From NCBI GenBank assembly GCA_963813065.1, contig CAWEXP010000008.1, forward strand, positions 73,289 to 137,288: a stretch of 64,000 nucleotides of DNA, written 5' to 3'. The stretch comes from Candidatus Kaiserbacteria bacterium. GTDB taxonomy: Bacteria; Patescibacteriota; Minisyncoccia; Phycocordibacterales; Phycocordibacteraceae. The position numbers were made by a program, and so were the translations under genes. Under the pieces are notes generated by a model, which was given only the letters and a program-made list of their open reading frames with translations, did no database searches and was not told the DNA's origin. This document shows positions 1 through 64,000 of the stretch, in pieces; position 1 is the first letter of the stretch; each line of letters begins with the position of its first letter.

Positions 1-2536
1 GAGTGGTTGTGGCCAATTCGTCACTCGTACTCGCCACTTCTTGCTGAATCACCGTGGGAATAGAAATACTCCCGCTCGGCACTGACGAGGTTGGCGGCAA
101 GGTCGAACCGGCACCCGAGGAAGACCCGGTCGACAGCGGGGGAGGAGTATCGGGGACCGGCGGCACGTATGAAGTTATTGCGCCAATTTGCGGAGTAATG
201 CTGATAACATTCTGCCCGTCACCATTTTCGTCTACCGAGAGCGGGGAGGACGTATCGAGGCCATTTGAAATAGTGAGCGTTGCGAGAGTATTCGCAGTGG
301 TCGGGACATTCGCGATGGTGCTCGATGCGAGAATTGAATCGTCGTCACTGAGCTCCTGCAGATCAATTGAGAAAGTTCCGTCGGCGAGACCATTCATCTT
401 CAGCGTGTACTGCGGGCCCTCGGGGGCGATAATATATTTCACGTCACCGAACTGGTTGTAGGTCGCGCCGGGGATTTGTTCGTCGGTGGTGCCGTCTCCC
501 GCGGGGCCAGTATGGTTGCCGGTAGAGTCGTACAGGCCGAGGGTGAGTGGGGAGTGGAGGATGAAGAGAAGTTTTTTGCTCGCATCCAGTGTAGGAGGTT
601 CAGAAATGGTTATGTATTCTGGAAGTGTGCTTGTGCTATTTTCAATCAAATTAGTGACGATTTCTTGCGTTGGTTGTGCTTCAAGAATATTTTTGTGCTG
701 ATATGACGCGTGTTGGTCACGATTGTATTTTGCAAGATTGAGCCAGTAGTGCGTTACATCCATTGTTTTCGCCATCATTAGTGCGCTCGGGACGGGCACA
801 ACACTATCTCCATCCTCGGTGAAAATTGGGCGATACTCGCGAATGGGGTGTGCATCGTTCAGCGCGACTGCGGCGATTGGGGGGAGCGTATAGAAATCTA
901 TCCCCGCCACGGTGTCCACGCCCCAGCCCGCGATCTGGTCGACTTCGATGCCAGCAGGCGGCATCCAAGCGTCGAGGAGGCTGTGCTCGGCGTTGGTATA
1001 GGCGATCAGCGTCGGGTTAATCGGCGCGATGGTGGTGCCGAGGAGGAAACGGTCGAGCGTTGCTTGGTCAGAGATGGTAGAGCCGTAGGCTGATTCTTCA
1101 TTCTCATATGCGTCGCCCTCGAAACGAATGATGGGGTGGTGCGGATCGCCGGCGATGCTCGCGAGATACGCAGGAGAAGGGAGCAGGTGATACGCAACGG
1201 GCGCATTGAGCGCGAGACCTTGCGCCGTTTCTTCTGAGACGATGCGAGGGAAGTAATCGGGAATACCCTGGTCATAGCCGTAGAGGAGCGCACCGAGGTC
1301 GAGTGGTACGCCGGATTGCGGCACGCCGACAAAAATAACTTTATCCACCAAGGTCGAAGCTTCGGGGCCGAGCTCTTGCAAGAGCGCTTTCGCCACTAAA
1401 CCGCCATTGCTGTGTGCGACGATGGTTACTTTGCCAGTCTTCGAGCTTGCGGCGAGGCGGCGAAGCGTTTGTTCTATGTAGGGCGTGCTGGTCGCTTGGC
1501 CGTAATCGATGTGCGTACCGGTCTGGGCGCCTTTGGTGAGCAAGTCGTTGAGGGAAAGTCGCCAATCGTAGGCGACCGGCTCCCAGTCGTTGATGGTGCC
1601 GTTCTGTTTTAGCGTGTTCATCTGGCTGATGAAGGAGGCGTAATAGTCGGTGCCGCGCACCGAATCGACGAGCGAATCCTCCTTCGCGTAGACATCGTTT
1701 ACACTCGCGCCGCTCGGGTCGAGAAATAATTTTCGTATCGTGTCGTTCGCAGTGTTCCAGAGGAGCGAGGCCAAACTCTGCTCCGCGCCAGGTTCCCAGA
1801 GCTGGTTCTCGCAAGAGTCGTCGCCACACGAGCCCGCCTCATACAGTCGACTCCCTTCGATACCGGGCAAGAAGAGCACGTTCGAGACCAGTGGTGTCGC
1901 TGGCAGGGTAGGCGAGGTCGTAGCGGCAGTAACAGTGAAATTCGTCACGCCATAATAAAAGAGCGGGTCAGTTGAAGCGGGCCTCGGGCCCTGCGAGAAG
2001 GTTGACGTAACCCAGTCGGGACTCGCCATGCATCCTTCCATATAATTTGAATTGCACCCGCTGACGCCATTCGCCACGCGCATGAGATTTGATTCGTAAT
2101 AGACGGCCGAGTAGTTGCCGGGCTCAAAAAATTGAACCGACGAGGTTGCGCGCGGCTCTTCAGCACCAATGCCGTCATTTAATACGTCGCTCGAAAGAAA
2201 ATTTGCGTTCGAAAAAAGAGTTCCTTTGTAGAAGTCGAGGTGGTACGCAAGATTGGAAAAACTCAAGTCGCTGAGCGCATATTCATAATGGGTGAGTATC
2301 CCCATAAAATTGTTCTGGGGATAGTTGAACGTGACGGGGAGTACGGTATTGAGCGGAAGCGTCACCGTATCGCCATTAGAAATGGTCGTGCTCCCGATGG
2401 TGGTCTGCAATCCAAAGTTCGCGCACGGAGAGTCGGTGCCATCTTGGCAGGCGCTCGCGCGCGGCGGCACCGCGAGCGCGAGCAGGTAAAAAGAAAAGCC
2501 GAGAGCAATGAGCGTGCGAGCGCGCATTGCACACAT
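1..2536 (-). CDS. Secreted alpha/beta-hydrolase (lipase/esterase-like), partial; C-terminus runs off the window start
   Basis: Minus-strand frame is open from ATG (complement of 2534-2536) to the window start by hand translation. N-terminal signal peptide MCAMRARTLIALGFSFYLLALAVPPRASA. Nucleophile-elbow-like VTIVAHSNGG motif near 1380-1440. The frame is absent from the ORF track, consistent with no stop inside the window. The plus-strand ORFs listed here are antisense artefacts. Confidence 0.5.
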   Translation of the reverse strand, partial: MCAMRARTLIALGFSFYLLALAVPPRASACQDGTDSPCANFGLQTTIGSTTISNGDTVTLPLNTVLPVTFNYPQNNFMGILTHYEYALSDLSFSNLAYHLDFYKGTLFSNANFLSSDVLNDGIGAEEPRATSSVQFFEPGNYSAVYYESNLMRVANGVSGCNSNYMEGCMASPDWVTSTFSQGPRPASTDPLFYYGVTNFTVTAATTSPTLPATPLVSNVLFLPGIEGSRLYEAGSCGDDSCENQLWEPGAEQSLASLLWNTANDTIRKLFLDPSGASVNDVYAKEDSLVDSVRGTDYYASFISQMNTLKQNGTINDWEPVAYDWRLSLNDLLTKGAQTGTHIDYGQATSTPYIEQTLRRLAASSKTGKVTIVAHSNGGLVAKALLQELGPEASTLVDKVIFVGVPQSGVPLDLGALLYGYDQGIPDYFPRIVSEETAQGLALNAPVAYHLLPSPAYLASIAGDPHHPIIRFEGDAYENEESAYGSTISDQATLDRFLLGTTIAPINPTLIAYTNAEHSLLDAWMPPAGIEVDQIAGWGVDTVAGIDFYTLPPIAAVALNDAHPIREYRPIFTEDGDSVVPVPSALMMAKTMDVTHYWLNLAKYNRDQHASYQHKNILEAQPTQEIVTNLIENSTSTLPEYITISEPPTLDASKKLLFILHSPLTLGLYDSTGNHTGPAGDGTTDEQIPGATYNQFGDVKYIIAPEGPQYTLKMNGLADGTFSIDLQELSDDDSILASSTIANVPTTANTLATLTISNGLDTSSPLSVDENGDGQNVISITPQIGAITSYVPPVPDTPPPLSTGSSSGAGSTLPPTSSVPSGSISIPTVIQQEVASTSDELATTT

Positions 2537-2548
2537 GATACTATATGC

Positions 2549-2995
2549 ATGATGGAATATCAGGTTCCGCAGTTCATAGAAGTGGAGGATAAGATTGTTG
2601 GGCCGCTCACGCTCTCGCAATTCATCTACATCGCGGGTGCCGGCGGTCTCTGCATCGTATTCTTCTTCTATCTGCCGCTTATTTTCGCGCTCTTCTTCTC
2701 CGCGCCGGTGGTTGCGCTCTCTGCCGCGCTCTCTTTTTATCGCGTCAATGGCAAACCGTTCATCGAGGTGCTCGAAGCGGCGGTGAATTACTACACCTCC
2801 TCGCATCTCTTCATCTGGAAACACCAGGCTAAACCCGGCCCAGGCCCGGCCGGGTCGCCCGGCACTGCGCAGGACGCAGTGCTTAGGGAAAAACCATTGC
2901 GTGCCACGCCGCGACTCACGAGCGGGAAGCTCTCCGAGCTCGCGTGGCAACTCGACGTGAACAAGTCCCGCGCGCCGCAATCCTCACAATCCTGA
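2549..2995 (+). CDS. Small membrane protein, PrgI-like (T4SS-associated)
   Basis: ATG at 2549 (MMEYQVPQFIEV...). Hydrophobic segment LSQFIYIAGAGGLCIVFFFYLPLIFALFF. Position immediately upstream of the VirB4-like ATPase is typical of CPR/Gram-positive T4SS loci. The track ORF 2240.. begins at an upstream GTG inside the divergent lipase gene. Confidence 0.45.
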   Translation: MMEYQVPQFIEVEDKIVGPLTLSQFIYIAGAGGLCIVFFFYLPLIFALFFSAPVVALSAALSFYRVNGKPFIEVLEAAVNYYTSSHLFIWKHQAKPGPGPAGSPGTAQDAVLREKPLRATPRLTSGKLSELAWQLDVNKSRAPQSSQS

Positions 2996-2996
2996 T

Positions 2997-3638
2997 ATGG
3001 CTACCACCCCCGCCACCGCAACCCAAAATTTCGTCCCGGTCCGCGAGATTCGGAACGGCGTCATCATCCTCAAAGATGGAAGCTATCGCGGCGTGCTCAT
3101 CTGCTCCTCGGTCAACTTCGGGCTCAAGTCGGCGGACGAACAGCACGCCATCATCGGCGGCTTCCAGAACTTCCTCAACACGCTCGATTTCTCAATCCAA
3201 ATCGTCGTGAACTCGCGCAAAATGGACCTGCGACCGTACCTCGCGCTCCTCGCGGAGAAAGCGCCTGCGCAGAAGACCGAGCTCCTGCGCCTCCAGCTCC
3301 GCGAATATGAAGAATTCATCCGCTCCTTCGCTGAGCAATCCAATATTATGGTGAAGTCGTTCTACATCATCGTGCCGTACTCTCAACAAATCGAGATAGG
3401 GAAGAGTGCGTCGAGCCTCCTTTCGCGCAAACCGACGGCGGCCGCGAGTGCCGCGGCGCTCGACATCTCCTTTGAAGAAGACCGTGCTCAGCTCGACCAG
3501 CGCCTCGCGCTCGTCTCGAGCGCGCTCTCGGGCACGGGCGTGAGCGCCGTGCCGCTCGGTACCGAGGAAGTTATCGAGCTCCTCTATCGCGCCTTCAACC
3601 CCGGCGAATTGGAAAATCCCATCCGCCTCGACGCATGA
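2997..3638 (+). CDS. Hypothetical protein, T4SS-associated (possibly VirB4 N-terminal-domain-like)
   Basis: 213-aa ORF, co-oriented and 24 bp upstream of the VirB4-like ATPase. The intergenic gap is AT-rich (atttaaacatttaaacatttt). Confidence 0.35.
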   Translation: MATTPATATQNFVPVREIRNGVIILKDGSYRGVLICSSVNFGLKSADEQHAIIGGFQNFLNTLDFSIQIVVNSRKMDLRPYLALLAEKAPAQKTELLRLQLREYEEFIRSFAEQSNIMVKSFYIIVPYSQQIEIGKSASSLLSRKPTAAASAAALDISFEEDRAQLDQRLALVSSALSGTGVSAVPLGTEEVIELLYRAFNPGELENPIRLDA

Positions 3639-3662
3639 AATATTTAAACATTTAAACATTTT

Positions 3663-5483
3663 ATGTCACTCCTCGATTTTATTAATCGCAAGAAAGAAGA
3701 CACGCCGGAAATCGTGCCGATCTTGCCGAAGGATATTTATAAGCAGGGGGCGCTTGATCTCGTCGACACCATCGCACCTTCGGCGCTGAAGGTGGGTGCA
3801 CGAGAGATCGAGCTTGGGGAAAAGTTCGCCCGCAGTTTCTACACCATCTCGTATCCGCGATTCCTCGCCGACAGTTGGTTCTCGCCCGTCATCAACCTCG
3901 ACAAGGTGCTTGATGTCTCGATCTTCATCCATCCGGTCGAGACGCAGATGGCGCTCCGCAGTTTCCAGAAGAAGGTCGCCGAGGTACAAAGCCAGATTAA
4001 TGAGCGCGAGGCGAAAGGTCTCGTGCGTGACCCACTCCTCGACACCGCGTACCAAGATCTCGAAAGTTTGCGCGACAATCTCCAGCAGGCGCAGGAGAAA
4101 CTCTTTGATGTCGGCCTCTATCTCGCACTCTACGGCGATTCGAAAGAGGAAATTGACAAGACCGAAGGTGACATTCGCGGCATCCTCGATGCCAAGCTCG
4201 TCTACACCAAGCCTGCGCTCTTCCAGCAGGAGCAGGGCTTCCGCTCATGCTTGCCGCTTGGCACCGACGAGCTCTTGGTCAATTCAAAATTGAACTCATC
4301 GCCACTCTCATCAATCTTCCCCTTCGTTTCTTTCGACCTCACGAGCGACCGGGGAATTCTGTACGGTATCAATCGCCACAATTCGTCGCTGATTCTTTTC
4401 GATCGTTTCTCGCTTGAGAACTACAACTCCGTGACCTTCGCCAAGTCGGGCTCGGGCAAGTCGTACGCGACCAAGCTCGAGATTTTGCGCTCCTTGATGT
4501 TCGGCACCGACGTTATCATCATCGACCCCGAGCGCGAATACGAACAGCTCGCCGAGGCGACCGGCGGCCGCTCCTTCCATATCTCGCTCTCCTCGGAGCA
4601 CCACATCAATCCCTTCGACCTGCCACCCGTGCGCGAAGACGAGGACCCGAAGGATATTTTGCGTAACAACATCATCACACTCGTCGGGCTCTTCCGCATC
4701 ATGCTCGGCGGCCTCTCGCCCGAGGAGGACGCCATCATCGACCGCGCCATCAGCGAGACCTACGCGCTCAAGGACATCACCGGCGACGCCAATTTCACCG
4801 GCGCGGAGCCACCTTTGCTCGCCGACTTCGAGCAGGTGCTCTCGGGCATGGAGGGGAGCGAGTCACTCGTCCAGCGTTTGAGCAAGTACACACACGGCAC
4901 CTGGTCGGGCTTCATGAACCAGCCGACCAACATCGATATCAATCAGCAGTTCGTCGTCTTCTCGGTACGCGACATGGAGGATGAGCTCAAGTCGGTGGCA
5001 ATGTATATCATCACACACCATATCTGGAATGCCGTGCGCCACGAGCTCAAGAAGCGCCTCATGGTGATCGACGAGGCGTGGTGGATGATGAAGAGCGAGG
5101 ACACTGCCTCATTCCTCTTCACCCTGGTCAAGCGCGGTCGCAAATATTTCCTCGGCGTGGCCACCATTACCCAAGACGTCGAAGACTTCATGGGCACGCA
5201 GTATGGTCGCGCCATCGTCAGCAACTCCTCGATTCAACTCCTGCTCAAACAATCGTCGAGCGCGATCGATTCCTTGCAAGACGTCTTTAAACTCACGGAG
5301 GAAGAGAAATATCTCTTGCTCGAAGCGGGCGTCGGCGAAGGGCTCTTCTTCGCGGGATCGAAACACGTCGCGATCAAAGTCGTCGCGAGCTACACCGAAG
5401 ATCAAATCATCACCTCCGACCCATCGCAATTACTCGCGATAAAGGCCGAGAAGGATCGCTATGCCACCGCGGACAAGAAGTAA
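3663..5483 (+). CDS. virB4: VirB4/TrbE/CagE-family conjugal-transfer ATPase
   Basis: Walker A (FAKSGSGKSYATK) and the VirB4-type Walker B (LMVIDEAWWMM). 606 aa. Confidence 0.8.
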   Translation: MSLLDFINRKKEDTPEIVPILPKDIYKQGALDLVDTIAPSALKVGAREIELGEKFARSFYTISYPRFLADSWFSPVINLDKVLDVSIFIHPVETQMALRSFQKKVAEVQSQINEREAKGLVRDPLLDTAYQDLESLRDNLQQAQEKLFDVGLYLALYGDSKEEIDKTEGDIRGILDAKLVYTKPALFQQEQGFRSCLPLGTDELLVNSKLNSSPLSSIFPFVSFDLTSDRGILYGINRHNSSLILFDRFSLENYNSVTFAKSGSGKSYATKLEILRSLMFGTDVIIIDPEREYEQLAEATGGRSFHISLSSEHHINPFDLPPVREDEDPKDILRNNIITLVGLFRIMLGGLSPEEDAIIDRAISETYALKDITGDANFTGAEPPLLADFEQVLSGMEGSESLVQRLSKYTHGTWSGFMNQPTNIDINQQFVVFSVRDMEDELKSVAMYIITHHIWNAVRHELKKRLMVIDEAWWMMKSEDTASFLFTLVKRGRKYFLGVATITQDVEDFMGTQYGRAIVSNSSIQLLLKQSSSAIDSLQDVFKLTEEEKYLLLEAGVGEGLFFAGSKHVAIKVVASYTEDQIITSDPSQLLAIKAEKDRYATADKK

Positions 5484-6024
5484 ATCGCCGCCTCCGCCGG
5501 AGTGCATGACCTGGGGTGGGGCATTGCCGCTCCTAGTGATTGCTGGGATACTCGATGCGCTCCGCTATTTTTTTCTCTTCTTCTGGTTCTTCGGGCCGGC
5601 AATAGTTGCGTCACAAACGAATAGTGTCGTGGGTCTGGCCGTCGGCGTCTTTACGGGCCCTGCGCTCACCATCTTCGGCGTCATTATGTCGATTGCGGTC
5701 GCGATTGCCGGATTCCTCATCGTGTTCATCACGCTCGCCTTTACCGACTTCCGCATCTTCGAGCGCGAGACAATGGCGCCGCTCTGGTTCCTCGCTGGTA
5801 TCGGTGCCAGCCTCACCCTGATGACGTGGCGTCTCTACGCGACACAAATCAAGCAGGAAAAAGCAGAACTCAAAAAATGGGAGGCGCAGTATGCGGCCAC
5901 GAGTCAGCGCGACCGCACCGCCCAAGTTGCGTATCTTAATGCCCAGAGAGCCGCACAACAACAAGAAGCCGAGAGTGAACAGGAAAACGAAATCCCCGAT
6001 ACCGAACCTGAACCCGCATACTGA
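5461..6024 (+). CDS. Polytopic membrane protein (T4SS cluster), start uncertain
   Basis: Several hydrophobic helices (LLVIAGILDALRYFFLFFWFFGPAIV, GVIMSIAVAIAGFLIVFITLAF). Overlaps the virB4 3' end. An alternative ATG near 5506. Confidence 0.4.
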   Translation: MPPRTRSKSPPPPECMTWGGALPLLVIAGILDALRYFFLFFWFFGPAIVASQTNSVVGLAVGVFTGPALTIFGVIMSIAVAIAGFLIVFITLAFTDFRIFERETMAPLWFLAGIGASLTLMTWRLYATQIKQEKAELKKWEAQYAATSQRDRTAQVAYLNAQRAAQQQEAESEQENEIPDTEPEPAY

Positions 6025-6050
6025 CCGCGCCGAGGATATATACTATAGGC

Positions 6051-7040
6051 ATGGCTCTCTCTCGTTCGCGAGGCATCCTCCTCATGGTCGCGGCCAGCGT
6101 TCTCGCTCTGCCGTTGTCTGCGTTCGCACAGTCGGCACCTCCGGCGTTCACCATCTCCGCGAGTCCGCAGTATCCCGTGCCCTATGGCACAGTCAGCATC
6201 GTACCCGCATCAAACCTTCTCGATCTATCGAGCGGCACCTTTGTCGTCTCAGTCAATGGTGCTGAAATCTATCGCGGTAATGCCCAGCCGGTGGCCGTCA
6301 CCCTTGGTGCGGGGGGTAGTGTGACGAATGTTACAGGAACTTTCATTACGGGAAGCACCAATTACAGTCAGCAACTTACTATCATCCCACAGGACGTTGC
6401 GCTCGTCGTCGAGCCCATCGCCTCGGTGCCACCCCTCTATCTCGGTAAGCCACTGGAGCCACTAGAGGGTTCCTCACGCATCGTCGCGGTAGCCAATATG
6501 CGCACGAAGGACGGTACCGCACTCGACCCAACCACGCTCTCCTATGCGTGGACCATCGATGGCACCGCTATCACCAGCTCCTCGGGCATCGGTAAGGCTT
6601 CGATAATCGCCGCGAGCCCGCTCCAGTACCGCGCGAGTACGGTCTCGGTAGTGGTCACCAGCCCCGACGGCACCCTGGTCGGCGGCGATTCGGTCGCGCT
6701 CAATCCACAGGAAGCAAGTGTGCGCCTTTATGCAAACAATCCACTCATGGGTATCCGCTTCGACCGCGCACTCGCCGGCGCTATTGCTCTGACCGGCACC
6801 GAGGAATCGCTCTATGCGGCCACCTACTCACTCCCGACGAGTTCGGGGAATCCGCTTCTCCAATGGTTCCTCAACGGCACCTCCGCACAATCCGGCGCAC
6901 TCATCACCCTGCGGCCGACCGGGCAAGGGGCTGGCACCGCGAACGTATCGCTCACGGCGACAGCCGGAGCAACAACCGCCTCAGCGAATCTCTCCCTCTC
7001 CTTCGGCTCCAATTCTGGCACTAACTTATTTGGCCTATGA
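6051..7040 (+). CDS. Secreted hypothetical protein
   Basis: Signal peptide MALSRSRGILLMVAASVLALPLSAFAQSA. Thr/Ser/Gly-rich, no recognisable catalytic motif. Confidence 0.45.
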   Translation: MALSRSRGILLMVAASVLALPLSAFAQSAPPAFTISASPQYPVPYGTVSIVPASNLLDLSSGTFVVSVNGAEIYRGNAQPVAVTLGAGGSVTNVTGTFITGSTNYSQQLTIIPQDVALVVEPIASVPPLYLGKPLEPLEGSSRIVAVANMRTKDGTALDPTTLSYAWTIDGTAITSSSGIGKASIIAASPLQYRASTVSVVVTSPDGTLVGGDSVALNPQEASVRLYANNPLMGIRFDRALAGAIALTGTEESLYAATYSLPTSSGNPLLQWFLNGTSAQSGALITLRPTGQGAGTANVSLTATAGATTASANLSLSFGSNSGTNLFGL

Positions 7041-8575
7041 AAAAAACACTTCTAGCCCTCGCGTTCCTGGCCATCGCTCCTGTCGCTTTTGCGGAGAACA
7101 CTTCTTTTAGCAATGCCGGCACGCTCGGCGCTTTCTGTGACGGTGCCACGTTCGGTTGTCAGACCGGACTCACCTGCGACACCACTGTCGGCGACACGAA
7201 CTACCAGACCTGCCAGACAGATCTCAGCGTCAACCTCAACACCACGCCGACCGGCGCGAGTGGTGGTTGCACCACCAACAGCACGGCAGCCCAATGCAAA
7301 AACGCACAGCTCAATTCCGCGATACAAAATGCTACCAATAACGTCGTCAACGGCACCTACACCTGCAAGCCTGCTTGCACCACCGGGTACACCTGCACGC
7401 CGGGCACCCTCGGTAATACCTGCGTAGCGAGCCAGCAGGGCATCACCCAGAGCATCCAGACTTCGAATAGCGCCCCTAATAGTTTTGTTCCGCTCGCGCC
7501 CATCCCCGGCCTGACCCAAGGCGCGACGAGCGATAGCTCGGGTATCGCGAGCTTCCTCAACAATCTCTATAAATATCTCATCGGCCTCGCCGCCGCACTC
7601 GCCGTCATCGAGATTATCTGGGGCGGACTCGAGATCGCGACCCAGGACTCGGTAAGCAAGAAGAGCGATGGACGGAAGCGCATCACCGACGCCGTGCTCG
7701 GTCTCGTACTCATCCTCGCGCCCGTACTCGTCTTCACCATCATCAATCCGAGCATCCTTAATCTCTCGGTGGGTATGCCGGCGCTCAATACGCCGACGGG
7801 GACATGGGCGGGTGGCGCCACAACGCCCATCGATCAAGGAGTCGCCTGCGCCAGTGGTACGGATTGTTCTGCCGCGACCCAACAATGCAATTCAGCGACG
7901 GGGCAGGACCAGTCGGCGAACAATGAGCCTCATGCGTGCCTAAAAACAGGAGGAACTATCGATACTTCAATTGCAAAAAACTGCGTTATGTATCTGACGA
8001 AAGTCCCTGATGTGTGCCCCGCAGACTGTACTGCGGCTGGGGATACGTATGGTATCGAGTGCACTGGAAATTCTGTTGCGAATGGCGCTGGCCAAGCAGG
8101 GTTAACTACTGCTCAGATTCTCGCGGGCGCGGATTCGCGATTTAACGGAAGCTATGACACACTTGTCAAGTTTACGGGGGTGGACGCTGTGCATCAAGCA
8201 CAGAACTATCCGTGTCAGGGGGGTTCGTCACAAACGCATCAGTCATTTGCTTGCACGGGATCCGCGACTGATTGTGTGTATGCGCTGTGCACCACACCTC
8301 AACTGACATACTTAGGAATACAAATCGGATCGGTTTTTACACCAAGCATAGAATCGAATACTAATTATATTGCCTATTCAGGCCAGTGCCAATCGATCAA
8401 AGACGATCTCTCCGCGGATGGTGCCACGCGAGCCGATGGTGTCACGTGGACCACTGTATTCGATAACGGTGCCAGCAATGCGCCGGCCGGAGGAACCGTT
8501 CTTTGTTCAACCACCCAAGCGGCGGGTCAAAAACCCCAGTGTGTACAAGTTACCGCTACTTGTAAATTGCAATAA
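7037..8575 (+). CDS. Cys-rich secreted protein with central TM hairpin (pilin/VirB2- or VirB6-like candidate)
   Basis: Signal peptide MKKTLLALAFLAIAPVAFA. Many Cys residues. Two hydrophobic helices (LIGLAAALAVIEIIWGGL, LGLVLILAPVLVFTIINP). 4-nt overlap with the upstream gene. Confidence 0.45.
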   Translation: MKKTLLALAFLAIAPVAFAENTSFSNAGTLGAFCDGATFGCQTGLTCDTTVGDTNYQTCQTDLSVNLNTTPTGASGGCTTNSTAAQCKNAQLNSAIQNATNNVVNGTYTCKPACTTGYTCTPGTLGNTCVASQQGITQSIQTSNSAPNSFVPLAPIPGLTQGATSDSSGIASFLNNLYKYLIGLAAALAVIEIIWGGLEIATQDSVSKKSDGRKRITDAVLGLVLILAPVLVFTIINPSILNLSVGMPALNTPTGTWAGGATTPIDQGVACASGTDCSAATQQCNSATGQDQSANNEPHACLKTGGTIDTSIAKNCVMYLTKVPDVCPADCTAAGDTYGIECTGNSVANGAGQAGLTTAQILAGADSRFNGSYDTLVKFTGVDAVHQAQNYPCQGGSSQTHQSFACTGSATDCVYALCTTPQLTYLGIQIGSVFTPSIESNTNYIAYSGQCQSIKDDLSADGATRADGVTWTTVFDNGASNAPAGGTVLCSTTQAAGQKPQCVQVTATCKLQ

Positions 8576-8580
8576 TTATT

Positions 8581-9762
8581 ATGCGCCGCTACCTCATCAT
8601 CTCTGCGATAGGATTGCTCGTTATTGGAGTCTTGTTTGCGGTATATGTGTATTTCTTCACGGGTGGATCTGGTGTCGCGGTCACGCCGAGCGGCACTCTG
8701 CCGGTGGCGGGGCAGGGGAATCAAACGACGAATACCGGCACAGCCTCAGGCACTACTAATCCAGGCACGCCCGAGAAGGTCTCGGCGCGCCTCGTGCGCA
8801 TCGATGCGGGGCCAGTGGTGCCGGGCGAAGTCGCCACGGATGTAGGTACAAGCTCACCAGACATCAACGTGAGCTATATCGAACGTGAGAGCGGCAATGT
8901 TTTTTCGTACCTTGTGCACACCGGCGTTTTGACACGCACCAACAACACCACCGTCCCGCGCCTGCAGTCTGCGCTGTGGCTCCCCGACGCATCCTTCGCG
9001 CTCGTGCAATATCTCTCGGGCGATATTTCAACCCTCAATACCTACGCTCTGCCGGCGACGAACACGAAGAGTGGATTCTTCTTGCCCCAAAATCTCTCGG
9101 GGCTGGCGGTTTCCTCTTCCGCGATCCTGGCGCTCGCTTCAGGCGTCAACGGTTCAGTCGCCGAGATCGAACACACCGATGGTACGCACGTCGCGCAAGC
9201 GTTCACGACACCTCTTTCTGATGTTCGCGTCGGTATTGCCGGTAAGAATTATGTCGCGGTTACTAAATCTGCCGCCACACTCGAGGGCGACGCCTACCTC
9301 GTCGACGCGAGTGGCCGCTTCTCGCGCATCGCCGGCCCTTTGATGGGCCTCTCGGCGCTCGTGAGTCCTTCAGGAAAGTATGCCTTCGTGAGTTACACCG
9401 GTGCTGGCACTCTAAAAACTGAGCTGGTAACCGTGGCAACGGGTGTAGCGCTCCCTCTTCCACTCACCACCATCGCCGATAAGTGCGTGTGGGCGGCAGA
9501 TGATTCTGCGGTCTATTGCGGCGTACCGACTTCTGTTCCCGCAGGTTACGCATATCCCGACGACTGGTACCAGGGTGCGGTTCATTTCTCAGACAAGATG
9601 TGGAAAGTCGATGTTGCAGGTCGGTATGCCGAGCTTGTGCTCGATTTCAGTTCCGCCAACGCTGGCTCGCTCGACGCGACGAATCTCGCCGTCGATCCGG
9701 CGAATTCAGTGCTCGTATTTCTCAATAAAAACGACGGCTCGCTCTGGAGCTATCAACTTTGA
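8581..9762 (+). CDS. Membrane-anchored hypothetical protein
   Basis: N-terminal TM MRRYLIISAIGLLVIGVLFAVYVYFF followed by a Thr/Gly-rich linker. Confidence 0.45.
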   Translation: MRRYLIISAIGLLVIGVLFAVYVYFFTGGSGVAVTPSGTLPVAGQGNQTTNTGTASGTTNPGTPEKVSARLVRIDAGPVVPGEVATDVGTSSPDINVSYIERESGNVFSYLVHTGVLTRTNNTTVPRLQSALWLPDASFALVQYLSGDISTLNTYALPATNTKSGFFLPQNLSGLAVSSSAILALASGVNGSVAEIEHTDGTHVAQAFTTPLSDVRVGIAGKNYVAVTKSAATLEGDAYLVDASGRFSRIAGPLMGLSALVSPSGKYAFVSYTGAGTLKTELVTVATGVALPLPLTTIADKCVWAADDSAVYCGVPTSVPAGYAYPDDWYQGAVHFSDKMWKVDVAGRYAELVLDFSSANAGSLDATNLAVDPANSVLVFLNKNDGSLWSYQL

Positions 9763-10484
9763 GTTTGGCGGAGTGAGTGGCGAACGTAATATTCCTGGAC
9801 GATGCCCACAAGGTTCGTCGTGAGGAAATAGAGCGCGACCGCGCTCGAGGCGGTATACGAAATGACGCCAATCAGGAACGGGAAGACGAACTTCAACTGC
9901 AGACCCATCATCTTCTGGAAGTCGGCCTGCATGCCAGTGCCTCCCTCTGAGGGCTTCATGGTCCCTGCGAGCGCGGCGCGTGCTTGGAAGAATTGGGTGA
10001 TGCCCGCAAGCACTGCGAGAACAATTGATTTTCCTGCAACCGAGATGATGCCGAGGAAGAGGAGCGAGGCATGTGCGGGCACGGGTGTAAAAGGGTAGAG
10101 CCGTGCAATATCAATAGATGAGAACGGCTCGTAGCGGAAGACCCAGTAGAGCGCAAGGAGGACCGGTAATTGAATAAACGCGGTCAAAATACTCGCAAAA
10201 GGATTTACTTTGCGTTCTTTGTAGAGCGCCAGCGTCTCGATGGCTTCTTTTTCTTTGTCGTCTTTATGTTTCTCCTTCAGCGCCTTCAAGTGCGGCTCGA
10301 GCTCTTTCATCGCGCGCTGGGTGCGTGCCGCCGAGAGTGTAAAAGGGAGCAGAACGAGTCGGATGCCGATGGTGAGAATAATAACCGCGATGCCTACGTC
10401 GCCACCCGGCACAAAGGCGACGAGCGCGACGAGCGCGTTGTAGATTGGATTATAGAAAGCGGCGTGGAAGAAACTGCTGATCAT
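9753..10484 (-). CDS. yidC: Membrane protein insertase YidC (short form)
   Basis: YidC/Oxa1 core similarity. Sits in the canonical rnpA-yidC position. Confidence 0.85.
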   Translation of the reverse strand: MISSFFHAAFYNPIYNALVALVAFVPGGDVGIAVIILTIGIRLVLLPFTLSAARTQRAMKELEPHLKALKEKHKDDKEKEAIETLALYKERKVNPFASILTAFIQLPVLLALYWVFRYEPFSSIDIARLYPFTPVPAHASLLFLGIISVAGKSIVLAVLAGITQFFQARAALAGTMKPSEGGTGMQADFQKMMGLQLKFVFPFLIGVISYTASSAVALYFLTTNLVGIVQEYYVRHSLRQTQS

Positions 10485-10495
10485 GTATGTGTAGT

Positions 10496-10819
10496 CTACG
10501 GTCTCGGGGTGATTTTAGAAAGGAGGCCTACGAGCTCGGTCTTCAGGTCGCCAGGCGAGAGGTCGCTGGCACTGGCCTTGGGGAATACCACGAGCGCAGG
10601 CGGCAGAGTGAGCCCGCGCAGGAGCGCTAGGACGCGGCGTTTGAGCCGATGACGAGTGACCGAGAGCCGCGCCGTCTTCTTCGAGATAACGACCGAATAC
10701 CCACACACTTCGCCAGAGGGGACGACCAGCGAGAGATGGGTCGAGGATAGTCGCTTGCCTCGAATAACCGCGGGACTATCGAAATCGGCGCGGGTGAGGC
10801 GAGAGCGGCGGGGGAACAT
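10496..10819 (-). CDS. rnpA: RNase P protein component
   Basis: 107 aa, basic. Its start overlaps the rpmH stop. Confidence 0.8.
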   Translation of the reverse strand: MFPRRSRLTRADFDSPAVIRGKRLSSTHLSLVVPSGEVCGYSVVISKKTARLSVTRHRLKRRVLALLRGLTLPPALVVFPKASASDLSPGDLKTELVGLLSKITPRP

Positions 10820-10959
10820 TAGCGAGAGAGGGTCTTGCGGCCCTGGCGACGGCGCTTCAAGAGAATTTTGCGGCCGGCGCTAGTCTCACTGCGCTTGCGG
10901 AATCCGTGCGTCGTGGCGCGCTTACGCTTATTCGGTTGGTAGGTCTGCTTGGTTGACAT
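10819..10959 (-). CDS. rpmH: 50S ribosomal protein L34
   Basis: Hand translation: [45 protein letters not shown]. Too short for the ORF track. Confidence 0.8.
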
Positions 10960-11055
10960 GAAAAGATGAATTAAAAGTTATACCCACCATACTAACAGGT
11001 TCTCCACCTTGCGCCAGGGTTTGCAGACTTCGTGGGACGCGTATAATCAACCGAC

Positions 11056-12405
11056 ATGGATACCGGAAATCCGCGCGAACTTTGGGAATATGTACTCACA
11101 CAAGTCGAGCTCTCTATTTCCCCCGCGAATTTCAACACCTGGTTCCGCGACAGTCATGTCGTGAAGATAGAAGAGGGCGTTTTGTATGTCGGCGTGCCGA
11201 GTCAATTCTTCAAAGATTGGTATATCAAGAAGTTCCACGCACTGCTCCTGAAGATTCTCCGCGATCTTTCATACGAATTCCGCAATATTGAGTATCTGAT
11301 CGTGAAAGACGAGCGCCGGAAGCCGCCCAAGGAGCCACGACATGACCATTCTGTTCCCGAGCTCCCGCTCGGCGATTTCTATATCAATAAGAGCGACAAT
11401 TTGAATCCGCGGTATACCTTCGATGCGTTCGTGGTGGGTTCCTTCAACGAGCTTGCGTATACCGCCGCTCAAGCAGCCATCAATCGCCCCGGCATCACCT
11501 ACAATCCGCTCTTCATTTATGGTGACACGGGCCGCGGCAAGACGCATCTTATCCAAGCTATCGGCAATCAATTTAAGAAACTCTATCCGACGCGCAAAGT
11601 TTTTTATCTCACTTCAGAGAAATTCGCAATTGATTACACCGATTCTATCCAGGCAGGTAATGCAAACCGTTTCAAAGACAAGTATCGCCAGTACGATCTC
11701 CTGATTATGGACGATGTACAGTTCCTCTCGAAAAAAGAGAAGACTCAGGAGGAGTTGTTCCATCTCTTTAACACCCTCCACGACACCAACAAACAAATTG
11801 TGTTCTCTTCAGATCGCCCGCCGGTCGCAATTCCGGATATCGCCGAGCGCCTGAAGGGTCGTCTCGCGAGTGGAATGACTATTGATATCTCTGAGCCAGA
11901 CACTGAATCGAGAATGGCGATTGTGCACCGGAAAGCATCTCTCAATGGCATTATCCTCTCGGATGAGGTTATTGAATATGTCGCCACCAACACCACCGGT
12001 TCTATCCGCGAGCTCGAGGGGATGGTGAATAGTATTGTCTGTCACGCACAAGTGAAGGGTATGTCGCCTGATATCGCTGAGGTACGACAGTCGCTCCGCT
12101 CATTTACGCGACCACAGAAGACTATCTCGGTGAAAAATGTCGTCGGGAAAGTCGCAGAGTTCTATGGTATCGAGGAAGAAAGTATCTATGAAAAGACCCG
12201 GAGGAGGGAAGTCGTGCGTCCACGCCAGATCATTATGTACCTTTTGCGAGAGGATTTTAATATTTCATACCCCACTATCGGTACGAAATTGGGTGGGCGC
12301 GATCATACAACGGTTATCCACTCCTGCGAGAAGATAAAGCGTGAAGTAATTGTGGATAGTGACCTCGCGAAAGATATTCAAAGTATTCGTACATTGTTGG
12401 TCTAG
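11056..12405 (+). CDS. dnaA: Chromosomal replication initiator DnaA
   Basis: AAA+ Walker A (GDTGRGKTHL), Walker B (LLIMDDVQF), C-terminal DnaA-box-binding domain. Confidence 0.95.
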   Translation: MDTGNPRELWEYVLTQVELSISPANFNTWFRDSHVVKIEEGVLYVGVPSQFFKDWYIKKFHALLLKILRDLSYEFRNIEYLIVKDERRKPPKEPRHDHSVPELPLGDFYINKSDNLNPRYTFDAFVVGSFNELAYTAAQAAINRPGITYNPLFIYGDTGRGKTHLIQAIGNQFKKLYPTRKVFYLTSEKFAIDYTDSIQAGNANRFKDKYRQYDLLIMDDVQFLSKKEKTQEELFHLFNTLHDTNKQIVFSSDRPPVAIPDIAERLKGRLASGMTIDISEPDTESRMAIVHRKASLNGIILSDEVIEYVATNTTGSIRELEGMVNSIVCHAQVKGMSPDIAEVRQSLRSFTRPQKTISVKNVVGKVAEFYGIEEESIYEKTRRREVVRPRQIIMYLLREDFNISYPTIGTKLGGRDHTTVIHSCEKIKREVIVDSDLAKDIQSIRTLLV

Positions 12406-12514
12406 AACTTATGGAGACTTATCAACAGCATCAAAAGTGGGGTGGGGTTGAAAAAGCAAGTAAATACAAAGCTTATTTGCCTATCCCCAGTATCCACCGC
12501 TATAATAAGGGCGT
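12406..12514. promoter_or_regulatory. Candidate oriC segment with DnaA-box-like 9-mers
   Basis: dnaA-dnaN intergenic region contains TTATCAACA (12419-12427, 8/9 to TTATCCACA), TATCCCCA and TATCCACC (12482-12498). The rpmH-dnaA spacer (10960-11055) has weaker box-like motifs. Confidence 0.4.
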
Positions 12515-13615
12515 ATGATTGTTTCTCTAAATAAAAAAATATTCTCTGAAGCAGTGTTGATAAGTGCACGATTCGCCGAGCGCCGAGCGACCACCCTACC
12601 CGTTCTTGCCGCAATTCTTATCATTGCCGCTGATGAGGGAATCAAATTGCGCGCAACCAATCTCGAAACTGCCGTCGATTTGAAAGTGAAGGGTGAATGT
12701 AAATCGACGGGAGTGGTCGCTGTCCCGGCGAACATACTTCAACAAATTGCTTCATCGCTTGGTGGAGAAGGAGATATTACTCTTGAGCACACAGGGTCTT
12801 CTCTCACACTCAAGAACGGTTCGAGTAAAAGTGTACTAAAAACCATCCCGTACGACGATTTTCCTTCCATACCATTCCCTGAAAGTTCTAAAAATAGACT
12901 TCTCCTCTCTGGAGCGATGTTGAAATCTCTTTTCACCACTCTTGTTTCTTGTGCTTCGAATTCAACCGTCCGTCCTGAGCTCGCCAGCATCTATCTCTCT
13001 ATTGAAGGAGGAATGTTGACCGCAGTCGCGACTGACTCATTCCGTCTCGCGGAGAAGAAAATTCCACTCGCGAGTCGTGGTGCACAAGGGAAGATACTTA
13101 TTCCCGCAAAGAATGCCGCCGAAATTGCTCAAGCACTTCCCGATGAAGAGATTATTGTTTCCTTCGATGAGCATCAATGCGCATTTATCGGGAGTCATGG
13201 CATGTTCGTCACCCGCCTCACGAATGCCACCTATCCTGATTATCGCCAAATCATTCCAAAAGAATCGGTGGTTGAAGCAGTTGTTCTTAAAAAAGATTTT
13301 GAAAGCGCGTTGAAGCGAACTACTATCTTTGCTGATTCATTCCAGAAAGTAAAAATAACGTTTGAGCCGAAGACGCATAAACTCTCCTTCTTCGCCCACA
13401 ATGCCGATCTTGGAGAATCCTCAGAATCAATTCCGGCACAAATGTCGGGCACGAATCTCGACCTCTCGTTCAACCACCGCTACCTCTCTGCGGCACTCTC
13501 GCTGACGCATGCCGAGAGTATTTCAATCACTGCCGCAGGTCCGGGGCGTCCCGTGCTTATTAAAGGTGTTGGCGACTCATCATTCCTCTATCTTGTTTCG
13601 CCAATGAATAACTAG
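12515..13615 (+). CDS. dnaN: DNA polymerase III beta sliding clamp
   Basis: 366 aa, three-domain clamp architecture, located after dnaA. Confidence 0.9.
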   Translation: MIVSLNKKIFSEAVLISARFAERRATTLPVLAAILIIAADEGIKLRATNLETAVDLKVKGECKSTGVVAVPANILQQIASSLGGEGDITLEHTGSSLTLKNGSSKSVLKTIPYDDFPSIPFPESSKNRLLLSGAMLKSLFTTLVSCASNSTVRPELASIYLSIEGGMLTAVATDSFRLAEKKIPLASRGAQGKILIPAKNAAEIAQALPDEEIIVSFDEHQCAFIGSHGMFVTRLTNATYPDYRQIIPKESVVEAVVLKKDFESALKRTTIFADSFQKVKITFEPKTHKLSFFAHNADLGESSESIPAQMSGTNLDLSFNHRYLSAALSLTHAESISITAAGPGRPVLIKGVGDSSFLYLVSPMNN

Positions 13616-13620
13616 TCTTG

Positions 13621-13665
13621 AGTGAGATCAGACCTAAACAGCAACTGTTTAGGTCTGATCTCACT
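13621..13665. terminator. Perfect 21-bp inverted repeat (3-nt loop) between convergent dnaN and PBP1A genes
   Basis: agtgagatcagacctaaacag-caa-ctgtttaggtctgatctcact. Confidence 0.5.
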
Positions 13666-15818
13666 CATTCACTAGAAGAAAGAGGGACCGGGAGCATGAC
13701 ACCACCAGAGAAGAGGTTAGGGTGCGACGCATACCATGCTTGGACGCCATACTCCCAGTAGGAAAACTGTGGATCGCTTGCAGGATTCGAGGGTGGCGCA
13801 CCTTGCGGATTATTTTTATCAGTCCAGTAGAGCAGATCATGCGGAGTAAGTGAGCCTGAAGAATCGGGAATCTGCCAATTACCTTGGAGGAGTGGCGGCA
13901 CGCTCGAGAAAATCGGATCGGGCTCGCCGAAGTAGGTCTTCGAATATTTAGAAACGGCATAGGTCATCGCATCGTGCCACATCGGAGCGACAATGAAACC
14001 AGCAATCGACTTCACCATGGGGCTGTTGTCATTATTGCCTGCCCAGACGCCAAGTGCGATCGAAGGGGTGTAACCAATCGTCCAAGCATCGCGGGTGTCA
14101 TTAGTGGTACCCGTCTTCACTGCGACATCATAGCCAGGAATGGTGAGGGGAGAATCGAGTGCATATTCAGGTACCCGTGCCGGTGCATCAGAGAGCATCG
14201 CGGATACGTCACGCGCGATATTTGCGGGGATCACCCGTGTCGAATTCGGCGTGTATTGCTGGAGCATAGTCCCTGACGCATCTTGCACCTCAAGAATCCC
14301 GGTCGACGGATTGAGGACTCCATCGTTGCCGAAGGCGCCATACGCATTCGTGAGGTCGAGGAGTCGTACCTCGCCACCGCCGAGCACGAGTGTGAGGCCG
14401 TATTGCGCGGCATTGCCGAGCGACGAGAGACCAAATGATTCGGCGAGACCGATCGCATTCTGGATACCAACCAAATAGAGTACTTTGATCGCCGGCACAT
14501 TGATTGATTGTGCGAGCGCCGTCTCGAAGGTCATTGGTCCGCGGAAGGTCCCGTCGAAGTCCTGGGGCGCGTAGCAGGGTGGAGTGTCATTGGTGACGTC
14601 AGAAGGGGAACAGGCGGTAGAGAATTGGGTTGGAACATCGAAGACGACGGTGTCGCGGGTATAGCCGTGCATGAGCGCGAGGCCGTAGATAAAGGGCTTC
14701 ATGGTCGAGCCAGGCTGGCGAGAAGCAAGTGCCGCATTGTATTGGCCGTCAGTTGTGGTGCTGAAGAAATTGTTCGAGCCGACCATCGCTAATATCTGGC
14801 CCGTAGAGGGATCAGTCGCTACCAAGGCCTCGTTACTCGCTTTGAAATTCTTTAAATTACTTGCCGCGTAACTTTCCACTACTGATTCCATATGCACCTG
14901 GAGATCAGCATCGAGTGTAGTGGTCACTTTGAGTCCCCGCGCGAGGGCGCTCTCGCCGTAGGTCTGCTCAAGCTGGTCGAGAATGTAGAACACAAAATGC
15001 GGCGCGATAATGGAATGTTGACCCGCGGGATTCGTCGTCGCGAAAGAAACTTTCTCAACTTTTGCCGAAGCATAGTCGGCATCGGAGATGAATCCCAGTG
15101 TATGCATACGATCGAGTACCAAATCCTTCCGTGCATCGAGCGCGGCCCGGTGTTGGCCATAGGGCGAGTAATACGAGGGTGCTTGTATCATCGCAGAGAG
15201 ATATGCCGACTCAGCGATGGTCAGATCTTTTGACGACACTCCAAAGTACGCCTCACTCGCTGATTCGATGCCGTAGAGGGTGCCGCCATAGGGGATGGCA
15301 TTGAGGTAGGCTTCGAGTATCTGATTTTTTGAATACGCCTGCTCGAGACGAATGGCCAGAATCCACTCATGCACCTTACGTGTGATGCTTTTCTCGTTGG
15401 TGAGAATGGTGTTCTTCACCAACTGCTGGGTAATCGTCGAACCGCCCTGCGTCGAGCCGCCCGGTATGAGGTCGGCGAGTGCCGCACGAATGATGGAGGT
15501 GAAGCGGACGCCGCCGTGTTCGTAGAAACTCGAGTCTTCAATGGCAATAGTTGCATTAATTGCCTCGGGCGCGATTGACGCAAGAGGTACGACCTCACGT
15601 CGCGCGTCGCGATTGTAGTCATAGAGGAGCACTTGCCCCGTGCGGTCATAAATCTTGGTCGACTGATCGACCTGGCGCGCGGTGAAGGACGCGATGTCCG
15701 GCGTCGGCGTGAACGCCGCGCCAATGAGGAGGATTCCCGCAAACAAGAAGCCAAGGCCAAGGACGGCGAAACAGATAGTGAGCAGGATATGCTGAACCCG
15801 CTTCGGGTGCTTGCGCAT
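13665..15818 (-). CDS. mrcA: Penicillin-binding protein 1A (transglycosylase + transpeptidase)
   Basis: N-terminal TM. GT51 motifs (EDSSFYEHGG, GGSTITQQLVKN). Transpeptidase motifs STMKPF and KTGT. Confidence 0.9.
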   Translation of the reverse strand: MRKHPKRVQHILLTICFAVLGLGFLFAGILLIGAAFTPTPDIASFTARQVDQSTKIYDRTGQVLLYDYNRDARREVVPLASIAPEAINATIAIEDSSFYEHGGVRFTSIIRAALADLIPGGSTQGGSTITQQLVKNTILTNEKSITRKVHEWILAIRLEQAYSKNQILEAYLNAIPYGGTLYGIESASEAYFGVSSKDLTIAESAYLSAMIQAPSYYSPYGQHRAALDARKDLVLDRMHTLGFISDADYASAKVEKVSFATTNPAGQHSIIAPHFVFYILDQLEQTYGESALARGLKVTTTLDADLQVHMESVVESYAASNLKNFKASNEALVATDPSTGQILAMVGSNNFFSTTTDGQYNAALASRQPGSTMKPFIYGLALMHGYTRDTVVFDVPTQFSTACSPSDVTNDTPPCYAPQDFDGTFRGPMTFETALAQSINVPAIKVLYLVGIQNAIGLAESFGLSSLGNAAQYGLTLVLGGGEVRLLDLTNAYGAFGNDGVLNPSTGILEVQDASGTMLQQYTPNSTRVIPANIARDVSAMLSDAPARVPEYALDSPLTIPGYDVAVKTGTTNDTRDAWTIGYTPSIALGVWAGNNDNSPMVKSIAGFIVAPMWHDAMTYAVSKYSKTYFGEPDPIFSSVPPLLQGNWQIPDSSGSLTPHDLLYWTDKNNPQGAPPSNPASDPQFSYWEYGVQAWYASHPNLFSGGVMLPVPLSSSE

Positions 15819-15836
15819 CCTACGATGCTAACACAA

Positions 15837-16328
15837 TTAGACGTCGAGTTGCGAAAAAACTATTTTTTGTGCAAGTGCCGCAATCCCCAGGGCAATAGCG
15901 TCGAGCTCGTCGTCGCGGCGCTTACGGGGCGGAAGCGCAATAAGTCGAGGAATCATGCGGGCCACAGCCGCCTTGTCGGCATTGCCGTATCCGGTGACCG
16001 CGAGCTTGACCTGTTGGGGTGAACACTCGAGAACGAGAACCCCCGCAAGACCGGCGGCAGAGAGGATGACACCGCGCGCCTCGGCAACAGGCAGAGCGGT
16101 TTTCTTATTGTTCGTACTGAAAAAGAGTGTTTCGATTGCGAGGAGGTCGGGCGCATATTTTTTGAGCGCTCCCGCGACAGCGCGATGCACCTCGGCAAGG
16201 CGCGCAGGCGGAGAACCTTTCTTGGGCTCGACGCAATCACTCCAGACCAGTTGTGGCTTGCTCGCGTCGCCTTCGACGACCGCGATGCCGAGCCGGTCGT
16301 AGCCCGGGTCAATCGCTAGTACTCTCAT
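15837..16328 (-). CDS. ruvC: Holliday junction resolvase RuvC
   Basis: MRVLAIDPGYDRLGIAV... (RNase H-like fold). The track ORF is extended upstream; the real start is the ATG at complement 16326-16328. Confidence 0.8.
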   Translation of the reverse strand: MRVLAIDPGYDRLGIAVVEGDASKPQLVWSDCVEPKKGSPPARLAEVHRAVAGALKKYAPDLLAIETLFFSTNNKKTALPVAEARGVILSAAGLAGVLVLECSPQQVKLAVTGYGNADKAAVARMIPRLIALPPRKRRDDELDAIALGIAALAQKIVFSQLDV

Positions 16329-16866
16329 ACCCGCGTGCATTAGTGAAGATGATTTGGACATCTTCATGATCGTCGAGCGCTTCGAGGAGCTGAGAGAGCT
16401 TCTCCTCATCAGCGCCTGCGACCTCGGCTAGGGGCTCATTCGCCGCGTAGCCGCCCTCGGCCTTCTTCGAGAAGGCCCAGAGTGCGGAGCCAGGTGCCGC
16501 AAGCTCGACACCATGTTGGGAAAGAAGGTGCTTAATCTCCTGCGTCGTACGATTCTTGTTATCAGTCATCGCTTCGACGATAAGCGCCGCGCCTGAGGGA
16601 CCATAGGCCTCGTAGACGACCTGTTCGAGACTGCCCGCGTCCTTCGACATTCCCTTCGCGATAGCGCGCTCGATATTGTCCTTCGGCATATTTGCCGCCT
16701 TCGCGCGCGCGATAACCGCCGCGAGTGCGGGCGCCGCGACCGCACCGTTCGCCTTCTTCGATTCGAGCGCGATGTGGCGCGCGAATCGTGAGAAGACACG
16801 ACTCCGCGCGCCGTCGGTGACCGCTTTTTGTCGCTTTATCTGCGCCCATTTATTGTGTCCGGACAT
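16309..16866 (-). CDS. YebC/PmpR-family transcriptional regulator
   Basis: MSGHNKWAQIKRQKAVTDGARSRVFSRFARHI is the conserved N-terminus of the family. Confidence 0.8.
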   Translation of the reverse strand: MSGHNKWAQIKRQKAVTDGARSRVFSRFARHIALESKKANGAVAAPALAAVIARAKAANMPKDNIERAIAKGMSKDAGSLEQVVYEAYGPSGAALIVEAMTDNKNRTTQEIKHLLSQHGVELAAPGSALWAFSKKAEGGYAANEPLAEVAGADEEKLSQLLEALDDHEDVQIIFTNARGYESTSD

Positions 16867-17332
16867 GGTGAGAGTGTAAACAATAATGAGAGTACCAGCA
16901 CACAGCTAACAGGCTCGCGAGTATCAGCGTGAGATCCATAAAGACGAGCGGACTGAGGAATGTGACGCCGTTCGTCGCGACTTGCATCCAGAAATGAGTC
17001 GGCGATACGAACACGAATCTGCCTTGGGTGACGAGTGATACACCCGAGGGGAGCGCGAGCACTTCGCCAACAATGAAAGCGCCGCCAATCCGTGTCCCGT
17101 ACCGCCACACGTCGGGCACGAGGGCACCTGCCGCATATGCCAAGCAAGCACCCAGCGCCACATCAATCAGCAAACGGAGCACAAGGATGACGTACCAGAG
17201 AACTACGAAGCTCAGTGAAGGGGCGAGGTAGGGCAATACGACATAGTTCGCGATGAGCGGCGTGAGCGACCAGCCGAAAAAGCCCACTACGAGCGTTACG
17301 AGGAAAAAGAAAACGAGCGGACGCCAGGTCAT
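16850..17332 (-). CDS. Polytopic membrane hypothetical protein
   Basis: Four predicted TM helices, between yebC-like and ruvB. Confidence 0.4.
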   Translation of the reverse strand: MTWRPLVFFFLVTLVVGFFGWSLTPLIANYVVLPYLAPSLSFVVLWYVILVLRLLIDVALGACLAYAAGALVPDVWRYGTRIGGAFIVGEVLALPSGVSLVTQGRFVFVSPTHFWMQVATNGVTFLSPLVFMDLTLILASLLAVCWYSHYCLHSHHVRTQ

Positions 17333-18348
17333 AACAGTTTCTGCAGAGCTGATTGCAAATATTCGCGCCCTTTCTCGGTCAAGATGCGTCCGCGCGGCGA
17401 GCGCTCGACGAGGCCGAGGCGCAGGAGATAGGGCTCGTAGACGTTCTCGAGTGTCTCGACCTCTTCGTGGAGACCCGAGGCGAGCGCGCGGATACCTGCC
17501 GGCCCACCTCTGAAGCTGTGTTGAAGAGTTTCGAGATAGCGACGGTCATCTTTGGTCAGGCCGAAAGCGTCGACACCGAAGAGTTCGCACGCTTCATCGC
17601 AGAGCTCGGCCGAGAGCGGGCGTTCACGCACTTCGGAGAAGTCACGGACGCGCTTCAAGAGTGAATTCGCGACGCGCGGAGTCGCGCGACTCCGCGCCGC
17701 AATGCGATCAATGACGGCCTCAGGCGCATCGAGCCCGAGGAGGAGGGCCGATCGGCGAATAATATCGCGCAATTCTTTTTCGCTATAGAAATCGAGCTGG
17801 TACGTGCCGCCGCCGAAGCGTGAGCGTAGGGGGCCCGAGAGTTCGGCGACGCGGGTAGTCGCGCCGACGAGCGTAAAGGGTGGAAGCGGGAGCTCAACGG
17901 TTCGCGCTGAAGGGCCTTTCCCCAAGACGATGTCGAGATGACCGCTTTCGAGCGCGGGGTAGAGCAATTCTTCAATCTTGCGCGAGAGGCGATGGATTTC
18001 GTCGATGAACAGCACGGTGCCCGGTTCGAGATTGGTGAGAATGGCGGCGAGATCGGCCGCGCGTTCGATGGCGACGCCCGACGTATTCTTCAAATGGGCG
18101 CCGAGGGTGTTCGCGACGAGGTGGGCGAGGGTCGTTTTGCCGACGCCTGGGGGGCCATAGAAGAGAATGTGTTCGGGCATGCCGCCGCGCTTCTTGGCGG
18201 CGTCAATGGCGATGCGGACATTCGCCTTGATCTGTTCCTGCCCGACATACTCCTCCCAGCGCGCGGGGCGGAGCGCCGCATCGAGCACTTCCGTCACTAC
18301 CATTCCACCTTCTGCATCTTGTTTGACGGTCGGTCGAGGACTTGACAT
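17329..18348 (-). CDS. ruvB: Holliday junction branch-migration helicase RuvB
   Basis: AAA+ motifs FYGPPGVGKTTLAHLVA and LFIDEIHRL, C-terminal winged helix. Confidence 0.95.
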   Translation of the reverse strand: MSSPRPTVKQDAEGGMVVTEVLDAALRPARWEEYVGQEQIKANVRIAIDAAKKRGGMPEHILFYGPPGVGKTTLAHLVANTLGAHLKNTSGVAIERAADLAAILTNLEPGTVLFIDEIHRLSRKIEELLYPALESGHLDIVLGKGPSARTVELPLPPFTLVGATTRVAELSGPLRSRFGGGTYQLDFYSEKELRDIIRRSALLLGLDAPEAVIDRIAARSRATPRVANSLLKRVRDFSEVRERPLSAELCDEACELFGVDAFGLTKDDRRYLETLQHSFRGGPAGIRALASGLHEEVETLENVYEPYLLRLGLVERSPRGRILTEKGREYLQSALQKLL

Positions 18349-18360
18349 AAAAATGGGCTA

Positions 18361-18654
18361 GTGCTACCATCGTACCACAGAGTTTTGATCCTGTTCATAT
18401 TCCTCCTGGCAAGGCTTGACGGCTTCGGGCGTTACCCCAAGGACCTTCTGGTCCCGCATTTCGGTGCGGGTACTGGTCTCATCCTCAGGTGTCTCGTCCA
18501 CGCACCACTCCGGTGGAGCGATCGCCTGGAGGAATATGAACGGGATTGGCCCGTTCTTTCTACGGAGGAAGCTGTGGAGTTCATCAATCCATACAAAAAA
18601 CGCGTTTCAGGATTATTTCAACGCCACTCTGAACTGAATCCCAAGCCCCGCTAA
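18361..18654 (+). CDS. Small ORF (97 aa, GTG start) or structured ncRNA; identity unresolved
   Basis: About 320-bp interval between ruvB and pilB containing multiple stable hairpins (ggacc-ttct-ggtcc, cccgca-tttcgg-tgcggg, gaacggg-attgg-cccgttc) and ending in a plus-strand intrinsic terminator. Confidence 0.2.
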   Translation: MLPSYHRVLILFIFLLARLDGFGRYPKDLLVPHFGAGTGLILRCLVHAPLRWSDRLEEYERDWPVLSTEEAVEFINPYKKRVSGLFQRHSELNPKPR

Positions 18655-18672
18655 CCGCGGGGCATTTTATTT
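18645..18672 (+). terminator. Rho-independent terminator (plus strand)
   Basis: gccccgc-taacc-gcggggc followed by attttattta. Confidence 0.5.
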
Positions 18673-20377
18673 ATCTCGGCAAGTCGACGGTGGTAGCGAC
18701 TTCGGCGAGGGAGGTGATGCCGGAGAGCGCTTTGAGGATGCCATCTTGCGCCATGGTGAGGTAGCCCTGCTTGCTCGCAAGCTTTGCGATTTCGTTGGCG
18801 GGCGGGTTTTCACGGAGGAATTCGGCGAGCTCGTCGTCCATAAATATGGCTTCATAGAGACCAATGCGGCCGTGGTAGCCGGTCTCGCCCGTTTCTGTGT
18901 TGGGAACTGGCTCCCACACCGTTTCTACTTTTTCTGGTAGCAAACTTTTGTCAGTGAGCGGCTCGAATACTTTGGCAATCATCGCTTTCTCGGCGTCGGT
19001 CAGCGGACGTTCTTTTTTCTTATCCGGATCGAGTTTGCGCAGGAGGCGTTGTGCCATCGAGACGGTGATGGCCGAACCAAACGATTTCGGGTCAGCCCCG
19101 AGGTCGCAGAGGCGAGGGAAGGTGCCTGCGGCGTCGTTGGTGTGGAGGGTGGAGAAGACGAAGTGCCCGGTGAGCGCGGCTTGGATAGCGATATTGGCCG
19201 TGTCGGCGTCGCGGATTTCGCCGACCATGATGACGTCGGGGTCTTGACGCACAATCGAGCGGAGACCCTCGGCGAAGGTGTACTTGGTCTCGTCGACCTG
19301 GGTCTGCACGATACCTTCGAGGTGATACTCGATTGGATCTTCGATGGTGATGACTTTTATTTCCGGATTCTGAATCTCGCGGAGGAAGGAGTAGAGCGTC
19401 GTCGTCTTGCCCGATCCTGTGGGGCCGGTGGTGAGGAGCATGCCATTAGCGCGCCGAATCTCGTGCTCAAGCCGCTCAAGGAGCTTGGGGTGAATGCCGA
19501 GATTCTTGAACGAGACTTTCGTCGTTTCGGGGTCGAGGAGACGGAGAACGATCGACTCGCCGTAATTGCCGGGGATAAAGGAGGAGCGTACCTCCACTTG
19601 CACCGGGCCTCGCGCGATGCTGAAGCGGCCATCCTGCGCGCGATTCGCAATATTTAATTTCACCGCCGAGAGGAGCTTGATGCGCGAATTGAGCTGATGA
19701 TAGGTGGTGGGATCGAAAAAATAAGCATCGACGAGGAGACCATCGAGGCGTAGGCGCAATCGAGTCTGCGTTTCTTCCGGCTCGAAGTGGATGTCTGAGG
19801 CGCGGAGTGCGAGCGCACCTGCCAATACAATCTCGGTAATGTGCGAAACACGATCGAGCGACTTCAGCTCCACCGCCGCATCGAGCGCGGACTTGAGGCT
19901 CGCAAGTGTGGTGATTGGCGCATTCGCGACATCGGGCGCGAGCTCGAAGACGCCCGCGCGGCTCTCGGTGGTGAAGGGGAGGTCGGCATAGCGCGCGAGT
20001 GCTTTTTGAAAACTTTTTTCCGATACGAGGAACTGCGTAACCGAGAAACCATCGCTCGCGAGATCGGTGAGGAGTCCGGGCAACGCAGAATTCGCGGGAT
20101 TGTGAACCGCGAGCGAGAGGTTCTTGGCCGAGCGCGCGAAGGGGATTGCTTCGGCGGCCTCAGCCTTCTCGCGTGGTACCGCGCGCAGAGCCTCGGTATC
20201 TACTTGGAGCAGTGAGAGATCGGCATATTCCATGCCGTACTTCTCTGAGAGAATGTGCGCAACATCTTCTTCTTCGCGTTCACGCACACCAGCAAGCTCA
20301 GCATCTTCCTTTTCAAGATCAAACGGGGAATCCATACGCGGAATGATAGCACCCAAAAACAGGGCAGAGGGGGACAC
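18671..20377 (-). CDS. pilB: Type IV pilus assembly ATPase PilB/GspE family
   Basis: Walker A (LLTTGPTGSGKTTTLYS), Asp box and His box of secretion ATPases, tetracysteine motif absent. Confidence 0.9.
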   Translation of the reverse strand: MSPSALFLGAIIPRMDSPFDLEKEDAELAGVREREEEDVAHILSEKYGMEYADLSLLQVDTEALRAVPREKAEAAEAIPFARSAKNLSLAVHNPANSALPGLLTDLASDGFSVTQFLVSEKSFQKALARYADLPFTTESRAGVFELAPDVANAPITTLASLKSALDAAVELKSLDRVSHITEIVLAGALALRASDIHFEPEETQTRLRLRLDGLLVDAYFFDPTTYHQLNSRIKLLSAVKLNIANRAQDGRFSIARGPVQVEVRSSFIPGNYGESIVLRLLDPETTKVSFKNLGIHPKLLERLEHEIRRANGMLLTTGPTGSGKTTTLYSFLREIQNPEIKVITIEDPIEYHLEGIVQTQVDETKYTFAEGLRSIVRQDPDVIMVGEIRDADTANIAIQAALTGHFVFSTLHTNDAAGTFPRLCDLGADPKSFGSAITVSMAQRLLRKLDPDKKKERPLTDAEKAMIAKVFEPLTDKSLLPEKVETVWEPVPNTETGETGYHGRIGLYEAIFMDDELAEFLRENPPANEIAKLASKQGYLTMAQDGILKALSGITSLAEVATTVDLPR

Positions 20378-20419
20378 TTGACAATAGTGGTCTAATCTGA
20401 TACCCTACACACAGACTTT

Positions 20420-20845
20420 TTGAAGGAGAAAATCATGCGTTCCTTGATTCTCGCAATCGCCGCGCTGGCAGTAACTGCCGGTGCGGCATTGGCCGATAAT
20501 GTTGCTGTGCGTGGCACGACGTCAGTCATAAAGCCGACGTCAGGGCAACCGATCATCCTGCCCATGCCGGAGCAGGGCTCCCACTGGGCCTGCGTTGCCG
20601 TCTCGGGCACCGACACCGAGCAATGCACGGTGACAGAAGGTCCAGTGGTCCCGCCGCCTGCCCCACAGCCCATTGCACAGCTTGCACCCCCACCAGTCGT
20701 GGTGATGGCGAATCCCGCCTGCTACATGGTGCCCGTCCGCGTAGGCTTTGTTTGGATAAACGAACCCATGTGTCCGGGCGACCTCATGATCGGCTTCGAC
20801 CTCTTCGGTGGCCACCATGGCTTCCATGGAGGACATCATCATTAA
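20420..20845 (+). CDS. Small secreted protein with His-rich C-terminus
   Basis: Signal peptide MRSLILAIAALAVTAGAALA. C-terminal GGHHGFHGGHHH. Likely starts at the ATG at 20435. Confidence 0.45.
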   Translation: MKEKIMRSLILAIAALAVTAGAALADNVAVRGTTSVIKPTSGQPIILPMPEQGSHWACVAVSGTDTEQCTVTEGPVVPPPAPQPIAQLAPPPVVVMANPACYMVPVRVGFVWINEPMCPGDLMIGFDLFGGHHGFHGGHHH

Positions 20846-20854
20846 ACTCTTCAG

Positions 20855-20886
20855 GCGCCCCCGAGCAATCGGGGGCATTTCTTTAT
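20855..20886 (+). terminator. Rho-independent terminator
   Basis: gccccc-gagcaatc-gggggc followed by atttctttat. Confidence 0.5.
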
Positions 20887-20927
20887 GATGCGTTTTATTG
20901 AATCGTATTCGAGAGTACAATGGCCGA

Positions 20928-21377
20928 ATGGAACAGCGGATTGAAAATCTCGATGAGCTCGGGCTCGCGGCGCAGGCCTTTGTTGCGCAATTGGTGCCGC
21001 GAAGAGAGGGTGCGACGCTCGTCACCCTCTCGGGCGAGCTCGGGGCGGGGAAGACCGCGTTTACCAAGGGGGTTGCGAAAGCGCTCGGTATCGAGGAAGT
21101 GGTCACCAGCCCCACGTTCGTTTTGGAAAAAATATACCAACTCAAGAATCAAAAATTTACGCGTCTCATTCATATAGATGCTTACCGTCTCGAGTCTGCC
21201 GCCGACCTCGCGTCGCTCGGTTTCGACGAAAGTATGAAGGATCCGGGGAACCTCATTTTCCTCGAATGGCCGGAACGAGTTGCTGGGGGCTTGCCGAACG
21301 CCCCGGTCGAGCTCACCTTTTCCGTCCTCCCCGACCATTCTCGCCATCTGCGGATTACAGGTACAATAGGAGGGTGA
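20928..21377 (+). CDS. tsaE: tRNA t6A biosynthesis protein TsaE (YjeE)
   Basis: P-loop LSGELGAGKTAFTKG. Probable ATG at 20928 (the track ORF starts at an upstream TTG). Confidence 0.7.
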   Translation: MEQRIENLDELGLAAQAFVAQLVPRREGATLVTLSGELGAGKTAFTKGVAKALGIEEVVTSPTFVLEKIYQLKNQKFTRLIHIDAYRLESAADLASLGFDESMKDPGNLIFLEWPERVAGGLPNAPVELTFSVLPDHSRHLRITGTIGG

Positions 21378-23689
21378 CCAAGAAACGCCTCGTCCTCTTA
21401 GACGCCCACGCGATTATCCATCGCGCGTATCACGCCTTGCCAGACTTCACCGGCCCCACAGGCGAGCCGACGGGCGCGCTCTACGGCGTCGTCGCGATGT
21501 TGCTGAAGATTATCACCGAACTCAAGCCGGATTATATTGCCGCATGCTACGACTTGCCCGGCCCCACCGTGCGCCACGAGGCCTATGCCGAGTACAAGGG
21601 CACGCGTGCGAAAACGGATGATGCACTGGTCGCTCAGCTCAATAGTTCGCGCAAAGTCTTCGAGGCGTTTTCGATTCCGGCGTATGATCGTGCAGGATTC
21701 GAGGCTGACGACTTGCTCGGCACCATCGCGCATGAGATGGAATCAAAGAAAGATATTCAAGTCATCATCGCGTCGGGCGATATGGACACGCTCCAGCTCG
21801 TTGATGACAAGCGCGTGATGGTCTATACGCTGAAGAAGGGAATTAATGACACTATTTTATACGACGAAGCAAATGTGAAAGAACGGTTTGGATTCAAGCC
21901 CGCGCTCATTCCGGATTACAAAGGCCTTCGCGGTGATCCGTCCGACAACATCAAAGGCGTCCCCGGTATTGGCGACAAGACGGCGACCGAGCTCATTGTT
22001 AATTTTGGCACCATCGAACAGCTGTATAAAAAATTGAAGAAGAGCGAGACGGTGTTGGTAGAAAAAGGCGTCAAGAAACGCGTCATCGAACTCTTGAAAG
22101 CACACGAAGAAGACGCGCTCTTCTCGAAGAGTCTTGCGACGATTCGCACCGACGCGCCGATTGCCTTCGGATTACCGAAAGACTCATGGCGCGAGGGTGT
22201 TGATGAGAAAAAAATTCTCGCAATGTGCGACGAGTTCGGATTCCGGTCGCTCAAAACGCGTATTAAAATGACGCTCGGCGGGCAGAAGCAATTTGATGAA
22301 GCTTTGGATCCGCATAGGACGAACGGGGTTGGCGAGGGCGTTCCGCCAAAGCCTTCACAAATTCCTCCTACCCGCCTCGCGCAAGCACAAGTGATGCTTT
22401 GGCTCATCTCTTCTGAATTCACTGACGCAACACTCGACGACCTGCTTGCGTTTACCAAGAAAGAAAATTTCGACGCCGCATATGCCGAGCTCGAGAAACA
22501 GCTCGGCGAGCTGGGGCGCGTGCGCGACGTGTACGAGAACATCGAGAAGCCACTCATCCCGGTTATCCGCGGGATGGAGGAGCGCGGCATTCTCGTCGAC
22601 CCCGCCGTGCTCGCGGATCTCGCGAAGAAATATCGCGCCGAGCTTGAGTCAATCGAGAAGAAAATTTATAAAGCGGCGGGGCACGAGTTCAATATCGCCT
22701 CGCCCAAACAGCTCGCGGTGGTTCTCTTCGACGAGATGCACCTCGTGCCCGAGAAGCAGAAGAAGACGCCGGGTGGCGAACGCTCGACACGCGAGAGCGA
22801 GCTGGAAAAAATAAAAGAACTGCACCCCATCGTCGCGCAGATTCTCGATTATCGCGAATTGAAAAAGTTACTCTCGACCTACATCGATAACTTGCCGCCC
22901 TTACTCGACCTTGGGCACCGCCTCCACGCACGTTTCGTCCAGACGGGTACCACCACCGGCCGCATGAGTAGCCAGGACCCGAATCTGCAGAATATTCCAC
23001 TCCATTCCGAGCGCGGCAAGGCGATTCGTCACGCATTTGTTGCAACCGATGGTTTCGAGCTTGTCTCACTCGACTATTCGCAAATCGAATTGCGTATTGC
23101 CGCCATCCTCTCAGGCGACGAGAAACTCTGCGAGATATTCCGCCACGGGCGCGACGTGCACACCGAGGTCGCATCGATGGTCTTCGGCGTTGAGGCGGAG
23201 AAGGTGGATCAAGAAATGCGCCGCCGGGCCAAGGTGATCAACTTCGGCATTCTCTACGGCATGGGCGCCAATGCTCTGCGCGCTCAACTCGGCAGCTCGA
23301 CCGCCGAGGCACATCAGTTCCTCGAAGATTATTTCCACACCTTTAAAACGCTGGCCGAATATCTCGAGACAACGCGAGGGTTCGCGCGCAAGCACGGCTA
23401 CACCGAGACCCTCTTCGGTCGCCGCCGCCAATTCTCGGAGATGAAGTCGCCTCTGCCGTATGTCCGCGCGCAAGCCGAGCGCATGGCGATCAATGCACCA
23501 ATCCAGGGTACGCAGTCAGATATCATCAAGCTCGCAATGGTGCGCGCCGACGAGATGTTGAAAGAGAAAAAGCGTCTGATGACGCACATCTTTTGCTCCA
23601 AGTGCATGACGAACTGGTCTACGAGATACAAAAAGAGCGCGTCACCAATCTCTCGGCGCGTATCAAGAAAATTATGGAATCGGTGTTGA
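21374..23689 (+). CDS. polA: DNA polymerase I (5'-3' exonuclease + polymerase domains); 3' end frameshifted, continues to 23769 in the -1 frame
   Basis: GTG start at 21374 preceded by AGGAGG. Pol A motifs RRRAKVINFGILYGMG and QGTQSDIIKLAM. After ADEMLKEKK the frame is lost. The -1 frame reads HLLLQVHDELVYE...GPNWGNLKVV-stop (canonical motif C and C-terminus). Break at the A5 run 23567-23571. Confidence 0.85.
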   Translation: MTKKRLVLLDAHAIIHRAYHALPDFTGPTGEPTGALYGVVAMLLKIITELKPDYIAACYDLPGPTVRHEAYAEYKGTRAKTDDALVAQLNSSRKVFEAFSIPAYDRAGFEADDLLGTIAHEMESKKDIQVIIASGDMDTLQLVDDKRVMVYTLKKGINDTILYDEANVKERFGFKPALIPDYKGLRGDPSDNIKGVPGIGDKTATELIVNFGTIEQLYKKLKKSETVLVEKGVKKRVIELLKAHEEDALFSKSLATIRTDAPIAFGLPKDSWREGVDEKKILAMCDEFGFRSLKTRIKMTLGGQKQFDEALDPHRTNGVGEGVPPKPSQIPPTRLAQAQVMLWLISSEFTDATLDDLLAFTKKENFDAAYAELEKQLGELGRVRDVYENIEKPLIPVIRGMEERGILVDPAVLADLAKKYRAELESIEKKIYKAAGHEFNIASPKQLAVVLFDEMHLVPEKQKKTPGGERSTRESELEKIKELHPIVAQILDYRELKKLLSTYIDNLPPLLDLGHRLHARFVQTGTTTGRMSSQDPNLQNIPLHSERGKAIRHAFVATDGFELVSLDYSQIELRIAAILSGDEKLCEIFRHGRDVHTEVASMVFGVEAEKVDQEMRRRAKVINFGILYGMGANALRAQLGSSTAEAHQFLEDYFHTFKTLAEYLETTRGFARKHGYTETLFGRRRQFSEMKSPLPYVRAQAERMAINAPIQGTQSDIIKLAMVRADEMLKEKKRLMTHIFCSKCMTNWSTRYKKSASPISRRVSRKLWNRC

Positions 23690-23765
23690 CCAAAGAAGAG
23701 GCGCGCCATGTGCCCATCCTCGCCGCAGAAAAGATTGGTCCGAATTGGGGCAATCTGAAAGTCGT

Positions 23766-24374
23766 ATGATCTACCTTTTCCACGGTTCTGACGTCGAAAA
23801 AGTGCGGCGGCAGGCGTTCGCTTTTATCGAAGCGGCACGGAAGAAGCAGCCCGACCTCGCGTATGTGCGCCTCGCGCGCGAAGAAATGACTGCGGGCGCG
23901 CTCGAGGAAGTTGCGAGCGCTGGGGGGCTCTTCGTCAGCCGCTTGCTGGTGCTCCTTGATGACCCCTTCTCGGGCGACACCAATCTCGTCGAGGAATATA
24001 TCGAACCACTCGCGAAGTCCGACAATGCGATCATTGTTCTCGCGCCGAAATTGCCGCCTGCAAAAGCAAAAAAACTTTCCGCGAAGGCGGCGAAGTCGTA
24101 CGAGTTCAATGCCGCCGCGCGCGAGGACGCGCGCGGATTTAATTCCGCACTCGTCAACGCACTCGGCGCTCGCAATCCTCAGAAACTCTGGCTCGAAGTC
24201 GTCCGCGCGCTCTCGAAGGGTGATGCACCCGAACAAGTCCACGGCCTCTTGCACTGGAAGGCCCGCACCATGTCGCGCGAACTCTCCTTGTCGCTTATTG
24301 CGCTCCTTATGGATTCTCGCCGCGCTGGCATCGACCTCGCTGAATCGCTCGAGCGCTGGGCCCTTTCTATTTAA
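23766..24374 (+). CDS. holA: DNA polymerase III delta subunit-like (HolA-like, short)
   Basis: MIYLFHGSDVEKVRRQAFAFIEAA resembles the HolA N-terminus. Start overlaps the restored polA stop (ATGA). Ends 12 bp before repeat 1. Confidence 0.45.
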   Translation: MIYLFHGSDVEKVRRQAFAFIEAARKKQPDLAYVRLAREEMTAGALEEVASAGGLFVSRLLVLLDDPFSGDTNLVEEYIEPLAKSDNAIIVLAPKLPPAKAKKLSAKAAKSYEFNAAAREDARGFNSALVNALGARNPQKLWLEVVRALSKGDAPEQVHGLLHWKARTMSRELSLSLIALLMDSRRAGIDLAESLERWALSI

Positions 24375-24386
24375 ATCTCAGCTACA

Positions 24387-24423
24387 GTTGCACAATATCC
24401 TTTTTCCGAAGGTGGTGTGCAGG
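24387..24423 (+). repeat. Array repeat R1
   Basis: Exact 37-mer, 12 bp after the holA-like stop. Confidence 0.9.
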
Positions 24424-25041
24424 TAACTCTCGCGCTGACGGGCGCGCGAATATCGGAAGTACTGGCGCTAACCGGCGAACGTAGTGCAGAAATGTCATGG
24501 AGATGCTCGGTCAGAAACTACGCTAATCTATACAAATTTAACAATTCACTTAGAACCTCATCACGTTGACTCCGTTGAGAACACCCACCGCCTTGGCAAA
24601 GTTAATTAGCATCTAGTCGTTTCGATCAACTGAGACATTACCGGATGGGCGTCGTAATGGATCGGCCAATGAGGCTGACGCTGAGCCCGGTCTAACTCGT
24701 ATCGGCCCCGTCAACAGGGGCAAGCATTGGTCCTTTCAGCGCGGCCCGCGAGACGGTCACAGTTTGGCGTGAGATGCCGGGAGCGGACCCGCCCCATCGG
24801 TTCAGACGTAACGAGCCTTCGAGTTGCATCGGTGAAGCTATCCACACGCGGGCCTGGGCCCAATGAATACCCAAAAGTCAGAGCGCTTGCTTAGTGCGCC
24901 TAGTCGATTACATAATGGTTACTGTGTGATATTATCCACATGCGCGTCTCTGAACTTTGTGGGGAGATCGGATGAGCGTATATGTTGCCCCCAGATTACT
25001 CAGCCTTCAAGGCAAACATGAACCGAGGCCATAAGTAGAGC

Positions 25042-26265
25042 ATGTCAAACGAAGAGCGCTTAGATCAAATCCTGTCGCGTGGCGTTATCAAACAGATACT
25101 GCCGAGCGAGCAAGAGTTCAAAGAACGTATGCTCAGCGGCGCACCGCTGCGGTTTTACATCGGTGCTGATCCAACTAGTAATGCTCTCCACCTCAGTCAC
25201 GCCAAGAACTATCAAGTCTTGGAAGAATTTCGCCTACTCGGCCATGAGGTAATTGTCTTGTTCGGCGATTTCACCGCGCGTATCGGCGATCCCACAGACA
25301 GGACCGCGGCTCGATCACGTCTCACCGGCGATGAGATACGGAAAAACGTTGAGGATTGGATGAGGCAAATCCGTCCATTAATGGACTTCAGTGCCAAAGA
25401 AAACCCTCCGCGAGTTCTCTTCAATTCTGAATGGCTATCTCCTCTGACTTTCGAAGAGGTTGTGAACTTGGCATCCAACATGACAGTGCAAAGGATGCTT
25501 GAGCGAGATATGTTCGAGCGGCGCATGGAAGAGCAGAGGCCTATCTTCCTACATGAGTTCCTATATCCTCTTATGCAAGGGTACGATAGCGTCGCTATGA
25601 ATGTGGACGTTGAATTATGTGGGACTGATCAGATATTTAACGCTCTCGTTGGCCGCTCCCTTCAAAAGACGTACAACAATAAAGACAAGTTTGTAGTGGC
25701 CGTGAATCTAATGGAAAATCCGGTGACTGGAGCTCTGATGTCAAAGAGCCGAGGTACTGGAGTGTTTCTGGATGCGGAACCGTTCGATATGTACGGATCC
25801 ATAATGGCGCAACCTGACGAAATGATAGAGATAATTCTCCTCAACAATACGCGTTTGCCTAAGGACGAAATCGTCCGAGTGTTGGCCCTCGGCCCACGCG
25901 ACGCAAAAATGAGAACGGCATTTCTCGTCACCACTTTGTTTCATGGTGAGGAAGCTGCTTTCGCGGCCGAACAGAGGTTCGTTGAGGTGATACAGAAGAA
26001 AATGGCCCCCACCAGTATTCCAACCATCGGTGTTAGTAGAGAGACACCAGCTGCGTTCGAGATTGTCAGGGCGTGCCTCGACGCCAACGTATCAAATAGC
26101 GAAATAGGTCGGCTGTTCAAACAGCGCGCAATCAGGATCGATGGTGATGTCGTAGATGACCGCGACAAGGTGATCAGGCTGTCGGCCGAGGGAACGAAGG
26201 TAAATGTCGGGAAACGAAAATGGTTCAACGTCGTCGCAGCGCGTTGCGCTGACGGAGCTAGCTAG
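25042..26265 (+). CDS. tyrS: Tyrosyl-tRNA synthetase (class I, with C-terminal S4 domain) carried in cassette 1
   Basis: HIGH-type motif (ADPTSNALHLSHA), KMSKS-type motif (LMSKSRGTGV), C-terminal S4-like RLFKQRAIRIDGDVV. 407 aa. Confidence 0.8.
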   Translation: MSNEERLDQILSRGVIKQILPSEQEFKERMLSGAPLRFYIGADPTSNALHLSHAKNYQVLEEFRLLGHEVIVLFGDFTARIGDPTDRTAARSRLTGDEIRKNVEDWMRQIRPLMDFSAKENPPRVLFNSEWLSPLTFEEVVNLASNMTVQRMLERDMFERRMEEQRPIFLHEFLYPLMQGYDSVAMNVDVELCGTDQIFNALVGRSLQKTYNNKDKFVVAVNLMENPVTGALMSKSRGTGVFLDAEPFDMYGSIMAQPDEMIEIILLNNTRLPKDEIVRVLALGPRDAKMRTAFLVTTLFHGEEAAFAAEQRFVEVIQKKMAPTSIPTIGVSRETPAAFEIVRACLDANVSNSEIGRLFKQRAIRIDGDVVDDRDKVIRLSAEGTKVNVGKRKWFNVVAARCADGAS

Positions 26266-26533
26266 CGATTTCTTGAACGAAATTCTGCTCAGAACATCGT
26301 GGTTTGCTGGTCTGAACGCTCCATTGCCACTTTGGGATGTCCTATTTATTGGCGGCTCCCTAAAGTACAACATTGCACGTCCTGACTCAGATGTTGATCT
26401 GTTTCTCGTTATGCCAAGGCATATCCAGTTAGAGCGTCAGATCAACCCCGTTTACGAATTTCGATTTCGTCACCACATACAAGTCGTTTGCGTATGCATT
26501 TCTGCTGACGAAAAACAGGTGTCACACGAATAA
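26204..26533 (+). CDS. Minimal nucleotidyltransferase-fold protein (MNT-like)
   Basis: GS-x9-DxD signature (FIGGSLKYNIARPDSDVDLFLV). Overlaps the tyrS 3' end by 62 nt, so the start is uncertain. Confidence 0.45.
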   Translation: MSGNENGSTSSQRVALTELASDFLNEILLRTSWFAGLNAPLPLWDVLFIGGSLKYNIARPDSDVDLFLVMPRHIQLERQINPVYEFRFRHHIQVVCVCISADEKQVSHE

Positions 26534-26747
26534 ATGGTTGTCGTACGATCTTTGCAGATTTTCTCCGACTGTCCACGTTCTTCTATCGCGCCTGACGCAA
26601 CGAAATGGGTTGTCCAGTGACTTTTTTATACAGATGAACCAGCTATGGGGGCAACTCTTGTCTGAAGTTGGACTTACGGCAACGAAAGGCATATCATGGT
26701 CTAATCAAAACCTAGACTTGTTGCTCTTTCAATAGAGGGGCACCGCG

Positions 26748-27635
26748 ATGAACGACCACTTCGTAGCATCGTATTTTGACTTTTCTGCATTGCCGATTGA
26801 CTTTGTTGGCAAGCAGACTTTGTGGGGGGTCTCGCCGGTCTCGCCACTTCACTTGGGCTATGATGCGTTGTTTGGCATGCAGTCGCAGTTGTGCGAATTG
26901 GGTGCAAAACCTCGGACGCTGCTAGCCGACGTCCACGCGATGATGTCTCACGGGTTATCCAAGAACGACGTGGTAGTCCGTGCCAGCTACTACGATCACG
27001 TTTTGAGGGACGTGTTTTCCATAGACACAGAAGTAATTCTCGGTTCAGGGTTTGAATACACGGAAGGCTACACAGCAATTTTGTACAAAACCATGCAACA
27101 CTTTACCGTTGGTCAGTCGAAACAGGCTGCTGGAGCGACAAAGAAGAACACCCGCGACACCATCGACCGTTACGTTTATCCGCTAATGCAGTGTGTGGAC
27201 GCAGCAATTCTCGGTCCAGACATCATTGTGGCCGAGAGAAGTCAGGAAAAAATCTATAGGCTGATGAGATCGATGGCTGATGAGCCGGTTTTTGACTCAA
27301 TTTGTGCGTGGTTGTCGTCAGTACACATTGTCTATGTGGAATCAACGCACGATTTGAACGGCGAAAGGATGCAGAACAGCTCGCGGCACACCCGGATAAG
27401 CTACCACGACGAAGCTGATGTAGTGGAGGCGAAAGTGAGGAAAATGTTTGCGCCACCAGAGGCGAAACAACAAGGTGAGAAAGGGAATCCACTCTTGGTT
27501 GCACAATATCCTTTTTCCGAAGGTGGTGTGCAGGTCTTGGTTGCGGCAACGAATGGACGCGAGCCTCAATGGAGAGATATTGAAGGCCGAAAAATGGCAC
27601 TCATGCCAGAACCGCAATCTGCAGTGAGAATTTGA
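26748..27635 (+). CDS. Class I aminoacyl-tRNA synthetase-like protein (TrpRS/TyrRS family), 3' end replaced by array repeat R2
   Basis: HIGH-like region GVSPVSPLHLGYDALFG and a catalytic-core-like middle. The last ~46 codons are encoded by the repeat plus flank. Likely a truncated paralogue. Confidence 0.5.
   Translation: MNDHFVASYFDFSALPIDFVGKQTLWGVSPVSPLHLGYDALFGMQSQLCELGAKPRTLLADVHAMMSHGLSKNDVVVRASYYDHVLRDVFSIDTEVILGSGFEYTEGYTAILYKTMQHFTVGQSKQAAGATKKNTRDTIDRYVYPLMQCVDAAILGPDIIVAERSQEKIYRLMRSMADEPVFDSICAWLSSVHIVYVESTHDLNGERMQNSSRHTRISYHDEADVVEAKVRKMFAPPEAKQQGEKGNPLLVAQYPFSEGGVQVLVAATNGREPQWRDIEGRKMALMPEPQSAVRI
27498..27534 (+). repeat. Array repeat R2
   Basis: Exact 37-mer. Lies inside the 3' end of the aaRS-like ORF 26748..27635 (encodes VAQYPFSEGGVQ). 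Confidence 0.9.
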
Positions 27636-27683
27636 TGGGGAAAAGCACTTCCGCCCTAAATTTCGAGACTTTATCCGGAGGAG

Positions 27684-28712
27684 ATGATGGAAAATCGTGA
27701 TTTGGCAAGCCAAGAATTATCTGGGCTATTGTTTTCGGAGTTCGACGCGAACAAACCCATAGAGTGGAAGAATGATAGAATGTCGGCGTTTCTATTGCGA
27801 GCAGCATTTAATATTGTTCGCTGTGACGAATACCTAAGTACCATTCCCCTCACTCGGGTTCGTCCGAGCATACATCGCGAACTTTATGGCGCTCTGCGAA
27901 ACTACGCGTTGAAAGGTGACTTGGGGTTTGAAGAACATGACGAATGGAAGTTTTGGTCCATAAGTTGCTTGATCAACGACGCCCAATATCGAATCGCGGC
28001 AACGTTCGATCGATGCATAGCCCACTGGATTATTAAGTTCTTCCGTGACGTGGAGCCGTCGCATCCTCAAAAAGAAAGGGCAGCGCCCATAGAAGATCTG
28101 CTCCACTCCTGGGAGTCGGTAAAATTGATGACGCTCAAAATCTCTTTGTCGAGCATGAAACAAGTGTGCGATGCGATGCCAGACGAGAGTGGTTCGACGC
28201 TTTCTGAGTCACTCCACAAAAGCATGTTATCAATCGAAAGAATCTCTTCTGCTTTGTGGTTATCTGGAACAGATACTGCAGCAGGTGCTATTCGACATGC
28301 TCAAAATGCATACTGCAGACGCATCAGAGAGGTGGCCACATCAGGTGATTGCCTTTCGGCATACAGGCTAATCGACCAATTGTCGGTATGCAGACAGGAT
28401 GCGAAAGGGAAGATTTATGAGCGAGCGAATAACATGAACGATGAGGAATGTCTTGCTATTGTTATTGGGCGGGTAAACGATTTCAAACATCGAGCAATCG
28501 GACCAAATATTGAAGAGGAGCTGAAAGAGGAGGCGAAGCCGTACCTGCGTCACATCGAGCTTGCCATTACAATTCAGGCATTGCGCATAGTGACGCGATT
28601 TTTCAAAGCTATGTCTGCGTGTATAGAAAAAGCCTCCGAACTGGGTTTGGAGGCTTCAAAGAACAATCAAGCGCGCACTGGAGAAGTTGTACCGTTCAGT
28701 AAAGCATTGTAG
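27684..28712 (+). CDS. Hypothetical protein (cassette 2)
   Basis: 342 aa, no recognisable motif, AT-rich codon usage unlike the flanking core genes. Confidence 0.4.
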   Translation: MMENRDLASQELSGLLFSEFDANKPIEWKNDRMSAFLLRAAFNIVRCDEYLSTIPLTRVRPSIHRELYGALRNYALKGDLGFEEHDEWKFWSISCLINDAQYRIAATFDRCIAHWIIKFFRDVEPSHPQKERAAPIEDLLHSWESVKLMTLKISLSSMKQVCDAMPDESGSTLSESLHKSMLSIERISSALWLSGTDTAAGAIRHAQNAYCRRIREVATSGDCLSAYRLIDQLSVCRQDAKGKIYERANNMNDEECLAIVIGRVNDFKHRAIGPNIEEELKEEAKPYLRHIELAITIQALRIVTRFFKAMSACIEKASELGLEASKNNQARTGEVVPFSKAL

Positions 28713-29074
28713 CGCTTAAGACATTGAGGCGCCCAATGTTCCTCAAACGCCTTCGCACTTTCCTTCCCGACTCCTACGTGAAATGTCAAAATGCTGACTG
28801 CCGGTATCGCCAATGCGCGGCCTCTCAGTGCAACCGCCTTCTTAAGCAACAAGAGCTCACCTTTGGACTTTGATGTGGTGTGCTCATTCTCCAATTCGTC
28901 ATCAATTGCATCCAGCGCGCGGTCCACTTCGTCGATTGTCAGAAGTATACCGGCCGATCCTACAAACACATTAAGCAACGATGGATGCGCAAGAGCTTTC
29001 AATATAGGATGGCGAACTTCCCATTCAAACTGATCGCTGTCGCAGCATGATACCCTTGCATCTAGTGTCGTCAT
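28667..29074 (-). CDS. Hypothetical protein (only minus-strand ORF in the array)
   Basis: 135 aa, overlaps the 3' end of 27684..28712. Weak call. Confidence 0.25.
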   Translation of the reverse strand: MTTLDARVSCCDSDQFEWEVRHPILKALAHPSLLNVFVGSAGILLTIDEVDRALDAIDDELENEHTTSKSKGELLLLKKAVALRGRALAIPAVSILTFHVGVGKESAKAFEEHWAPQCLKRYNALLNGTTSPVRA

Positions 29075-29309
29075 TGCACTCTCCTGATTAGGTCAACCGA
29101 GTTCCGACGATCCAGAACCCGGCATTCGCCAACCAAGAAGCCAAGTGCTTGCACCTGAGATGTGGAGTATACGAAGTAATCAATGTAAAGGCAACTTGCC
29201 ATAGTGCTCAGTATACAGACTTAACACTATGAGCAATATTGTTCAGTATTTACTAGCCGGTCAACTACTTTCTTCTTGCTTGCTTTGAGTATGCCGCCAA
29301 CCTTGATTT

Positions 29310-29891
29310 ATGTTGTTTGATCAAGCAGGTACGCGCAAATACCTCACTGCCGATGAACGACGCGCCTTCATTCGCGCGGCAAAGCGGTTCGTTCCTCCGG
29401 TCGAAACATTCTGTCTGACCCTAGCGCTCACGGGAGGGCGAATTTCGGAGATACTCGCGCTCACGCCCGACCGCATCGACCGAGCGAGCCACACGATCAT
29501 CATTGAGAGCCTCAAAAAGCGGCGTAGCGGTGTTTTTAGAGCCGTTCCTGTGCCGGACTACCTCATAGACAAGCTGACCGCCGTTCATGGCGTTTCTAGC
29601 GGTACAGGCGACACGTCGTTACGCAGCGAGCGACTCTGGCGGTGGAGCCGAACAACGGCGTGGCACTACATAAAGACGGTGATGGTCGCTGCTGGAATTC
29701 CCCGAAACGTGTCGAAGCCAAAGGCGCTGCGCCATGGCTTCGGCGTCGCCGGTACGCAGTCAGGCGTACCACTCAATATCATCCAGCGCTGGATGGGCCA
29801 CTCTCGTCTCGAAACCACGGCGATCTATACCAACGCTGTTGGTGATGAAGAGCGCGCCTTGGCCAAGCGGATGTGGAACGGGATGCCGTAA
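29310..29891 (+). CDS. Small tyrosine recombinase / phage-integrase-family catalytic domain
   Basis: Box I Arg (LALTGGRISEILAL). Motif RHGFGVAGTQSGVPLNIIQRWMGHSRLETTAIYT (H-x-x-R ... Y nucleophile). Only 193 aa. Confidence 0.8.
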   Translation: MLFDQAGTRKYLTADERRAFIRAAKRFVPPVETFCLTLALTGGRISEILALTPDRIDRASHTIIIESLKKRRSGVFRAVPVPDYLIDKLTAVHGVSSGTGDTSLRSERLWRWSRTTAWHYIKTVMVAAGIPRNVSKPKALRHGFGVAGTQSGVPLNIIQRWMGHSRLETTAIYTNAVGDEERALAKRMWNGMP

Positions 29892-29911
29892 AGAGTCACA
29901 TAGAGAACCGC

Positions 29912-29948
29912 GTTGCACAATATCCTTTTTCCGAAGGTGGTGTGCAGG
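29912..29948 (+). repeat. Array repeat R3
   Basis: Exact 37-mer, 20 bp after the tyrosine recombinase stop. Confidence 0.9.
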
Positions 29949-30303
29949 GTATCCACTGCGACCATTATTTGCAGTGAGATTCAATTTCCAAAGCTGAAGT
30001 AGTTGTCGGCGACCCAAACATTAATTCAGTATACTGATTAAACAGAATGAAGGCATTCTGTTCAGTGTCAGCAAACTACATCCGTCTCGAAGGCGGGGCT
30101 TTGCTCCCAAAGATAGATAGGAATCTGTAGGCCGGGCACCGCGACGATTAGGGGAAAGTGCGGAAACGCAGCCGTCTTGGGACCAGAAACGACCAAAACA
30201 GCTCAATAACCGCGCCAATCCCTGGGGACAAACATCGTGGATCGATGGCGAAGCCACGGACATTGTTGCAATATTGCTCGCGGCGAATCAGTTGTAAGCT
30301 ATA

Positions 30304-31080
30304 ATGATCCTTGCACCTATGACACCTATGCGGGATGAGTGCATCTACTCGAAGTATGCGCGGTATTTCGATTTGCTTTATCCGCATGACAAGTACGAAC
30401 GGCAAGCCAACATTCTTGACGCTGTGTTTGCTCGATACAGCAACCGGAAAATATCGCACATCCTCGACTTGGCATGTGGCACTGGTTCGCTTGCGAACCT
30501 ATTGGTCAAACGGGGTTATGCAGTAACGGGTCTCGAATTGAGCAAAGAGATGATTGCTATTGCGCAAAGCAAGGTTCCCGAGTTGCATGCCGTGCAGGGC
30601 CGCCTCGAAGAATTTCCAATACGTGGATCATATGATGCCATTACGTGCGTTTCAGCGCTGAACTACCTAGAATCAGCAGGCGCTCTGGAAGAATTGTTTG
30701 CGCACTGTAGCGAGTCACTAGTCGATGGTGGGTTATTGATTATACAGAATGCGCTAGTCCGCGGACGGTCTCACAAGTTTGGGCAGCTTCACGTCAATAC
30801 TTTTTCCAACGGTTCGATTTCTCTTGCTAAGTTCGGCACCTGGGACCTGGATGAGGCAACGAACGAGTGTCAAGCAAAGTTCTGTATCTTGCTCAAACAG
30901 CACGGTCACACCAAATTCGACATAGACCTACACCGTCTTCGTGTGTTCTCAACGGGAGAAATTACGTCTGCTTTACAGAAGAGCGGTTTGCAACCGTACG
31001 TGCTTGATGAAAAGACACTTGCACCATATTTGAAATCTACGGCGCCTGCGCTCTTCGTGGGGCGCAAAATTGTATCGTGA
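30304..31080 (+). CDS. Class I SAM-dependent methyltransferase (cassette 3)
   Basis: Motif I ILDLACGTGSLANLLVKRGYAVTGLELS. Confidence 0.8.
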   Translation: MILAPMTPMRDECIYSKYARYFDLLYPHDKYERQANILDAVFARYSNRKISHILDLACGTGSLANLLVKRGYAVTGLELSKEMIAIAQSKVPELHAVQGRLEEFPIRGSYDAITCVSALNYLESAGALEELFAHCSESLVDGGLLIIQNALVRGRSHKFGQLHVNTFSNGSISLAKFGTWDLDEATNECQAKFCILLKQHGHTKFDIDLHRLRVFSTGEITSALQKSGLQPYVLDEKTLAPYLKSTAPALFVGRKIVS

Positions 31081-31288
31081 TAGTCAATTCGCTTTATTTC
31101 GGAAATTGGTATTTTCCTCAGTATCAGAGCTTGGGCGAGCGCTGCACTTTCGTTATCTGCGCGATGTATGGCATTTAATAGATATTTGCGGCCTCGAAAA
31201 AAAATCGGGGTTCTGACTCCAAACCGATAACGCAATGAAGACAGTGCGCACAGATGTGGTGCGGTGTGGTCTCCACACACAGCACGAA

Positions 31289-31325
31289 GTTGCACAATGT
31301 CCTTTTTCCGAAGGTGGTGTGCAGG
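31289..31325 (+). repeat. Array repeat R4 (variant)
   Basis: 37-mer with a single A>G change (CAATGTCC). Confidence 0.9.
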
Positions 31326-31647
31326 TAGCAGATGTCGAATACTTCATGCAGTTGGCGGCGGCGAATGGTGGTCGATGAACAGTATAAGAGTGTTCCTTCT
31401 CCGGCCTCGGACACATCCGAGGCCAGTTCGTACTTGCTGCAAGTATCGTTCTTGGGTCCCTGCTGTATTCTGTCGGCCGCATTTTCGTATATGCCCACGA
31501 TACGCGGCAGAACGATTCGTGGTCCACAAGTGGCAATGCGTTCGAAGTTCCTATGCTACAATTCCGTCATGGCTCACCAATATATGTCGCAGCAAGCAAT
31601 CACCATCCCGTTCTCAAATCAAATGACACGCGGCAACCCAGATTTTT

Positions 31648-32547
31648 ATGGAGTGGTTGGCTAGTTTCAGCTCAACCGGACTGCACTTCCTCCTGGCACT
31701 GTTCGTGGGGGTTATTTCGTTGGTCCATCCAACCCCGTCGCTGGTTTGGCAGACCGTTACTGTATCTCAAGCGTCGACCACCGCACTATCATCTGCCGTG
31801 CAGACGCAAGCTACCCAGCCGTCTGCTATGCAGACACAATCTGTTCAATGGGTGCCAATCGCAGCGGCTTCAAGCACGAGCTACTCGCAAAGCGGTTCGA
31901 TGATCTATTACGAAGGTCAGCAAATCGTCACGGCAGACCCGACTACATTCCATGTTTCGTATGACCCTTTCAGTCCAAACTCATACGCAAAGGACAAGGA
32001 TCAGGTGTACTTCGGTCACGATGCAGGTGTCGATGTTCCCTCTGTCGCAGCCGGAGCCGATGTAATTGCGGGCGCGGACCCGTCGACATTCACGCCGATC
32101 TATGACGCGGCCGGATACTTTACTTTCTATGCAAAGGACAAGAATCGCGTGTTTTATGGTGGTGGGCGTCTTTTCCACACTGAAGCGCTCCCTGCCACTT
32201 TCGTCGTTCTACCAAGCGGCGAGCCACCCGATCCAAACGTTGCTTTTTCAAAGGATCAAAATCATGTCTACACATGGGCCGGGATAGTTGTCGATGCCGA
32301 TCCGGCGTCATTTGTAGTGATTGGAACTGTTCCCTACGCACCAGAGTTCGGCAATAGTGGCCCTGTCTATGCAAAGGACAAGAGCCATGTTTTTGTATCG
32401 GATGGACGAACGCTCGCGAGAGTTATCCCGGGTGCTGATCTATCGAGTTTTGTAATCAGCCCTTATTCAGCAACATCCACCTATGACGCGGAGGACAGCA
32501 ACCACTTCTATCTCGATGGCAGGGTCGTGGCGAATGGCGCCCTGTAA
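31648..32547 (+). CDS. Secreted DKNYY-repeat protein (cassette 4)
   Basis: Signal/TM N-terminus. Repeated YAKDK(D/N)xVYFG...GADPSTF units (PF13644-like). Paralogous to 44221..45832. Confidence 0.65.
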   Translation: MEWLASFSSTGLHFLLALFVGVISLVHPTPSLVWQTVTVSQASTTALSSAVQTQATQPSAMQTQSVQWVPIAAASSTSYSQSGSMIYYEGQQIVTADPTTFHVSYDPFSPNSYAKDKDQVYFGHDAGVDVPSVAAGADVIAGADPSTFTPIYDAAGYFTFYAKDKNRVFYGGGRLFHTEALPATFVVLPSGEPPDPNVAFSKDQNHVYTWAGIVVDADPASFVVIGTVPYAPEFGNSGPVYAKDKSHVFVSDGRTLARVIPGADLSSFVISPYSATSTYDAEDSNHFYLDGRVVANGAL

Positions 32548-32576
32548 CGAGAAGTCGCGATCAACCCACGTGTCAA

Positions 32577-33176
32577 TTGACCTTTCGTTGTAACCCTAAA
32601 CTACGATTGCACGAAGGTCGCTCGTCATCCCGAAATGCTGACTTCAAAAAAGTCGGTTGCATAAAAGCCTTGAACGTCATTTGGTGCGAGGGAATTGTTA
32701 GGGCGTTGCACAATATCCTTTTTCCGAAGGTGGTGTGCAGGTTCGCTGGATCTCTAAATAGCGCTGGGCAACAGGTCGAGTCATTCATTGGTATTGTTGA
32801 AAATGGTTTTTTCGACTGGCTTAGCACATACGGCCAATCAGTTGGTGGCGGAGCGTTTGGGCAGGCCGCCGGGATTACAAATACGGCAATAGAGACAGCA
32901 AAGGTCGTAGCCGAAATTCTAGATGACGCCATAAAGTCAAAACCGGCGACTCGGCAATATCTCGATTACGAACTCCAATCATTCTGCAACGGCTCGACTT
33001 GTAGCGCGTCCCAGCTGGCCCAAGCTGCCAACGACCTCAATCAATACTCCGACGCAAAGGTTGGATTGAATCTCGTAAAACAAGGATTTGCATTGCCTAG
33101 CATGACCGAAGTCGAGTTCCTTCAGAATGCGCTAACGCAATACGCTCTTGAAAAGGGCTACAAGGTGGTAAACTGA
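32577..33176 (+). CDS. Hypothetical protein (cassette 5); true start probably downstream of repeat R5
   Basis: The track ORF reads through repeat R5 (LHNILFPKVVCR is an artefact). Downstream part is Gly/Ala-rich. Confidence 0.3.
   Translation: MTFRCNPKLRLHEGRSSSRNADFKKVGCIKALNVIWCEGIVRALHNILFPKVVCRFAGSLNSAGQQVESFIGIVENGFFDWLSTYGQSVGGGAFGQAAGITNTAIETAKVVAEILDDAIKSKPATRQYLDYELQSFCNGSTCSASQLAQAANDLNQYSDAKVGLNLVKQGFALPSMTEVEFLQNALTQYALEKGYKVVN
32705..32741 (+). repeat. Array repeat R5
   Basis: Exact 37-mer. Confidence 0.9.
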
Positions 33177-33244
33177 GTGGGCATTCACTGGGGAAGTTCT
33201 CAACCCGTGAGGCGACTTGCGCTACGTAATATCAACATCATTTT

Positions 33245-33895
33245 ATGTTTCTCATTCCGAAAGTCACATTTTATTCGTCCGCGGCATGTCTCGGCCTACT
33301 GGCGATAAGCATTGCGGTTTTTGCAATTCGCAGCGACCAACGACTACATACGCTTCCATCGGATCAGGATAGATTTGTAGCTGATTGCCTAGGGGCCAAT
33401 AGTCTCGTCACCGCATCAGATACGACCTTGTGGGCAACGTATCAAACAGCCGATGTTGTTGGAATTCCAGCGTTAAACTTCAAATATCCTAAGGGTTTCG
33501 GAATTCCGCAGTCCAAGGTGGCGGATGGTACTGAGGAAATTCTGTTTTATGACTCGATGGGAGCAATAGGTTCCCCCCTGCCATTTTGCTCCGCACTTGT
33601 CGTTGTTCCCATCAGGCTAAAACCGGATCAATCACTAGATTCGCTCGTTGCGGAACAAGCTCTCCCTATCGAAAAATTTAAAGTCACCAATCAGTTCGTC
33701 ATTAATGATTATCGCGTGGTAAGCCAAGCAGCAGCCCCTAATGCGTCAACAATTGACTACTACGTCCAGATGAATGGCGACCAAGTTTTGGACTTTGTCT
33801 TTTCGCGTTCAGGTCCCGACGGCAACTTAAATCAAATGTCAGAATACGCTGCGCTCAGCAAGCAAATCATGTACACGGTGCAGTTCACGCCTTAG
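33245..33895 (+). CDS. Membrane-anchored/secreted hypothetical protein (cassette 5)
   Basis: N-terminal TM MFLIPKVTFYSSAACLGLLAISIAVFAI. Confidence 0.45.
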   Translation: MFLIPKVTFYSSAACLGLLAISIAVFAIRSDQRLHTLPSDQDRFVADCLGANSLVTASDTTLWATYQTADVVGIPALNFKYPKGFGIPQSKVADGTEEILFYDSMGAIGSPLPFCSALVVVPIRLKPDQSLDSLVAEQALPIEKFKVTNQFVINDYRVVSQAAAPNASTIDYYVQMNGDQVLDFVFSRSGPDGNLNQMSEYAALSKQIMYTVQFTP

Positions 33896-34073
33896 CGTGC
33901 GGCTTCCCTGCCTAATCAGTCAGTGACTTCTGCTCAAGCATGTGACAAAGCGGCCTCGGTAACACCGAGGCCGCGGAAAAAACAGGGTTACAATCCTTAT
34001 TGACCAGCTTTCGCCGCCGAAAGCTGCATGAGGTATTCGACAGCCTCTTGCGCCTTGCTCGCGGCGGTGAAGA

Positions 34074-34110
34074 GTTGCACAATATCCTTTTTCCGAAGGT
34101 GGTGTGCAGG
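34074..34110 (+). repeat. Array repeat R6
   Basis: Exact 37-mer, 32 bp from the cas2 stop (34143). Confidence 0.9.
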
Positions 34111-34142
34111 GACAGGTGAATACTGGCTGGAATCGCGGATTT

Positions 34143-34439
34143 CTAGACAATTTCAAAAGACTTAGCATTATATTGCTCCTCAATAGTGGCGCTGGCAGTC
34201 GAGTTCGTCGCGCATGATTTGCAGGAGGCGAGTAGGTGCAGACGGTCTCGCTTTCCTGATAGCAATGATAACATTCGCGCCTCGAACTCCCGACGTTCTT
34301 TAAAGGAAAGGCGTCCGACGTAGAGTGTTGGTTGCAGCTTGGACAGAGCATAATTTTTGGAGAACTGCTCTGCCTGAGCCTGCCGCTTTTTGTTAGCGGT
34401 TCGCCACGCGGCGATAGTGAGGAAGCCTGGATCACTCAT
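34143..34439 (-). CDS. cas2: CRISPR-associated endoribonuclease Cas2 (divergent)
   Basis: 98 aa. 4-nt ATGA overlap with the cas1 stop. Beta1-basic stretch-beta pattern (FLTIAAW...KKRQAQ...LQPTLYVGRLS...RDRLHLL) matches the Cas2 fold order. Sequence is divergent, so identity rests mainly on size and coupling to cas1. Confidence 0.55.
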   Translation of the reverse strand: MSDPGFLTIAAWRTANKKRQAQAEQFSKNYALSKLQPTLYVGRLSFKERREFEARMLSLLSGKRDRLHLLASCKSCATNSTASATIEEQYNAKSFEIV

Positions 34440-35488
34440 GGTGCGTACTCGAAGGGTATATACATCGTCTCTTTCTCCATAAATATCCGCGCGAGGAGCT
34501 CGCTCTGCTCGGTAATCGCGGCTTTGAGCGTGCGGCGCTTGCCGCGATGGGGCACCTTGAGCTCAAGGTGCTTGAGTACCGCCTCGACCACTTTGCTTTT
34601 ACCTTGCGCCGAGAGCCGATATTCGTTTTTGCTGACCTGCTCAAAGTCGCCACGCTTGCCGAGCTCTTTGGAGATGAAAAGAGGAATGACGGCGGCATCG
34701 ACGGCTGGCACGCGAAACTCCTCGATGAGGTCCAAGACGAGCGCTGGCTTGCCATATCGTTCGGAGTGGTAGAGACCGAGGTATGGGTCGAGGCCGATAT
34801 AGAGGCAGGCGCGCTCAATCTCATTGTAGAGGATACCGTAGCCATAGTTGAGCGCGCTATTGAACTTGTCACGGCCCTGCGGGATGCGACCGGGGAACTT
34901 GAAGAGTAATCTCATGCTTTGCCAATAGCGTTCGGCGATAGAGCCCTCGAAGCCGAGCAGCTCCTCATTTGCGCGATTGCTCGGGAGCAATTTTGCGATT
35001 GACTCAAACATCGTCTCTGCCTGCATGCGTTCCTTGGCATTTTCCGCTCCGTACCGGTCGGTGAGGTGACGCATAAAGCGGATTTGGTTGCGGCACTTGC
35101 CGATGACAAACGTGCGCGCGAGTTCAAACGATTTGGTCGGGTCGGAGGAAACTGCCAGCTGTGCGCGGCGTAGCGTCGCGAGCCCCTTCGGGTCGCTGGA
35201 GAATATGCGCCCGACCGGCTTGCCGAACGCACCGAGATAAACGATGTCCACCTCATGTGCTAACGCGAGCTGTACCGCATGCATGGAGATAGAGGATGGG
35301 CGCAGTATGACAATTTTACTCAACCTACGAATTGGGTATTCTTTCTTCACGCGCGGCGGCTTCGGGAGCCCTATTGCTCGGCGTTTCCGGCCCCTCGGCA
35401 ATGGCGGTTTGGGCCCGGGGAGGGAGATGGTAATCCGCTCGCCCGTCGCGCCGATAAATGTGCCGTAGGTGTCTATCAGCAAATCCAT
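34436..35488 (-). CDS. cas1: CRISPR-associated endonuclease Cas1
   Basis: Hallmarks ERYWQSMRLLF, NSALNYGYGILYNE and GLDPYLGLYH...ALVLDLIEEFRVPAVD (compare S. pyogenes NAGLDYGYTLL / GLKH...DIMEPFRPLVD). Unusual Lys/Arg/Pro-rich insert near the N-terminus. Confidence 0.9.
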   Translation of the reverse strand: MDLLIDTYGTFIGATGERITISLPGPKPPLPRGRKRRAIGLPKPPRVKKEYPIRRLSKIVILRPSSISMHAVQLALAHEVDIVYLGAFGKPVGRIFSSDPKGLATLRRAQLAVSSDPTKSFELARTFVIGKCRNQIRFMRHLTDRYGAENAKERMQAETMFESIAKLLPSNRANEELLGFEGSIAERYWQSMRLLFKFPGRIPQGRDKFNSALNYGYGILYNEIERACLYIGLDPYLGLYHSERYGKPALVLDLIEEFRVPAVDAAVIPLFISKELGKRGDFEQVSKNEYRLSAQGKSKVVEAVLKHLELKVPHRGKRRTLKAAITEQSELLARIFMEKETMYIPFEYAP

Positions 35489-35630
35489 TGGCGAAAAAAT
35501 ACCACCGCACTTGACCGATAGTCAAGAGACTTGCTTTGTCCTCCGCGGGGGGGGGGTTCGAACCCGCGTATGCTATCATATAAAGGTAGTCGTCAAACTT
35601 GACTACAAGTGGTAGTGTTCGGCGAGACAT

Positions 35631-35702
35631 GCGCCCGTAGCTCAGCGGTAGAGCAAGAAGCTTTTAACTTCGAGGTCGGTGGTTCGATCCCACCCGGGCG
35701 CA
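35631..35702 (+). tRNA. tRNA-Lys (anticodon TTT)
   Basis: Acceptor GCGCCCG/CGGGCGC, D-arm GCTCAGCGGTAGAGC, anticodon loop CTTTTAA, T-arm GGTGGTTCGATCCCACC. No encoded CCA. Confidence 0.85.
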
Positions 35703-35703
35703 C

Positions 35704-36534
35704 ATGACTGTTTCTTTTCGAGAGCGGTGTCGAGCTCTGCGCCAGCAAGGCAAGAGGATCATTGAGATTGTGAAGATAACTGACCGGGCCAAATCTTCTG
35801 TCTATACGCACATACGAGACATGCCCCTTAGTGCGGACCGGATGCGGGCAGTGCGCGTTGCATCGGGGCGGCATATTCGGCTCTATGCGCTCGCGAGAAA
35901 GGGAAAGAGTGCGCGAAAGTTTAGGACATTCAAAAAATGGACGCCCGAGCTGGTGCTCCTCGTTGCCCACTTATTGTTTGACGGCGAAATATATCGCGGC
36001 GGAATCTACAACAACCGAAACACCGCGCTTATTGAACGCGTTGAGCAATACATGCGAATACTGTACGACTATGAACCGAAACGGTATACGAATCCCCTGA
36101 CGGGTGTGCATCGGATTAGTTATCATAATGTAGAATTCGGCGCGTTTCTAAAAGCAAAATCTCGAGAGTTACTTACGAAAGTAAAACGAATGCCGCCCGA
36201 GCTAAAACGAGAATTTTTGCGAGCATTTTTCGACGACGAGGGATGCATGGACTATCGGCCCAATGAAAATCGGAGAATGGTACGCGGGTACCAAAAAGAT
36301 GTCAGAATTCTCAAGCTCGTAAAAACGCTCCTGCAAGATTTCAGAATCTCCGCTCGTATAGTGAGACCGAACGAGGTGGTGATTGTGGGAAAAGAGAATC
36401 TAAAACGATTTCAATGCGAGATCAACTTCTCTCGCGGCATTTTTATGAACGGCGATCGCCCAAATAGTCGCTGGAAAAAACATATGGAAAAACGCGAGCT
36501 GTTGCGGCTCGCCATTGCGTCATTTAAAAATTAG
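35704..36534 (+). CDS. Double-motif LAGLIDADG homing endonuclease with N-terminal HTH
   Basis: Motifs LVAHLLFDGEI and LRAFFDDEGCM. ATG starts 2 nt after the tRNA-Lys discriminator base. Confidence 0.7.
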   Translation: MTVSFRERCRALRQQGKRIIEIVKITDRAKSSVYTHIRDMPLSADRMRAVRVASGRHIRLYALARKGKSARKFRTFKKWTPELVLLVAHLLFDGEIYRGGIYNNRNTALIERVEQYMRILYDYEPKRYTNPLTGVHRISYHNVEFGAFLKAKSRELLTKVKRMPPELKREFLRAFFDDEGCMDYRPNENRRMVRGYQKDVRILKLVKTLLQDFRISARIVRPNEVVIVGKENLKRFQCEINFSRGIFMNGDRPNSRWKKHMEKRELLRLAIASFKN

Positions 36535-37476
36535 TACGTGAATGCGTCCACGGTCTTACCCGAAGCGTCGAGGAGTTTTACTTCCTCGTGTTGTGGTCGC
36601 CACATACTAGAGCTACGACCAAGATAGATGCGCCAGGTGTTGCCCTCGAAGTCGGCGTCGGTACGGTGCTCCTGTACACAGCCGTTGTAATTGAGGTACG
36701 TGGTGAGGAAGGTCTGGCACGCGCCCGAGACGGTGGTGGGCGGCGTGAGTTGTGCCGAACAGCGCGAGAGCTTGTTTACGTAATTAATGCAGGCGACATC
36801 GCGCAGATAGTCAGGATAGTTCGCGAGGAGCTCGGTGGAAGGTGTGGGGCAGGTGAGGGGGAGTGCCGGTGAAAATTTCTGATACGTGCTGAAATAGCCG
36901 ATGCACTTATTCTCGCGGAAAGAGGCGCCGATGGGCGAGGAGCCGGAGACGATAATCGCAGTGTCACCGGGTTTGAGCGTAATATCCTGTACTGCTTGGA
37001 TGGTGCCCGAGAGCGGAACCTCGGTGCCCTCAGGGATCGTCGAGGCGTTACCACTCGCGGCACTCTCGATGGTCCAACCCGCGAGATTGACGGGTGCGCT
37101 CGCGGTCGAGGAGAGGCGGAATCTCAACCGACTCTTTTGCGGGAGTGCTCCCCGCGCCCGAGACATAGCCGTCGAGCAGAACGCTCCCGCGGTAGGGCGA
37201 CGGAGTGCCGAAGGCAATACCCGCGATTGGTGAGGGGGTGCCACTCGTGCTTCCACTGGTCTCAGTGCCAGCCGAGGAGCCGTTCAGGGTGATATTGGAA
37301 TTGCCGATGGTGAAAGGGGCCTGGGGGAGTGAGAGGTAGGTGCCGCCGCCGAGAACGCCCGGCTCGGAGAGTCGCGGGCCGCTGAGCGCGAGCTGATGGT
37401 TCGGGCCACCAGTAGCCGCCCAGATAAGGAACACGAATACGAATATGCCGATGAAGAAAAAGGCATCGTGTTGCAT
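36531..37476 (-). pseudogene. Lamin-tail-domain (LTD) secreted protein, split by a frameshift
   Basis: ORF 37048..37476 (N-terminal TM + Gly/Ser/Thr-rich) and ORF 36531..37256 (LTD-like NLAGWTIE...TLKPGDTAIIV) overlap in different frames. Confidence 0.4.
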
Positions 37477-37478
37477 AC

Positions 37479-38620
37479 CTAAGATGATAGCAGGCGTTTG
37501 AGCTCTTCGCGCACGACCGCGGCGTCGCTCCAGGGCGTTTTCTTTCCGTGCGCTTCCATGATGTACGGGTCAGTACCTTTGCCAGAAATGAGCACTGCAT
37601 CGCCCGGGCGCGCCGCGCGGAGCGCGGCGCGTATGGCCTCGCGGCGATCCATAATGATCTCCGGCTTTTTCTCTTTCATACCCGCAGCCATTTCTTGGAT
37701 AATTTTCTCTGGTGATTCGTCGTACGGGTCTTCGTTGGTGAGGATGACGTGCGCGCACTCGTGCTCGGCAATCTGCGCCATCAGGGGGCGCTTCCAGGTG
37801 TCGCGACCGCCACCCGTGTTCCCAAGCACGCAGATCTTGCGCTCGGTGGGGAAAGCGCCATACAGCGCCGTGAGTGAGTCGGGTGTGTGCGCGTAGTCGA
37901 CGACCGCGATGAAATCTTGTCCGGCATCAATGCGTTCGACGCGTCCGCGCACGACCGGGAGTTCTGCGAGCGCTTTTGCAGATATTTTCTGGTCAACGCC
38001 AAACGCGTTCGCCATCTTTATTCCCGCAAGCGCGTTCATTGCGTTGAAGGTGCCGGCAATCGGAAGGAGAAACTCTCATCAGAATATTTGAAATGTACAC
38101 GGTGATTGTCGCTCGCAAGCTCCGCAAGCTCGCTCCGCGAGAATCCGATTGTTTCGGAAACTGTGGCATCAAGAAATTTTTTCGTCTCGGGCACGTCCTC
38201 ATTTGAAACGAGTACGCGACGGCGTTTGGGCGAGTGTTCGAGGGTCGCGACAATCGCGCGTTTCGCGGCCACATACTTATCGAAGCCGCCATGGCTCTCG
38301 AGGTGTTCGCGCTGGATGTTCGTCACGATGAGCCCGTCGAGGTCGAGGAACCAGTGGCGATAATTCAACGTACTTTCAGAGGTGACCTCGACCACTACGT
38401 GTGTGCACCCGGCGCGAAGTGCTTTGCGCAGAAACTTTTGCGCGAAGCCGCGGCCCTGGAGCGTCATTTTAAATTTATTCGGCTCCGATTCGTCCTCAAT
38501 CGCGAAGCGAATGGTTGAAAGCAGTGCCGTTTTGTATCCTTTCGCGCGCAGGATGGCGAAGAAGCATCTCGGCGGTCGTCGACTTGCCCTTGGTGCCCGT
38601 GATGCCGATAACCGTCAGCC
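37479..38620 (-). pseudogene. Mur-ligase-family protein (MurE/MurF/FolC-like) broken into 3-4 reading-frame segments
   Basis: P-loop ITGTKGKSTTAEMLL (about 38560-38610). Central domain VVVEVTSESTLNYRHWFLDLDGLIVTNIQREHLESHGG (ORF 38036..38467). C-terminal domain NAMNALAGIKMANAFGV (ORF 37479..38039). Segments are in different frames; breaks near 38565 and 38060. Confidence 0.55.
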
Positions 38621-39311
38621 GGCGAGCGGGAAGCCGTAGGCGAGCGCCATGAGGAACGCAAGCGATGCGTGATACGCCGGTCGCAGTGGCCGCACCACCG
38701 ACTCCGGCACAATCTGCTTCAAAAAGCGCACGACGACGTCGACGAGTCCGTACATACCTGAGCCGCCGGAGGAGAGTGCCGCGCGCAGTCGCGCCTCTTT
38801 GCCGGCAATGTGCTCGGCGATGCCCGAGACTGCGCGCCTCGCCTCGCGTTCGGTGTAGCCGAGCGCGACCAACGTGTCGAAGACTTCGGCATCATCGCCA
38901 CTGCCGCCGCTCTTCGTATCGCCCATTTTCTCGGCAAGCTCGACCGCGAGCTTTTCTGCCGATTTCTTGCCGAGTCCGGCGACGCGCGTCAAATAAGTAA
39001 TATCGCGACGCGCGATGGCGCGTTCGAGCCCCTCGCGCGGAGAGCGGCGGAGAATCCCGAGCGCAGTCTTGGGTCCGATGCCCGAGACCGAGAGCAATTT
39101 CTCGAAGAAGTCGCGGTCGGCGACATCGCTGAATCCGTAGAGATTCATGCCGTTCTGCGAGATCGCGAGGTGTGTCGCGAGTGTTGCCTTCACTTCCCTC
39201 GGCCAGCCCTTCGGTTGAGGCAACGAAAACTTCGATACCGAAGCCTGCGACCTCGACCACCACGCTCGCAAGACCGAGCGAGAGCACCTTTCCGCGAATC
39301 TGCCGAATCAT
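38615..39311 (-). CDS. ruvA: Holliday junction DNA helicase RuvA, internal frameshift
   Basis: N-terminus MIRQIRGKVLSLGLASVVVEVAGFGIEVFVASTEG in one frame. Remainder KATLATHLAISQNGMNLYGF...ERDFFEKLLSVSGIGPKTALGIL...GYTEREARRAV in the +1 frame. Break near 39185-39200. Confidence 0.75.
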
Positions 39312-39369
39312 GCATCCATAGTACCGCAAACCTTGCATAATTGCCCCGCATCCCGTAAGGTAATCGCAC

Positions 39370-39615
39370 ATGGCAATCACCAGCTCAGCGAAGAAAGCAA
39401 TCCGCGTCAGTGCGCGGAAGCACGTCTTTAACCTCCGTCGCAAGGATGCGCTCTCGCGCACGACGAAATCTTTTACCAAGGCACCTACCACTGCCAGCCT
39501 CTCGGCCGCTTACAAGGCAATCGACAAGGCCGCCAAGCAGAACGTCATCACCAAGAACACCGCCTCGCGCAAGAAGAGCCGCCTCGCCAAAGCGCTCGCA
39601 AAAGTTTCTAAGTAA
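39370..39615 (+). CDS. rpsT: 30S ribosomal protein S20
   Basis: MAITSSAKKAIRVSARKHVFNLRRK... is the typical S20 N-terminus. 81 aa. Confidence 0.85.
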   Translation: MAITSSAKKAIRVSARKHVFNLRRKDALSRTTKSFTKAPTTASLSAAYKAIDKAAKQNVITKNTASRKKSRLAKALAKVSK

Positions 39616-39798
39616 TTGTGTGTCCCGCCTCGGCCTCGAACTTCGCCGCGTGCCGAGGGTTTTTGAACGAGTTAAATAAGACGGAGTCGAACCCCCGCAG
39701 TCGGGCACGATGCTATTGACACTTAGCATTCAACCTGCTAACATATAATCCAGATTGGGCAATTTGCTCGAACTCTGTCTGGCTATCGACAGCGATCT

Positions 39799-40185
39799 TT
39801 GGAGAAATCAATGAAAAAGCTCTTGCTCTCAGCGGGGCTGTGTGTGCTTCTGGCTCCGGTGTTCGCCTCAGCCCACGATGCCCCGAACTGGCTGGGCCAG
39901 TACAACCGTGAAGCGGTTGCGGACGCGCGAAATGCGGCCCGCAACACGCAGCCGAGTTATCCCTACTCGTCCCTCGCGCAGGAACGCCGGGCGCTCGACT
40001 ACGAGGTTGCGCACACGAACATTTCGCACTGCGCCTATCTCAATCAAGGCGAAGATTACGTGGGCAGTTCGTGCGACACCTACGAGATCGAATATCGCTA
40101 CAAGCGCATCGGCTACATCACCAAAGTGCTCGGCGACGGCGATACACGGGACTTTCTCTCGCGCTTCGGTTTCCACGACGACTAA
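39799..40185 (+). CDS. Secreted hypothetical protein
   Basis: Signal peptide MKKLLLSAGLCVLLAPVFASA. Confidence 0.45.
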   Translation: MEKSMKKLLLSAGLCVLLAPVFASAHDAPNWLGQYNREAVADARNAARNTQPSYPYSSLAQERRALDYEVAHTNISHCAYLNQGEDYVGSSCDTYEIEYRYKRIGYITKVLGDGDTRDFLSRFGFHDD

Positions 40186-40206
40186 GTGGCGAGATCATGA
40201 CATCAC

Positions 40207-40238
40207 CCGGCGGACCAATCATCCGCCGGCTTTTTTAT
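40207..40238 (+). terminator. Rho-independent terminator
   Basis: cccggcgg-accaatcat-ccgccgg followed by cttttttat. Confidence 0.45.
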
Positions 40239-40275
40239 GTAAAGTGTCTCGGTCAGTTGAACTAGTACTAGTGTG

Positions 40276-40347
40276 TGCTCTCGGTCGGAATCGAACCGAC
40301 ATTGGCCCCTTCGGAGGGGGCTATCCTATCCGTTGAATGACGAGAGC
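40276..40347 (-). tRNA. tRNA-Arg (anticodon CCG)
   Basis: Reverse complement folds as a cloverleaf: acceptor GCTCTCG/CGAGAGC, anticodon stem GCCCC/GGGGC with loop CTCCGAA, T-arm GTCGGTTCGATTCCGAC. Confidence 0.8.
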
Positions 40348-40391
40348 GAAGTGAGGCCAAACGAATTTGAGTAATCTGCTATCCTTGCGCA

Positions 40392-41065
40392 ATGGACGTT
40401 CCCGACTATCTCGAAAAGTATTATTGGTGGGCGTACGTGCGTCCCTGGGCCGTGCGGGTCTTCGAGCGCCCGTGGCTCATCAATCTTATCCTGTACGGCA
40501 ATTATACGAAACTACGCGACGTCACTGTGGCCGAGCTCGCACCGAACCTTGGCGGACGCACACTACAATCTCGGCGTGCTACGGCTCGCTCGTGCCGACG
40601 ATTGCCGAGCGCGCGCGGAGCGCCGGTGGTCACTACGAGCTCATCGACCTGTTGCCGACACAGATTGCGAATGCGCGACGCAAAGTTGGCGACAACTCTG
40701 CGGCACACATCCAGCAGATGAACGCCGTCGCACTCGATTTCCCTGACCATTCATTCGACAACGTCCTCCTCTTTTTCTTACTGCACGAACTGCCGCAGGA
40801 CTGGCGCGAGCGCGTTATGGCTGAGGCTCTGCGCGTCCTGGCGCCCGGCGGGAAAATGGTCATCACCGACTTCGGCAAGCCCGCAGGGTGGAATATCTTT
40901 TTCCGCTTCTTCTGGCTCCCCATGCTCGGCATTCTTGAACCGTTCGCGATACCGCTGTGGCGCCACGAACTCGCCGACATTCTCCCCGCGCAAATGGGCC
41001 AGCGCACCTGGCACCAACAAAAATATTTCGGCGGACTCTTTCAGAAACTGGTCGGAACAAAATAG
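40392..41065 (+). CDS. Class I SAM-dependent methyltransferase (type 11), frameshifted at an AA dinucleotide
   Basis: N-terminus in ORF 40392..40721. After GGRTLQ the continuation (I)SACYGSLVPTIAERARSAGGHYELIDLL...VLAPGGKMVITDFG is in ORF 40367..41065. Restoring one A at 40567-40568 joins them. Confidence 0.55.
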
Positions 41066-41067
41066 TG

Positions 41068-41139
41068 TGCCCCCGGTAGGAATCGAACCTACATTACAAA
41101 CTCCGCAAGCTTGCGTCCTATCCATTGAACGACGGGGGC
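41068..41139 (-). tRNA. tRNA-Arg (anticodon GCG by hand fold; verify)
   Basis: Acceptor GCCCCCG/CGGGGGC, D-arm GTTCAATGGATAGGAC, anticodon stem CAAGC/GTTTG with loop TTGCGGA, T-arm GTAGGTTCGATTCCTAC. Confidence 0.65.
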
Positions 41140-41172
41140 AATTCGGTGACTCTACACTCTTTTAATAATTTC

Positions 41173-41646
41173 TCAAAGCCCGAGCCATGCCGCGACGAGG
41201 TCGCTGATGGTGTGTTCGTGCGCGGCTTCATCGACCTGCGCGAGGAAGTAGCTGTAGACGGCGTCCGCGTCGACATTTTCGAGCGGGATGACGAGGTGCG
41301 GCGAGAGCAGGCTCTCGGTCTTGATTGAGAGTAGGGGAGGCTCGGCGCCCTCAATGTCCTCGAGGACCGAGAAGGAAGTCATGCGCGAAAAAGGGTGGAG
41401 CTCATCGCCAATCATCAGGCCTTGCTCAGTGAGCTGGAATTGGTGCACCTTGGGGTGCTTTGCCCCATGGAGCGCGAGGGCCGCGGCGGCGACGACAATC
41501 AAGAATGCGAGCAAATATTCGCTGAAGAGGAGTGCGGCTACCGCGAGCGCGACGGCCATGATACCGAGCGCCCAATACCAGTCGGCACTGCGGGGATTGT
41601 GCTCGTATTCTCGTCCTTCCCAGGTGAAAAGTGCAGAGCGGGGCAT
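41173..41646 (-). CDS. Membrane hypothetical protein
   Basis: Two N-terminal TM helices (WYWALGIMAVALAVAALLF, LLAFLIVVAAAALAL). Confidence 0.4.
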   Translation of the reverse strand: MPRSALFTWEGREYEHNPRSADWYWALGIMAVALAVAALLFSEYLLAFLIVVAAAALALHGAKHPKVHQFQLTEQGLMIGDELHPFSRMTSFSVLEDIEGAEPPLLSIKTESLLSPHLVIPLENVDADAVYSYFLAQVDEAAHEHTISDLVAAWLGL

Positions 41647-41736
41647 GGAGAAAGTATATCACCAGGTGCCGGTTGCACTCGCTCGAGCAGGGTATACTTA
41701 TACGAGCGGCACAACCGCTTTAGCATCTCTAACTAA

Positions 41737-41973
41737 ATGCACTGCATGAAGTCATTGCATATGATCGCGTTCGCGCTCCTCGTTATCGGTGGGCTCAACT
41801 GGGGCCTCATCGGTCTCGGTGGATTCGCCGGTGCGGACTGGAACGTCGTCCACATGATCCTCGGCGCCTGGCCGGTGGTCGAGTGGATTGTCTACGTCCT
41901 CGTCGGCCTCTCGGCAGTCATCCTTGCCTTCACTCACTGCAAGGACTGCAAGATGTGCTCGACAAAGATGTAA
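41737..41973 (+). CDS. DUF378-family small membrane protein
   Basis: IAFALLVIGGLNWGLIGLGGF signature. Confidence 0.55.
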   Translation: MHCMKSLHMIAFALLVIGGLNWGLIGLGGFAGADWNVVHMILGAWPVVEWIVYVLVGLSAVILAFTHCKDCKMCSTKM

Positions 41974-42020
41974 TCAACAGGATGCATCGAGAAACCGGCC
42001 CCACAAGGGTCGGTTTCGTA

Positions 42021-43130
42021 TTAGAAGCGCACCGTGAGTGGGGAACCGAGGCCCGTGATGTAATCGTAGTGCGCGCGGGCATCGCAGAGATACCCACAGT
42101 CGCCATTCGTACCGCTCGTGATGTCGCGGAAATATTGACGGGTGCTTGCCGACGACTTGTCGGCGTAGAAATGTGCATTCGAGGCGCCACTGCCAAGTGC
42201 GACGATGGCGGCCCACTGCGGTGCACCGGCCGACGTGCCACCCACCACGTACCATTTCCCGAGTCGTACCACCGAGAAGCCGCTCGCGGGGTCGGCATCG
42301 TAGCTGACGTCGGGAATGGCGCGATAGCCGCCGCTCTTTGGGATTTTGTAACTCGATTGGAATGCCGGTGCTTTTTCATAGGCACTCACGCCACCGCCCG
42401 AACCGCTCCACGCTGTCTCGTGCGCGACAGAGCCACCCGCGGTAAACATGAGTGACGTGCCGCCGACGCCAATCACATTCGGCGAAGCCGCCGGCCACGA
42501 AGCGCCCGAGCCTTTGTCGCCCGCAGACGCGAAGAACACGGCGCCATTTTTCGAAATGAAATGCGTATCGAGTATCGTCTCGTCAGAAAATTCTGCACCA
42601 CCGAAGGACATCGAGACAGCGACCACGTCCGAGCGGCTTGCGGCGTAGTCAACCGCAGAGAGCAAGTTCGCGCCGGAGGGCGTCGGTGCTTCAATCAGCA
42701 AAATCTTCGCCGAGGGCGCGATGGCGTGCGCCCATTCGACGTCGAGCGTTGTCTCCATAGGCCAGTTGCTATTCGCGGATTCGCTCGATTTCATTTTGTG
42801 CACTTCAAGACATCCATTTTTCGCGGTGCAGGGTGCGAGAGTAAATTGTGTATCGAACGCCGATAGGTCACTCTCAATCGAGGCATCGGCGTAGGCATCA
42901 ATAATCGCGATGGTGCCTGTGCCACCAGTCGCGGGGAGATTGTACGCGGATTTTATTTGTACCGGTGTCAGTCCGTGCGGCACTTTACTCGTGCCCGCAT
43001 TGATGTGGATAGGCGGCCGGCCCCGATAGTTTGAAAAATGATACGCGGCGCTCGCGCTCCTCGCGCCGCCGAGCGCGAGTATGAGAATGAAAACAATCGA
43101 GAGCGAGCGTGCGAGCATCGCACTCGCCAT
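42021..43130 (-). CDS. Secreted serine peptidase, S8/S53 (sedolisin/kumamolisin-like)
   Basis: Signal peptide, GTSAGAPQWAAIVAL serine motif, AGDKGSGASWPAASP region. Confidence 0.7.
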   Translation of the reverse strand: MASAMLARSLSIVFILILALGGARSASAAYHFSNYRGRPPIHINAGTSKVPHGLTPVQIKSAYNLPATGGTGTIAIIDAYADASIESDLSAFDTQFTLAPCTAKNGCLEVHKMKSSESANSNWPMETTLDVEWAHAIAPSAKILLIEAPTPSGANLLSAVDYAASRSDVVAVSMSFGGAEFSDETILDTHFISKNGAVFFASAGDKGSGASWPAASPNVIGVGGTSLMFTAGGSVAHETAWSGSGGGVSAYEKAPAFQSSYKIPKSGGYRAIPDVSYDADPASGFSVVRLGKWYVVGGTSAGAPQWAAIVALGSGASNAHFYADKSSASTRQYFRDITSGTNGDCGYLCDARAHYDYITGLGSPLTVRF

Positions 43131-43423
43131 TATACCTTATTGATATGGTGCTCCATCACTTCGCGCACGACATCCCAGTGGTGCGGGCCAACCATCGTCG
43201 TACCCGGGTGCTTCTGCATGTAGCCGAGCGTCGTGTCGAGCGTCTTCTGGTCGACGCCCGCCTTCCAGCTCGGGTGATCCGGATCACCCATGAGGCTCGA
43301 ATGGAACGCCATCTCGACTTGGTTAATCTGGTGCTCAGTGAATCCGCGATTCATCAAGCTCGGTCGCACCTCATGCATGAATTCGTGTGGCGTAACGCGC
43401 AAACGGCTTGCTCCGGTGTCCAT
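43130..43423 (-). CDS. Hypothetical protein
   Basis: 97-aa ORF translationally coupled to the peptidase gene. Confidence 0.3.
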   Translation of the reverse strand: MDTGASRLRVTPHEFMHEVRPSLMNRGFTEHQINQVEMAFHSSLMGDPDHPSWKAGVDQKTLDTTLGYMQKHPGTTMVGPHHWDVVREVMEHHINKV

Positions 43424-43492
43424 AGAATAAGAATTGCTGGTAACGGGACTATCGTACCACGGGCGAGCTACTCAGCATTCAACGCTTCGATT

Positions 43493-44062
43493 TTATAGAC
43501 CAACCGCACTAGCGCCGTACTCTGCTTGGGATTGTGTGTATTTATCGTATTCCAACTGTGCAATTAAGCTATCGCGCGAAAAAGCGGAATATGACATGTA
43601 CTGTTTGGCCGCCTTAGCCGCCTGCTCATTCCAGTTAGCACCGGAATTATCCGCACCATAAACCGCATCGGCAGGTGAGAATTGGTCGTACTCTAACTGG
43701 GCAATCAACCCGTCGTGAGAAAATGCTGTGTATTTTAAGTAAGATTGTGCCGCTCGAACTGCATTTTGTTGACTAACCGTTTCGTTTGAAACTGGGGGAG
43801 TGTTTTGACTGCTTGTTTGTATTGCTGTTGGAGTGGGCGCGGTCGAAGGTGCGGGTTGTTGCACCGGTTTGCTCGCCGCAGGTTTCTTCTGAACATCTGT
43901 GGTTTGTACGGATGTTGTTCCAGTGGCTGGGGCGGTAGTGGTTACGGCAGGGGAGGTGTTAGAACTGCCACTCTCTCCAATCACCACAATGACCAAAACG
44001 ACAATAATCCAGAACCACCATTGTTTATAGAACTTACCTTTTGTTTTTTCCTGCGAGTCCAT
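43493..44062 (-). CDS. Ltp-family surface lipoprotein-like (two Ltp repeats)
   Basis: N-terminal TM. Thr/Pro-rich linker. Two repeats AQSYLKYTAFSHDGLIAQLEYDQFSPADAVYGA and AKQYMSYSAFSRDSLIAQLEYDKYTQSQAEYGA. Confidence 0.6.
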   Translation of the reverse strand: MDSQEKTKGKFYKQWWFWIIVVLVIVVIGESGSSNTSPAVTTTAPATGTTSVQTTDVQKKPAASKPVQQPAPSTAPTPTAIQTSSQNTPPVSNETVSQQNAVRAAQSYLKYTAFSHDGLIAQLEYDQFSPADAVYGADNSGANWNEQAAKAAKQYMSYSAFSRDSLIAQLEYDKYTQSQAEYGASAVGL

Positions 44063-44220
44063 AAGGGGGTTTGTTACTATCCAACCCCATAATCGGGCTG
44101 GTATGGATATTATATATTGTTTGGCGGTGTCTCGGGGATTCGAATTTTTTAGGCAAGGCCTTGTAAGCGTTCTTTCGTGGGTTTTCGAGCAGCCAGCCGA
44201 GGTCTCGGGGTCGCTTGGGT

Positions 44221-45832
44221 TTACTGCACTACCTGCCCATTTAGATATTTATGGTTCTTGTCTTGGGCGTCGTATTTACAACTGATTCCGCAGGAAGGCC
44301 ATTGATAATCAGAAGGTTGAACAGTAGTGAAGGTCGCTGGATCAGCTCCAATCAGCAACTGACCGCCCCAATAAACATTGTTTTTATCTTTTGCGTATGA
44401 GGTGTTTGGTATGTAAGAGAAGGTTACTATATCAACGCCGGGAATCGGAGTAACAGGTTCGGTGCTGCCGTTTGTAAGGTTACCAAGGGCATATGCCTGA
44501 TTCTTATCTTTTGCATAACCTCCTCCCATATACACAAACGTGTTCGGATCGGCTCCCGGTATCGGATAATTACCGAAATATACGTGCACCCCATCCTTTC
44601 CAAGTTCGTAATTTACACCATCGCCAGCAATATAGACGAATGTCTGAGGATCGGCACCTGGTATCACTTGTGCTCCAGGATATGACGAGGGAAAATAGAC
44701 ATATTTGTCGTCTTTTCCGTACTCACTATTGTTGCCGGCAACCCAAGTGAAGGTGGTTGGGTCGGCCCCTTGCACTATTTGCCCATTTTCGTAAACAGCA
44801 GCCTTATCTTTACCGTACCCTTCACCTAAAAAGATAAACGACGCAGGAACCGCGCCCGGGATCTCGCTGTTTTCGAAGTATACATTTTGGGCATCTTTAA
44901 AGTATGGAGTTGTTGAGCTAAGTGAAATAAAAGTTGCGGGGTCTGTCCCTGCGACAACGTTACTCCCGTAGTAAACATTATTTTTGTCTTTGCCAAATAC
45001 ATTACGTAAAGCGTCTTCGTAGAGTATTTGAAAAGTGGTAGCGTCGGCTTGTGGCATGAGAGGGGAGATGCCCCCATCGATATATATAGGGAAACCGATA
45101 TAAACGTGCTTGGCGTCTTTAGAGTAAGAGTCGAGAGGATCGACTCCAAAACTTAAACTCTCGAACGTACCAGGATCGGCACCGTCCACGCGCCCCAGCC
45201 ATTCACCGTCGACGCCTACCTCATATGCGTAGACATACTCCTTATCCTTCGCAAACCAGGAGAATTGATTTTGCTTGTCGTATACTAACGTAAAAGTGCT
45301 TGGATCTGGATTCGCGACTTGGTTATTCGGACCATCATAAACCTCGATTATTGCGCCGCCTTCATAGATGTGTATTGTCTTTAGCAAAGTCTTCAGTTCC
45401 AAATTCTTGCGCGTCAGAGGAAACGACGAAGCTTGCCGCGTCGGCCCCTAGTATCGATGAAGTTGCGTTACCGTAGTAAATTTGACCGTTTCTTTCGGAG
45501 TAGCCCGATGGATTGCCTAAGGGGAGTTCTGTAACTGGTATCCAACGGAAAGGTTTGTTTTGATCCACGACTGTGCTTGAGGTGGCTGTTGCATTAGTCG
45601 ATAGAGGCGCTTGATTCGATACCAATAGATTTATCACTCCTGGTACCCATAGTTTGTATGTAGCAATAAGACCAAGGCCGATGATGATAAGCACAAGCAG
45701 GATGATTCTAACTACTTTTATCGCCATGCTTGGACCTGTTGGTATCAGAGTTGTCGGCGGCTGTGCCGGATTTTGTTGCTCAGGTGAAGGAGGCATACGT
45801 GCTTCAACTCTAGCAGGTTTCGACCGATTCAA
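44221..45832 (-). pseudogene. Membrane-anchored DKNYY-repeat protein, frameshifted
   Basis: ORF 45362..45832 (TM anchor + first repeat) and ORF 44221..45402 (multiple YGKDKxxVY...GADPxTF repeats) overlap by 41 nt in different frames. Confidence 0.55.
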
Positions 45833-45920
45833 AACTCGGTTATCAACTTGCGCAACTTAGGCCTCAAGGTCGCACTAACGCCTCAGGCCTCAGGGTTGGT
45901 CCGATACAAAAGTCTTCGGG

Positions 45921-46003
45921 CGGAGGGGGTGGGACTCGAACCCACAAGGCCTTTCAGCCGCTAGTTTTCAAGACTAGTTCCTTACCATTCGGAGCACCCC
46001 TCC
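45921..46003 (-). tRNA. tRNA-Ser (anticodon TGA)
   Basis: Acceptor GGAGGGG/CCCCTCC, anticodon stem CTAGT/ACTAG with loop CTTGAAA, long variable arm CGGCTGAAAGGCCTTG, T-arm TGGGTTCGAGTCCCA. Confidence 0.85.
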
Positions 46004-46004
46004 G

Positions 46005-46487
46005 TTACTGATGCTTTTTCGATTTACGCAACCAGCTGTGTTGCAAATAATGCTGTTCAGCGTGGCAATTCGGGCAAATCAACTCCAAGTTAGATAGGTC
46101 GTTATTATTTCGATTCTTATCTTTATGGTGCACATGCAGAATTTCAATCCTGTCGTAGCCACACCGCTCACATACTTCGCCTCTTTCGGCGATTAGTCGG
46201 AGTTTTAGGGAGCGCTGATTTTTAACTTTGTCTTTCTTCGGTCGCCCGAGATATGAAATCCCGGCCCTATGTTTATTTGCGCATGCCCGACTGCAGGTCT
46301 TTGCGTTGGCGCTAGCCAAAATCGGAGTCCCGCATACCACGCACGGAGTTTCTATCCTGTTCGCCTTTCCGTAACATGCCTGACTACAAAAGACCCGACC
46401 TTTCTGCAACTCAGCCGGCCGACGATATACCGGCGTACCGCAGATTAGGCATTTTGTATTCGGATTTCTTTTATAATACTCAGACAC
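46005..46487 (-). CDS. HNH endonuclease with Cys-rich zinc fingers
   Basis: ILHVHHKDKNRNNNDLSNLELICPNCH HNH motif. Stop is 1 nt from the tRNA-Ser 5' end. Confidence 0.75.
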   Translation of the reverse strand: MSEYYKRNPNTKCLICGTPVYRRPAELQKGRVFCSQACYGKANRIETPCVVCGTPILASANAKTCSRACANKHRAGISYLGRPKKDKVKNQRSLKLRLIAERGEVCERCGYDRIEILHVHHKDKNRNNNDLSNLELICPNCHAEQHYLQHSWLRKSKKHQ

Positions 46488-46520
46488 TCATCCAGTATAC
46501 CACTCACTACACCGATCAGT

Positions 46521-46793
46521 TTACGCCGGTACTGATGAATGATGCGCCGGCGTGTGAGGGAGGTCTTTGCGGAACCAGATGAGATAGACGATTTCGAGGA
46601 TGCCGAGGGTGTTGATGACGAGGAGGGCGACGAACCACCACTTCTGTCCGCTCCGCGCGGCGTGCCAGAGGGCAAAGCCTTTGAGGATAATGGTCCAGAC
46701 CAGCGCGGCGAGGAGGAATGGCATAAAGAGCCCGACAAACCCGGCAAAAGGGTAGGGGCCATAGATTGGCGAAAACGAGTGTGCGTACATCAT
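46521..46793 (-). CDS. Small membrane protein (DUF5652-like, common in CPR)
   Basis: LKGFALWHAARSGQKWWFVALLVINTLGILEIVYL. Confidence 0.5.
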   Translation of the reverse strand: MMYAHSFSPIYGPYPFAGFVGLFMPFLLAALVWTIILKGFALWHAARSGQKWWFVALLVINTLGILEIVYLIWFRKDLPHTPAHHSSVPA

Positions 46794-46815
46794 GCGGATA
46801 GGATAGCATGGGAGT

Positions 46816-47229
46816 ATGAAATATCTAGGGGTGGATTATGGGAGCAAAAAAGTCGGCCTCGCGCTCTCGGACGAGGGCGGCGCGATGGGATTCCCGCACA
46901 CCATTCTCCCGAACACGCCAAAGTTGATCGAAGAAATATGCGCGCTGATTGCACGCGAGAATGTCGGCGCAGTGGTGATTGGCGACTCGAAAGATTTCGC
47001 CGGCGTCGACAATCCTATTATGAGTGCGGCCCGCGCGTTCGGTGGGCAGATCGCCGAACGCGCGGGTGTGCCGGTCGCGTACGAATCCGAGGTGCTCACC
47101 AGCGCCGAGGCGCGCCGCAAGCCGGCGAAGGAAATGAAAACCCGCGCGCCCAGGGCGCGCGGGAACGTGGACGCCTCGGCCGCCGCGCTCATTCTTACTA
47201 GTTACCTTTCCCATACGCACCATGGATAA
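46816..47229 (+). CDS. ruvX: Putative pre-16S rRNA nuclease / Holliday junction resolvase-like YqgF
   Basis: MKYLGVDYGSKKVGLALSD... RNase H-like N-terminus. Confidence 0.85.
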   Translation: MKYLGVDYGSKKVGLALSDEGGAMGFPHTILPNTPKLIEEICALIARENVGAVVIGDSKDFAGVDNPIMSAARAFGGQIAERAGVPVAYESEVLTSAEARRKPAKEMKTRAPRARGNVDASAAALILTSYLSHTHHG

Positions 47230-47560
47230 ACCGCGCATCAGCATCGAAGAATTTTCTAAGATTGAAGTGAAGGTCGGTACCGTGAAGAGTGCCGAGCGTG
47301 TCCCCGAGACTGACAAATTATTTCGGTTAGTTGTTGATTTTGGTGAAACGGAACCACGACAAATTATTTCCGGCATCGCCGCATATGTGGCCGACCCACT
47401 GTCGCTTATCGATCGCCAGCTCGCCTTCGTGACGAATCTCGAGCCGCGCACCATCCGCGGGCTGGAGAGCAACGGCATGCTCTTCGCGGTCGGCGATGGC
47501 GACTCTTTTACGTTCATGGTTCCCGATCGCGCAGTTCCACCAGGAACTTCTGCGCACTGA
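47222..47560 (+). CDS. tRNA-binding protein (CsaA/Trbp111, Myf domain)
   Basis: KIEVKVGTVKSAERVPETDKLFRLVVDFGE...ISGIAAY is the OB-fold tRNA-binding signature. Confidence 0.75.
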   Translation: MDKPRISIEEFSKIEVKVGTVKSAERVPETDKLFRLVVDFGETEPRQIISGIAAYVADPLSLIDRQLAFVTNLEPRTIRGLESNGMLFAVGDGDSFTFMVPDRAVPPGTSAH

Positions 47561-47561
47561 A

Positions 47562-47616
47562 CGCAACCAAGGTTAAACCTTAAGAGTCTGACCCAAGGTT
47601 TAACCTTGGTTGCGTT
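47562..47616. terminator. Perfect 21-bp inverted repeat with 13-nt loop
   Basis: acgcaaccaaggttaaacctt ... aaggtttaaccttggttgcgt. Confidence 0.4.
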
Positions 47617-48716
47617 ATACTTATCAAATGCCTTCCGTATTTCGCGCACGATTGCACACCGCGTTTCGTCCGCCCCAGTATCTCGCGCCACCGGCGGTCG
47701 GCCTCGATCTCTCGGCGAGCAATTTGAAAGGGGTGCGCCTCTCGCGCGGAACGGGTGGCATCATCCTCGATGCGTATGCCGACGTCCCGATGACCGTGGG
47801 CGCCTTCGCGCGTGGCGAAGTGGTCGATCGTGTGGCGGTTGCCTCCGGCATTACGATTATCGCGGGAAAGCTCGGTGTCAGCTCTGCCGCGGTAGGTCTG
47901 CCCGAGGCGAAATCGTATCTCTTCGAGACACTCGCAAGTGGCAGTTCTAAAGAAGAATGGAAAGTTGCCGTTGAGCAACATCTCGGCGAACTCGTCCCCC
48001 TACCGCCCGTGGAGACTGTGTTCGATATTGTGAACACGGGCCAGGCGAGTTTCGCCGATGCACATGTGGTCGGTATCGGTTTTGCGCACCGCGTCATCGA
48101 AGAAGAGCTCGCGGCTTTTGATGCGGCATCAGTTTCCGTCACCGCGTTCGAGGGCGAACTCTTCGCGATGGCGCGAGCGCTCCTGCCAGCGGGGGACAGC
48201 TCGACGACGCTCATCGTCGACCTCGGCCGCGCGACCACCAAGCTCGGCATCGTCTCCGCGCGCGTGCCGCGCTTCAGCACCACGGTCGCGATCGGTGGCC
48301 ACGCCATCACCCTCGCGGTGCAGAAACACTTCGGCGTCACCGAGGAGGATGCGCGGCGCGTGAAAATTGACTACGGACTCACGCCACCATCCGGCAACGA
48401 GGAATATCTCTCGGCGATTATTTCGACGATTTCTGCAATTCGCGACGAGGTTGTCCAACGTTTTGCGTACTGGCAGAAGACCGCGGCAGTGGGCTCTCTG
48501 CATGAACCCATCACGCATGTCCTGGTCGTCGGCGGCAATGCGTCTATCCGTGGCCTCAGCGAATACTTCGAGAGTGAACTCAAGGTACCGGTTGCCACGG
48601 GTGATGTCTTCACCAATTTCGCACCGCGCGCTACCTGGCTCCCACCACTCTCATACGCCGAGTCACTCGCCTACGCCACCGCTATCGGCCTCGCACTTCG
48701 CTCCTATGATGTCTGA
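47610..48716 (+). CDS. pilM: Type IV pilus assembly protein PilM (actin-like ATPase fold)
   Basis: 368 aa. LIVDLGRATTKLGIV and VVGGNASIRGL segments. Confidence 0.75.
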   Translation: MRYTYQMPSVFRARLHTAFRPPQYLAPPAVGLDLSASNLKGVRLSRGTGGIILDAYADVPMTVGAFARGEVVDRVAVASGITIIAGKLGVSSAAVGLPEAKSYLFETLASGSSKEEWKVAVEQHLGELVPLPPVETVFDIVNTGQASFADAHVVGIGFAHRVIEEELAAFDAASVSVTAFEGELFAMARALLPAGDSSTTLIVDLGRATTKLGIVSARVPRFSTTVAIGGHAITLAVQKHFGVTEEDARRVKIDYGLTPPSGNEEYLSAIISTISAIRDEVVQRFAYWQKTAAVGSLHEPITHVLVVGGNASIRGLSEYFESELKVPVATGDVFTNFAPRATWLPPLSYAESLAYATAIGLALRSYDV

Positions 48717-49260
48717 CCTCACCAATCTCTTACCCGAGGAGCGCCGCCGCGCGCTCGATCGCGGCTATCTCCTCCGGCTCGGTACGGTCGCGATTCTCGC
48801 CGTGGTACTCCTCTTCGCCTGCGCGGCGGCGCTCCTGGTGCCCACCGAAGTGTTTCTCGCGGACGCCATCAATACAAAAAATGCACGGCTCACAGTTCTC
48901 AATAATTCGCTCGACTCCGCAGATGCCGCCGCGCTCTCGGCTCGACTCGCCACACTCGGCAACAATGTGTCTGCGGTCTCGACGCTCGCCACCGTGCCAC
49001 ATGCGAGCTCGGTGATGAGCGAGATACTCGCGATTGTGCATCCGAGCATTGTGCTCACGGGATTCACCTACGTGCCGCCCGTGAAGAAAGCACCCGCAAC
49101 GATCGCGGTGAGTGGTACCGCCGCGACGCGCGATGCACTCCGGTCGTACCAACTCGCGCTCCAGAGCGCACCGTTCGCGAGTGCGGTCGACTTGCCGGTC
49201 TCGGCCTACGCGCAAGATGCGAACATTTCGTTCACCATGACCGTCACCCTTGCGCCATGA
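48706..49260 (+). CDS. pilN: PilN-like pilus assembly protein
   Basis: ATG at 48706 (MMSDLTNLLPEERRR...) followed by a single TM. The track ORF is extended upstream in-frame inside pilM. Confidence 0.55.
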   Translation: MMSDLTNLLPEERRRALDRGYLLRLGTVAILAVVLLFACAAALLVPTEVFLADAINTKNARLTVLNNSLDSADAAALSARLATLGNNVSAVSTLATVPHASSVMSEILAIVHPSIVLTGFTYVPPVKKAPATIAVSGTAATRDALRSYQLALQSAPFASAVDLPVSAYAQDANISFTMTVTLAP

Positions 49261-49859
49261 GATCTCCCACCACCCAAGCATTTCTCGCGCTCGCACTCCT
49301 CGCGCTTACCGTCGTTGGGTACGGCGTGTGGTATGCGACCGTCTCTGCCTCGTCGGCGCAGGCCGCGAATCTCGAGACCCAGATCGAATCGAAAACGCAG
49401 GCCGAGAATCGCGTGGCCGCGGCGCGCGCGACACTCGACGAGATCGCGAGCGAAGAATCGATTGTCGACGGTTACTTCGTCTCGCAAGCGGGCGTGGTCT
49501 CGTTCATCAGTGCCCTCGAATCGCTCGGCACCACGCTCGGTACGAAAGTGACGATTCTTTCGGTGTCGACGGGCGGAACCAAGAACCAACCACAACTCAT
49601 CATTGTGCTCTCGGCCGAGGGCTCCTTTAGTGCCGTTATGCGCACCGTTGGTACCATCGAATTCGCGCCCTACGACCTCACCCTTGCGGGGCTCGCGGTG
49701 CGTAAGAATCCGACGGGCGATTGGACGGCGTCGCTCACGATTACGCTCGGCTCGACCGTGAGCAACCAGCCCTCAGGCTCGGCACCGGCACCAGTCATTC
49801 CGGCGGCGACGAGTACTTCATCGGTCTTCCAGCCTCTGCCGAACCCCCAAGCATCATGA
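49257..49859 (+). CDS. pilO: PilO-like pilus assembly protein
   Basis: N-terminal TM then coiled-coil (LETQIESKTQAENRVAAARATLDEI). Confidence 0.5.
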   Translation: MRSPTTQAFLALALLALTVVGYGVWYATVSASSAQAANLETQIESKTQAENRVAAARATLDEIASEESIVDGYFVSQAGVVSFISALESLGTTLGTKVTILSVSTGGTKNQPQLIIVLSAEGSFSAVMRTVGTIEFAPYDLTLAGLAVRKNPTGDWTASLTITLGSTVSNQPSGSAPAPVIPAATSTSSVFQPLPNPQAS

Positions 49860-50164
49860 AAAACTTTCCCTTCATCGAGCATCTTCGCGCCTGGCTTCGC
49901 CTGGGTGATCGAGCGCATCCCGAGCGAGACTGGTTCGCGCTCGTGACGGTCGTCGCGCTCGTACTCGCTGTTCTCGTCGTCTGGAATCTCTGGGCCTTCG
50001 ACACGGTCGCCGGCGGTGGCACTATTGGTTCGGCTACCTCGGCACCAGCACCAGTAGTGAATCGTTCCTCGCTCGACACCGTGCAAAAAATATTCAGCGA
50101 CCGCGCGACTGAGGAATCGAAGTATGCGACGGGTGTGTATCAATTCACTGATCCTTCGCAATAG
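49856..50164 (+). CDS. Small membrane protein of the pilMNO operon (PilP-like candidate)
   Basis: ATG at 49856. TM WFALVTVVALVLAVLVVW. Confidence 0.35.
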   Translation: MKNFPFIEHLRAWLRLGDRAHPERDWFALVTVVALVLAVLVVWNLWAFDTVAGGGTIGSATSAPAPVVNRSSLDTVQKIFSDRATEESKYATGVYQFTDPSQ

Positions 50165-50195
50165 AACACAAAGTGCGGTAGGGTTTAGCAGTCTC

Positions 50196-50267
50196 GCCTC
50201 TGTAGTTCAATGGATAGAACACCGGACTTCTAAGCCGGTTATGTAGGTTCGATTCCTACCAGGGGCA
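50196..50267 (+). tRNA. tRNA-Arg (anticodon TCT)
   Basis: Acceptor GCCTCTG/CAGGGGC, D-arm GTTCAATGGATAGAAC, anticodon loop CTTCTAA, T-arm GTAGGTTCGATTCCTAC. Confidence 0.85.
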
Positions 50268-50312
50268 CAGCGGTCAGGGCCCCAGTTTTCGTCTGCGAGG
50301 CCTCAAAAATAG

Positions 50313-50328
50313 TTCGCAACCGCGAGGG
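50313..50328 (+). repeat. Direct repeat copy 1 (TTCGCAACCGCGAGGG), candidate att site
   Basis: 18/20 identity with 53890-53909 (agtYcgcaaccgcgagggMt). The pair brackets the toxin-antitoxin plus serine recombinase element. Confidence 0.4.
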
Positions 50329-50454
50329 CTATTCGCGTTGCAGGAGGTCCAAATATGTCCTATAGTGCCAGTAACACTCTGTTCACACCCGCGTCATATA
50401 CACTGTTGTTTACTGGGCTAGATGCGCGACAATAGACACAGAAGACACATAAAA

Positions 50455-50961
50455 ATGGCCTCTACTCTCAACAAGGAAAAGTACACGAACGCGCTCCTGT
50501 ATTTCATTACGGAGTGTGGCAATGAGAAGTTGGGCATTATGAAGCTCAACAAGCTTTTCTACTACCTCGACTTCATCTCCTATCGTGACCGCAAGGCAAG
50601 CGTCACCGGCGAAACATACGTCCATCTTCCGAAAGGCCCACTCGCTTCCTCGCTTGAAACTGAAATCATCGCCTCCGCCCAAAAGGCCAAGCTCATCGAG
50701 CGCAAGGAGGACGAGAGCGAAAAGTACGGCAAGCGGAACCGCTTCCAAGCACTCAAGGAAGCCGATCTCTCATTGTTTGATGAGTACGAGCAAGGATTGC
50801 TCAAGTATCTCTCCTCGACATTCAAGGACTGGAGTACCGATAAAATGGTCGCCCAGACGCACAGCGAAGCACCGTGGGTTTTCTCGAACCCGAGTAAGCC
50901 GCTCGATTATAAGAATGCTGACGACATCGAATTCTTTACGGAACACGCAGTAGCGGCGTAG
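50455..50961 (+). CDS. Panacea-domain (SocA/DUF4065-like) antitoxin-type protein
   Basis: KLNKLFYYLDFISYRD motif. ATG at 50455. Confidence 0.55.
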   Translation: MASTLNKEKYTNALLYFITECGNEKLGIMKLNKLFYYLDFISYRDRKASVTGETYVHLPKGPLASSLETEIIASAQKAKLIERKEDESEKYGKRNRFQALKEADLSLFDEYEQGLLKYLSSTFKDWSTDKMVAQTHSEAPWVFSNPSKPLDYKNADDIEFFTEHAVAA

Positions 50962-50981
50962 GGATTTCGGCTCCTTCTCGT

Positions 50982-51365
50982 ATGGCTTGGCGCGTGGAGC
51001 GGACAGAGAGTTTCGACAGGTGGTGGAAGAAGGAAAAGGTTGAGGAGGCGAACTACAAATACCACAAGCAGGCTCTTGAGGATTTTCAACCGATCTCGCT
51101 CCCGCACAACGTGCAGAGCTGCATTTTCAAGAACACGAGCTTTGAGTGCTGGGTCACGCGGTTGCCGGATAAGATGCGGCAGCAGGGCAAGTCAGGCGGA
51201 TTCCGCGTCGTGCTCGTTCTCGACCTTGAAGAGAAGGTGCTCTGGCTCCAGGGCATATTCCGTCGCGGTCATCTTTCGTGGCAGGGTAGCAGCGGCAAAC
51301 ACGACGATGCATACGATGCTCTCGTGAAGGATTTGGCGCAACAGTTTGTAGAAGCTAAGCACTAA
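50982..51365 (+). CDS. Putative toxin partner (RelE/ParE-like fold)
   Basis: [24 protein letters not shown] resembles the RelE/ParE core. Adjacent to the Panacea gene. Confidence 0.4.
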
Positions 51366-52698
51366 CAATTTCCGCGTCAGCGAGTTTGATTATTCGATCA
51401 TTCAAGATAAGCCGGTCTCTCAGATGCTCCAGCAGCTCCCGCTTCTCTTCCCGGCTACCATTCTTCAGTAGATACTTAGCGTATTTGCGTATGTCCATCT
51501 CCTTGGCCTCGATGGTTTCTGAGGTGCCCTCAACCTCAGCCCGCAGCTTGTTGTACCTCGATACCTCGCGCTCAATCAGGTGTCGTGCCCCGATCTCGTC
51601 GAGGGATATACGGTCGATGAGGGTGACCAGCTGGTCGAGCACCTTTTCCTCGCGCAGATACGGGTTCTTGCACTGGGTATCCTTGGCGCGGGAACAGGAA
51701 TAATAGATGTACGATACCGGCTCTCCGGTACTGAGCAGTTTAGATTTTTCTTGCGCTGTGATGCCTGAGCCGCAGTACCCGCAGAGGAGGAGCTTGGTGA
51801 AGTTCCATTCCTTGAATCTGGTCTTTGGGCGATTCTCCTCTGCGATCTTTTCTTGTACCGCTTGGAATAATTCCTGAGTGATGAGCGGCGTATGCTTGCC
51901 GGTATACCAATTGCTCGAGCCTCGTGGATATTCGAAGACGCCACAGTAGAAGGGATTCTTGAGCATTTTGTATAGGGTAGATAGGTTCATGCTCTTGCCG
52001 ATTCGGGAGGCGAAGTGCACATCGCGCTTGAGCCACCCGTGTACCTTGCGGCCGCTCCAACGCTCGACACCAACTTTCTCAAACACTTGCTTGATGATAG
52101 GGGAGCGGACTGGATCAACGAGTACCTCACAGCGATGATCCTTTCGACCATCATTCAAGTATCCCGTTGGCGCGATGCCAGGCCAGAGTCCCATTTCGAC
52201 TCGCGCTCTGAGACCGCGCTTCACGTTGACGCGCTTGTTGTCGTTCTCGAGCTTGGCCTGCGAGCCGAGAATCATGAGCAAGAACTTCTCATTCGGGTTA
52301 TTGCCGAACCGCTGGCCGTACGTCCTAATGTCCACCAAGTGCTTGCTGTCCATTAAGTCCACGATGCGGCCGAGGTCTCCGGCGTTCCTGCTAATGCGGT
52401 CTGGTGCCCAGGTTAAGATGCCGTTGAACTTGCCCGCCCGCAGCTCGTCCACGATCTCGTTGAACACCGGCCGCGCCCCGGCTTCCTTGGCCGAGTGCGA
52501 TTCGCGCTTCATTTCGACAATCTCCAATTTCTCCTTCTTCGCCAAGGCGAGCATCTCCTTCACCTGGCTCTCGATGCTGAGCACCTGCTGTTCTTCGCTC
52601 TCGGTGCTCTTCCTCGCATACAAGCAGTACCGCACCGTCTGCACCTCCACCAAGGGAGGAGCCGCCCCGAAACCGCCCTGAATCATTGCTGTTTCCAT
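51355..52698 (-). CDS. Large serine recombinase (resolvase domain + recombinase + zinc-ribbon)
   Basis: Resolvase N-terminus [19 protein letters not shown] with catalytic Ser. C-terminal [11 protein letters not shown] zinc ribbon. 447 aa. Confidence 0.9.
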
Positions 52699-52862
52699 AC
52701 ATGTGCCGTTATTGCTAACGGTCTAAGGGATGACGCAACCCCTCACGGGTGTCCAGCGAGGGGCTGTTGGTATCTAAAAGGCCTGTCCCCATGAGCGCTA
52801 CCGCCCTACAAAATGTGAGGTAAAATGGGGGCGTACCCTTAATTTGATTACCACTCGTAATT

Positions 52863-53489
52863 ATGTCTGCTGAAAACCCGTTTGCGAAATCACCAATACG
52901 CGAGGTCACTGCTGAAGACCTTGGTATCCCACCGGAAGCCGAGGCGCTCGTTGCTGCCCCACCACCCGTCGCAGAGACCGCCTCTGAAATTCCTGCGGTT
53001 GAATCAGAGCGTGCTCAGCAAATCGGCAAGCAGATGGAATCCCTTAGCGCGACTGGGGGCAGGTCCGCAGAAAAACTGCGACGCATTGAGATGGAGGCCG
53101 ACCGGCATCCCGAATACTTCGGCGGGAATCCGGAACTGTCTAATCAGTTTTGGACGCGCGTGCAGGAAAAGGCCGCAGAACTCCGCACCGGGCCAGAGCT
53201 GATGCGTAAGAAAGAAGAGTTTTGGGATAAATGGAAGAAGGGTTCGATGATTACGGCTGGCGTAGGTGTGCTAGCTGGCGTTGCGGGAGCCGCTTGGAGT
53301 GCAAAATACGGCTTTGACCACACCTACATGAAAGAAGTTCTCGGGCAATCTCTGAATGTGCCAATGGTTGCCGGATTTGCAACCGCCGCCATTGCGGAGG
53401 GTTCAGCTGGTATTGGGAAGCTCATGGAGATGCTTCGAGGCCAAAAGCGCTCCGATCTCCAGGATAATTTAAGGAGGAATAAAATCTAA
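52863..53489 (+). CDS. Hypothetical protein with C-terminal hydrophobic segment
   Basis: 208-aa ORF. TM MITAGVGVLAGVAGAAW. Confidence 0.35.
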   Translation: MSAENPFAKSPIREVTAEDLGIPPEAEALVAAPPPVAETASEIPAVESERAQQIGKQMESLSATGGRSAEKLRRIEMEADRHPEYFGGNPELSNQFWTRVQEKAAELRTGPELMRKKEEFWDKWKKGSMITAGVGVLAGVAGAAWSAKYGFDHTYMKEVLGQSLNVPMVAGFATAAIAEGSAGIGKLMEMLRGQKRSDLQDNLRRNKI

Positions 53490-53495
53490 AGCACC

Positions 53496-53690
53496 ATGGA
53501 CAACAATCAAAATTTCAACTCCCTCGATTTGCAGCAGATTTTCGAGAGCCTGCCGGACGACAAGAAAGTCGAGTTCCTGAAAGACCTCCAAGAAATCGTA
53601 TCTCTCGGCGATCAGCAGATTTTCGACGTCGAGCGCATCATCGGCGAGACAATCAAGGAATTTGAAGATAAAAAGGCCGCTACAGCATAG
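53496..53690 (+). CDS. Small acidic hypothetical protein
   Basis: 64-aa ORF followed by an intrinsic terminator. Confidence 0.3.
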   Translation: MDNNQNFNSLDLQQIFESLPDDKKVEFLKDLQEIVSLGDQQIFDVERIIGETIKEFEDKKAATA

Positions 53691-53708
53691 TCACTCCCCA
53701 GGAGAAAC

Positions 53709-53739
53709 CCGCCGCGCTAGATAAACGCGGCGGTTTTCT
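53709..53739 (+). terminator. Rho-independent terminator
   Basis: ccgccgcg-ctagataaa-cgcggcgg followed by ttttctg. Confidence 0.45.
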
Positions 53740-53891
53740 GATTCTAGGTATTTGTAGGCATTTTGCGGCCTGCCGCATGAGTGTCTAATGTGTCTAACCC
53801 CTCAAAATGCAACACGCCACAAACGCCCTTTTGGCGTTGCATTCTATATCATTTTGACCCCCGACCCCCTGTCAGATTTGTAAGATTTCAG

Positions 53892-53907
53892 TCCGCAACC
53901 GCGAGGG
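53892..53907 (+). repeat. Direct repeat copy 2 (TCCGCAACCGCGAGGG), candidate att site
   Basis: See 50313..50328. Confidence 0.4.
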
Positions 53908-54135
53908 ATGCACTGGAAACAGGCGAGACACGCTCTAAACGTTAGAATACCCTTATTCTGCTTGCTGGAATCGCTAAAACGAGACAGTGTCCGATATACC
54001 CGACCCGTGTCTCATTTGTCTCATTTTGTACCCGACCGCGAGGCCTCGATCCGGGTGAGCGACTACTCGCCAAACGGCCCTTGTGTTGCCTCACCTGGTC
54101 CAGTTCAGTACAGTGAGGGGGCACAAATAACTGCG

Positions 54136-54232
54136 TGGTGCCGAGGGGGGGACTTGAACCCCCAATCCCTTGCGGGAACTACGACCTGAACGTAGCGTGT
54201 CTGCCAATTTCACCACCTCGGCTTTTGTTGCT
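54136..54232 (-). tRNA. tRNA-Leu (anticodon CAG), CCA encoded
   Basis: Acceptor GCCGAGG/CCTCGGC, anticodon stem CTACG/CGTAG with loop TTCAGGT, long variable arm, T-arm GGGGGTTCAAGTCCCCC, then ACCA. Confidence 0.85.
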
Positions 54233-54247
54233 CGCGTATGCCAGCTG

Positions 54248-54321
54248 TGCGCGGTGAGGGATTCGAACCCCCGACCTTTCGCGTGTAAGGCGATCGCTCT
54301 AACCAACTGAGCTAACCGCGC
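54248..54321 (-). tRNA. tRNA-Val (anticodon TAC)
   Basis: Acceptor GCGCGGT/ACCGCGC, D-arm GCTCAGTTGGTTAGAGC, anticodon loop CTTACAC, T-arm GGGGGTTCGAATCCCTC. Confidence 0.85.
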
Positions 54322-54384
54322 GCACCGCTACACTAGCAAGTAATCAACAGTCCTCCAATGTTTCGAACCCCGGTATAGTATACT

Positions 54385-55092
54385 GTGTTGTATACATCTA
54401 TGAAACGGCAAGAGCGGGACAAGTCGATTTTACTTAGAAAACGTGGCATGTCTCTCGGTGAGATTGCGCGCAGACTCAAAGTCTCAAAAGCCATCGTAAG
54501 TGTATGGGTACGGAGCGTTCCTCTTTCCAAAAAACAACGAGAATCTTTGAATGATCGTGGGTTTAGTATTGGTGCGATAGAAAAAAGAAGGGAAGCGAGA
54601 ATCGCACATACTCAACAGAGGCACCGAAAAGTAATCGATACAGCGAAAACCAGCATCAAGGAAATCTCAAAAACAGATTTAAAACTAATTGGTACGGCCC
54701 TGTACTGGGGAGAGGGTGGAAAGTCTCTGCGAGGCGGTGCGCGCATTGCCAATAGCGATCCTCGCATTATTGTCATAATGATGCGTTTCTTCCGTGAAGT
54801 TTTCTCGGTGCCCGAAACAAAGTTTCGAGGACAAGTGCATACGTTTTCACACCTCAATGCTGGAAAAGCAGAACGATACTGGTCAAAAGTGTCGGGCATC
54901 CCAACTACACAGTTTTATAAGACGTATTCGAAACCAAGTATTGCGAGTCAGGGAAAGAAAGATAACTTGCCAAATGGAACTTTTGATATTTACGTCTCTG
55001 ACACAATCATATTTCTCACCATCCAAGGATGGATTGAAAGACTTGCAGAACTCGGGGCTGAAGTTCCGCATCGCGCGCTCAAGATGGAGTAG
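54385..55092 (+). CDS. LAGLIDADG-type endonuclease with N-terminal HTH (single motif)
   Basis: HTH MSLGEIARRLKVSKAIVSVWV. LAGLIDADG-like LIGTALYWGEGGKS. 64 bp from the tRNA-Val/tRNA-Leu pair. Confidence 0.55.
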   Translation: MLYTSMKRQERDKSILLRKRGMSLGEIARRLKVSKAIVSVWVRSVPLSKKQRESLNDRGFSIGAIEKRREARIAHTQQRHRKVIDTAKTSIKEISKTDLKLIGTALYWGEGGKSLRGGARIANSDPRIIVIMMRFFREVFSVPETKFRGQVHTFSHLNAGKAERYWSKVSGIPTTQFYKTYSKPSIASQGKKDNLPNGTFDIYVSDTIIFLTIQGWIERLAELGAEVPHRALKME

Positions 55093-55098
55093 TATAGG

Positions 55099-55938
55099 TT
55101 GATGAACGAAGTTGCTCGCTACTACGACTACACACTGCCATTTTACAAACTCTTTTGGCATGGCGCGACGCATGCGCTCCACTACGGCATCTGGGATACG
55201 ACAACGAAGACGCATGCCGAGGCGCTTATCAACAGTAATCGGACACTGGCGCAGAGGGCGCGGATAACGAACGCAGATACGGTTCTTGACGCAGGCTGTG
55301 GTGTTGGAGGGAGTAGCCTCTGGCTTGCCAAGCATACCGGAGCGCACGTCACGGGCATCACGGTCAGTTCCCGGCAATGCGAGAAGGCACAGGAGCTCGC
55401 GATGCGCGAAGGCCTTGCATCAAAAACACACTTTCTGGTCCGCGACTACCTCGACACCAAGTTTCCCTCGGAGTCATTCACGGTTGTGTGGGGACTCGAG
55501 AGCCTGTGCTATGCGCACGATAGAGTCGACGCTCTCGCCACCGAACTCTATCGCGTGCTCAAGCCAGGCGGGCGGTTGGTCGTTGCAGATGGATTCCTCG
55601 GTAAATCCGGCAATCTCTCTGAACACGAACGCCGACTCGTGCGGATATTTGAAGACGGATTCGTTCTGCCTCCGATGACTACACCCGAGGCGTTCTCGGT
55701 GGCGCTCGGGCGTGCCGGGTTTAAAAATATAGAAGTGACCGACGTGACAGCGTACATTCTCCCAACGGCCCGCAGGATGTGGCGACTGTGCTTCTGGACA
55801 TATCCGCTCGCGGTTCTGCTGGCGTATCTGCGATTCGTTCCCGAGTTGCTACGAAAAAATCATCGGACTGCCATTGTCCAACGTGAGCTTTTCGAGAAGC
55901 GATCGTTGGTCTATTGTGTTCTCTACGCTGAAAAGTAA
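55099..55938 (+). CDS. Class I SAM-dependent methyltransferase
   Basis: Motif I VLDAGCGVGGSSLWLAKHTGAHVTGITVS. Motif post-I LKPGGRLVVADGF. Confidence 0.8.
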   Translation: MMNEVARYYDYTLPFYKLFWHGATHALHYGIWDTTTKTHAEALINSNRTLAQRARITNADTVLDAGCGVGGSSLWLAKHTGAHVTGITVSSRQCEKAQELAMREGLASKTHFLVRDYLDTKFPSESFTVVWGLESLCYAHDRVDALATELYRVLKPGGRLVVADGFLGKSGNLSEHERRLVRIFEDGFVLPPMTTPEAFSVALGRAGFKNIEVTDVTAYILPTARRMWRLCFWTYPLAVLLAYLRFVPELLRKNHRTAIVQRELFEKRSLVYCVLYAEK

Positions 55939-55962
55939 CCAGTACGTTACCTTATTCTCTTC

Positions 55963-56682
55963 ATGCCCGTTCCCATTACTATGGCTCAAGGACCACTTTC
56001 AGTCGGCATCATCATGGACGGCAATCGCCGCTGGGCGAAAGAGCGCGGGCAGAGCTCCCTCGATGGGCACGAGGCGGGCGCACGACTCCTGCTTACACTC
56101 CTCGACGAGTATCGCGCGATCCGCGACGAGTGGGGCACCGCGCACTATATTTTTTATGCATTCTCGACCGAGAATTGGAGTCGGACCCAGGAGGAAGTTG
56201 CGAATCTGCTCGGCATCTTCGAACGCGCGTTTAAGAGTATTGAAGAGCGACTACCGAAACTGCTCGAAGACGGTGTGCGCGTCCGTTTCATTGGCGACCG
56301 CTCCCGCTTCTCCCCACAACTGCAGGCACTGATGCGTGGCGTGGAAGAAAAAACAAAAGAGGGCACGCGGGGCACCATCGCCATTGCGGTCTCGTATGGC
56401 GGCCAAGCGGACATTCTGCAAGCGAGCAGTCGGCTATTGAAAGAGGGCAAGAAAGAAATGTCTGCCGAGGATCTCTCCTCGGTGCTCTGGACTCACGGCA
56501 TCCCCGCGCCGGACCTCATCATCCGCACCGGCGGCGAACACCGGCTCTCCAATTTCCTCACCTGGGAATCGGTCTACAGCGAACTCTTTTTCATCGACAC
56601 ACTCTGGCCGGACTTCTCTCGCGCCGAACTCGAAAAAATCTTTACCGACTTCAGGACGCGCGAGCGCCGGCACGGGAAATAA
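55963..56682 (+). CDS. uppS: Undecaprenyl pyrophosphate synthase
   Basis: SVGIIMDGNRRWAKERG and FSTENWSR motifs. Confidence 0.9.
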   Translation: MPVPITMAQGPLSVGIIMDGNRRWAKERGQSSLDGHEAGARLLLTLLDEYRAIRDEWGTAHYIFYAFSTENWSRTQEEVANLLGIFERAFKSIEERLPKLLEDGVRVRFIGDRSRFSPQLQALMRGVEEKTKEGTRGTIAIAVSYGGQADILQASSRLLKEGKKEMSAEDLSSVLWTHGIPAPDLIIRTGGEHRLSNFLTWESVYSELFFIDTLWPDFSRAELEKIFTDFRTRERRHGK

Positions 56683-56698
56683 GTGATAGGGTAGAGCC

Positions 56699-57418
56699 AT
56701 GAATCTCCCGATTCTCTATGAGGATGCCGACGTGGTCGCGGTCAATAAGCCTGCGGGACTCGTCACGCACCGCGACGGAAGAACGATAGAAGAAAGCGCC
56801 GACGAGTGGTTCAAAAAGAAGTATTCCGAGGTGACGCTGGAGCGGCCGTACGTGCATCGGCTCGACCGCGATACCTCGGGTGTGTTGGTGTTCGCAAAAA
56901 ATGAAGCGGCGTACGATTTTCTCCGCAAAGCATTTACGGATAGGGACGTGAAGAAAGAATATCTCGCCTTTGTATACGGCGTGCCGAAAGAGAAAAACGG
57001 CACGATTGATTTCGATATTGGCCGCTCGCGAAAAGATTTCCGTTTGCGCAGTGCCCAGCCAAAGGCGCGCGGCACGCTCCGCTCTGCGGTGACGAAGTAC
57101 ACTGTGCTCGATACCGACGAGGGAGGCCAGCACGCCCTCTTGAAGGTGGAGCCCGAGACCGGTCGCACGCACCAGATCCGCGTGCACCTGAAGGCGATTC
57201 ATCATCCAATCGTTTCTGATCCACTCTATGCGCCGAATCAGCCGCACGACCTCGGCTTGAATCGTCTCGGCCTACACGCGTATCAGATTGAGCTCCCGCT
57301 CCCATCCGGTACTCAAAAAATAATCACCGCGCCCATTCCCAACGATTTGAAGATCGCGTTTGCGCAGTTTCCTCAGCAAAGGTATCTTTCAGGACAGGCA
57401 CTGAACGGAGTGAATTGA
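56699..57418 (+). CDS. RluA-family pseudouridine synthase
   Basis: HRLDRDTSGVLVFAKN catalytic Asp motif. Confidence 0.85.
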   Translation: MNLPILYEDADVVAVNKPAGLVTHRDGRTIEESADEWFKKKYSEVTLERPYVHRLDRDTSGVLVFAKNEAAYDFLRKAFTDRDVKKEYLAFVYGVPKEKNGTIDFDIGRSRKDFRLRSAQPKARGTLRSAVTKYTVLDTDEGGQHALLKVEPETGRTHQIRVHLKAIHHPIVSDPLYAPNQPHDLGLNRLGLHAYQIELPLPSGTQKIITAPIPNDLKIAFAQFPQQRYLSGQALNGVN

Positions 57419-57419
57419 T

Positions 57420-57683
57420 TTGGAACACGGTCAAAAAGTTCTGCTGGAGCGACTTGTCACGCATCTCGTTATCACGCACCCGTTGCCCTGGCGTATCGAG
57501 TCGGATTGGACGCAAGAAGTAACTGCCGCCGACGGTACGATCATTGTGAAGTGTCTGACTACGGAAGAAGCACAAGCACTCATCGACTTGGCCGAGAAGA
57601 AACGGAAGGAACTGGACGAACCGAGCGAAGCAGAGCTCATTAGTCAATTCCGCGCAGTATTTCCTCGGCAGAAGTGTCGATAA
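57420..57683 (+). CDS. Hypothetical protein
   Basis: 87-aa ORF immediately following rluA. Confidence 0.3.
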   Translation: MEHGQKVLLERLVTHLVITHPLPWRIESDWTQEVTAADGTIIVKCLTTEEAQALIDLAEKKRKELDEPSEAELISQFRAVFPRQKCR

Positions 57684-57752
57684 ACCAATCACGGCGGGCC
57701 AAGTGCCCGCCGTTTTGCTTTTTTATGAGGCCAGTGCTACAGTGCGCGGACT

Positions 57753-58220
57753 ATGAAGGTGATGACGCCAGTCAATGTCGAGGGGCGCGCCAAGCTCGGG
57801 ATCCGCCCGGGTGACACTGTGCGCGTCACCCAGAAGATTGTCGAGCTCAAGAAGGGCAAGGCCGCCAACAAGAAGGAGGTCTCGACCAAGACCGCGCGCA
57901 CCCAGGTCTTCGAGGGCCTCGTGCTGGCGGTCAAGCACGGGCGGGAAGCGGGCGCGATGTTCACCGTCCGCGCGACCCTCTCGGGCGTCGGCGTCGAGAA
58001 AATTTTCCCGCTCTATTCGCCCGCCATCGATTCTATCGAGATTGTGAAGCGTTCCAAGGTCCGCCGCGCCAAGCTCTACTTCATCCGCGAGAAGGCGGCC
58101 AAGGTGGTCCGCCGCCAGCTTAGGAACGCGCGCATGATGCACGTGAAGAGCGACGAGGAGATGCCCGTTGCTGAGGTTGCCGAGGCAGAGGCACCAGTCG
58201 CCGCAGAGGTCGCGGCATAA
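57753..58220 (+). CDS. rplS: 50S ribosomal protein L19 with Ala/Glu-rich C-terminal extension
   Basis: IRPGDTVRVTQKIVELKKGK...FEGLVLAVKHG...FTVRATLSGVGVEKIFPLYSP...KVRRAKLYFIR. Confidence 0.85.
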   Translation: MKVMTPVNVEGRAKLGIRPGDTVRVTQKIVELKKGKAANKKEVSTKTARTQVFEGLVLAVKHGREAGAMFTVRATLSGVGVEKIFPLYSPAIDSIEIVKRSKVRRAKLYFIREKAAKVVRRQLRNARMMHVKSDEEMPVAEVAEAEAPVAAEVAA

Positions 58221-58285
58221 GAGAAACATCCGGTTATCCACCGGATTTTTGTTAAAATAAACTGGTATACGCTTATACTTGAGGT

Positions 58286-58990
58286 ATGGCGAAACGCGGG
58301 GCAAAGCCGAAGGGGAGGGAAGTGAGGTGGTCATCAGAATTGGCATATGCAGTTGGGTTGATGGCCTCGGATGGATGCTTATCAAGTGACGGAAGGCATC
58401 TCCTCTTCGTTTCAAAAGATATTGAGCAAATCCGGAATCTTAAGAAGTGTCTCGGATTAAAAGCGAAAGGTGAAAATCATCGACCGGGGCGGAAACGAGG
58501 AGTCGGCATTTGTTACCGCATCCAGTGGAGCGATGTCATTTTGTATAGTTTTTTGTCAGATGTTGGACTTACTCCACACAAATCACGCACTCTCGGGCCA
58601 CTCAACATACCCGATGCATATTTCTTTGATTTCTTGCGCGGAAGCTTCGATGGCGATGGTTCTTTTTATAGTTATTACGACCCGCGCTGGAAGTCGAGCT
58701 TCATGTATTACCTGTCTTTCAATTCAGCGAGTCTCGCCCATACGCTCTGGATACGTACAGTGCTCAAGCGCCTCATCGGAGTTCGAGGGCATGTTTCAAG
58801 AACGAAGCCGGACACACAAAAAAAGAATCCCATAGCAAGTTTACGCTATGCAAAAAAGGAGGCCTTGGTTGTTGTGCGCGCGATGTATGCGATGCCAGAT
58901 GCGCCACACCTCTCGCGTAAGAAGTTGAAAATCAAGCGTACATTGCGTATAGTGGGAAAGTCTTTGCTTGCACAGTCAGCAAGAGATTGA
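58286..58990 (+). CDS. Double-motif LAGLIDADG homing endonuclease
   Basis: Motifs LAYAVGLMASDGCL and FLRGSFDGDGSF. Stop 9 nt before tRNA-Leu(GAG). Confidence 0.75.
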   Translation: MAKRGAKPKGREVRWSSELAYAVGLMASDGCLSSDGRHLLFVSKDIEQIRNLKKCLGLKAKGENHRPGRKRGVGICYRIQWSDVILYSFLSDVGLTPHKSRTLGPLNIPDAYFFDFLRGSFDGDGSFYSYYDPRWKSSFMYYLSFNSASLAHTLWIRTVLKRLIGVRGHVSRTKPDTQKKNPIASLRYAKKEALVVVRAMYAMPDAPHLSRKKLKIKRTLRIVGKSLLAQSARD

Positions 58991-58999
58991 CAAGATAGC

Positions 59000-59084
59000 G
59001 CCCGGGTGGCGAAACTGGCAGACGTACCACCTTGAGGTGGTGGCGCCCGTTAAGGGCATGGAGGTTCGAGTCCTCTCCCGGGCA
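59000..59084 (+). tRNA. tRNA-Leu (anticodon GAG)
   Basis: Acceptor GCCCGGG/CCCGGGC, anticodon stem CCACC/GGTGG with loop TTGAGGT, long variable arm, T-arm GGAGGTTCGAGTCCTCT. Confidence 0.85.
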
Positions 59085-59165
59085 CAACAGTCAGCACGCG
59101 GTCTTTAGACCGTTTGGCCCTAAGTAGGCCGTAGTTTTGGTGCGGTACCTTTAGGGGTGTTTGAC

Positions 59166-59200
59166 GACAAAACCGCGCGATATTCATCGCGCGGTTTTGC
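59166..59200. terminator. Hairpin terminator (aaccgcgcga / tcgcgcggtt) flanked by A- and T-runs
   Basis: acaaaaccgcgcgatattcatcgcgcggttttgc. Confidence 0.4.
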
Positions 59201-59210
59201 TATGGTCGCT

Positions 59211-60032
59211 CTAATTCTCGAGTGCGATCTTTCGGTCCTTCATAATAATCTTTCCTTTCAGATGTCCGAGCAGTTCTCGTTGCTCGGCTGGCGATCCGTT
59301 CTCAAGCAGGTACTTCGCATATTTCCGCACGTCCATCTCATCCGCTTTCACCTTCTCGCTTTTATCCTGCATCGCCGCTCGCAGTTTGTTGTATCGGGAT
59401 ACTTCTTTCTCGATAAGATGCCGCGCCCCTATCTCGTCGAGATTGATGTTGTCCAAGAGAGCCAGCAGTTGCTCGATCAATCGATCCTCTCGGATATAGG
59501 GATTCTTGCACGCACGATTCTTGGACTTGGAGCAGGAGTAGTACACGTAGAAGTGGAAGCCACCATCAGCGGCATTTTTGTGTTTCTCTTGAGACGTAAT
59601 GCCACTCCCACATACTCCGCAGATCATGATCTTAGTGAAGGTCACGTCGTGCGTCTTGAGCTTTGGACGGCTCTCCTCCGCAAGCTTCTCCTGTACCGCT
59701 TGGAAGAGGTCGCGCGTGATGAGTGGGGTATGCTTGCCGGTATACCAGTTGCCCGAGCCCTTGGGATACTCGAAGACGCCACAGTATAGGGAGTTCCTGA
59801 GCAGATTATAAATATTGCTCAAGCTCATGGTCTTATTCGTGCGCGATAAGAAGTGCAGGTCGCTCTTGAGCCAGTGGTATATCTTTCTGCCGCTCCACCG
59901 TTCATTGCCCACCTTCTCGAACATCTGTTTCATCACTCCCGAGCGCAGAGGGTCGACGAGCATTTCGCATTTGTGGTCACTCCGTTTGTCATTGAGGTAT
60001 CCGCAGGGCGCGAGTCCTGGCCAGAGGCCCAT
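59211..60032 (-). pseudogene. 5'-truncated large serine recombinase remnant (paralogue of 51355..52698)
   Basis: 273-aa ORF alignable to the C-terminal ~270 aa of the intact recombinase ([27 protein letters not shown] vs [27 protein letters not shown]). No resolvase catalytic domain upstream. Confidence 0.7.
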
Positions 60033-60118
60033 CTCGGCCCGTGCTTTCCCTTCAAGGGGCGGGGTACGGTTAATAAAAATAGGCGTAGCCGCCGTGATAC
60101 GATACTAGTAATTGCTCT

Positions 60119-61516
60119 ATGCGCAGGATTATTTTTGGACGGGGAATATTACTCGTATTGCTCGCGGGTGTCGTATTTGATACTTCGCGCGTTACATTCG
60201 CGGCGGATACTGCATCGCAGAATTATCAAGTACTCGCACCGGTTATCACAACTGGTGGAGGATACGCGAGTTCAAACAATTATTCCGTCCTTGGCGTTAT
60301 TTCCGAATTTTCTCACGACCTTTCAAATTCAACATCTTTTAATCTCGTTCCCGGGTTTGCGGCTTACCCGTTCGTTTCAACGCCGGTCGTAAGTGTTACT
60401 GCTGGAGATGGCTCGGCAAGCCTGTCGTGGACCGCCGCAACAGGCGTCCTCGGCTATTCCGTCTCCGGATATTCTATTGGGAAATCGAGCACTTCCGGAG
60501 GTCCGTATTCATTTACTTCGATTGGGAATGTTCTCTCCAGTTCCGTTTCGAGTCTGACAAACGGCTCGACCTATTACTTCGTTATTCGCGTGCATGATCC
60601 CTACAGCATCGTTATCGCCACATCTTCAGAAGTTTCTGCAACGCCAGCTAACGCCTGCACTGGAGTTACTACCTGCGGTGTATGTGGCAATTCCGCGTGT
60701 GTCAACAACAATAATAATAATGGCGGCGGCGGCGGTGGCGGAGGAGGTGGTGGAGGGTCAATTGCACCGCCGACCGTTACTTCTTCCGGCAACGCGACCG
60801 TGAATTTTAGCGGGCGAGCGTATCCTCGCAGTACAATCACTCTGCTGAAAGATGCTCAAGTAGTGACATCGACTGTTGCGGATGCTAACGCAGCTTTCCA
60901 GATCTCTTTGTCCAACATGTCCGGAGGCAATTATATTTTCTCGGTTTATAGCGAAGATTCCGCAGGAAACCGCTCTAGCCTCCTTTCGTTCCCCGTCAGC
61001 GTTACAGCAGGGGCGACTACCAATATCGGCGGCATCTTTATCAGCCCGACGATTGATGTTGATAAAAGCCAGGTAAAACAAGGCGACAATTTAACCATCT
61101 TCGGACAGAGTTCCCCACAAAGTTCCATTACCATCACCGTCAATTCTACCAACGAGCTTTTCTTGCAGGCCAAGTCCGATTCTATCGGCGCATATCTCTA
61201 CAATCTCGATACGAGTCCTCTCGAAATGGGTTCGCACTCGACAAAATCAAAAGCGGCGTTATCAGGCGGGATAAGTGATTTCGGTCAAACAGTCGCTTTT
61301 GATGTAGGGACCCAAAATGTTCTGAAGAAAGCTACACAAAAAACTATTGTCGGTGATCTTGCTGGTCACGGGCGTGTCAATCTCGTTGATTTTTCTATCA
61401 TGGTGTACTGGTTCCATCGTCCGCTTTCAGGCAACGGTCTGAAAGCAGATCTCAACCACGATGGTAAAGTCGATCTCGTCGATCTCTCCATACTGGCGTC
61501 CCACTGGACCGGATAA
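60119..61516 (+). CDS. Secreted surface protein with Ig/FN3-like repeats, poly-Asn/Gly tract and C-terminal dockerin-like repeat
   Basis: Signal peptide. NNNNNNGGGGGGGGGGGS low-complexity tract. C-terminal DLNHDGKVDLVDLSILASHW resembles a dockerin Ca-binding repeat. Confidence 0.5.
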   Translation: MRRIIFGRGILLVLLAGVVFDTSRVTFAADTASQNYQVLAPVITTGGGYASSNNYSVLGVISEFSHDLSNSTSFNLVPGFAAYPFVSTPVVSVTAGDGSASLSWTAATGVLGYSVSGYSIGKSSTSGGPYSFTSIGNVLSSSVSSLTNGSTYYFVIRVHDPYSIVIATSSEVSATPANACTGVTTCGVCGNSACVNNNNNNGGGGGGGGGGGGSIAPPTVTSSGNATVNFSGRAYPRSTITLLKDAQVVTSTVADANAAFQISLSNMSGGNYIFSVYSEDSAGNRSSLLSFPVSVTAGATTNIGGIFISPTIDVDKSQVKQGDNLTIFGQSSPQSSITITVNSTNELFLQAKSDSIGAYLYNLDTSPLEMGSHSTKSKAALSGGISDFGQTVAFDVGTQNVLKKATQKTIVGDLAGHGRVNLVDFSIMVYWFHRPLSGNGLKADLNHDGKVDLVDLSILASHWTG

Positions 61517-61521
61517 TTACC

Positions 61522-62415
61522 ATGACCATAAAAAACAGATTCTCATTATTTCTTGCGGCGCTTCTTTTCTTACTGCCAGCAACGGCTTCTGCGGCGACAA
61601 TTTCGTTTCAGGCAGTACCAGTGCATGTCGGTGTAGGCGATGTCGTGCGCGTAAACATTCTCCTTGACAGCGCAATTCCGACTAATGCTTTTTCCGGCAC
61701 CGTGTCTTATTCCGCAGCGACAGTCGAACCAATTGCCATAAGTGACGGGAATTCAATCGTAAACCTATGGGTCACACATCCTACAGTACCGGCTACCGGC
61801 GTTGTAATCCCATTTGCAGGAATTACCCCGGGAGGATTTTCCGGTAACGCCGGAACGCTCTTTTCAATTTTGTTTCGAGCAAAAGCATTAGGACTCGCCG
61901 ATATTTCTATCGGAAATGTTGAAGTGTTGCGTAACGACGGTGCGGGAAGTAAGGAGCCAGTGACGATAAAGCAATTCGCTCTTTCTATAGGGTCGAAACC
62001 TTCTGGAGGATATGTAGAGCCCGCTGACACCACACCGCCAGAACCATTTACCGCATATCTGGGTTCCGATTCGCAATTCAGTGGCGAATCATATCTTGTC
62101 TTCATGGCGGTTGATAAGGGTTCTGGAATAGACCATTATGCGGTCGCCGAAAGTCGCCTACCGTCGTTCTTGTTCCCACTTTTCCCACTTGCGTGGCATA
62201 CAGCAGCAAGTCCGTATGTGCTTGCCGATCAAAATCTAACCAGCACGGTGTATATCAAAGCAGTAGACCGTGCCGGTAACGGGCGATTAAGCATTTATCC
62301 ACCCTCACATCTCTTTACAGTGTATGAAAAGGTTGTGCTTATAGTTATACTTGTGGGAGTCGTCTTTCTTTTCTGGCGGAGATGGGTAGGAAGGCGATTT
62401 AATAAGAACTTATGA
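61522..62415 (+). CDS. Cohesin-like domain protein with C-terminal TM anchor
   Basis: Signal peptide. TISFQAVPVHVGVGDVVRVNILLDSA...FSGTVSYSAATVEPIAISDG resembles a cohesin beta-sandwich. C-terminal TM VVLIVILVGVVFLFW. Confidence 0.4.
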   Translation: MTIKNRFSLFLAALLFLLPATASAATISFQAVPVHVGVGDVVRVNILLDSAIPTNAFSGTVSYSAATVEPIAISDGNSIVNLWVTHPTVPATGVVIPFAGITPGGFSGNAGTLFSILFRAKALGLADISIGNVEVLRNDGAGSKEPVTIKQFALSIGSKPSGGYVEPADTTPPEPFTAYLGSDSQFSGESYLVFMAVDKGSGIDHYAVAESRLPSFLFPLFPLAWHTAASPYVLADQNLTSTVYIKAVDRAGNGRLSIYPPSHLFTVYEKVVLIVILVGVVFLFWRRWVGRRFNKNL

Positions 62416-63890
62416 CATCGCATTCTCGAGCATGTGTGGTGGCGCTTACCGCCCTTGTTTTCGTGCTGCCGTCGGCGACACATGCGGCGACACTCGGCCT
62501 CTCACCAGCCAATGTTTCTGTTACTGCGGGCTCGAGCTTTACTGAAACAGTGATGGTATCGAGCGCAGATCAGGCACTGAATGCCGTTTCCGGGACGCTG
62601 TCATTTCCAACAAATCTTCTCCAAGTAGTCTCGGTTTCGAAAGCGAGTTCAATATTGTCATTGTGGGTCGCGGACCCCTCGTTTTCAAACACCGATGGCA
62701 CAATTTCTTTTAGCGGCATTGATCCAAATCCAGGCTACATAGGCAGTAGCGGCAGAATTTTTTCAATCCAATTCCGCGCGAAGGGAACGGGTACGGCGAC
62801 AATAGTTTTTTCTTCCTCGTCGCAAGTGCTTGCGAATGATGGCAATGGTACGGATATATTGCTTAATACTCAACCTGCAACTATAACCGTTGCCGCTTCT
62901 ACACCTGCTGCAACTCCTACCCCAACTCCTACACCAACACCGACGCCAACATCCTCTTCGTCAACAGTAGGCACCGATCTTCTTGCACAGATCACTTCGT
63001 CGACACACCCGGATCAAACACAATGGTACAAGCTTTCACACGCGATCTTTGACTGGACGAACGCTCAAGGTGTTTCCGCCGTTCGACTCGGATATGACCA
63101 AAACGCAAACGGCAATCCGATCGTTCTGTATACGGAACCAATATCACATAAAGAATTAGATCTGAACGACGGCATCTGGTATTTCCATGTGCAAGAAAAA
63201 GGTTCAAGCGGATGGGGTCCTGTGAGCACGTATAAAATACAAATTGATACTGTGCCGCCTTTGCCATTTACTCTGACATTCTTGAACGGCACGAGCACAC
63301 AATCCGGTAGCCCGATCGCTGTGCAATTTACCGCAACAGATGAACTCTCCGGCATAGATCACTACCAACTTGCGATTGACGGAAAAGAGTCAACGGCGAG
63401 TGCTGATGAAGGGAGTAAACCATATGCCATCACTGCTGATTCTGGCACACATGTGCTTGTCGTGCAGGTATTTGATAAAGCAGGAAATGTGACGAGTGCG
63501 CAAGGAAAGTTTTCGGTGGTAGGCGGAACACCGCCGCCCGCACCATCGCCGCTCTTTACTGTCGGATGGTTGGCGATCAATTATCTCTCTCTAGCTCTTA
63601 TAGCTTTTGCGATACTCGGCACGCTGCTTTTCGGAGCATGGTACATCCGCGTACATTTCTCGGCGTACCGCAGTAATCTCAATCGCCGACTCGGCCTGAC
63701 CCACGCGCATATTCATAAAGAATTCGATAATCTTAAAGATGCTATCACTGAAGAAGTGCTCAGACTCGAACAGGTAAAGTCGGCACGCGCTCTAACCCGC
63801 GAGGAAGAACATCTTGTCGCCCGCTTCAAAAAGCTATTGGACCAAGCCGAAAAAGAGATAGAAAAGGAAATAGAAGACATTCCGAGATAA
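62412..63890 (+). CDS. Cohesin-like domain protein with PT linker, TM and C-terminal coiled coil
   Basis: Paralogous N-terminus (TLGLSPANVSVTAGSSFTETVMVSS...). PT-rich linker TPTPTPTPTPT. TM. Charged coiled-coil tail. Confidence 0.4.
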   Translation: MTSHSRACVVALTALVFVLPSATHAATLGLSPANVSVTAGSSFTETVMVSSADQALNAVSGTLSFPTNLLQVVSVSKASSILSLWVADPSFSNTDGTISFSGIDPNPGYIGSSGRIFSIQFRAKGTGTATIVFSSSSQVLANDGNGTDILLNTQPATITVAASTPAATPTPTPTPTPTPTSSSSTVGTDLLAQITSSTHPDQTQWYKLSHAIFDWTNAQGVSAVRLGYDQNANGNPIVLYTEPISHKELDLNDGIWYFHVQEKGSSGWGPVSTYKIQIDTVPPLPFTLTFLNGTSTQSGSPIAVQFTATDELSGIDHYQLAIDGKESTASADEGSKPYAITADSGTHVLVVQVFDKAGNVTSAQGKFSVVGGTPPPAPSPLFTVGWLAINYLSLALIAFAILGTLLFGAWYIRVHFSAYRSNLNRRLGLTHAHIHKEFDNLKDAITEEVLRLEQVKSARALTREEEHLVARFKKLLDQAEKEIEKEIEDIPR

Positions 63891-64000
63891 ATCTCGGCGA
63901 GACGAGATTTCCTTTATATACAAGCCCGTTTGGCGAGATTATTGTCTGGAGCAGGCGTAGGTCGTGGTCAGTTTGTTTTGAACTATTTTCCTGAACCTCT

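Follow-up and report, generated by a model that had tools for sequence, protein, structure and literature searches.

How did two genes of the aminoacyl-tRNA synthetase (aaRS) family come to lie between direct repeats in the genome of a CPR bacterium, and why does the second of them run into one of those repeats? We analyzed the 64,000-nt stretch of DNA that carries these genes, which we will call the window. Extra aaRS copies near biosynthetic clusters can act as self-resistance or auxiliary paralogues (for example, of the mupirocin or indolmycin type), and a reading of the window had viewed the two genes in that light, as mobile aaRS cargo. We argue that they are probably passengers on a kilobase "spacer" of an atypical CRISPR-like array, run by a stand-alone Cas1-Cas2 of a member of the Parcubacteria (CPR). 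We found no description of kilobase spacers or of Cas1-linked gene arrays in the searchable literature.

The window contains six copies of a 37-nt repeat, GTTGCACAATATCCTTTTTCCGAAGGTGGTGTGCAGG, compared to 0 expected (100 shuffles). Five of the six copies are identical and the sixth has a single mismatch. The distances between repeats are 1332-3074 nt (1.3-3.1 kb; Table 1). The repeat is an imperfect palindrome with a predicted hairpin of -12.9 kcal/mol (z = -3). It does not match any of the CRISPR-DR families in Rfam at the gathering score, and an Rfam search of the entire window identified tRNAs only. The GC content of the segments between the repeats is 0.485-0.518, as compared to 0.54-0.56 for the host flanks. 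Segments 3-5 (about 1.35 kb each) have a single intact ORF apiece, centrally placed, an arrangement that resembles cassettes, and a Pfam search with the open frames at their ends gave no match. Scans of viral contigs found no relatives of the 342-aa and 216-aa cargo proteins. The genes that flank the array are holA, polA, tRNA-Lys, and a LAGLIDADG gene. A related contig (L008) is otherwise collinear with the window, and at the same backbone site it is missing the entire 11.2-kb block: in L008, holA and tRNA-Lys are about 90 nt apart.

Table 1. Features of the repeat array and the adjoining cas genes. Positions are those of the window.
Feature	Position	Strand	Description
Repeat R1	24387-24423	-	37 nt; copy most distant from cas2; 12 nt past the holA-like stop codon
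Segment 1 (cassette 1)	24424-27497	none	3074 nt, GC 0.50; foreign tyrS-operon fragment
Tyrosine-recombinase remnant	24424-24490	+	5'-truncated; in frame from the base next to R1; identified by direct reading of the sequence
tyrS	25042-26265	+	Intact bacterial-type tyrosyl-tRNA synthetase, 407 aa
Nucleotidyltransferase-like middle gene	26231-26735	+	Degraded; ~270 nt missing internally
TyrRS-like paralogue, native part	26748-27497	+	Residues 1-250; ~80 C-terminal residues gone
Repeat R2	27498-27534	-	Inside the chimeric ORF, as its codons 251-263
Segment 2	27535-29911	none	2377 nt; conjugative-plasmid-like fragment
Replic_Relax-family gene, 3' end	27535-27635	+	Left end of segment 2; gives the chimeric ORF its final 32 aa and stop
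Segment 2 ORFs			342-aa ORF, 135-aa ORF, and 193-aa tyrosine recombinase (29310-29891)
Repeat R3	29912-29948	-	37-nt repeat copy
Segment 3	29949-31288	none	1340 nt; methyltransferase at 30304-31080
Repeat R4	31289-31325	-	37-nt copy with one mismatch
Segment 4	31326-32704	none	1379 nt; DKNYY-family ORF at 31648-32547
Repeat R5	32705-32741	-	37-nt repeat copy
Segment 5	32742-34073	none	1332 nt; 216-aa ORF at 33245-33895; nearest to cas2
Repeat R6 (first repeat)	34074-34110	-	35 nt 3' of the cas2 stop codon
Leader-like stretch	34111-34142	-	Short; separates cas2 from R6
cas2	34143-34439	-	Putative and divergent, 98 aa; overlaps the cas1 stop codon (ATGA)
cas1	34436-35488	-	350 aa; E/H/D(E) catalytic motifs conserved

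The first synthetase gene had been described as a complete-looking tyrS, and it is full-length. It matches TIGR00234 at 298 bits (the cut-off is 113.8) across residues 3-398 of the protein and positions 3-404 of the 406 in the model, and it matches tRNA-synt_1b from Pfam with E = 1.9e-54. In an alignment with TyrRS from Patescibacteria, its HLSH and LMSKS motifs and its C-terminal region are invariant. Judging by the full-length match to TIGR00234 and the class I motifs, this ORF is predicted to be a TyrRS of the bacterial type. The region upstream has no match in Rfam and no T-box, and promoter and terminator predictions around segment 1 did not exceed chance. We also note that tyrS is wholly intact though the adjoining genes have decayed, which could indicate use and selection.

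The second ORF (26748-27635 on the + strand, 295 aa) was said to have lost its C terminus to the repeat. Its match to tRNA-synt_1b (E = 7e-15) covers only positions 9-231 of the 292 in the profile. Its best match in NCBIfam is PRK08560 (archaeal-type TyrRS), at 87.5 bits versus a cut-off of 220, and its alignments to archaeal TyrRS chains from the PDB (E = 4e-15) end at query residues 249-254. In place of HIGH and KMSKS it has HLGY and RMQNSS, and its full-length relatives have these motifs as well. By its PRK08560 score, its motifs, and its C-terminal part, the ORF falls below an established synthetase, and we classify it as a putative TyrRS-like paralogue of the archaeal type.

Alignment to full-length homologues places the breakpoint right next to R2. 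As determined by tblastn, the homology ends at 27497 and R2 begins at 27498. Two full-length homologues (P0003, with 336 aa, and P0002) extend about 80 residues beyond the point where the ORF from the window enters the repeat. Family members from an exhaustive search have 325-360 aa and align up to query residue ~325-330, versus 11-257 only for the protein from the window. The last 46 codons of the ORF (including the stop codon), which the sequence-only reading had attributed to the repeat and its flank, are indeed 12.3 codons of repeat followed by the native 3' end of a Replic_Relax gene; the final 32 aa are identical to the C terminus of P0004. (The repeat-encoded peptide has a YPF that matches the homologues, but this is just 3 residues, and the repeat is common to all units of the array, so we rejected it as a homologous segment.) The sequence-only reading also held that the boundary of the repeat was created by recombination or integration within a gene. 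The cut is indeed the site of an integration junction. However, the break was in the donor DNA, as the end of a fragment, and no repeat was inserted into a resident gene.

Near-identical donors are available for segment 2 only, and they define its junctions to the base. Positions 27535-29247 of the window, starting with the first base after R2, are 99.7% identical to positions 8195-9907 of L001, which is a conjugative-plasmid-like element with TrwB. In L001, the match begins inside an intact Replic_Relax gene (290 aa). Positions 29219-29911 of the window are 99.7% identical to L006, which is from another sequencing run, and the two sequences part where R3 begins, at its first base. With up to 8 mismatches allowed, nothing in L001 resembles the repeat, and the 24 nt past the junction in L006 are not repeat sequence. 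For segment 1, whose relatives are 57-81% identical at the protein level, the position of the breakpoint has an uncertainty of about two codons, and the junction of the second ORF with R2 is from a single assembly.

Could the assembler have joined unrelated contigs from a metagenome at a short shared repeat? The window was drawn from a MAG contig of 137.9 kb that shows signs of indel errors, namely a frameshift in polA near 23590 (a probable indel error) and a split Mur ligase. Nevertheless, we consider a chimera to be extremely unlikely. The repeat flanks each segment on both sides; independent Logan unitigs from the same run extend 29-30 nt into R3 and R6; and many independent studies, submitters, and assemblers have yielded assemblies with the same architecture. 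In the worst case, the order of the segments would be uncertain, and their flanking by repeats would be unaffected.

Segment 1 is a fragment of an operon that comprises tyrS, a nucleotidyltransferase-like (NTase-like) gene, the TyrRS-like gene, an aldehyde dehydrogenase, and an SDR, and it is broken in the third gene. In L002, as well as in L075 with L003, tyrS is in one operon with these other genes. The operon in L002 also includes an MFS transporter and forms an island of lower GC. What remains of the NTase-like gene in the window corresponds to residues 2-80 and 153-260 of its 259-aa homologue from L002, in two different frames. The integrase remnant at the beginning of segment 1 is 66 nt and resembles residues ~37-58 of the recombinase from segment 2. 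With its truncated third gene, its deleted middle gene, and its integrase remnant, cassette 1 is a decayed fragment. The idea of mobile aaRS cargo is partly right: both genes are foreign, as judged by their GC and GC3 and by the absence of the block from L008, but there is no mobile cassette with a working pair of aaRS. As for auxiliary aaRS paralogues, the donor-type contexts (L002 and L075 with L003) do pair tyrS with a divergent TyrRS-like paralogue, and this linkage is suggestive of a resistance or auxiliary role in the donor operon. In the window, the operon is broken, and such a role, beyond that of tyrS itself, is unlikely to persist.

At the other end of the array, Cas1 matches TIGR00287 at 222 bits (the cut-off is 71.7) and aligns over its full length with the Cas1 of PDB entry 7cr6. 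Its E, H, and D/E columns are invariant in 36 members of its clade. The 98-aa ORF matches Pfam's Cas2 with E = 1e-4 to 1e-2, which is below the gathering score; the similarity is weak but is consistent in three orthologues. Furthermore, the orthologue from L007 matches PADLOC's Cas2b with E = 9e-7, and the ORF is conserved in 37 loci. In related loci, the leader-like stretch often ends with GCT and has a motif like CCAGAAAA or CCGAAAA. The repeats belong to the cas1-cas2 locus, so segment 1 is not an integron-like cassette.

The exact repeat pattern from the window is absent from the genome contigs and the metagenome contigs that we scanned. Because the repeats of related loci have diverged, we searched for relatives with Cas1-based scans instead. 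Across genomes and metagenomes, loci from this CPR clade of Cas1 have a related repeat of 36-37 nt (CCTGCA..AAAAGGA..TTGTGCAAC) downstream of cas2. These repeats are identical within an array and differ between lineages. In 20 loci from the genome collection together with the window, there are 50 segments between repeats, with lengths of 140-4242 nt (median ~1.5 kb), and none of the 50 are 25-50 nt long. The same scans and method, applied to Cas1 loci at 35% identity or less, yielded canonical arrays with spacers of 32-45 nt. Within 10 kb on either side of the arrays, Cas1 and Cas2 were the only families that recurred (39 loci), and no effector or other cas gene was recurrent; more distant parts of these genomes may encode an effector or contain a normal array.

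The contents of these arrays also appear to be foreign, as GC is below that of the host flank in 43 of the 50 segments. We found no motif, PAM-like base, inverted terminus, terminal inverted repeat, or target duplication at the ends of the 50 segments. Stop-free runs at the ends of segments have a median of 327 nt, as compared to 402 nt at random internal positions (p = 0.51), and both are far above the value for shuffled sequence (122 nt). For example, in L007, a patatin ORF and an SpvB/FG-GAP ORF enter the repeats, and their domain matches end at or short of the repeat. Because the ends of segments fall in coding sequence at about the same rate as random positions, we favor capture with little selection at the level of genes over a memory function. 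The variation between arrays lies near the leader. Some contigs are identical through the end of the first repeat and then have three different continuations (the L008 type, the L010-12 type, and L124), and three more pairs of loci differ directly past an identical first repeat. This suggests that acquisition is ongoing.

If the array were integron-like or otherwise driven by a recombinase, then the repeats would be attC- or dif-like sites of the 193-aa recombinase and the aaRS would be mobile genes that function, for example, as antibiotic-resistance paralogues. Like an integron, the array has tandem gene-sized units that are split by a recurring foldable site, and several of the units (segments 3-5) have one intact ORF. 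Also, segment 2 encodes a member of the Phage_integrase family and segment 1 opens with the remnant of a recombinase. However, the recombinase sits in a captured plasmid fragment and has the same neighbors in L001, so it is cargo that was copied from the plasmid-like donor. It scores 36 bits against TIGR02249, far under that model's cut-off for integron integrases (265), and the Xer cut-offs are far above its score as well. No IntI is beside the array, and the arrays of relatives have no conserved recombinase nearby, just Cas1 and Cas2. Unlike attC sites, the repeats are identical within an array; the donors lack the repeat at the ends of the segments; and the cuts fall in genes at the frequency of random positions. 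This explanation is largely refuted, and we rate it as very improbable.

In contrast, an array that is extended by Cas1-Cas2 would account for these features. We propose that a linear piece of DNA from a foreign tyrS operon was inserted at the leader-adjacent repeat, and that the 37-bp repeat would have been duplicated during the insertion, as in the acquisition of CRISPR spacers, without the length limit of ~30 bp. One end of the fragment would have fallen after codon ~250 of the third gene (of ~336 codons). The cut gene now reads through R2 into the captured fragment that follows, and this fragment starts inside a plasmid gene of the relaxase family. Cas1-Cas2 would presumably catalyze these insertions, with free linear DNA as the probable substrate, and segment 1, being the farthest from cas2, would be the oldest. 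Known Cas1-Cas2 complexes measure out substrates of ~30 bp, which counts against the integration of kilobase fragments.

The similarity to CRISPR adaptation extends to an operon of cas1 and a putative cas2, whose Cas1 retains its catalytic residues; to identical, partly palindromic direct repeats just past cas2, whose 37 nt are within the ~23-55 nt of CRISPR repeats; to base-exact junctions and variation that is concentrated at the first repeat; and to inserts that derive from foreign elements (the TrwB/Replic_Relax element for segment 2 and the foreign operon for segment 1). In contrast to CRISPR arrays, whose spacers are short and near-uniform (usually ~30-40 nt, within a range of ~21-72 nt), the inserts here are very variable, with a median of about 1.5 kb. 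Also unlike CRISPR, these loci have no effector or other cas gene within the 10 kb on either side, the leader-like stretch is only ~30-35 nt, and the repeat lacks an Rfam CRISPR-DR match.

Alternatively, the locus might have begun as a standard CRISPR array or as one larger island, with later rearrangements (mobile-element insertions into spacers, deletions, or illegitimate recombination) lengthening the intervals and cutting back the TyrRS-like gene. Segment 1 does have internal deletions, in its NTase-like gene and its integrase remnant, and segment 2 is a mosaic relative to L001, with 99.7% identity and then 86% identity, switching at 29219-29247. But there are no remnants of short spacers, and at both ends of segment 2 the donor-identical sequence reaches the repeat exactly, to the base. 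Neither terminal inverted repeats nor target duplications are seen at segment ends, and homologous recombination between repeats would delete whole units instead of trimming a gene at the edge of a repeat. Furthermore, the same architecture, devoid of canonical spacers, is found in over 20 loci of the Cas1 clade. We consider rearrangement of an older array to be quite improbable.

Insertion by Cas1-Cas2 would also resemble the activity of casposons, in which a Cas1-family integrase is associated with kilobase DNA bounded by a duplicated target sequence. As might be seen for a casposon, the position of the cas module varies among collinear relatives, and one MAG has multiple copies of it. Unlike casposons, the loci in this clade have a putative Cas2, and they have no PolB or recurrent polymerase gene and no terminal inverted repeats. 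The inserts are a mix of foreign fragments instead of multiple copies of a single element, and the duplicated unit is 37 nt, while the target duplications of casposons are ~14-15 bp. It is possible, although we stop just short of calling it probable, that a widespread clade of stand-alone Cas1-Cas2, from CPR Parcubacteria/Paceibacterota and their relatives and at least some DPANN archaea, builds arrays of kilobase fragments of foreign DNA and is a device for DNA and gene capture, with no known effector, that is mechanistically between casposon integration and CRISPR adaptation. The tyrS fragment that is cut at R2 would then be one of these captures.

If Cas1-Cas2 does insert kilobase fragments, then not all CRISPR integrases have the length ruler that had been regarded as one of their intrinsic properties, and these loci would be a living example of the long-postulated intermediate between Cas1 transposons (casposons) and CRISPR arrays. 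The ultra-small, host-dependent CPR bacteria would gain a built-in means of acquiring foreign genes (here, an intact tyrS); alternatively, the arrays could be used as long records of the mobile elements that CPR bacteria have met. One could also naturally build on such an enzyme to obtain an integrase for writing long DNA into a defined site. In genome annotation, chimeric ORFs at the edges of repeats, such as 26748-27635, would be scars of capture and not genes.

Finally, tyrS might be the host's working TyrRS, and possibly its only one, whether it was inherited vertically or was captured and then selected; the cassette would then be functionally important. All of the family-invariant residues are kept in tyrS, though both neighboring genes have decayed, and its closest relatives beyond its own small clade are TyrRS from Patescibacteria (57-65% identity). 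No further TyrRS or TrpRS is encoded within the 64-kb window, but the window is a small part of the genome, so this has little weight. On the other hand, a neighbor-joining (NJ) tree groups tyrS with three TyrRS that are 72-81% identical (100/100 bootstraps). Wherever their context is known, those three are in the same operon in other organisms, and one of the contigs is high-GC and does not look like CPR. Also, the GC3 of tyrS is 0.56, as compared to 0.68-0.76 for polA, cas1, and ruvA (some host ORFs are as low as 0.60), and tyrS lies between repeats of the array, in the block that is missing from the collinear L008. A working role in the host therefore seems unlikely, and this tyrS is probably a captured gene instead of the housekeeping copy.

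The first gene of segment 1 (the DNA between the 37-nt repeats R1 and R2) is tyrS, which the sequence-only reading had described as complete. We found that it encodes a full-length protein (see the table) that keeps the class I motifs (HLSH and LMSKS) and, when compared to TyrRS from Patescibacteria, every residue that is invariant in the family. In a neighbor-joining tree, this TyrRS clusters with three operon-linked TyrRS (100/100 bootstraps; 81%, 80%, and 72% identity, from the L002 and L075/L003 contexts) and is separate from many other TyrRS of Patescibacteria (57-65% identity). No second tyrS was found within the 64-kb window. The GC3 of tyrS is 0.56, versus 0.68-0.76 in polA, cas1, and ruvA. 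Furthermore, the related contig L008 is collinear with the window, and the distance from holA to tRNA-Lys is about 90 nt in L008; in the window, this interval is filled by 11.2 kb of array and cas genes. The collinearity of L008, the GC3, and the placement in the operon-linked clade argue against the vertical inheritance of tyrS at this site.

Features of the array and its two synthetase-family genes (window coordinates)
Feature	Position	Assignment	Evidence
tyrS	25042-26265	Full-length bacterial-type TyrRS	TIGR00234, 298 bits (cut-off 113.8), end-to-end alignment
ORF2	26748-27635	Same Pfam family as tyrS, but archaeal/eukaryotic TyrRS-like	PRK08560, 87.5 bits (cut-off 220)
37-nt repeat GTTGCACAATATCCTTTTTCCGAAGGTGGTGTGCAGG	starts 24387, 27498, 29912, 31289 (one mismatch), 32705, 34074	Repeats R1-R6	Six copies

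The operon that these relatives share is present in L002 (from JGI) and in L075 and L003 (from one Logan run), and it contains tyrS, a 259-aa nucleotidyltransferase-like (NTase-like) gene, a TyrRS-like gene, an aldehyde dehydrogenase, and an SDR; L002 has an MFS transporter as well. The operon of L002 stands out as an island of lower GC (0.58 versus 0.67), and the contig around it does not look like CPR. In segment 1, about 270 nt of the middle (NTase-like) gene is missing and what is left lies in two reading frames, the third (TyrRS-like) gene is cut, and the first 66 nt of the segment, immediately after R1, are what is left, in frame, of a tyrosine-recombinase gene. Hence, segment 1 is a decayed piece of a foreign operon in which tyrS is the sole intact gene. 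The assembly has probable indel errors, such as the one that shifts the frame of polA near 23590. For this reason, we call the middle gene a pseudogene from its ~270-nt deletion rather than from its frameshift.

The split in polA (window 23560-23770) is itself a reason for caution about every pseudogene call in the window. The tail of ORF 21266-23689 is out of frame, and ORF 23593-23769 supplies the conserved motif of the polA C-terminus (LQVHDELVYE...). This split is more likely due to an indel error in the assembly than to a frameshift in an essential gene. As to the operon (L002 7865-14395, L003, and L075), it conserves a CPR-like TyrRS alongside an aldehyde-dehydrogenase-like protein, and its TyrRS-like paralogue has degenerate forms of HIGH and KMSKS (HLGY and R-M/I-Q-x-SSR). 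Possibly, the operon is a small cluster for biosynthesis or resistance.

The second synthetase-like gene of segment 1 (ORF2) had been proposed to be cut by R2, with a C-terminus derived from the repeat and its flank, and our alignments to full-length homologues agree. ORF2 is similar to archaeal TyrRS chains in PDB (E = 4e-15), and its motifs are degenerate (HLGY and RMQNSS). R2 starts within ORF2, and the homology (by tblastn) stops at 27497, which is the base preceding R2. Two related proteins, P0003 (336 aa, full length) and P0002, extend about 80 residues beyond the point where ORF2 switches into repeat-encoded sequence. A quick word-sharing search had recovered just three relatives of ORF2, and an exhaustive HMMER search found 34 cluster representatives of the P0003 family at E < 1e-30. 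The members of this family are 325-360 aa and align up to residue ~325-330 of the query, versus only residues 11-257 for the window's protein. Thus, ORF2 is not full length. Its tail comprises 12.3 codons of repeat and then 32 residues that P0004 (a 290-aa Replic_Relax protein) has, without any difference, at its C-terminus, so the frame enters the remnant of another gene, which opens segment 2. The presence of synthetase genes is a modest observation in itself; it is the cut gene and the neighbouring relaxase remnant that expose the putative capture mechanism.

A close relative of segment 2 is present in L001, a 15.6-kb contig. This contig encodes Replic_Relax and a TrwB-type coupling protein, and it has the 341-aa, 135-aa, and recombinase genes in common with segment 2. 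L001 8195-9907 matches window 27535-29247 at 99.7% identity, and this identity begins at the first base past R2, within an intact relaxase-family gene. At the other end, L006 (from a different run) matches window 29219-29911 at 99.7% identity and diverges from the first base of R3. We found no repeat-like sequence in L001 at up to 8 mismatches, and no repeat sequence in the 24 nt of L006 past the junction. Since the two breakpoints are independent and arbitrary and the donor lacks the repeat site, these comparisons indicate that segment 2 was captured as a fragment. The same observations led us to reject site-specific recombination for segment 2, and its recombinase is cargo.

Another sequence within segment 2, cttaacactatgagcaatattgttcagt, occurs once in the window (29219-29247) and twice in L001 (9880-10015), where the copies have diverged and are separated by 76 nt. 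At this site, the identity to L001 falls from 99.7% to 86% and the identity to L006 starts. The site is a boundary between modules that lies upstream of the recombinase gene, and it may serve as the recombination site of that recombinase.

No copies of this 37-nt repeat are expected by chance. The ORF adjoining R6 encodes Cas1 (222 bits), and a 98-aa ORF that overlaps the stop codon of cas1 probably encodes a divergent Cas2; the start of R6 is 35 nt past the stop codon of cas2. Those relatives of this Cas1 that have names belong to Paceibacterota, Parcubacteria, and Patescibacteria, which makes the host a CPR bacterium. Independently of the assembly, Logan unitigs from the same run extend from unique sequence 29-30 nt into R3 and R6, and kilobase-spaced repeats were found again across many assemblies. 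In the orientation of the cas genes, the window's repeats read CCTGCACACCACCTTCGGAAAAAGGATATTGTGCAAC. Their length of 37 nt and their ends (GTTGCA... and ...TGCAAC) presumably resemble the repeats of compact type V-F systems (Cas12f/Cas14) of DPANN archaea; the CRISPR-DR families in Rfam did not match the window's repeat.

The kilobase segments are a property of a whole clade of Cas1. In L007, a MAG that comes from a different study and has an 85% identical Cas1, cas1-cas2 precede a related 36-nt repeat in four copies, at spacings of 2.9, 1.4, and 1.5 kb. Scans with a Cas1 alignment identified 61 loci in genomes and 80 loci in metagenomes. Cas2 followed by a repeat of the form CCTGCA..GTCGCAAAAAGGA..TTGTGCAAC is found in a CPR clade (Cas1 at least 42-47% identical) and in a locus from Aenigmatarchaeota (39%). 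Across 20 loci from the genome collections and the window, the 50 inter-repeat segments are 140-4242 nt (median ~1.5 kb), and none of them is 25-50 nt. More distant Cas1 loci from the same scans have canonical arrays with 32-45-nt spacers by identical detection, which provides an internal control for the method. Cas1 and Cas2 are the only recurrent families within 10 kb on either side of the clade's loci, and the catalytic E/H/D(E) positions of Cas1 are retained. In another contig (L043 9972-11126), two array repeats flank part of cas1 (residues 112-346) together with cas2 and the leader, which is either a self-derived "spacer" or a duplication of the array.

Loci of this clade vary at the first repeat, which hints that the arrays are active. 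Contigs with identical Cas1 are 99.96-100% identical through the last base of a single repeat and then have three different continuations: host sequence in five contigs, one insert of over 1.1 kb in three, and other sequence in one. Three more pairs of loci likewise diverge after the first repeat. The ends of the segments are arbitrary, with no common motif and no inverted termini. For segments of at least 1 kb, stop-free runs from the ends have a median of 327 nt. This does not stand out from random internal positions (402 nt, p = 0.51) but differs from the median for shuffled sequence (122 nt), so genes are cut at segment edges at about the frequency expected by chance. ORF2 is typical in this respect, and Patatin and SpvB/FG-GAP ORFs are also cut in L007. 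The GC content is below that of the host flank in 43 of the 50 segments.

We propose that Cas1-Cas2 would integrate a linear fragment, with staggered joining, at the leader-proximal repeat, and that gap repair would then duplicate the 37 bp. The process would parallel CRISPR adaptation, except that no length ruler would apply. Segment 1 would then be the oldest, and its decay fits with this prediction. The locus shares Cas1, repeats, and foreign inserts with CRISPR, but it differs in the length of its spacers and in that no effector was found near the array. By the criteria that we tested, it is neither an integron nor a casposon. We did not find a prior description of such arrays in the literature that we searched, whose coverage was incomplete.

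The cas1-cas2-repeat module may itself be mobile. It is placed differently in two collinear genomes (window 24387-35630 versus L008 9987-11418 and 17705-17796), and in L008 the cas module lies between ruvB and a T2SSE gene. The module forms a 1450-nt unit in L008 that is flanked on both sides by the 18-nt direct repeat AGGGAGTATGAGCGGGAT, and MAG MFD05512.bin.1.167 contains at least four cas1 loci. Between cas1 and tRNA-Lys (window 35489-35630), there are nine consecutive C and a tRNA-like 3' fragment (gcgggttcgaacc); the spacer between holA and tRNA-Lys in L008 also has fragments that resemble tRNA. Integration at a tRNA gene may have left them behind as scars. Farther along, about 2 kb of the window (36531-38600) is missing from L008 and encodes a lamin-tail-domain protein as well as the M and C domains of a Mur ligase, which are spread over two overlapping ORFs (37479-38039 and 38036-38467) without the N-terminal domain. 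Outside of the array, there are low-GC stretches at 11000-13700, 44000-46000, and 60000-64000 (0.45-0.49 versus ~0.56), and these could be additional foreign islands.

Follow-up and report, generated by a model that had tools for sequence, protein, structure and literature searches.

Orphan adaptation modules, in which cas1 and cas2 occur in effector-less loci like the one considered here, have been described previously (PMC6452270). Surveys of these modules make no mention of arrays with kilobase-sized spacers, of a dedicated Patescibacteria clade, or of mobility of the unit itself, and full-text searches of the literature returned no earlier description of kb-spacer arrays or of the Patescibacteria Cas1 clade discussed below. 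CRISPR finders limit spacer length, and loci with kb-sized spacers would therefore be called array-less.

The window (the whole 64-kb stretch of DNA that was analysed) contains a locus that resembles a CRISPR adaptation module in possessing the Cas1 catalytic residues, an adjoining cas2 gene, and a leader followed by direct repeats, although its leader is much shorter than normal. An operational CRISPR array is made up of uniform short spacers (~25-50 bp), a description that the array in the window does not fit, and the cas10/csm effector and Cas6 of type III-A CRISPR-Cas are absent from the locus. The locus is probably one representative of an effector-less, mobile Cas1-Cas2 module of Patescibacteria that has no length ruler and inserts long foreign DNA.

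The cas1 and cas2 genes and the repeat array

The Cas1 protein scores well over the Pfam and TIGRFAM cutoffs (Table 1), and its catalytic residues E181, H241, D253, and E256 are invariant in an alignment of 30 sequences (A2). When a profile of the window-clade Cas1 was compared with the PDB, the best solved relative was the Cas1 of A. fulgidus (4n06). The promoter predicted by consensus scan has a TTGAC-N4-GTCAA palindrome across its -35 element, and a similar TTGAC(A/T) promoter with a palindrome is found 5' of cas1 in L001, L006, L015, and other loci; the predicted element may represent the functioning cas1 promoter.

In the case of cas2, the gene shares its first 4 nt with the end of cas1. 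Taken alone, the protein falls under the Pfam and TIGRFAM thresholds (13.4 bits for TIGR01573, against a cutoff of 24.5), and its PADLOC match to Cas2b has an E-value of 2.7e-4. A Cas2 homologue is found directly downstream of cas1 in 34 loci, the profile of the family matches solved Cas2 structures in the PDB (E=6e-9), and a profile restricted to CPR members returns eight PDB matches, all eight of them Cas2, at E-values of only 0.009-1. Alignment A6 ties the Cas2 of the window family to canonical archaeal Cas2. On these sequence grounds, the product is a conserved and very divergent Cas2 homologue. In place of the canonical 'YDI' motif with its catalytic Asp, the window protein reads 'WRT', and the CxxC motif is kept. 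Cas2 nuclease activity is dispensable for integration in studied systems. The dN/dS ratios, which are 0.03-0.06 for cas1 and 0.06-0.12 for cas2 with synonymous sites saturated, are indicative of strong purifying selection on both genes.

Beyond cas2 lie six copies of one 37-nt repeat, spaced 1.3-3.1 kb apart, of which five are identical and the other, R4, differs by one mismatch; the six 37-mer matches in the window compare with zero in 100 shuffles. The 32-nt gap between the cas2 stop and the leader-proximal repeat R6 is as given in the first-pass annotation, which also assigned the repeats to the strand opposite that of cas1-cas2. The latter assignment was wrong, as homology to canonical arrays with a conserved leader places the repeats on the same (minus) strand. 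In the Methanospirillum type III-A arrays (L041/L042), the closest canonical ones, the conserved leader fixes the repeat as 5'-CTTGCA...CTGCAAC-3', and the window repeat thus reads CCTGCAC...TTGTGCAAC on the minus strand. Repeats are co-oriented with cas1-cas2 in the window and in every related locus. The window leader ends in ...ctgtc; in most other clade members the leader is 10-35 nt long and ends in (g)gct right before the repeat, and the leader-repeat junction 'ggct/CCTGCA' is conserved in the clade.

With regard to RNA structure, RNAalifold found no consensus pairs in 27 repeats, and the Rfam scan of the window returned only the tRNA-Lys and one sub-threshold match lying on the same tRNA. 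A hairpin at 33950-33975, ~100 nt beyond R6, can be read from the sequence and was missed by the consensus scan. At the distal end of the array, no family match could be assigned to ORF 23745-24374, which lies downstream of polA.

Table 1. Features of the cas1-cas2 locus and its array, in window coordinates
Feature	Coordinates	Strand	Length	Evidence or content
Repeat R1, distal array end	24387-24423	-		13 nt past stop of ORF 23745-24374
Spacer R2-R1	24424-27497		3074 nt	tyrS-like / unknown / second class-I aaRS-like operon fragment
Repeat R2	27498-27534	-		37-mer match
Spacer R3-R2	27535-29911		2377 nt	conjugative plasmid/ICE-like fragment
Repeat R3	29912-29948	-		37-mer match
Spacer R4-R3	29949-31288		1340 nt	SAM methyltransferase gene 30304-31080 (+)
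Repeat R4	31289-31325	-		1 mismatch; spanned by independent contig L138
Spacer R5-R4	31326-32704		1379 nt	DKNYY-family gene 31648-32547 (+)
Repeat R5	32705-32741	-		37-mer match
Spacer R6-R5	32742-34073		1332 nt	216-aa ORF 33245-33895 (+), plus ORF running across R5
Repeat R6, leader-proximal	34074-34110	-		CCTGCACACCACCTTCGGAAAAAGGATATTGTGCAAC
Leader	34111-34142	-	32 nt	minimal; cas2 stop to first repeat
cas2, divergent	34143-34439	-	98 aa	weak direct matches; place after cas1; alignment A6; PDB profile matches
cas1	34436-35488	-	350 aa	Pfam Cas_Cas1 215.8 bits; TIGR00287 221.9 bits
Predicted cas1 promoter	35496-35525	-		TTGACT, 18 nt, TG-n-TATTTT; consensus scan
tRNA-Lys(ttt), host flank	35631-35703	+		Rfam match

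Two further claims of the first-pass annotation were borne out, namely that cas1 and cas2 are the sole cas genes in the 64 kb and that a tRNA-Lys gene lies next to cas1. Scans with Pfam (all ORFs of at least 70 aa) and PADLOC (the 65 other ORFs) gave zero matches in the window to Cas3, Cas4, Cas5, Cas6, Cas7, Cas8, Cas9, Cas10, or Cas12, and the tRNA gene is positioned 142 nt upstream of cas1 in divergent orientation. Within 10 kb to either side of cas1, clade members have neither an effector nor a third gene that is conserved.

Gene-sized spacers in the window and across the clade

Spacers in the window are 1332-3074 nt long, and spacer R3-R2 is a fragment of a conjugative plasmid/ICE-like element. 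This spacer carries a small tyrosine recombinase gene (29310-29891), which ends 20 nt before R3 and whose product belongs to a family typical of proteobacterial plasmids, as well as a 342-aa ORF and the final ~100 nt of Replic_Relax from the donor. It is 99.7% identical to the independent contigs L134/L135 over 1713 nt, starting from base 27535, immediately past R2. The donor contig encodes a TrwB-type coupling protein, Replic_Relax, and a group II intron maturase, and carries no repeat. Spacer R3-R2 is the only spacer for which a near-identical donor was identified. Spacer R2-R1, which has a Pfam tRNA-synt_1b match, is colinear with L133 (8165-10904), the alignment stopping exactly at the spacer end; its middle gene is frameshifted, and its last gene, encoding the second aaRS-like protein, is cut by R2 243 nt short of its end. 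For spacer R5-R4, the DKNYY gene shares only ~30% identity with the other gene of this family in the window. The ORFs of spacer R6-R5 have no Pfam or NCBIfam match, and the sequence of this spacer is identical in an independent Logan assembly. As for strain variants of the window array, the search found only extra copies of the same array (L137 and L138).

Several other origins of the spacers were considered and rejected. Spacer ends carry no PAM-like or other motif, and terminal inverted repeats (TIRs) are no better than in shuffled pairings, which speaks against defined transposons. Local duplication was rejected for lack of any DNA match or close paralogue within the window. With regard to phages, both the Cas1 clade and the repeat are missing from IMG/VR, three spacer 32-mers have no viral match, and blastn of 27535-34073 gave zero phage matches, the sole plasmid match being a weak one to an integrase. 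Gene orientation within arrays is non-random, as all window spacer genes lie on the plus strand and all L030 genes lie on the cas strand, an arrangement not expected from random capture alone. Selection that favours genes co-oriented with replication could explain it.

In a neighbour-joining (NJ) tree of Cas1, which is rough, carries no support values, and includes no casposase sequences, the loci that have kb-scale spacers or just one repeat fall into a single clade. The 16 loci with at least two repeats share the layout of the window, and their 38 spacers range from 140 to 8291 nt, none being near 36 nt; metagenome stretches contribute 17 more spacers of 183-3572 nt. The repeats are 36-37 nt long, identical or nearly so inside each locus, and vary in their central part between loci, a pattern that fits duplication of the repeat at each insertion. 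As in the window, spacer borders cut through genes, with fragments of NDK, protein kinase, ThyA, and DnaX genes found in other loci. Many metagenome matches to the repeat are solitary, with no cas gene within several kb. The same architecture is present in independent assemblies, including the complete chromosome record OY969557.1 and a separate Logan assembly spanning R4. Among canonical systems, type III-A loci are the closest relatives, with a homologous repeat at the normal 72-76 nt periodicity, and the Patescibacteria clade appears to descend from adaptation modules of this type. No short-period array of the repeat family was present in 43 genome loci or in any of the 84 metagenome stretches retrieved with a degenerate repeat pattern, and the exact window repeat has no match in JGI metagenome contigs. 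Taken together, the clade-wide effector-less layout, repeat spacing, purifying selection, and donor junction support the suggestion, made at first pass, that this stand-alone Cas1-Cas2 with its non-canonical array has been repurposed for integration.

Mobility, a proposed mechanism, and alternative explanations

Mobility of the module did not form part of the first-pass annotation. A 1.5-kb block consisting of cas1, cas2, leader, and repeat is shared, with exact ends, among nine loci in five MAGs at 92-100% identity and in unrelated flanks, and four copies of the unit are present in one MAG. The module also sits at different places in the window and in the syntenic genome L002. Comparison of the two shows that the block at ~24.38-35.54 kb is an insertion between ORF 23745-24374 and tRNA-Lys. 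The L002 unit, which has no promoter and a single repeat, is flanked by an 18-bp direct duplication, and the corresponding empty site in the window has a single copy. L002 is the only such case, there being no target duplications in the nine-locus group and none evident in the window, and no TIRs are visible at the mapped unit ends in the nine loci. In L014, L015, and L016, the unit begins a few nt from the 3' end of tRNA-Gly, tRNA-Ser, and tRNA-Arg, respectively; tRNA 3' ends are also targeted by some casposons. Fragments of sibling units sit inside the arrays of L030, L071, and L084. The unit would presumably move by means of its own integrase.

In the mechanism proposed here, Cas1-Cas2 would recognise the junction between the very short leader and the 37-bp repeat just past cas2, and each 3' end of an incoming double-stranded fragment would be joined to one of the two borders of the repeat, after which gap repair would copy the repeat. 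Both the length ruler and the crRNA-guided effector would have been lost from the module, and loss of the ruler would allow insertion of fragments of ~0.14 to >4 kb. The expected outcome is a series of near-identical repeats bracketing gene-sized foreign DNA such as plasmid/ICE fragments, operon fragments, and truncated genes. Cas1-Cas2 would thus catalyse the insertions, new insertions would enter at the leader-proximal repeat, and the net result for the cell would be an integron-like capture of DNA and genes rather than immunity. The chances are about even that the scheme holds in its complete form, whereby a ruler-less Cas1-Cas2 site-specifically inserts kb-sized foreign DNA beside the 37-bp repeat while riding a self-mobile 1.5-kb unit for which tRNA 3' ends are a frequent landing site.

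Many of the mobility data would also be accommodated by a selfish casposon-like transposon, in which Cas1, with or without Cas2, moves the unit and the kb-sized 'spacers' are by-products or cargo without a host role. Such an element would have discrete ends and be present in multiple copies in one MAG in unrelated flanks, and it would account for the duplication around the L002 unit with its single-copy counterpart in the window's empty site, the positions near tRNA 3' ends, and the sibling-unit fragments within three arrays. However, the unit ends are without visible TIRs, target duplication is lacking in the nine-locus group, a family B polymerase is absent, and Cas1 resembles the solved casposase less than it does CRISPR Cas1; moreover, transposition alone leaves unexplained the near-identical direct repeats around unrelated foreign fragments. 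As a sole explanation the transposon is unlikely, and it is compatible with capture of foreign DNA rather than exclusive of it. An effector-free immune memory, based on antisense RNA from long spacers directed at mobile elements or on RecA recombination that traps incoming plasmids via kb-scale homology, seems more doubtful still. One spacer is derived from a conjugative element, and every window spacer gene is antisense to cas1-cas2; as a promoter would not fit in the leader, the only obvious source of an array transcript is read-through from cas2, which would yield antisense RNA. Yet spacer genes are sense-oriented in L001, L015, L019, and L030, other spacers hold housekeeping-type fragments (NDK, DnaX, aaRS), and the hairpin at 33950-33975 might block read-through.

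Because stand-alone adaptation modules are present in many genomes (PMC6452270), and the portion of this genome inspected is 64 kb, there is a slim chance that the adaptation module here is an ordinary one that has been displaced, its effector and normal array lying elsewhere in the genome. The kb-sized spacers between the adjoining repeats could not yield normal crRNAs, however, and against displacement also stand the clade-wide lack of an effector near cas1, the lack of short-period arrays in the genome loci and metagenome stretches, and the unmatched window repeat in JGI contigs. Displacement of this kind was the refuting scenario named at first pass, and at the level of the family it was not borne out, none of the 84 metagenome stretches having a short-period array. 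It is hardly credible that the repeats are instead sites for integron-like or att-type recombination by a tyrosine recombinase (such as that encoded at 29310-29891), with Cas1-Cas2 incidental. Although the recombinase gene ends close to R3 and the gene-sized units look like integron cassettes, the repeats have no conserved hairpin and truncated genes are found among the spacers. The tyrosine recombinase/attC-like model was rejected because the recombinase is absent from other loci of the family, came with the captured plasmid fragment, and derives from a donor element without a repeat-like site. The least probable reading is that of a decaying CRISPR remnant or an assembly artefact. It could draw on a Cas2 that scores under curated thresholds and on the promoterless, single-repeat L002 unit, but it is refuted by the evidence of selection and replication, as the dN/dS of both genes is far under 1, repeat conservation is perfect, and the architecture is repeated in OY969557.1 and in the Logan assembly across R4.

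If Cas1-Cas2 does insert fragments of 0.1-4 kb, then a CRISPR integrase can function without a molecular ruler, and adaptation modules can persist, spread, and stay under strong selection without an interference partner. This would bear on the rise of adaptive immunity from casposon-like transposons, and possibly on its reversion. Patescibacteria genomes are tiny and for the most part without CRISPR immunity, and the organisms rely on imported DNA. The module may thus represent a dedicated Patescibacteria route to foreign genes and plasmid fragments, one that would appear to be widespread in the group and invisible to standard CRISPR finders; kb-spacer loci are currently logged as orphan cas1-cas2, as spacer-limited finders miss their arrays. 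An enzyme pair that places kb-sized DNA at a fixed 37-bp target, whatever the sequence of the donor, would also be a valuable tool for genome writing or recording.

Relation to type III-A modules, integrons, and casposons

The closest of the known systems are the type III-A-linked adaptation modules of Methanospirillum, Methanocalculus, and Bacteroidales (L039-L046), in which Cas1 (~30% identity) and Cas2 are homologous to those of the clade, as is the 37-nt repeat, whose ends are conserved in the same way (C-TGCA...AAAAA..AAGGA..TGCAAC). In both groups the repeat lies 3' of cas2 in the same orientation, in identical copies as predicted from repeat duplication. The differences lie in the spacers, which are 140-8291 nt in the clade as compared with ~36 nt, in a leader of 10-35 nt that leaves no room for a promoter, in the loss of the Cas2 catalytic Asp, and in the mobility of the unit. 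Furthermore, the clade is without Cas10/Csm, Cas6, and Cas4, whereas the type III-A relatives L041, L044, and L046 carry Cas10/Csm2-4.

Integrons likewise have an integrase gene beside one-directional, gene-sized units set between short repeats, with content that is very different in close relatives. The enzyme here, however, is Cas1-Cas2 and not a tyrosine recombinase, and no conserved IntI-type recombinase is found by the array. Repeats of the window clade are identical and unstructured, whereas integron attC sites are imperfect hairpins, and, unlike an integron cassette, the donor has no recombination site and the units are arbitrary fragments that cut genes.

With casposons the module has in common a Cas1-family integrase tied to the movement or insertion of kb-sized DNA, the adjoining of tRNA 3' ends in three loci, and one possible 18-bp target duplication. 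Casposons carry a family B polymerase, TIRs, and a target site duplication of 14-15 bp. In the module there is no PolB, the only polymerase in the window being the chromosomal polA outside the block and none being conserved near cas1, no TIRs are visible at the mapped unit ends in the nine loci, and Cas2 and a CRISPR repeat form part of the unit. Cas1 of the window clade groups with CRISPR Cas1 and not with the solved casposase, as judged from an NJ tree that lacks casposases and from profile scores, the clade profile scoring 163 bits against A. fulgidus Cas1 and 125 bits against the casposase 6opm. If the proposed explanation is correct, the module would represent a CRISPR-derived system for DNA and gene capture, with a function between that of casposons and that of CRISPR adaptation.

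The cas1-cas2 pair and its repeats

In the window, cas1 and cas2 stand as the sole cas genes, as the first-pass annotation had proposed: a Pfam scan of every ORF of at least 70 aa and a PADLOC run on the 65 other ORFs agree that other Cas families are absent. The full-length Cas1 reaches none of the subtype-specific NCBIfam cutoffs, and its catalytic residues E181, H241 and D253/E256 show no variation in 30 aligned sequences. For cas2, direct matches are weak (TIGR01573 at 13.4 bits vs a cutoff of 24.5; PADLOC Cas2b at E=2.7e-4), with no match in the Pfam scan. A homologue is found 3' of cas1 in 34 related loci, and the family can be aligned with canonical archaeal Cas2 bearing the 'YDI' catalytic motif. 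The family profile matches solved Cas2 structures at E=6e-9, and a profile built from Patescibacteria alone gave eight PDB matches, all to Cas2, at marginal E values of 0.009-1. The gene product is identified here as Cas2, an assignment made partly through transitive homology. Within the Patescibacteria Cas1 clade to which the window's cas1 belongs, which lacks effector genes, the catalytic Asp of Cas2 is substituted ('WRT' in the window, 'WET' in most others) and the CxxC motif is kept.

Synonymous sites are saturated (pS ~0.7) among the window and three relatives (L001, L002 and L006). The dN/dS of cas1 is 0.03-0.06 and that of cas2 0.06-0.12; selection maintains both genes. A sigma-70-type promoter is predicted upstream of cas1, together with a TTGAC-N4-GTCAA palindrome, in the window and several relatives; the palindrome may be an operator for some regulator. 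In the window (35501-35525), as in L001, L006 and L015, the -35 region lies inside the palindrome.

The 37-mer CCTGCACACCACCTTCGGAAAAAGGATATTGTGCAAC occurs six times in the window, one copy with a single mismatch, where none is expected by chance; there is no seventh copy, and no conservation of flanking sequence among the six. The DNA between the repeats, here called spacers, measures 1332, 1379, 1340, 2377 and 3074 nt. The 32 nt that separate the first repeat from the cas2 stop are confirmed, while the earlier claim that the repeats are opposite in strand to cas1-cas2 is not borne out. The canonical arrays nearest to this one, those of Methanospirillum loci L041 and L042, have their repeat orientation set by a conserved leader as CTTGCA...CTGCAAC. 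By this standard the window repeats read in the direction of cas1-cas2, on the minus strand, with R6 as the leader-proximal copy.

Positions of features in the window
Feature	Position	Strand	Remarks
cas1	34436-35488	-	full-length; Pfam Cas_Cas1 215.8 bits, TIGR00287 221.9 bits
cas2	34143-34439	-	overlaps cas1 stop by 4 nt
tRNA-Lys(ttt)	35631-35703		divergent from cas1, 142 nt upstream
Repeats R6 to R1	starts 34074, 32705, 31289, 29912, 27498, 24387
TraG/VirB4-type ATPase	3663-5483		in type IV secretion-like cluster
T4SS pilin-like protein	7037-8575		in type IV secretion-like cluster
SocA/Panacea antitoxin-like gene	50422-50961
Large serine recombinase, full	51355-52698	-	within 50196-60032
Second serine recombinase copy	59211-60032	-	without resolvase domain

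Around cas1-cas2 lie Patescibacteria housekeeping genes: dnaA, dnaN, yidC, ruvABC, polA, a Mur ligase gene and genes for a PBP1-type transglycosylase/transpeptidase and a type II/IV secretion ATPase. The match of the polA ORF (21266-23689) to the family A polymerase profile stops at position 328 of 381, and the last ~40 residues of the ORF seem off-frame; an assembly error or a frameshift near 23.55 kb could be the cause. A type IV secretion-like cluster (2240-9762) adjoins the region of the replication origin, with dnaA at 11056, and positions 1-2200 hold no convincing ORF. Homing-endonuclease-like ORFs abut tRNA genes at three places: 35704-36534, a LAGLIDADG ORF by Pfam, begins 1 nt past tRNA-Lys, as it does in L002; 58286-58990 ends 10 nt before tRNA-Leu; and 54385-55092 adjoins tRNA-Val/Leu. 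The last two have no Pfam match at 1e-5, and PADLOC gives one homing-endonuclease match in the window, its ORF unspecified. The stretch 50196-60032 may be an integrated element, with tRNA-Arg (50196) and tRNA-Leu (59000) as its bounds.

Kilobase spacers in related loci

More than 700 relatives of Cas1 were found, the nearest named ones in Paceibacteria, Parcubacteria and other Patescibacteria. Loci for comparison were gathered by exact-protein look-up (5) and from GTDB genomes (43), and 84 metagenome stretches were found with a degenerate repeat pattern. The clade shares one layout, in which a 36-37-nt repeat with conserved ends, CCTGCA...TTGTGCAAC, stands 10-35 nt beyond cas2, in most members with a 'ggct' motif immediately 5' of it. 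All-against-all ORF clustering around these loci leaves cas1 and cas2 as the only conserved neighbourhood. Many clade loci have a single repeat, a 'naive' state, and 16 have two to eight co-oriented copies, identical or nearly so within a locus. The intervals in these 16 are 140-4242 nt, plus one of 8.3 kb and one of ~12 kb, and a further 17 spacers, of 183-3572 nt, come from the metagenome stretches; none of the clade loci collected has a spacer near 36 nt or a short-period array. In a rough neighbour-joining tree without support values, loci with kilobase spacers or single repeats form one clade apart from canonical loci, including a deep member (L033) at 40% identity with a 3.5-kb spacer.

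Repeats without nearby cas genes also occur among the metagenome stretches. Four such solitary repeats (L059 at 6430-6466, L063, L102 and L106) have no cas gene within the 2.9-9 kb covered on each side; a leader-like 'ggct' precedes those of L059 and L106 and is absent from L063 and L102. In L059, the gene 5' of the repeat resembles an NYN/LabA-type domain, its translation judged by eye. Solitary repeats may be relics, or they may belong to very long units as their distal repeats.

In their content, the spacers are arbitrary DNA pieces. A near-identical donor was found for one, spacer R3-R2 (27535-29911), which matches L134 and L135, contigs of two other datasets, at 99.7% identity over 1713 nt. 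The identity starts at 27535, the first base past R2, and a Replic_Relax gene truncated in the spacer runs on upstream in the donor, which has no repeat-like site. Further donor genes, for a TrwB/TraG-type coupling protein, a group II intron maturase and a small tyrosine recombinase of a family typical of small proteobacterial plasmids, mark it as a conjugative plasmid- or ICE-like element. Spacer R2-R1 is colinear with a tyrS-like/unknown/second aaRS-like operon of L133, a non-Patescibacteria contig of 64% GC; the alignment breaks off at the very border of the spacer, 243 nt short of the last gene's end, and the middle gene is frameshifted in the spacer.

Partial genes recur at other loci, as evidenced by a 386-nt spacer with part of an NDK gene (profile positions 57-134 of 135), a protein kinase C-lobe, a partial thymidylate synthase and a truncated DnaX. 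Also present in spacers at these loci are an IS200 transposase, MazF toxin, dCTP deaminase, CoiA and a five-gene metabolic block, and GC varies from 0.37 to 0.55 within one array (L016). Neither inverted repeats nor a PAM-like motif mark the spacer ends. The only spacers common to more than one locus are unit fragments and a 191-nt match between L022 and L038, and the window spacers have no close copies elsewhere in the window. Gene orientation within arrays is non-random, with all window spacer genes on the + strand, taken as the leading strand because dnaA sits at 11 kb. Random capture alone does not account for this bias; a plausible reason would be selection that keeps genes co-oriented with replication.

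Mobility of the unit

Comparison of loci shows the cas1-cas2-repeat module to be itself mobile. The window and L002 are syntenic from yidC to DUF378, with Cas1 84% identical. In L002 the unit has ruvB on one side and the type II/IV secretion ATPase gene on the other, whereas the window's block (~24.38-35.54 kb) lies between tRNA-Lys and an ORF after polA with no family assigned (23745-24374). An 18-bp direct repeat flanks the L002 unit and is present once in the window's empty site, a possible target duplication. A long-range imperfect inverted repeat (9833-9857/9962-9986) contains the L002 site in its right arm, in an intergenic region also conserved in the window (18384-18501). Nine loci in five MAGs, one of which has four unit copies, share exactly one 1.5-kb block, 92-100% identical between unrelated flanks, which starts ~100 nt ahead of cas1 and ends with the final base of the first repeat. 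In three loci the unit starts within a few nucleotides of a tRNA 3' end (L014 tRNA-Gly, L015 tRNA-Ser, L016 tRNA-Arg). The clade Cas1 and its repeat are absent from IMG/VR; judged by that database, the unit is not phage-borne.

Fragments of sibling units lie inside the arrays of L030, L071 and L084, and their simplest explanation is capture of a fragment bearing its own repeat. On contig CAVYRH010000003.1 (L029/L030), an intact unit is followed ~12 kb on by a second structure of repeat, 5'-truncated cas1, cas2, leader, repeat and four more kilobase-scale spacers; intact units of this MAG and the truncated copy are 99.9-100% identical. In L071 (1128-1164) and L084 (1102-1138), a repeat stands directly 3' of the first ~68 codons of a cas1. 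This arrangement, the mirror image of that in L030, suggests that sibling-unit fragments were captured as spacers.

Proposed mechanism and known systems

The integration chemistry of Cas1-Cas2 in CRISPR is established. The most economical reading would be that this chemistry is retained and the ruler and effector were dropped, with catalysis by Cas1-Cas2 proposed. The 3'-OH ends of a donor fragment would attack the two borders of the repeat, with the leader and with the spacer, and the repeat would be duplicated in the course of repair. Such a mechanism would account for the near-identical repeats within a locus, their fixed place beside cas2 and the conserved junction motif, as well as for the exact junction between repeat and foreign DNA from a repeat-less donor, the truncated genes and the lack of donor motifs. 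The shortest spacers (~140 nt) approach the persistence length of duplex DNA, and a looped donor reaching both active sites would, we infer, fit this minimum.

Stand-alone adaptation modules exist (PMC6452270), normal arrays are described for CPR CRISPR systems (PMC8080830), and 'Patescibacteria' and 'long spacers' do not occur in the 2025 classification update (PMC12669027). No report of kilobase-scale spacers or of this clade was found in full text, where coverage is incomplete and an earlier description possible.

Among relatives at ~30% Cas1 identity are type III-A loci with Cas10, Csm2, Csm3 and Csm4, whose arrays have a normal 72-76-nt period and a recognisably homologous repeat; in other relatives cas4 lies 3' of cas2. 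A casposon-like selfish element is compatible with, rather than opposed to, a mobile Cas1-Cas2 integrase that would insert long foreign DNA at its repeat without a length ruler. The best solved relatives of Cas1 are CRISPR Cas1 structures (4n06 at 163 bits and 7cr6 at 142 bits), with the casposase 6opm below them at 125 bits.

Follow-up and report, generated by a model that had tools for sequence, protein, structure and literature searches.

Four families of endonuclease-type genes, each tied to one tRNA gene, in the Paceibacteria (CPR)

Each of the four endonuclease-type open reading frames (ORFs) that lie beside tRNA genes in a 64,000-nt stretch of DNA from an ultra-small bacterium, a Candidatus Kaiserbacteria bacterium (hereafter the window), is a member of a large family in the Paceibacteria that is tied to one tRNA. 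Hundreds of related genomes share this pattern, and the observation is far stronger than the window itself shows. We consider that these ORFs are probably free-standing homing-endonuclease-type elements specialised on tRNA genes, and would give this reading, which we draw from sequence comparison, a probability of about 0.6.

Four ORFs and their tRNA partners

A preliminary description of this DNA had reported four endonuclease-type ORFs beside tRNAs, and all of the ORFs and their tRNA partners were recovered where it had placed them (Table 1), as were eight tRNAs within 23.5 kb predicted by ARAGORN (seven were confirmed at the Rfam gathering threshold, and tRNA-Leu(GAG) by a local Rfam search that placed it at 59000-59084). 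LAG1 does start just after tRNA-Lys, with the discriminator at 35702 followed by C35703 and the ATG (a 1-nt gap using the Rfam end), the HNH ORF ends at tRNA-Ser with a gap of 0 nt (ARAGORN end at 46004) or 1 nt (Rfam end at 46003), and the 9-nt spacer between LAG3 and tRNA-Leu(GAG) can be seen in the sequence. The HTH ORF is likewise a neighbour of tRNA-Val; public calls begin at the ATG at 54400, 78 nt away, with the GTG at 54385 as an alternative. No other members of the four families were found elsewhere within the window.

Table 1. Positions of the tRNA genes, endonuclease-type ORFs and associated elements in the window.
Feature	Position	Strand	Basis or remark
tRNA-Lys(UUU)	35631..35703	+	ARAGORN; Rfam 67.8 bits; discriminator A = 35702; without encoded CCA
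LAG1, 276 aa, N-terminal HTH + double-domain LAGLIDADG	35704..36534	+	Pfam LAGLIDADG_3, alignment, AF2 + Foldseek
tRNA-Ser(UGA)	45918..46004	-	ARAGORN; Rfam 53 bits
HNH endonuclease ORF, 160 aa, GTG start	46005..46487	-	Pfam HNH, sequence
TGGTATAC, putative extended -10-like element, 7 nt 5′ of HNH GTG	46495..46502	-	Suggested by sequence
tRNA-Leu(CAG)	54136-54222	-	Same strand as tRNA-Val, after it
tRNA-Val(UAC)	54247..54321	-	ARAGORN; Rfam 71.3 bits
HTH + single LAGLIDADG-like domain ORF, 230 aa	54400..55092	+	Homologues, alignment, hhalign to LAG1
rplS	57753-58220	+	Terminator-like hairpin after gene
Terminator-like hairpin after rplS	58228..58246	+	Loop kept in close LAG3-carrying relatives
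Partial tRNA-Leu(GAG) copy	58258..58285	+	Motif survey of LAG3 loci
LAG3, double-motif LAGLIDADG endonuclease, 234 aa	58286..58990	+	Between rplS and tRNA-Leu(GAG)
Sigma-70-like promoter TTGAAA-N17-TATAGT	58925..58953	+	In LAG3 3′ coding region
tRNA-Leu(GAG), complete	59000..59085	+	ARAGORN; Rfam 45.7 bits

LAG1 and tRNA-Lys(UUU)

LAG1 matches Pfam LAGLIDADG_3 (E 3.4e-9), and Foldseek matches for the AF2 model of the protein (pLDDT 89) are I-DmoI, PI-SceI and WhiA (3hyi/3hyj); the Pfam search gave no WhiA match. The family includes 520 homologues of uniform length (~276 aa), and the alignment contains 71 invariant columns with at least one invariant acidic residue per motif (D93 and D177/D178/E179), while E95, the final residue of motif 1, is replaced by G or S in ~40% of members. 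The tRNA-Lys(UUU) gene is found immediately 5′ of LAG1 in ~70 of 70 evaluable genomes, and the pairing holds wherever upstream sequence is available, down to 38% LAG1 protein identity. The A-C-ATG junction, in which the ATG is 1 nt past the discriminator, is retained in ~53 of the 70 loci despite diverged tRNA sequences and leaves no space for a ribosome-binding site. In five loci (L021, L028, L038, L071 and L072) a foreign tRNA-Lys 3′ remnant, which is unlike the resident tRNA-Lys and spans the T-loop to the tRNA 3′ end, is found past the LAG1 stop.

All three of the unbiased cases contained LAG1, and its divergence follows that of MurC and RuvA (Spearman 0.57 and 0.69, respectively, compared with 0.75 for the control), with a conservation equal to that of RuvA, and the tRNA–LAG1 pair is kept together through local rearrangements. 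This combination of presence and co-divergence with neighbours is unlike that of an actively cycling selfish element, and from these comparisons LAG1 looks like a fixed, vertically inherited resident which may have been domesticated.

A broader version of this suggestion, in which the ORFs, and LAG1 above all, are domesticated host proteins that are no longer mobile and have a cell function, seems to us rather unlikely. Such proteins might, for instance, regulate tRNA operons by binding specific DNA sequences or take part in the handling of tRNA or rRNA-intron RNA, with tRNA adjacency kept through co-expression or action in cis. The presence of LAG1 in every evaluable relative, its co-divergence and very strong conservation at uniform length, the survival of the pair through rearrangement and the replacement of E95 are all in keeping with this, as is the N-terminal HTH when compared with WhiA, the domesticated LAGLIDADG regulator among the fold matches. 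WhiA is a degenerate LAGLIDADG protein with an HTH that functions as a transcription regulator, and LAG1 resembles it in pairing the LAGLIDADG scaffold with an HTH and in being conserved and apparently vertically inherited. However, the HTH of WhiA is C-terminal and its catalytic acidic residues have been lost, whereas the HTH of LAG1 is N-terminal and its acidic residues are invariant, as at least one is per motif in the LAG3 and HTH families (see below). Also against domestication, close relatives can do without LAG3, HNH and HTH, the tRNA remnants and the LAG3 fragment described below indicate insertion events, and no known host function needs such a protein.

LAG3 and tRNA-Leu(GAG)

LAG3 has two clear LAGLIDADG motifs (GLMASDG and FDGDGSF) and a Pfam score of 19.4 bits, under the cut-off of 22.5; the family profile matches the archaeal homing endonuclease 2dch (PDB) at 2.4e-7, and D124 is invariant in the family alignment. 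There are 1777 homologues. In almost every one of 80 metagenome loci, LAG3 either stops 0–46 nt short of tRNA-Leu(GAG) or runs into it. Amongst 11 genomes picked without regard to LAG3, four are occupied, and in the empty sites the rplS stop is separated from tRNA-Leu by 10–104 nt. Exact empty sites were found in relatives having an L19 protein 75–80% identical to that of the window, and the difference between filled and empty sites amounts to one ORF and a few tens of nucleotides. Congruence between LAG3 and L19 is weak (Spearman 0.08–0.20 versus 0.47 for the RluA control), and in one outlier pair (L134/L146) L19 identity is 50% and LAG3 identity 70%.

The 5′ end of LAG3 is preceded by a 25-nt partial copy of tRNA-Leu(GAG) made up of D-loop and anticodon-loop sequence, in which the D-loop block AAACTGGTATACG is followed by a 6-nt spacer, the anticodon-loop block CTTGAGGT, and then directly by the LAG3 ATG. 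A promoter scan placed a -10-like TATACT inside this copy, ending 6 nt 5′ of the ATG. The motif is found in 55 of 69 LAG3 loci and is missing from empty sites, and the composite pattern occurs specifically in tRNA-Leu(GAG) genes and in the sequence preceding LAG3. That the fragment is kept between genomes implies a function beyond the homing-element model.

A sigma-70-like promoter (10/12 matches in the scan) was also identified within the 3′ part of the LAG3 coding sequence, with tRNA-Leu(GAG) beginning 46 nt further on. Its DNA sequence is conserved in 45 of 72 distinct loci, compared with 0.2% of shuffles. Clean loss of LAG3 would probably be costly because the tRNA would lose this embedded promoter. 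The tRNA-Leu(GAG) beside LAG3 is intact, and as a target wholly within the tRNA would mean self-cutting, the target must therefore include flanking sequence.

Genes for tRNAs are classic sites of integration, and a full tRNA accompanied by a displaced partial copy is the classic mark of such an event. The endonuclease genes might accordingly have arrived as cargo of, or been left behind by, larger integrase-type islands which target tRNAs through recombinases, though we regard this as very improbable. In tRNA-integrating islands and phages, attL is the restored tRNA and attR the displaced partial copy, with the T-loop and anticodon loop the usual crossover sublocations. LAG1 loci have a similar arrangement (full tRNA, element, then 3′ remnant from the T-loop to the 3′ end) and LAG3 the mirror image (fragment ending at the anticodon loop, element, full tRNA). 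The window also contains serine-recombinase genes beside tRNA-Arg(UCU) and tRNA-Leu(CAG) (51355-52698) and beside tRNA-Leu(GAG) (59211-60032), and a recombinase is found at the tRNA-Leu(GAG) 3′ flank in L176, L136 and L150 (in L176 together with defence genes). However, the islands flank the tRNAs at their opposite ends, no recombinase is part of the short insertion that separates filled from empty sites, and the ORFs hold the same junction in genomes with no recombinase nearby. The LAG1 and LAG3 elements are single ORFs of 0.7–0.8 kb without an integrase, and the LAG3 fragment has been kept from genome to genome, unlike a native remnant in decay.

The HNH and HTH ORFs and site fidelity across families

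The HNH ORF scores 28.2 bits against Pfam HNH (cut-off 21.4) and has its TAA stop at 46005-46007. Orthologues with 63–69% identity occupy the same position at tRNA-Ser(UGA) in L110 and L224, and the ORF is present at three of ~18 tRNA-Ser loci and missing from ~15 others. Elements of the same putative -10-like type as TGGTATAC also occur immediately 5′ of tRNAs where sites are empty. HNH paralogues adjoin tRNA-His and tRNA-Leu(UAA). For the HTH ORF, Pfam gave weak HTH matches only, and its probable LAGLIDADG nature is suggested by a profile–profile match to LAG1 (hhalign 96%, E 1.7e-9) and by reciprocal HMM matches; a LAGLIDADG fold for the family was not confirmed by Foldseek. It has 402 homologues, and the family alignment shows an invariant motif YWGEGGK and an invariant E105. 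The ORF is divergent from tRNA-Val(UAC), 71–97 nt apart, in 11/11 genomes, orthologues are missing from ~18 LAG3-anchored loci with tRNA-Val(UAC), and paralogues adjoin tRNA-Arg.

Taken together, each family keeps one junction of one tRNA in anything from tens to hundreds of genomes, and close relatives vary in whether they carry LAG3, HNH and HTH, with precise empty sites. Counting against the homing-element reading, the three LAGLIDADG-type families are strongly conserved (57–70% identity) and uniform in length, with few pseudogenes (only L062 is frameshifted). Comparing the same tRNA loci in relatives, as had been proposed beforehand, thus revealed presence and absence with exact breakpoints (e.g. 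LAG3 in 4/11 and HNH in 3/~18), and the earlier suggestion of tRNA-targeted homing or of co-mobilisation of tRNA and endonuclease is supported by the site fidelity, the empty sites and the partial tRNA duplications. The LAG3 5′ fragment and LAG1 3′ remnants are consistent with an element inserting into a tRNA gene or replacing it. Chance adjacency in a compact genome of high tRNA density, where ~4–9% of ordinary genes adjoin tRNAs (one that precedes tRNA-His encodes a cobalamin adenosyltransferase), is excluded by the recurrence of the same family–tRNA junction across genomes, and against it also stand our own within-window estimate (p ~4e-4 for all four ORFs falling in ~13 tRNA-neighbour slots among ~82 genes) and an outside control in which none of 45 distant, unrelated viral LAGLIDADG genes lay within 400 nt of a tRNA.

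Comparison with known endonuclease systems

The HNH enzymes of the phage T5 tRNA region are free-standing homing endonucleases in a phage tRNA gene cluster. In phage T4, the GIY-YIG enzyme SegB is encoded between tRNA-Arg and tRNA-Ile and targets the tRNA intergenic region, and promoters embedded in T4 endonuclease genes favour their retention (PMC2988022), which is the same logic as that suggested here for LAG3. The window elements resemble these phage enzymes in being free-standing, non-intronic and positioned between or beside tRNAs, in their sporadic distribution among relatives, and in their embedded promoters and poor or oddly spaced ribosome-binding sites. They differ in that they lie on the chromosome of a cellular lineage of the CPR, are of the LAGLIDADG or HNH rather than GIY-YIG type, are each dedicated by family to one tRNA with nucleotide-exact junctions, and show partial tRNA duplications, with LAG1 apparently fixed; no phage copies of the window elements were found.

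Intron-encoded LAGLIDADG endonucleases are found in CPR 23S and 16S insertions (PMC11809585, PMC7143001). The window ORFs share the fold and motifs of such rRNA-intron enzymes (the archaeal I-DmoI and I-Tsp061I/2dch and those of the CPR), the host phylum of the latter, and the use of a highly conserved stable-RNA gene as home. In contrast, they are found outside introns beside uninterrupted tRNA genes, in a leader or trailer where splicing is therefore unneeded, and LAG1 and HTH add an N-terminal HTH.

A proposed model for tRNA-associated homing

We infer cleavage and homing by the four families from their sequences. Each is dedicated to one tRNA gene at one exact junction of that transcription unit. 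The home of LAG1 is the 3′ trailer of tRNA-Lys(UUU), LAG3 occupies the 5′ leader of tRNA-Leu(GAG) and HNH that of tRNA-Ser(UGA), and the HTH ORF is divergent from tRNA-Val(UAC). The enzymes would cut the unoccupied tRNA locus, with the slowly evolving tRNA sequence forming part of the target, and repair would copy the element in, at times with a tRNA copy. LAG1 may be the furthest of the families towards permanent, vertically inherited residence.

Expression could also depend on the tRNA, as judged from the geometry of the junctions. As in mitochondrial tRNA punctuation, which produces leaderless mRNAs, the LAG1 start is 1 nt past the tRNA 3′ end, and therefore tRNA 3′ processing (of the RNase Z type) would make a translatable 5′ end and an essentially leaderless C-AUG message; unlike in mitochondria, this concerns one gene pair on a bacterial chromosome, for which processing is predicted from sequence. 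Transcription of LAG3 and HNH would begin at promoters of the tRNA type, so close to the start codon that hardly any leader is made, and RNase P would then separate them from the tRNA. The arrangement of all four loci points to tRNA genes as both the landing site and a likely source of expression for four kinds of endonuclease gene.

tRNA partners of the endonuclease-type genes

Eight tRNA genes were located by ARAGORN between 35.6 and 59.1 kb of the window, at exactly the coordinates of the preliminary description, and seven of the eight pass the Rfam gathering threshold; tRNA-Leu(GAG) scored 45.7 bits in a local Rfam search. The four endonuclease-type ORFs which that description had set against these tRNA genes are all present as it described. 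The ATG of the first (LAG1) lies 1 nt past the discriminator base of tRNA-Lys(UUU), the stop codon of the second (HNH) is in contact with the 5' end of tRNA-Ser(UGA), and 9 nt separate the end of the third (LAG3) from the start of tRNA-Leu(GAG). The last (the HTH ORF, or HTH-LAGLIDADG) is indeed a neighbour of the divergent tRNA-Val(UAC), with its start most likely at the ATG at 54400 rather than at 54385 and a gap of 78 nt rather than 64 nt. Searches of the 64-kb window with family HMMs (the three LAGLIDADG-type groups) and with phmmer (the HNH protein) found no further copies, and all four endonuclease-type genes of the window are therefore tRNA neighbours (we estimate the probability of four out of four by chance as ~4e-4, given ~13 neighbour slots and ~82 genes). 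ARAGORN and Rfam found every partner tRNA to be complete, uninterrupted and without an intron, and Rfam detected no intron RNA family, either window-wide at the gathering threshold or among the weak matches (E ≤10) over 58150-59150. We rejected LAG3 as an intron ORF on these grounds, its downstream tRNA being complete and no intron RNA family being matched.

Positions of features in the window and in the loci or contigs of relatives (L-numbers) compared with it
Feature	Sequence	Position	Strand	Setting
Island with recombinase, DNA methylase and ThsB-TIR genes	L176	12713-20369		3' flank of tRNA-Leu(GAG)
DKNYY-family gene	Window	31648-32547	+	
Cas1 gene	Window	34436-35488	-	Immediately left of tRNA-Lys
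LAG1	Window	35704-36534		After tRNA-Lys(UUU)
Mur ligase, C domain ORF	Window	37479-38039	-	Overlaps M domain ORF
Mur ligase, M domain ORF	Window	38036-38467	-	Overlaps C domain ORF
Class I methyltransferase ORF	Window	40367-41065	+	Fills tRNA-Arg(CCG)-tRNA-Arg(GCG) space
Ltp-like surface lipoprotein gene	Window	43493-44062	-	Just before DKNYY gene
DKNYY-family gene	Window	44221-45402	-	Low-GC stretch
HNH	Window	46005-46487	-	Beside tRNA-Ser(UGA)
Probable integrated element	Window	50269-53900		tRNA-Arg(UCU) to tRNA-Leu(CAG)
SocA/Panacea antitoxin-like gene	Window	50422-50961		Within probable integrated element
ORF	Window	50982-51365		Within probable integrated element
Large serine recombinase	Window	51355-52698	-	Within probable integrated element
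tRNA-Val(UAC)-HTH spacer	Window	54322-54399		
HTH ORF	Window	54400-55092	+	Divergent from tRNA-Val(UAC)
tRNA-Leu-like motif	Window	58258-58285		Just 5' of LAG3 ATG
LAG3	Window	58286-58990		Between rplS and tRNA-Leu(GAG)
(A/C)TTGACAA motif	Window	58986-58999		Right 5' of tRNA-Leu(GAG)
Serine-recombinase island	Window	59086-60032		3' flank of tRNA-Leu(GAG)
Recombinase ORF without resolvase domain	Window	59211-60032	-	
HNH paralogue	L082	4441-4911		5' of tRNA-His(GUG) or tRNA-Leu(UAA)
HNH paralogue	L110	12565-12903		As above
HNH paralogues, two in tandem	L148	4230-5181		As above
HNH paralogue	L139	16818-17312	-	As above
HTH-LAGLIDADG paralogue	L224	3665-4186	-	5' of tRNA-Arg(GCG) or tRNA-Arg(CCG)
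HTH-LAGLIDADG paralogue	L019	8250-8810	-	As above
HTH-LAGLIDADG paralogue	L062	8242-8775	-	As above

Protein families

LAGLIDADG homing endonucleases make a site-specific cut, in the allele lacking their gene, at a target of 14-40 bp, and have an alpha-beta-beta-alpha-beta-beta-alpha core, found as two domains in one chain or as a homodimer, in which each LAGLIDADG helix ends with a conserved acidic residue for metal binding and catalysis. LAG1 matches Pfam LAGLIDADG_3 (37.3 bits, E 3.4e-9) and its AF2 model (pLDDT 89) resembles I-DmoI, PI-SceI and the TliVMA intein endonuclease in Foldseek (E 1e-5 to 1e-6), with the WhiA LAGLIDADG domain also among the fold matches; the LAG1 profile, searched against PDB sequences, gave no meaningful match and the fold came from the structure search. 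An HTH-like N-terminal module is followed by a double LAGLIDADG core, and the family contains 520 clusters, nearly all of 275-279 aa, with identities of 58-69%. Seventy-one alignment columns are invariant, including D93-G94 and F175-F-D-D-E-G-C181, and thus the acidic residues D93, D177, D178 and E179; because E95 varies, the catalytic residue of motif 1 is ambiguous.

LAG3 has two textbook LAGLIDADG motifs, yet its Pfam score is below threshold. PF14528 is found in most of its homologues, and in a sequence search the family profile matches the archaeal homing endonuclease 2dch (2.4e-7). This family (1777 clusters of about 225-236 aa) retains D29 in at least 90% of cases, and D122 and D124 are invariant within D122-G-D-G125. 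The HTH ORF has only weak HTH matches in Pfam and no Pfam LAGLIDADG match. Its family (402 clusters of about 220-230 aa, with an invariant YWGEGGK motif which includes E105) aligns with the HTH module and first LAGLIDADG domain of LAG1, motif helix included (hhalign 96%, E 1.7e-9), and reciprocal HMM matches between the two families are 4e-6 and 7e-5. A LAGLIDADG fold is probable from these profile comparisons, and only probable because Foldseek found nothing significant for the HTH model (pLDDT 82). HNH matches Pfam HNH over residues 106-146 (28.2 bits; cut-off 21.4), and its translation shows the HNH metal motif with flanking Cys pairs (CxxC...HVHHKD...N...CPNCH). By record names, the sources of the LAG1, LAG3 and HTH families are Kaiserbacteria, Nomurabacteria and Paceibacterota/Minisyncoccia (CPR class Paceibacteria), and public labels for these ORFs are mostly 'hypothetical' or 'transcriptional regulator'.

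Conservation of the tRNA junctions

With a single genome taken for each species, our LAG1 scan gave 79 loci. Wherever a bacterial locus has sequence 5' of the gene and a protein identity of 38% or more, tRNA-Lys(UUU) is directly 5' on the same strand. The junction is discriminator A, C and ATG in ~53 of 70 loci and 2-7 nt in a further 14, and the adjoining tRNA-Lys sequences have diverged with compensatory stem changes. Among 80 metagenome loci, nearly all of those with room have tRNA-Leu(GAG) either 0-46 nt 3' of the LAG3 stop or overlapping it, and the gene order RluA - rplS - LAG3 - tRNA-Leu(GAG) - tRNA-His is kept. The HTH ORF is 71-97 nt from divergent tRNA-Val(UAC) in all 11 genomes, and HNH orthologues (63-69% identity) have tRNA-Ser(UGA) directly 3' in L110 and L224, the latter being a relative with all four genes.

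Paralogues of HNH (about 30-42% identity) are directly 5' of their tRNA partners, and distant HTH-LAGLIDADG paralogues (25-29% identity) are found 5-126 nt 5' of tRNA-Arg genes (see Table), so more subfamilies and more tRNAs share the link. As controls, no tRNA lies within 400 nt of any of 45 viral LAGLIDADG genes that are distantly related, and for ordinary genes of these CPR loci, abutment on other tRNAs is limited to ~4-9% of cases. The comparative data and these controls exclude the scenario under which the preliminary description would have been refuted, namely adjacency arising from tRNA density or chance. ORFs against tRNA-His in four loci were set aside, being ordinary cobalamin adenosyltransferase genes.

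Filled and empty sites

Comparison of the same tRNA loci in related genomes, which had been proposed as the check on the adjacency, revealed presence/absence polymorphism with breakpoints for LAG3, HNH and the HTH ORF. Genomes retrieved via the HTH protein are unbiased for LAG3, and this gene is present in 4/11 (the window, L167, L177 and L224), with rplS followed by tRNA-Leu(GAG) after 10-104 nt in the other seven. L19, the rplS product, is 75-80% identical to that of the window in several of these empty relatives, as close as in filled ones. The exact empty sites identify the insertion as a discrete unit of ~0.77 kb, consisting of a single ORF and short flank. HNH occupies 3 of ~18 tRNA-Ser(UGA) loci, and its empty sites have a divergent neighbour gene and a TGGTATA-type promoter element within ~70 nt of the tRNA. 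HTH orthologues are missing from ~18 LAG3-anchored loci with tRNA-Val(UAC). At empty sites, the ORFs 3' of tRNA-Leu(GAG) and of other tRNAs had no Pfam match.

No such polymorphism was seen for LAG1, which is present in all three evaluable unbiased genomes (the window, L175 and L224; a small sample). Our HTH-anchored search with 10-kb flanks found no tRNA-Lys(UUU) site without LAG1; it extended as far as the tRNA-Lys region only in L175 and L224, and both of these relatives are filled. A further contig, judged by gene annotation alone, has an unannotated 216-aa ORF in the expected LAG1 place.

tRNA-like fragments, promoters and start codons

A 25-nt motif, AATTGGTA(G/T)ACGCTAT(T/A)ACCTTGAGGT, is located just 5' of the LAG3 ATG in 55 of 69 loci. 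It corresponds to the D-loop and anticodon-loop blocks of tRNA-Leu(GAG) with spacing equal to within 1 nt, and the fragment ends at the anticodon loop and lacks the acceptor and D-stem 5' strands. On both strands of 2.9 Mb, the composite pattern occurs 64 times in tRNA-Leu(GAG) genes, 47 times just 5' of LAG3 and ~6 times elsewhere, with four or five further LAG3-upstream cases in loci without a called tRNA-Leu(GAG). It is absent from empty sites, and inspection by eye found no conserved RNA hairpin in the fragment, as pairing is not kept between loci. The conservation of this fragment across genomes is unlike that of a decaying remnant, and it may be the site of the LAG3 promoter or a binding site for the LAG3 protein.

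The 3' coding end of LAG3 contains TTGAAA-N17-TATAGT/TATAAT in 45 of 72 distinct loci, compared with 0.2% of shuffles, and the median distance from the end of the embedded -10 hexamer to the tRNA is 33 nt. Fixed TTG (Leu) and ATA (Ile) codons here suggest selection at the DNA level, and the predicted promoter is most simply seen as the tRNA-Leu promoter moved into the element. A promoter embedded in an ORF has been described as a retention device for T4 endonuclease genes (PMC2988022). We note that in the window and many other LAG3 loci, the sequence (A/C)TTGACAA(A/G)NNA(A/G)(T/C) with the LAG3 stop inside it precedes tRNA-Leu(GAG), and contains a perfect TTGACA hexamer wrongly placed for a tRNA -35.

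Five LAG1 loci (L021, L028, L038, L071 and L072) have a tRNA 3'-end remnant 0-15 nt past the LAG1 stop, consisting of the T-loop, acceptor 3' strand, discriminator and sometimes CCA. These differ in sequence from the resident complete tRNA-Lys, as would be expected if an incoming tRNA-Lys and LAG1 unit had replaced most of the native tRNA-Lys.

There is no space for a ribosome-binding site at the LAG1 start, a -10-like TATACT ends 6 nt 5' of the LAG3 ATG, and TGGTATAC is found 7 nt 5' of the HNH GTG. These geometries suggest leaderless or near-leaderless messages, and for LAG1 we infer that the mRNA 5' end could be a product of tRNA 3' processing. It should also be noted that in the spacer between tRNA-Val(UAC) and the HTH ORF, a (T)GAACC block is followed after a few nt by a -10-like TATA(A/G/C)T, an arrangement common to L161, L167, L173, L175, L176 and L177; the block region in the window, TTCGAACCCC, is tRNA T-loop-like. 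All HTH-bearing genomes have tRNA-Val(UAC) and the RluA/rplS block on opposite strands, but many HTH-free genomes have both on one strand, which hints that tRNA-Val and the HTH ORF form one cassette.

Other features of the window and its relatives

The Cas1-LAG1 gene pair is also found on a second public contig (L001). There is no CRISPR array anywhere in the 64-kb window and no cas-family Pfam match near Cas1 (33920-34435, 33245-33895, 32577-33176, 31648-32547 and 30304-31080), the first three of these ORFs having no Pfam match at all, and this may be a solo Cas1 or casposase-like gene. The Mur ligase (37479-38467) is a single ORF of 416-421 aa in L175 and L224, and the split in the window is a frameshift, pseudogene or assembly error. 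The low-GC stretch at 44-46 kb (45-49% GC) and the DKNYY-associated DNA at both positions may be accessory or horizontally acquired.

The gap between tRNA-Arg(UCU) and tRNA-Leu(CAG), the site of the probable integrated element, is only tens to a few hundred nt in relatives. Integration of serine-recombinase islands recurs in the 3' flank of tRNA-Leu(GAG) (the window, L176, L136 and L150), with a full recombinase followed by the DNA methylase and ThsB-TIR (Thoeris-like) genes in L176, and tRNA-His, the usual successor of tRNA-Leu(GAG), is missing from the window. As tRNA-Arg(CCG) and tRNA-Arg(GCG) are 30-480 nt apart in most relatives, the methyltransferase ORF between them is another tRNA-flanked single-gene insertion, of a non-endonuclease kind.

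Mobility, residence and alternative explanations

The most economical reading is of a free-standing homing-endonuclease guild specialised on tRNA genes, to which we give a probability of roughly 0.6 from the sequence comparisons. The tRNA genes would be conserved landing sites and promoter donors for the elements, with RNase P and Z processing of the tRNA units yielding the endonuclease mRNAs. Since an intact tRNA copy adjoins each element, a homing target could not lie wholly inside the mature tRNA. Pairwise identities of LAG3 correlate poorly with those of L19 (Spearman 0.08 for 55 loci, and 0.20 for the 33-locus subset with RluA too, where the L19-RluA control is 0.47) and there are outliers such as L134/L146 (L19 50%, LAG3 70% identity), weak but consistent signs that LAG3 has moved between lineages.

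The main rival is domestication, which we consider rather improbable and which is strongest for LAG1. Identities of LAG1 follow those of MurC and RuvA (Spearman 0.57 and 0.69; control 0.75), it is conserved as strongly as RuvA, its attachment to tRNA-Lys is kept in both local gene orders seen, and only one copy (L062) is frameshifted. This congruence, conservation and stable attachment show LAG1 behaving as a long-fixed, vertically inherited resident, and it may be domesticated notwithstanding the retention of the acidic motif residues; the foreign tRNA remnants at five loci hint at past replacement. Carriage of the endonuclease genes as integrase-island cargo is unlikely, despite the recombinase islands in the window, because the insertions are single ORFs with no recombinase inside the inserted segment and these islands lie elsewhere. 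A phage origin or vector was rejected as our IMG/VR search brought up nothing related to LAG1 and, for LAG3, only distant LAGLIDADG relatives (22-35% identity), none near a tRNA.

More tentatively, and at somewhat less than even odds, the Paceibacteria guild may have grown into integral components of tRNA transcription units. LAG1 would then be expressed as a leaderless mRNA freed by tRNA 3' processing and may by now serve the host, the LAG3 reading frame would house the promoter of an essential tRNA and make clean loss impossible, and copies of tRNA genes would be carried along or replaced as the elements move. If LAG1 is leaderless through tRNA processing, its junction would parallel mitochondrial tRNA punctuation as a conserved arrangement in bacteria.

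Precedents and significance

The closest precedents are the T4 SegB-type free-standing endonucleases of phage tRNA clusters (PMC2988022) and the LAGLIDADG genes known from rRNA introns of archaea and CPR bacteria. In full-text literature searches, no account turned up of CPR endonuclease families that are free-standing and linked to tRNA genes, and the CPR LAGLIDADG reports found concern rRNA-intron genes only. The restriction of each family to one tRNA at junctions exact to the nucleotide, the partial duplication of tRNAs with no integrase, a candidate tRNA promoter embedded in an endonuclease ORF, and the tRNA-then-ATG junction all appear new.

The arrangement predicts that tRNA 3' processing in bacteria can yield a translatable leaderless mRNA, which is testable, and the families offer hundreds of natural LAGLIDADG/HNH variants for enzyme discovery, with likely targets readable from empty sites. 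If our reading is correct, insertion leaves the tRNA unharmed, and one element is hard to delete since the tRNA promoter is inside it; selfish genes would persist in tiny genomes by borrowing tRNA promoters and tRNA processing. tRNA genes, besides rRNA introns, would be major long-term homes of homing endonucleases in CPR/Patescibacteria, and these elements, if they do carry or replace tRNA copies as they move, would drive the horizontal exchange of tRNA genes among CPR bacteria.
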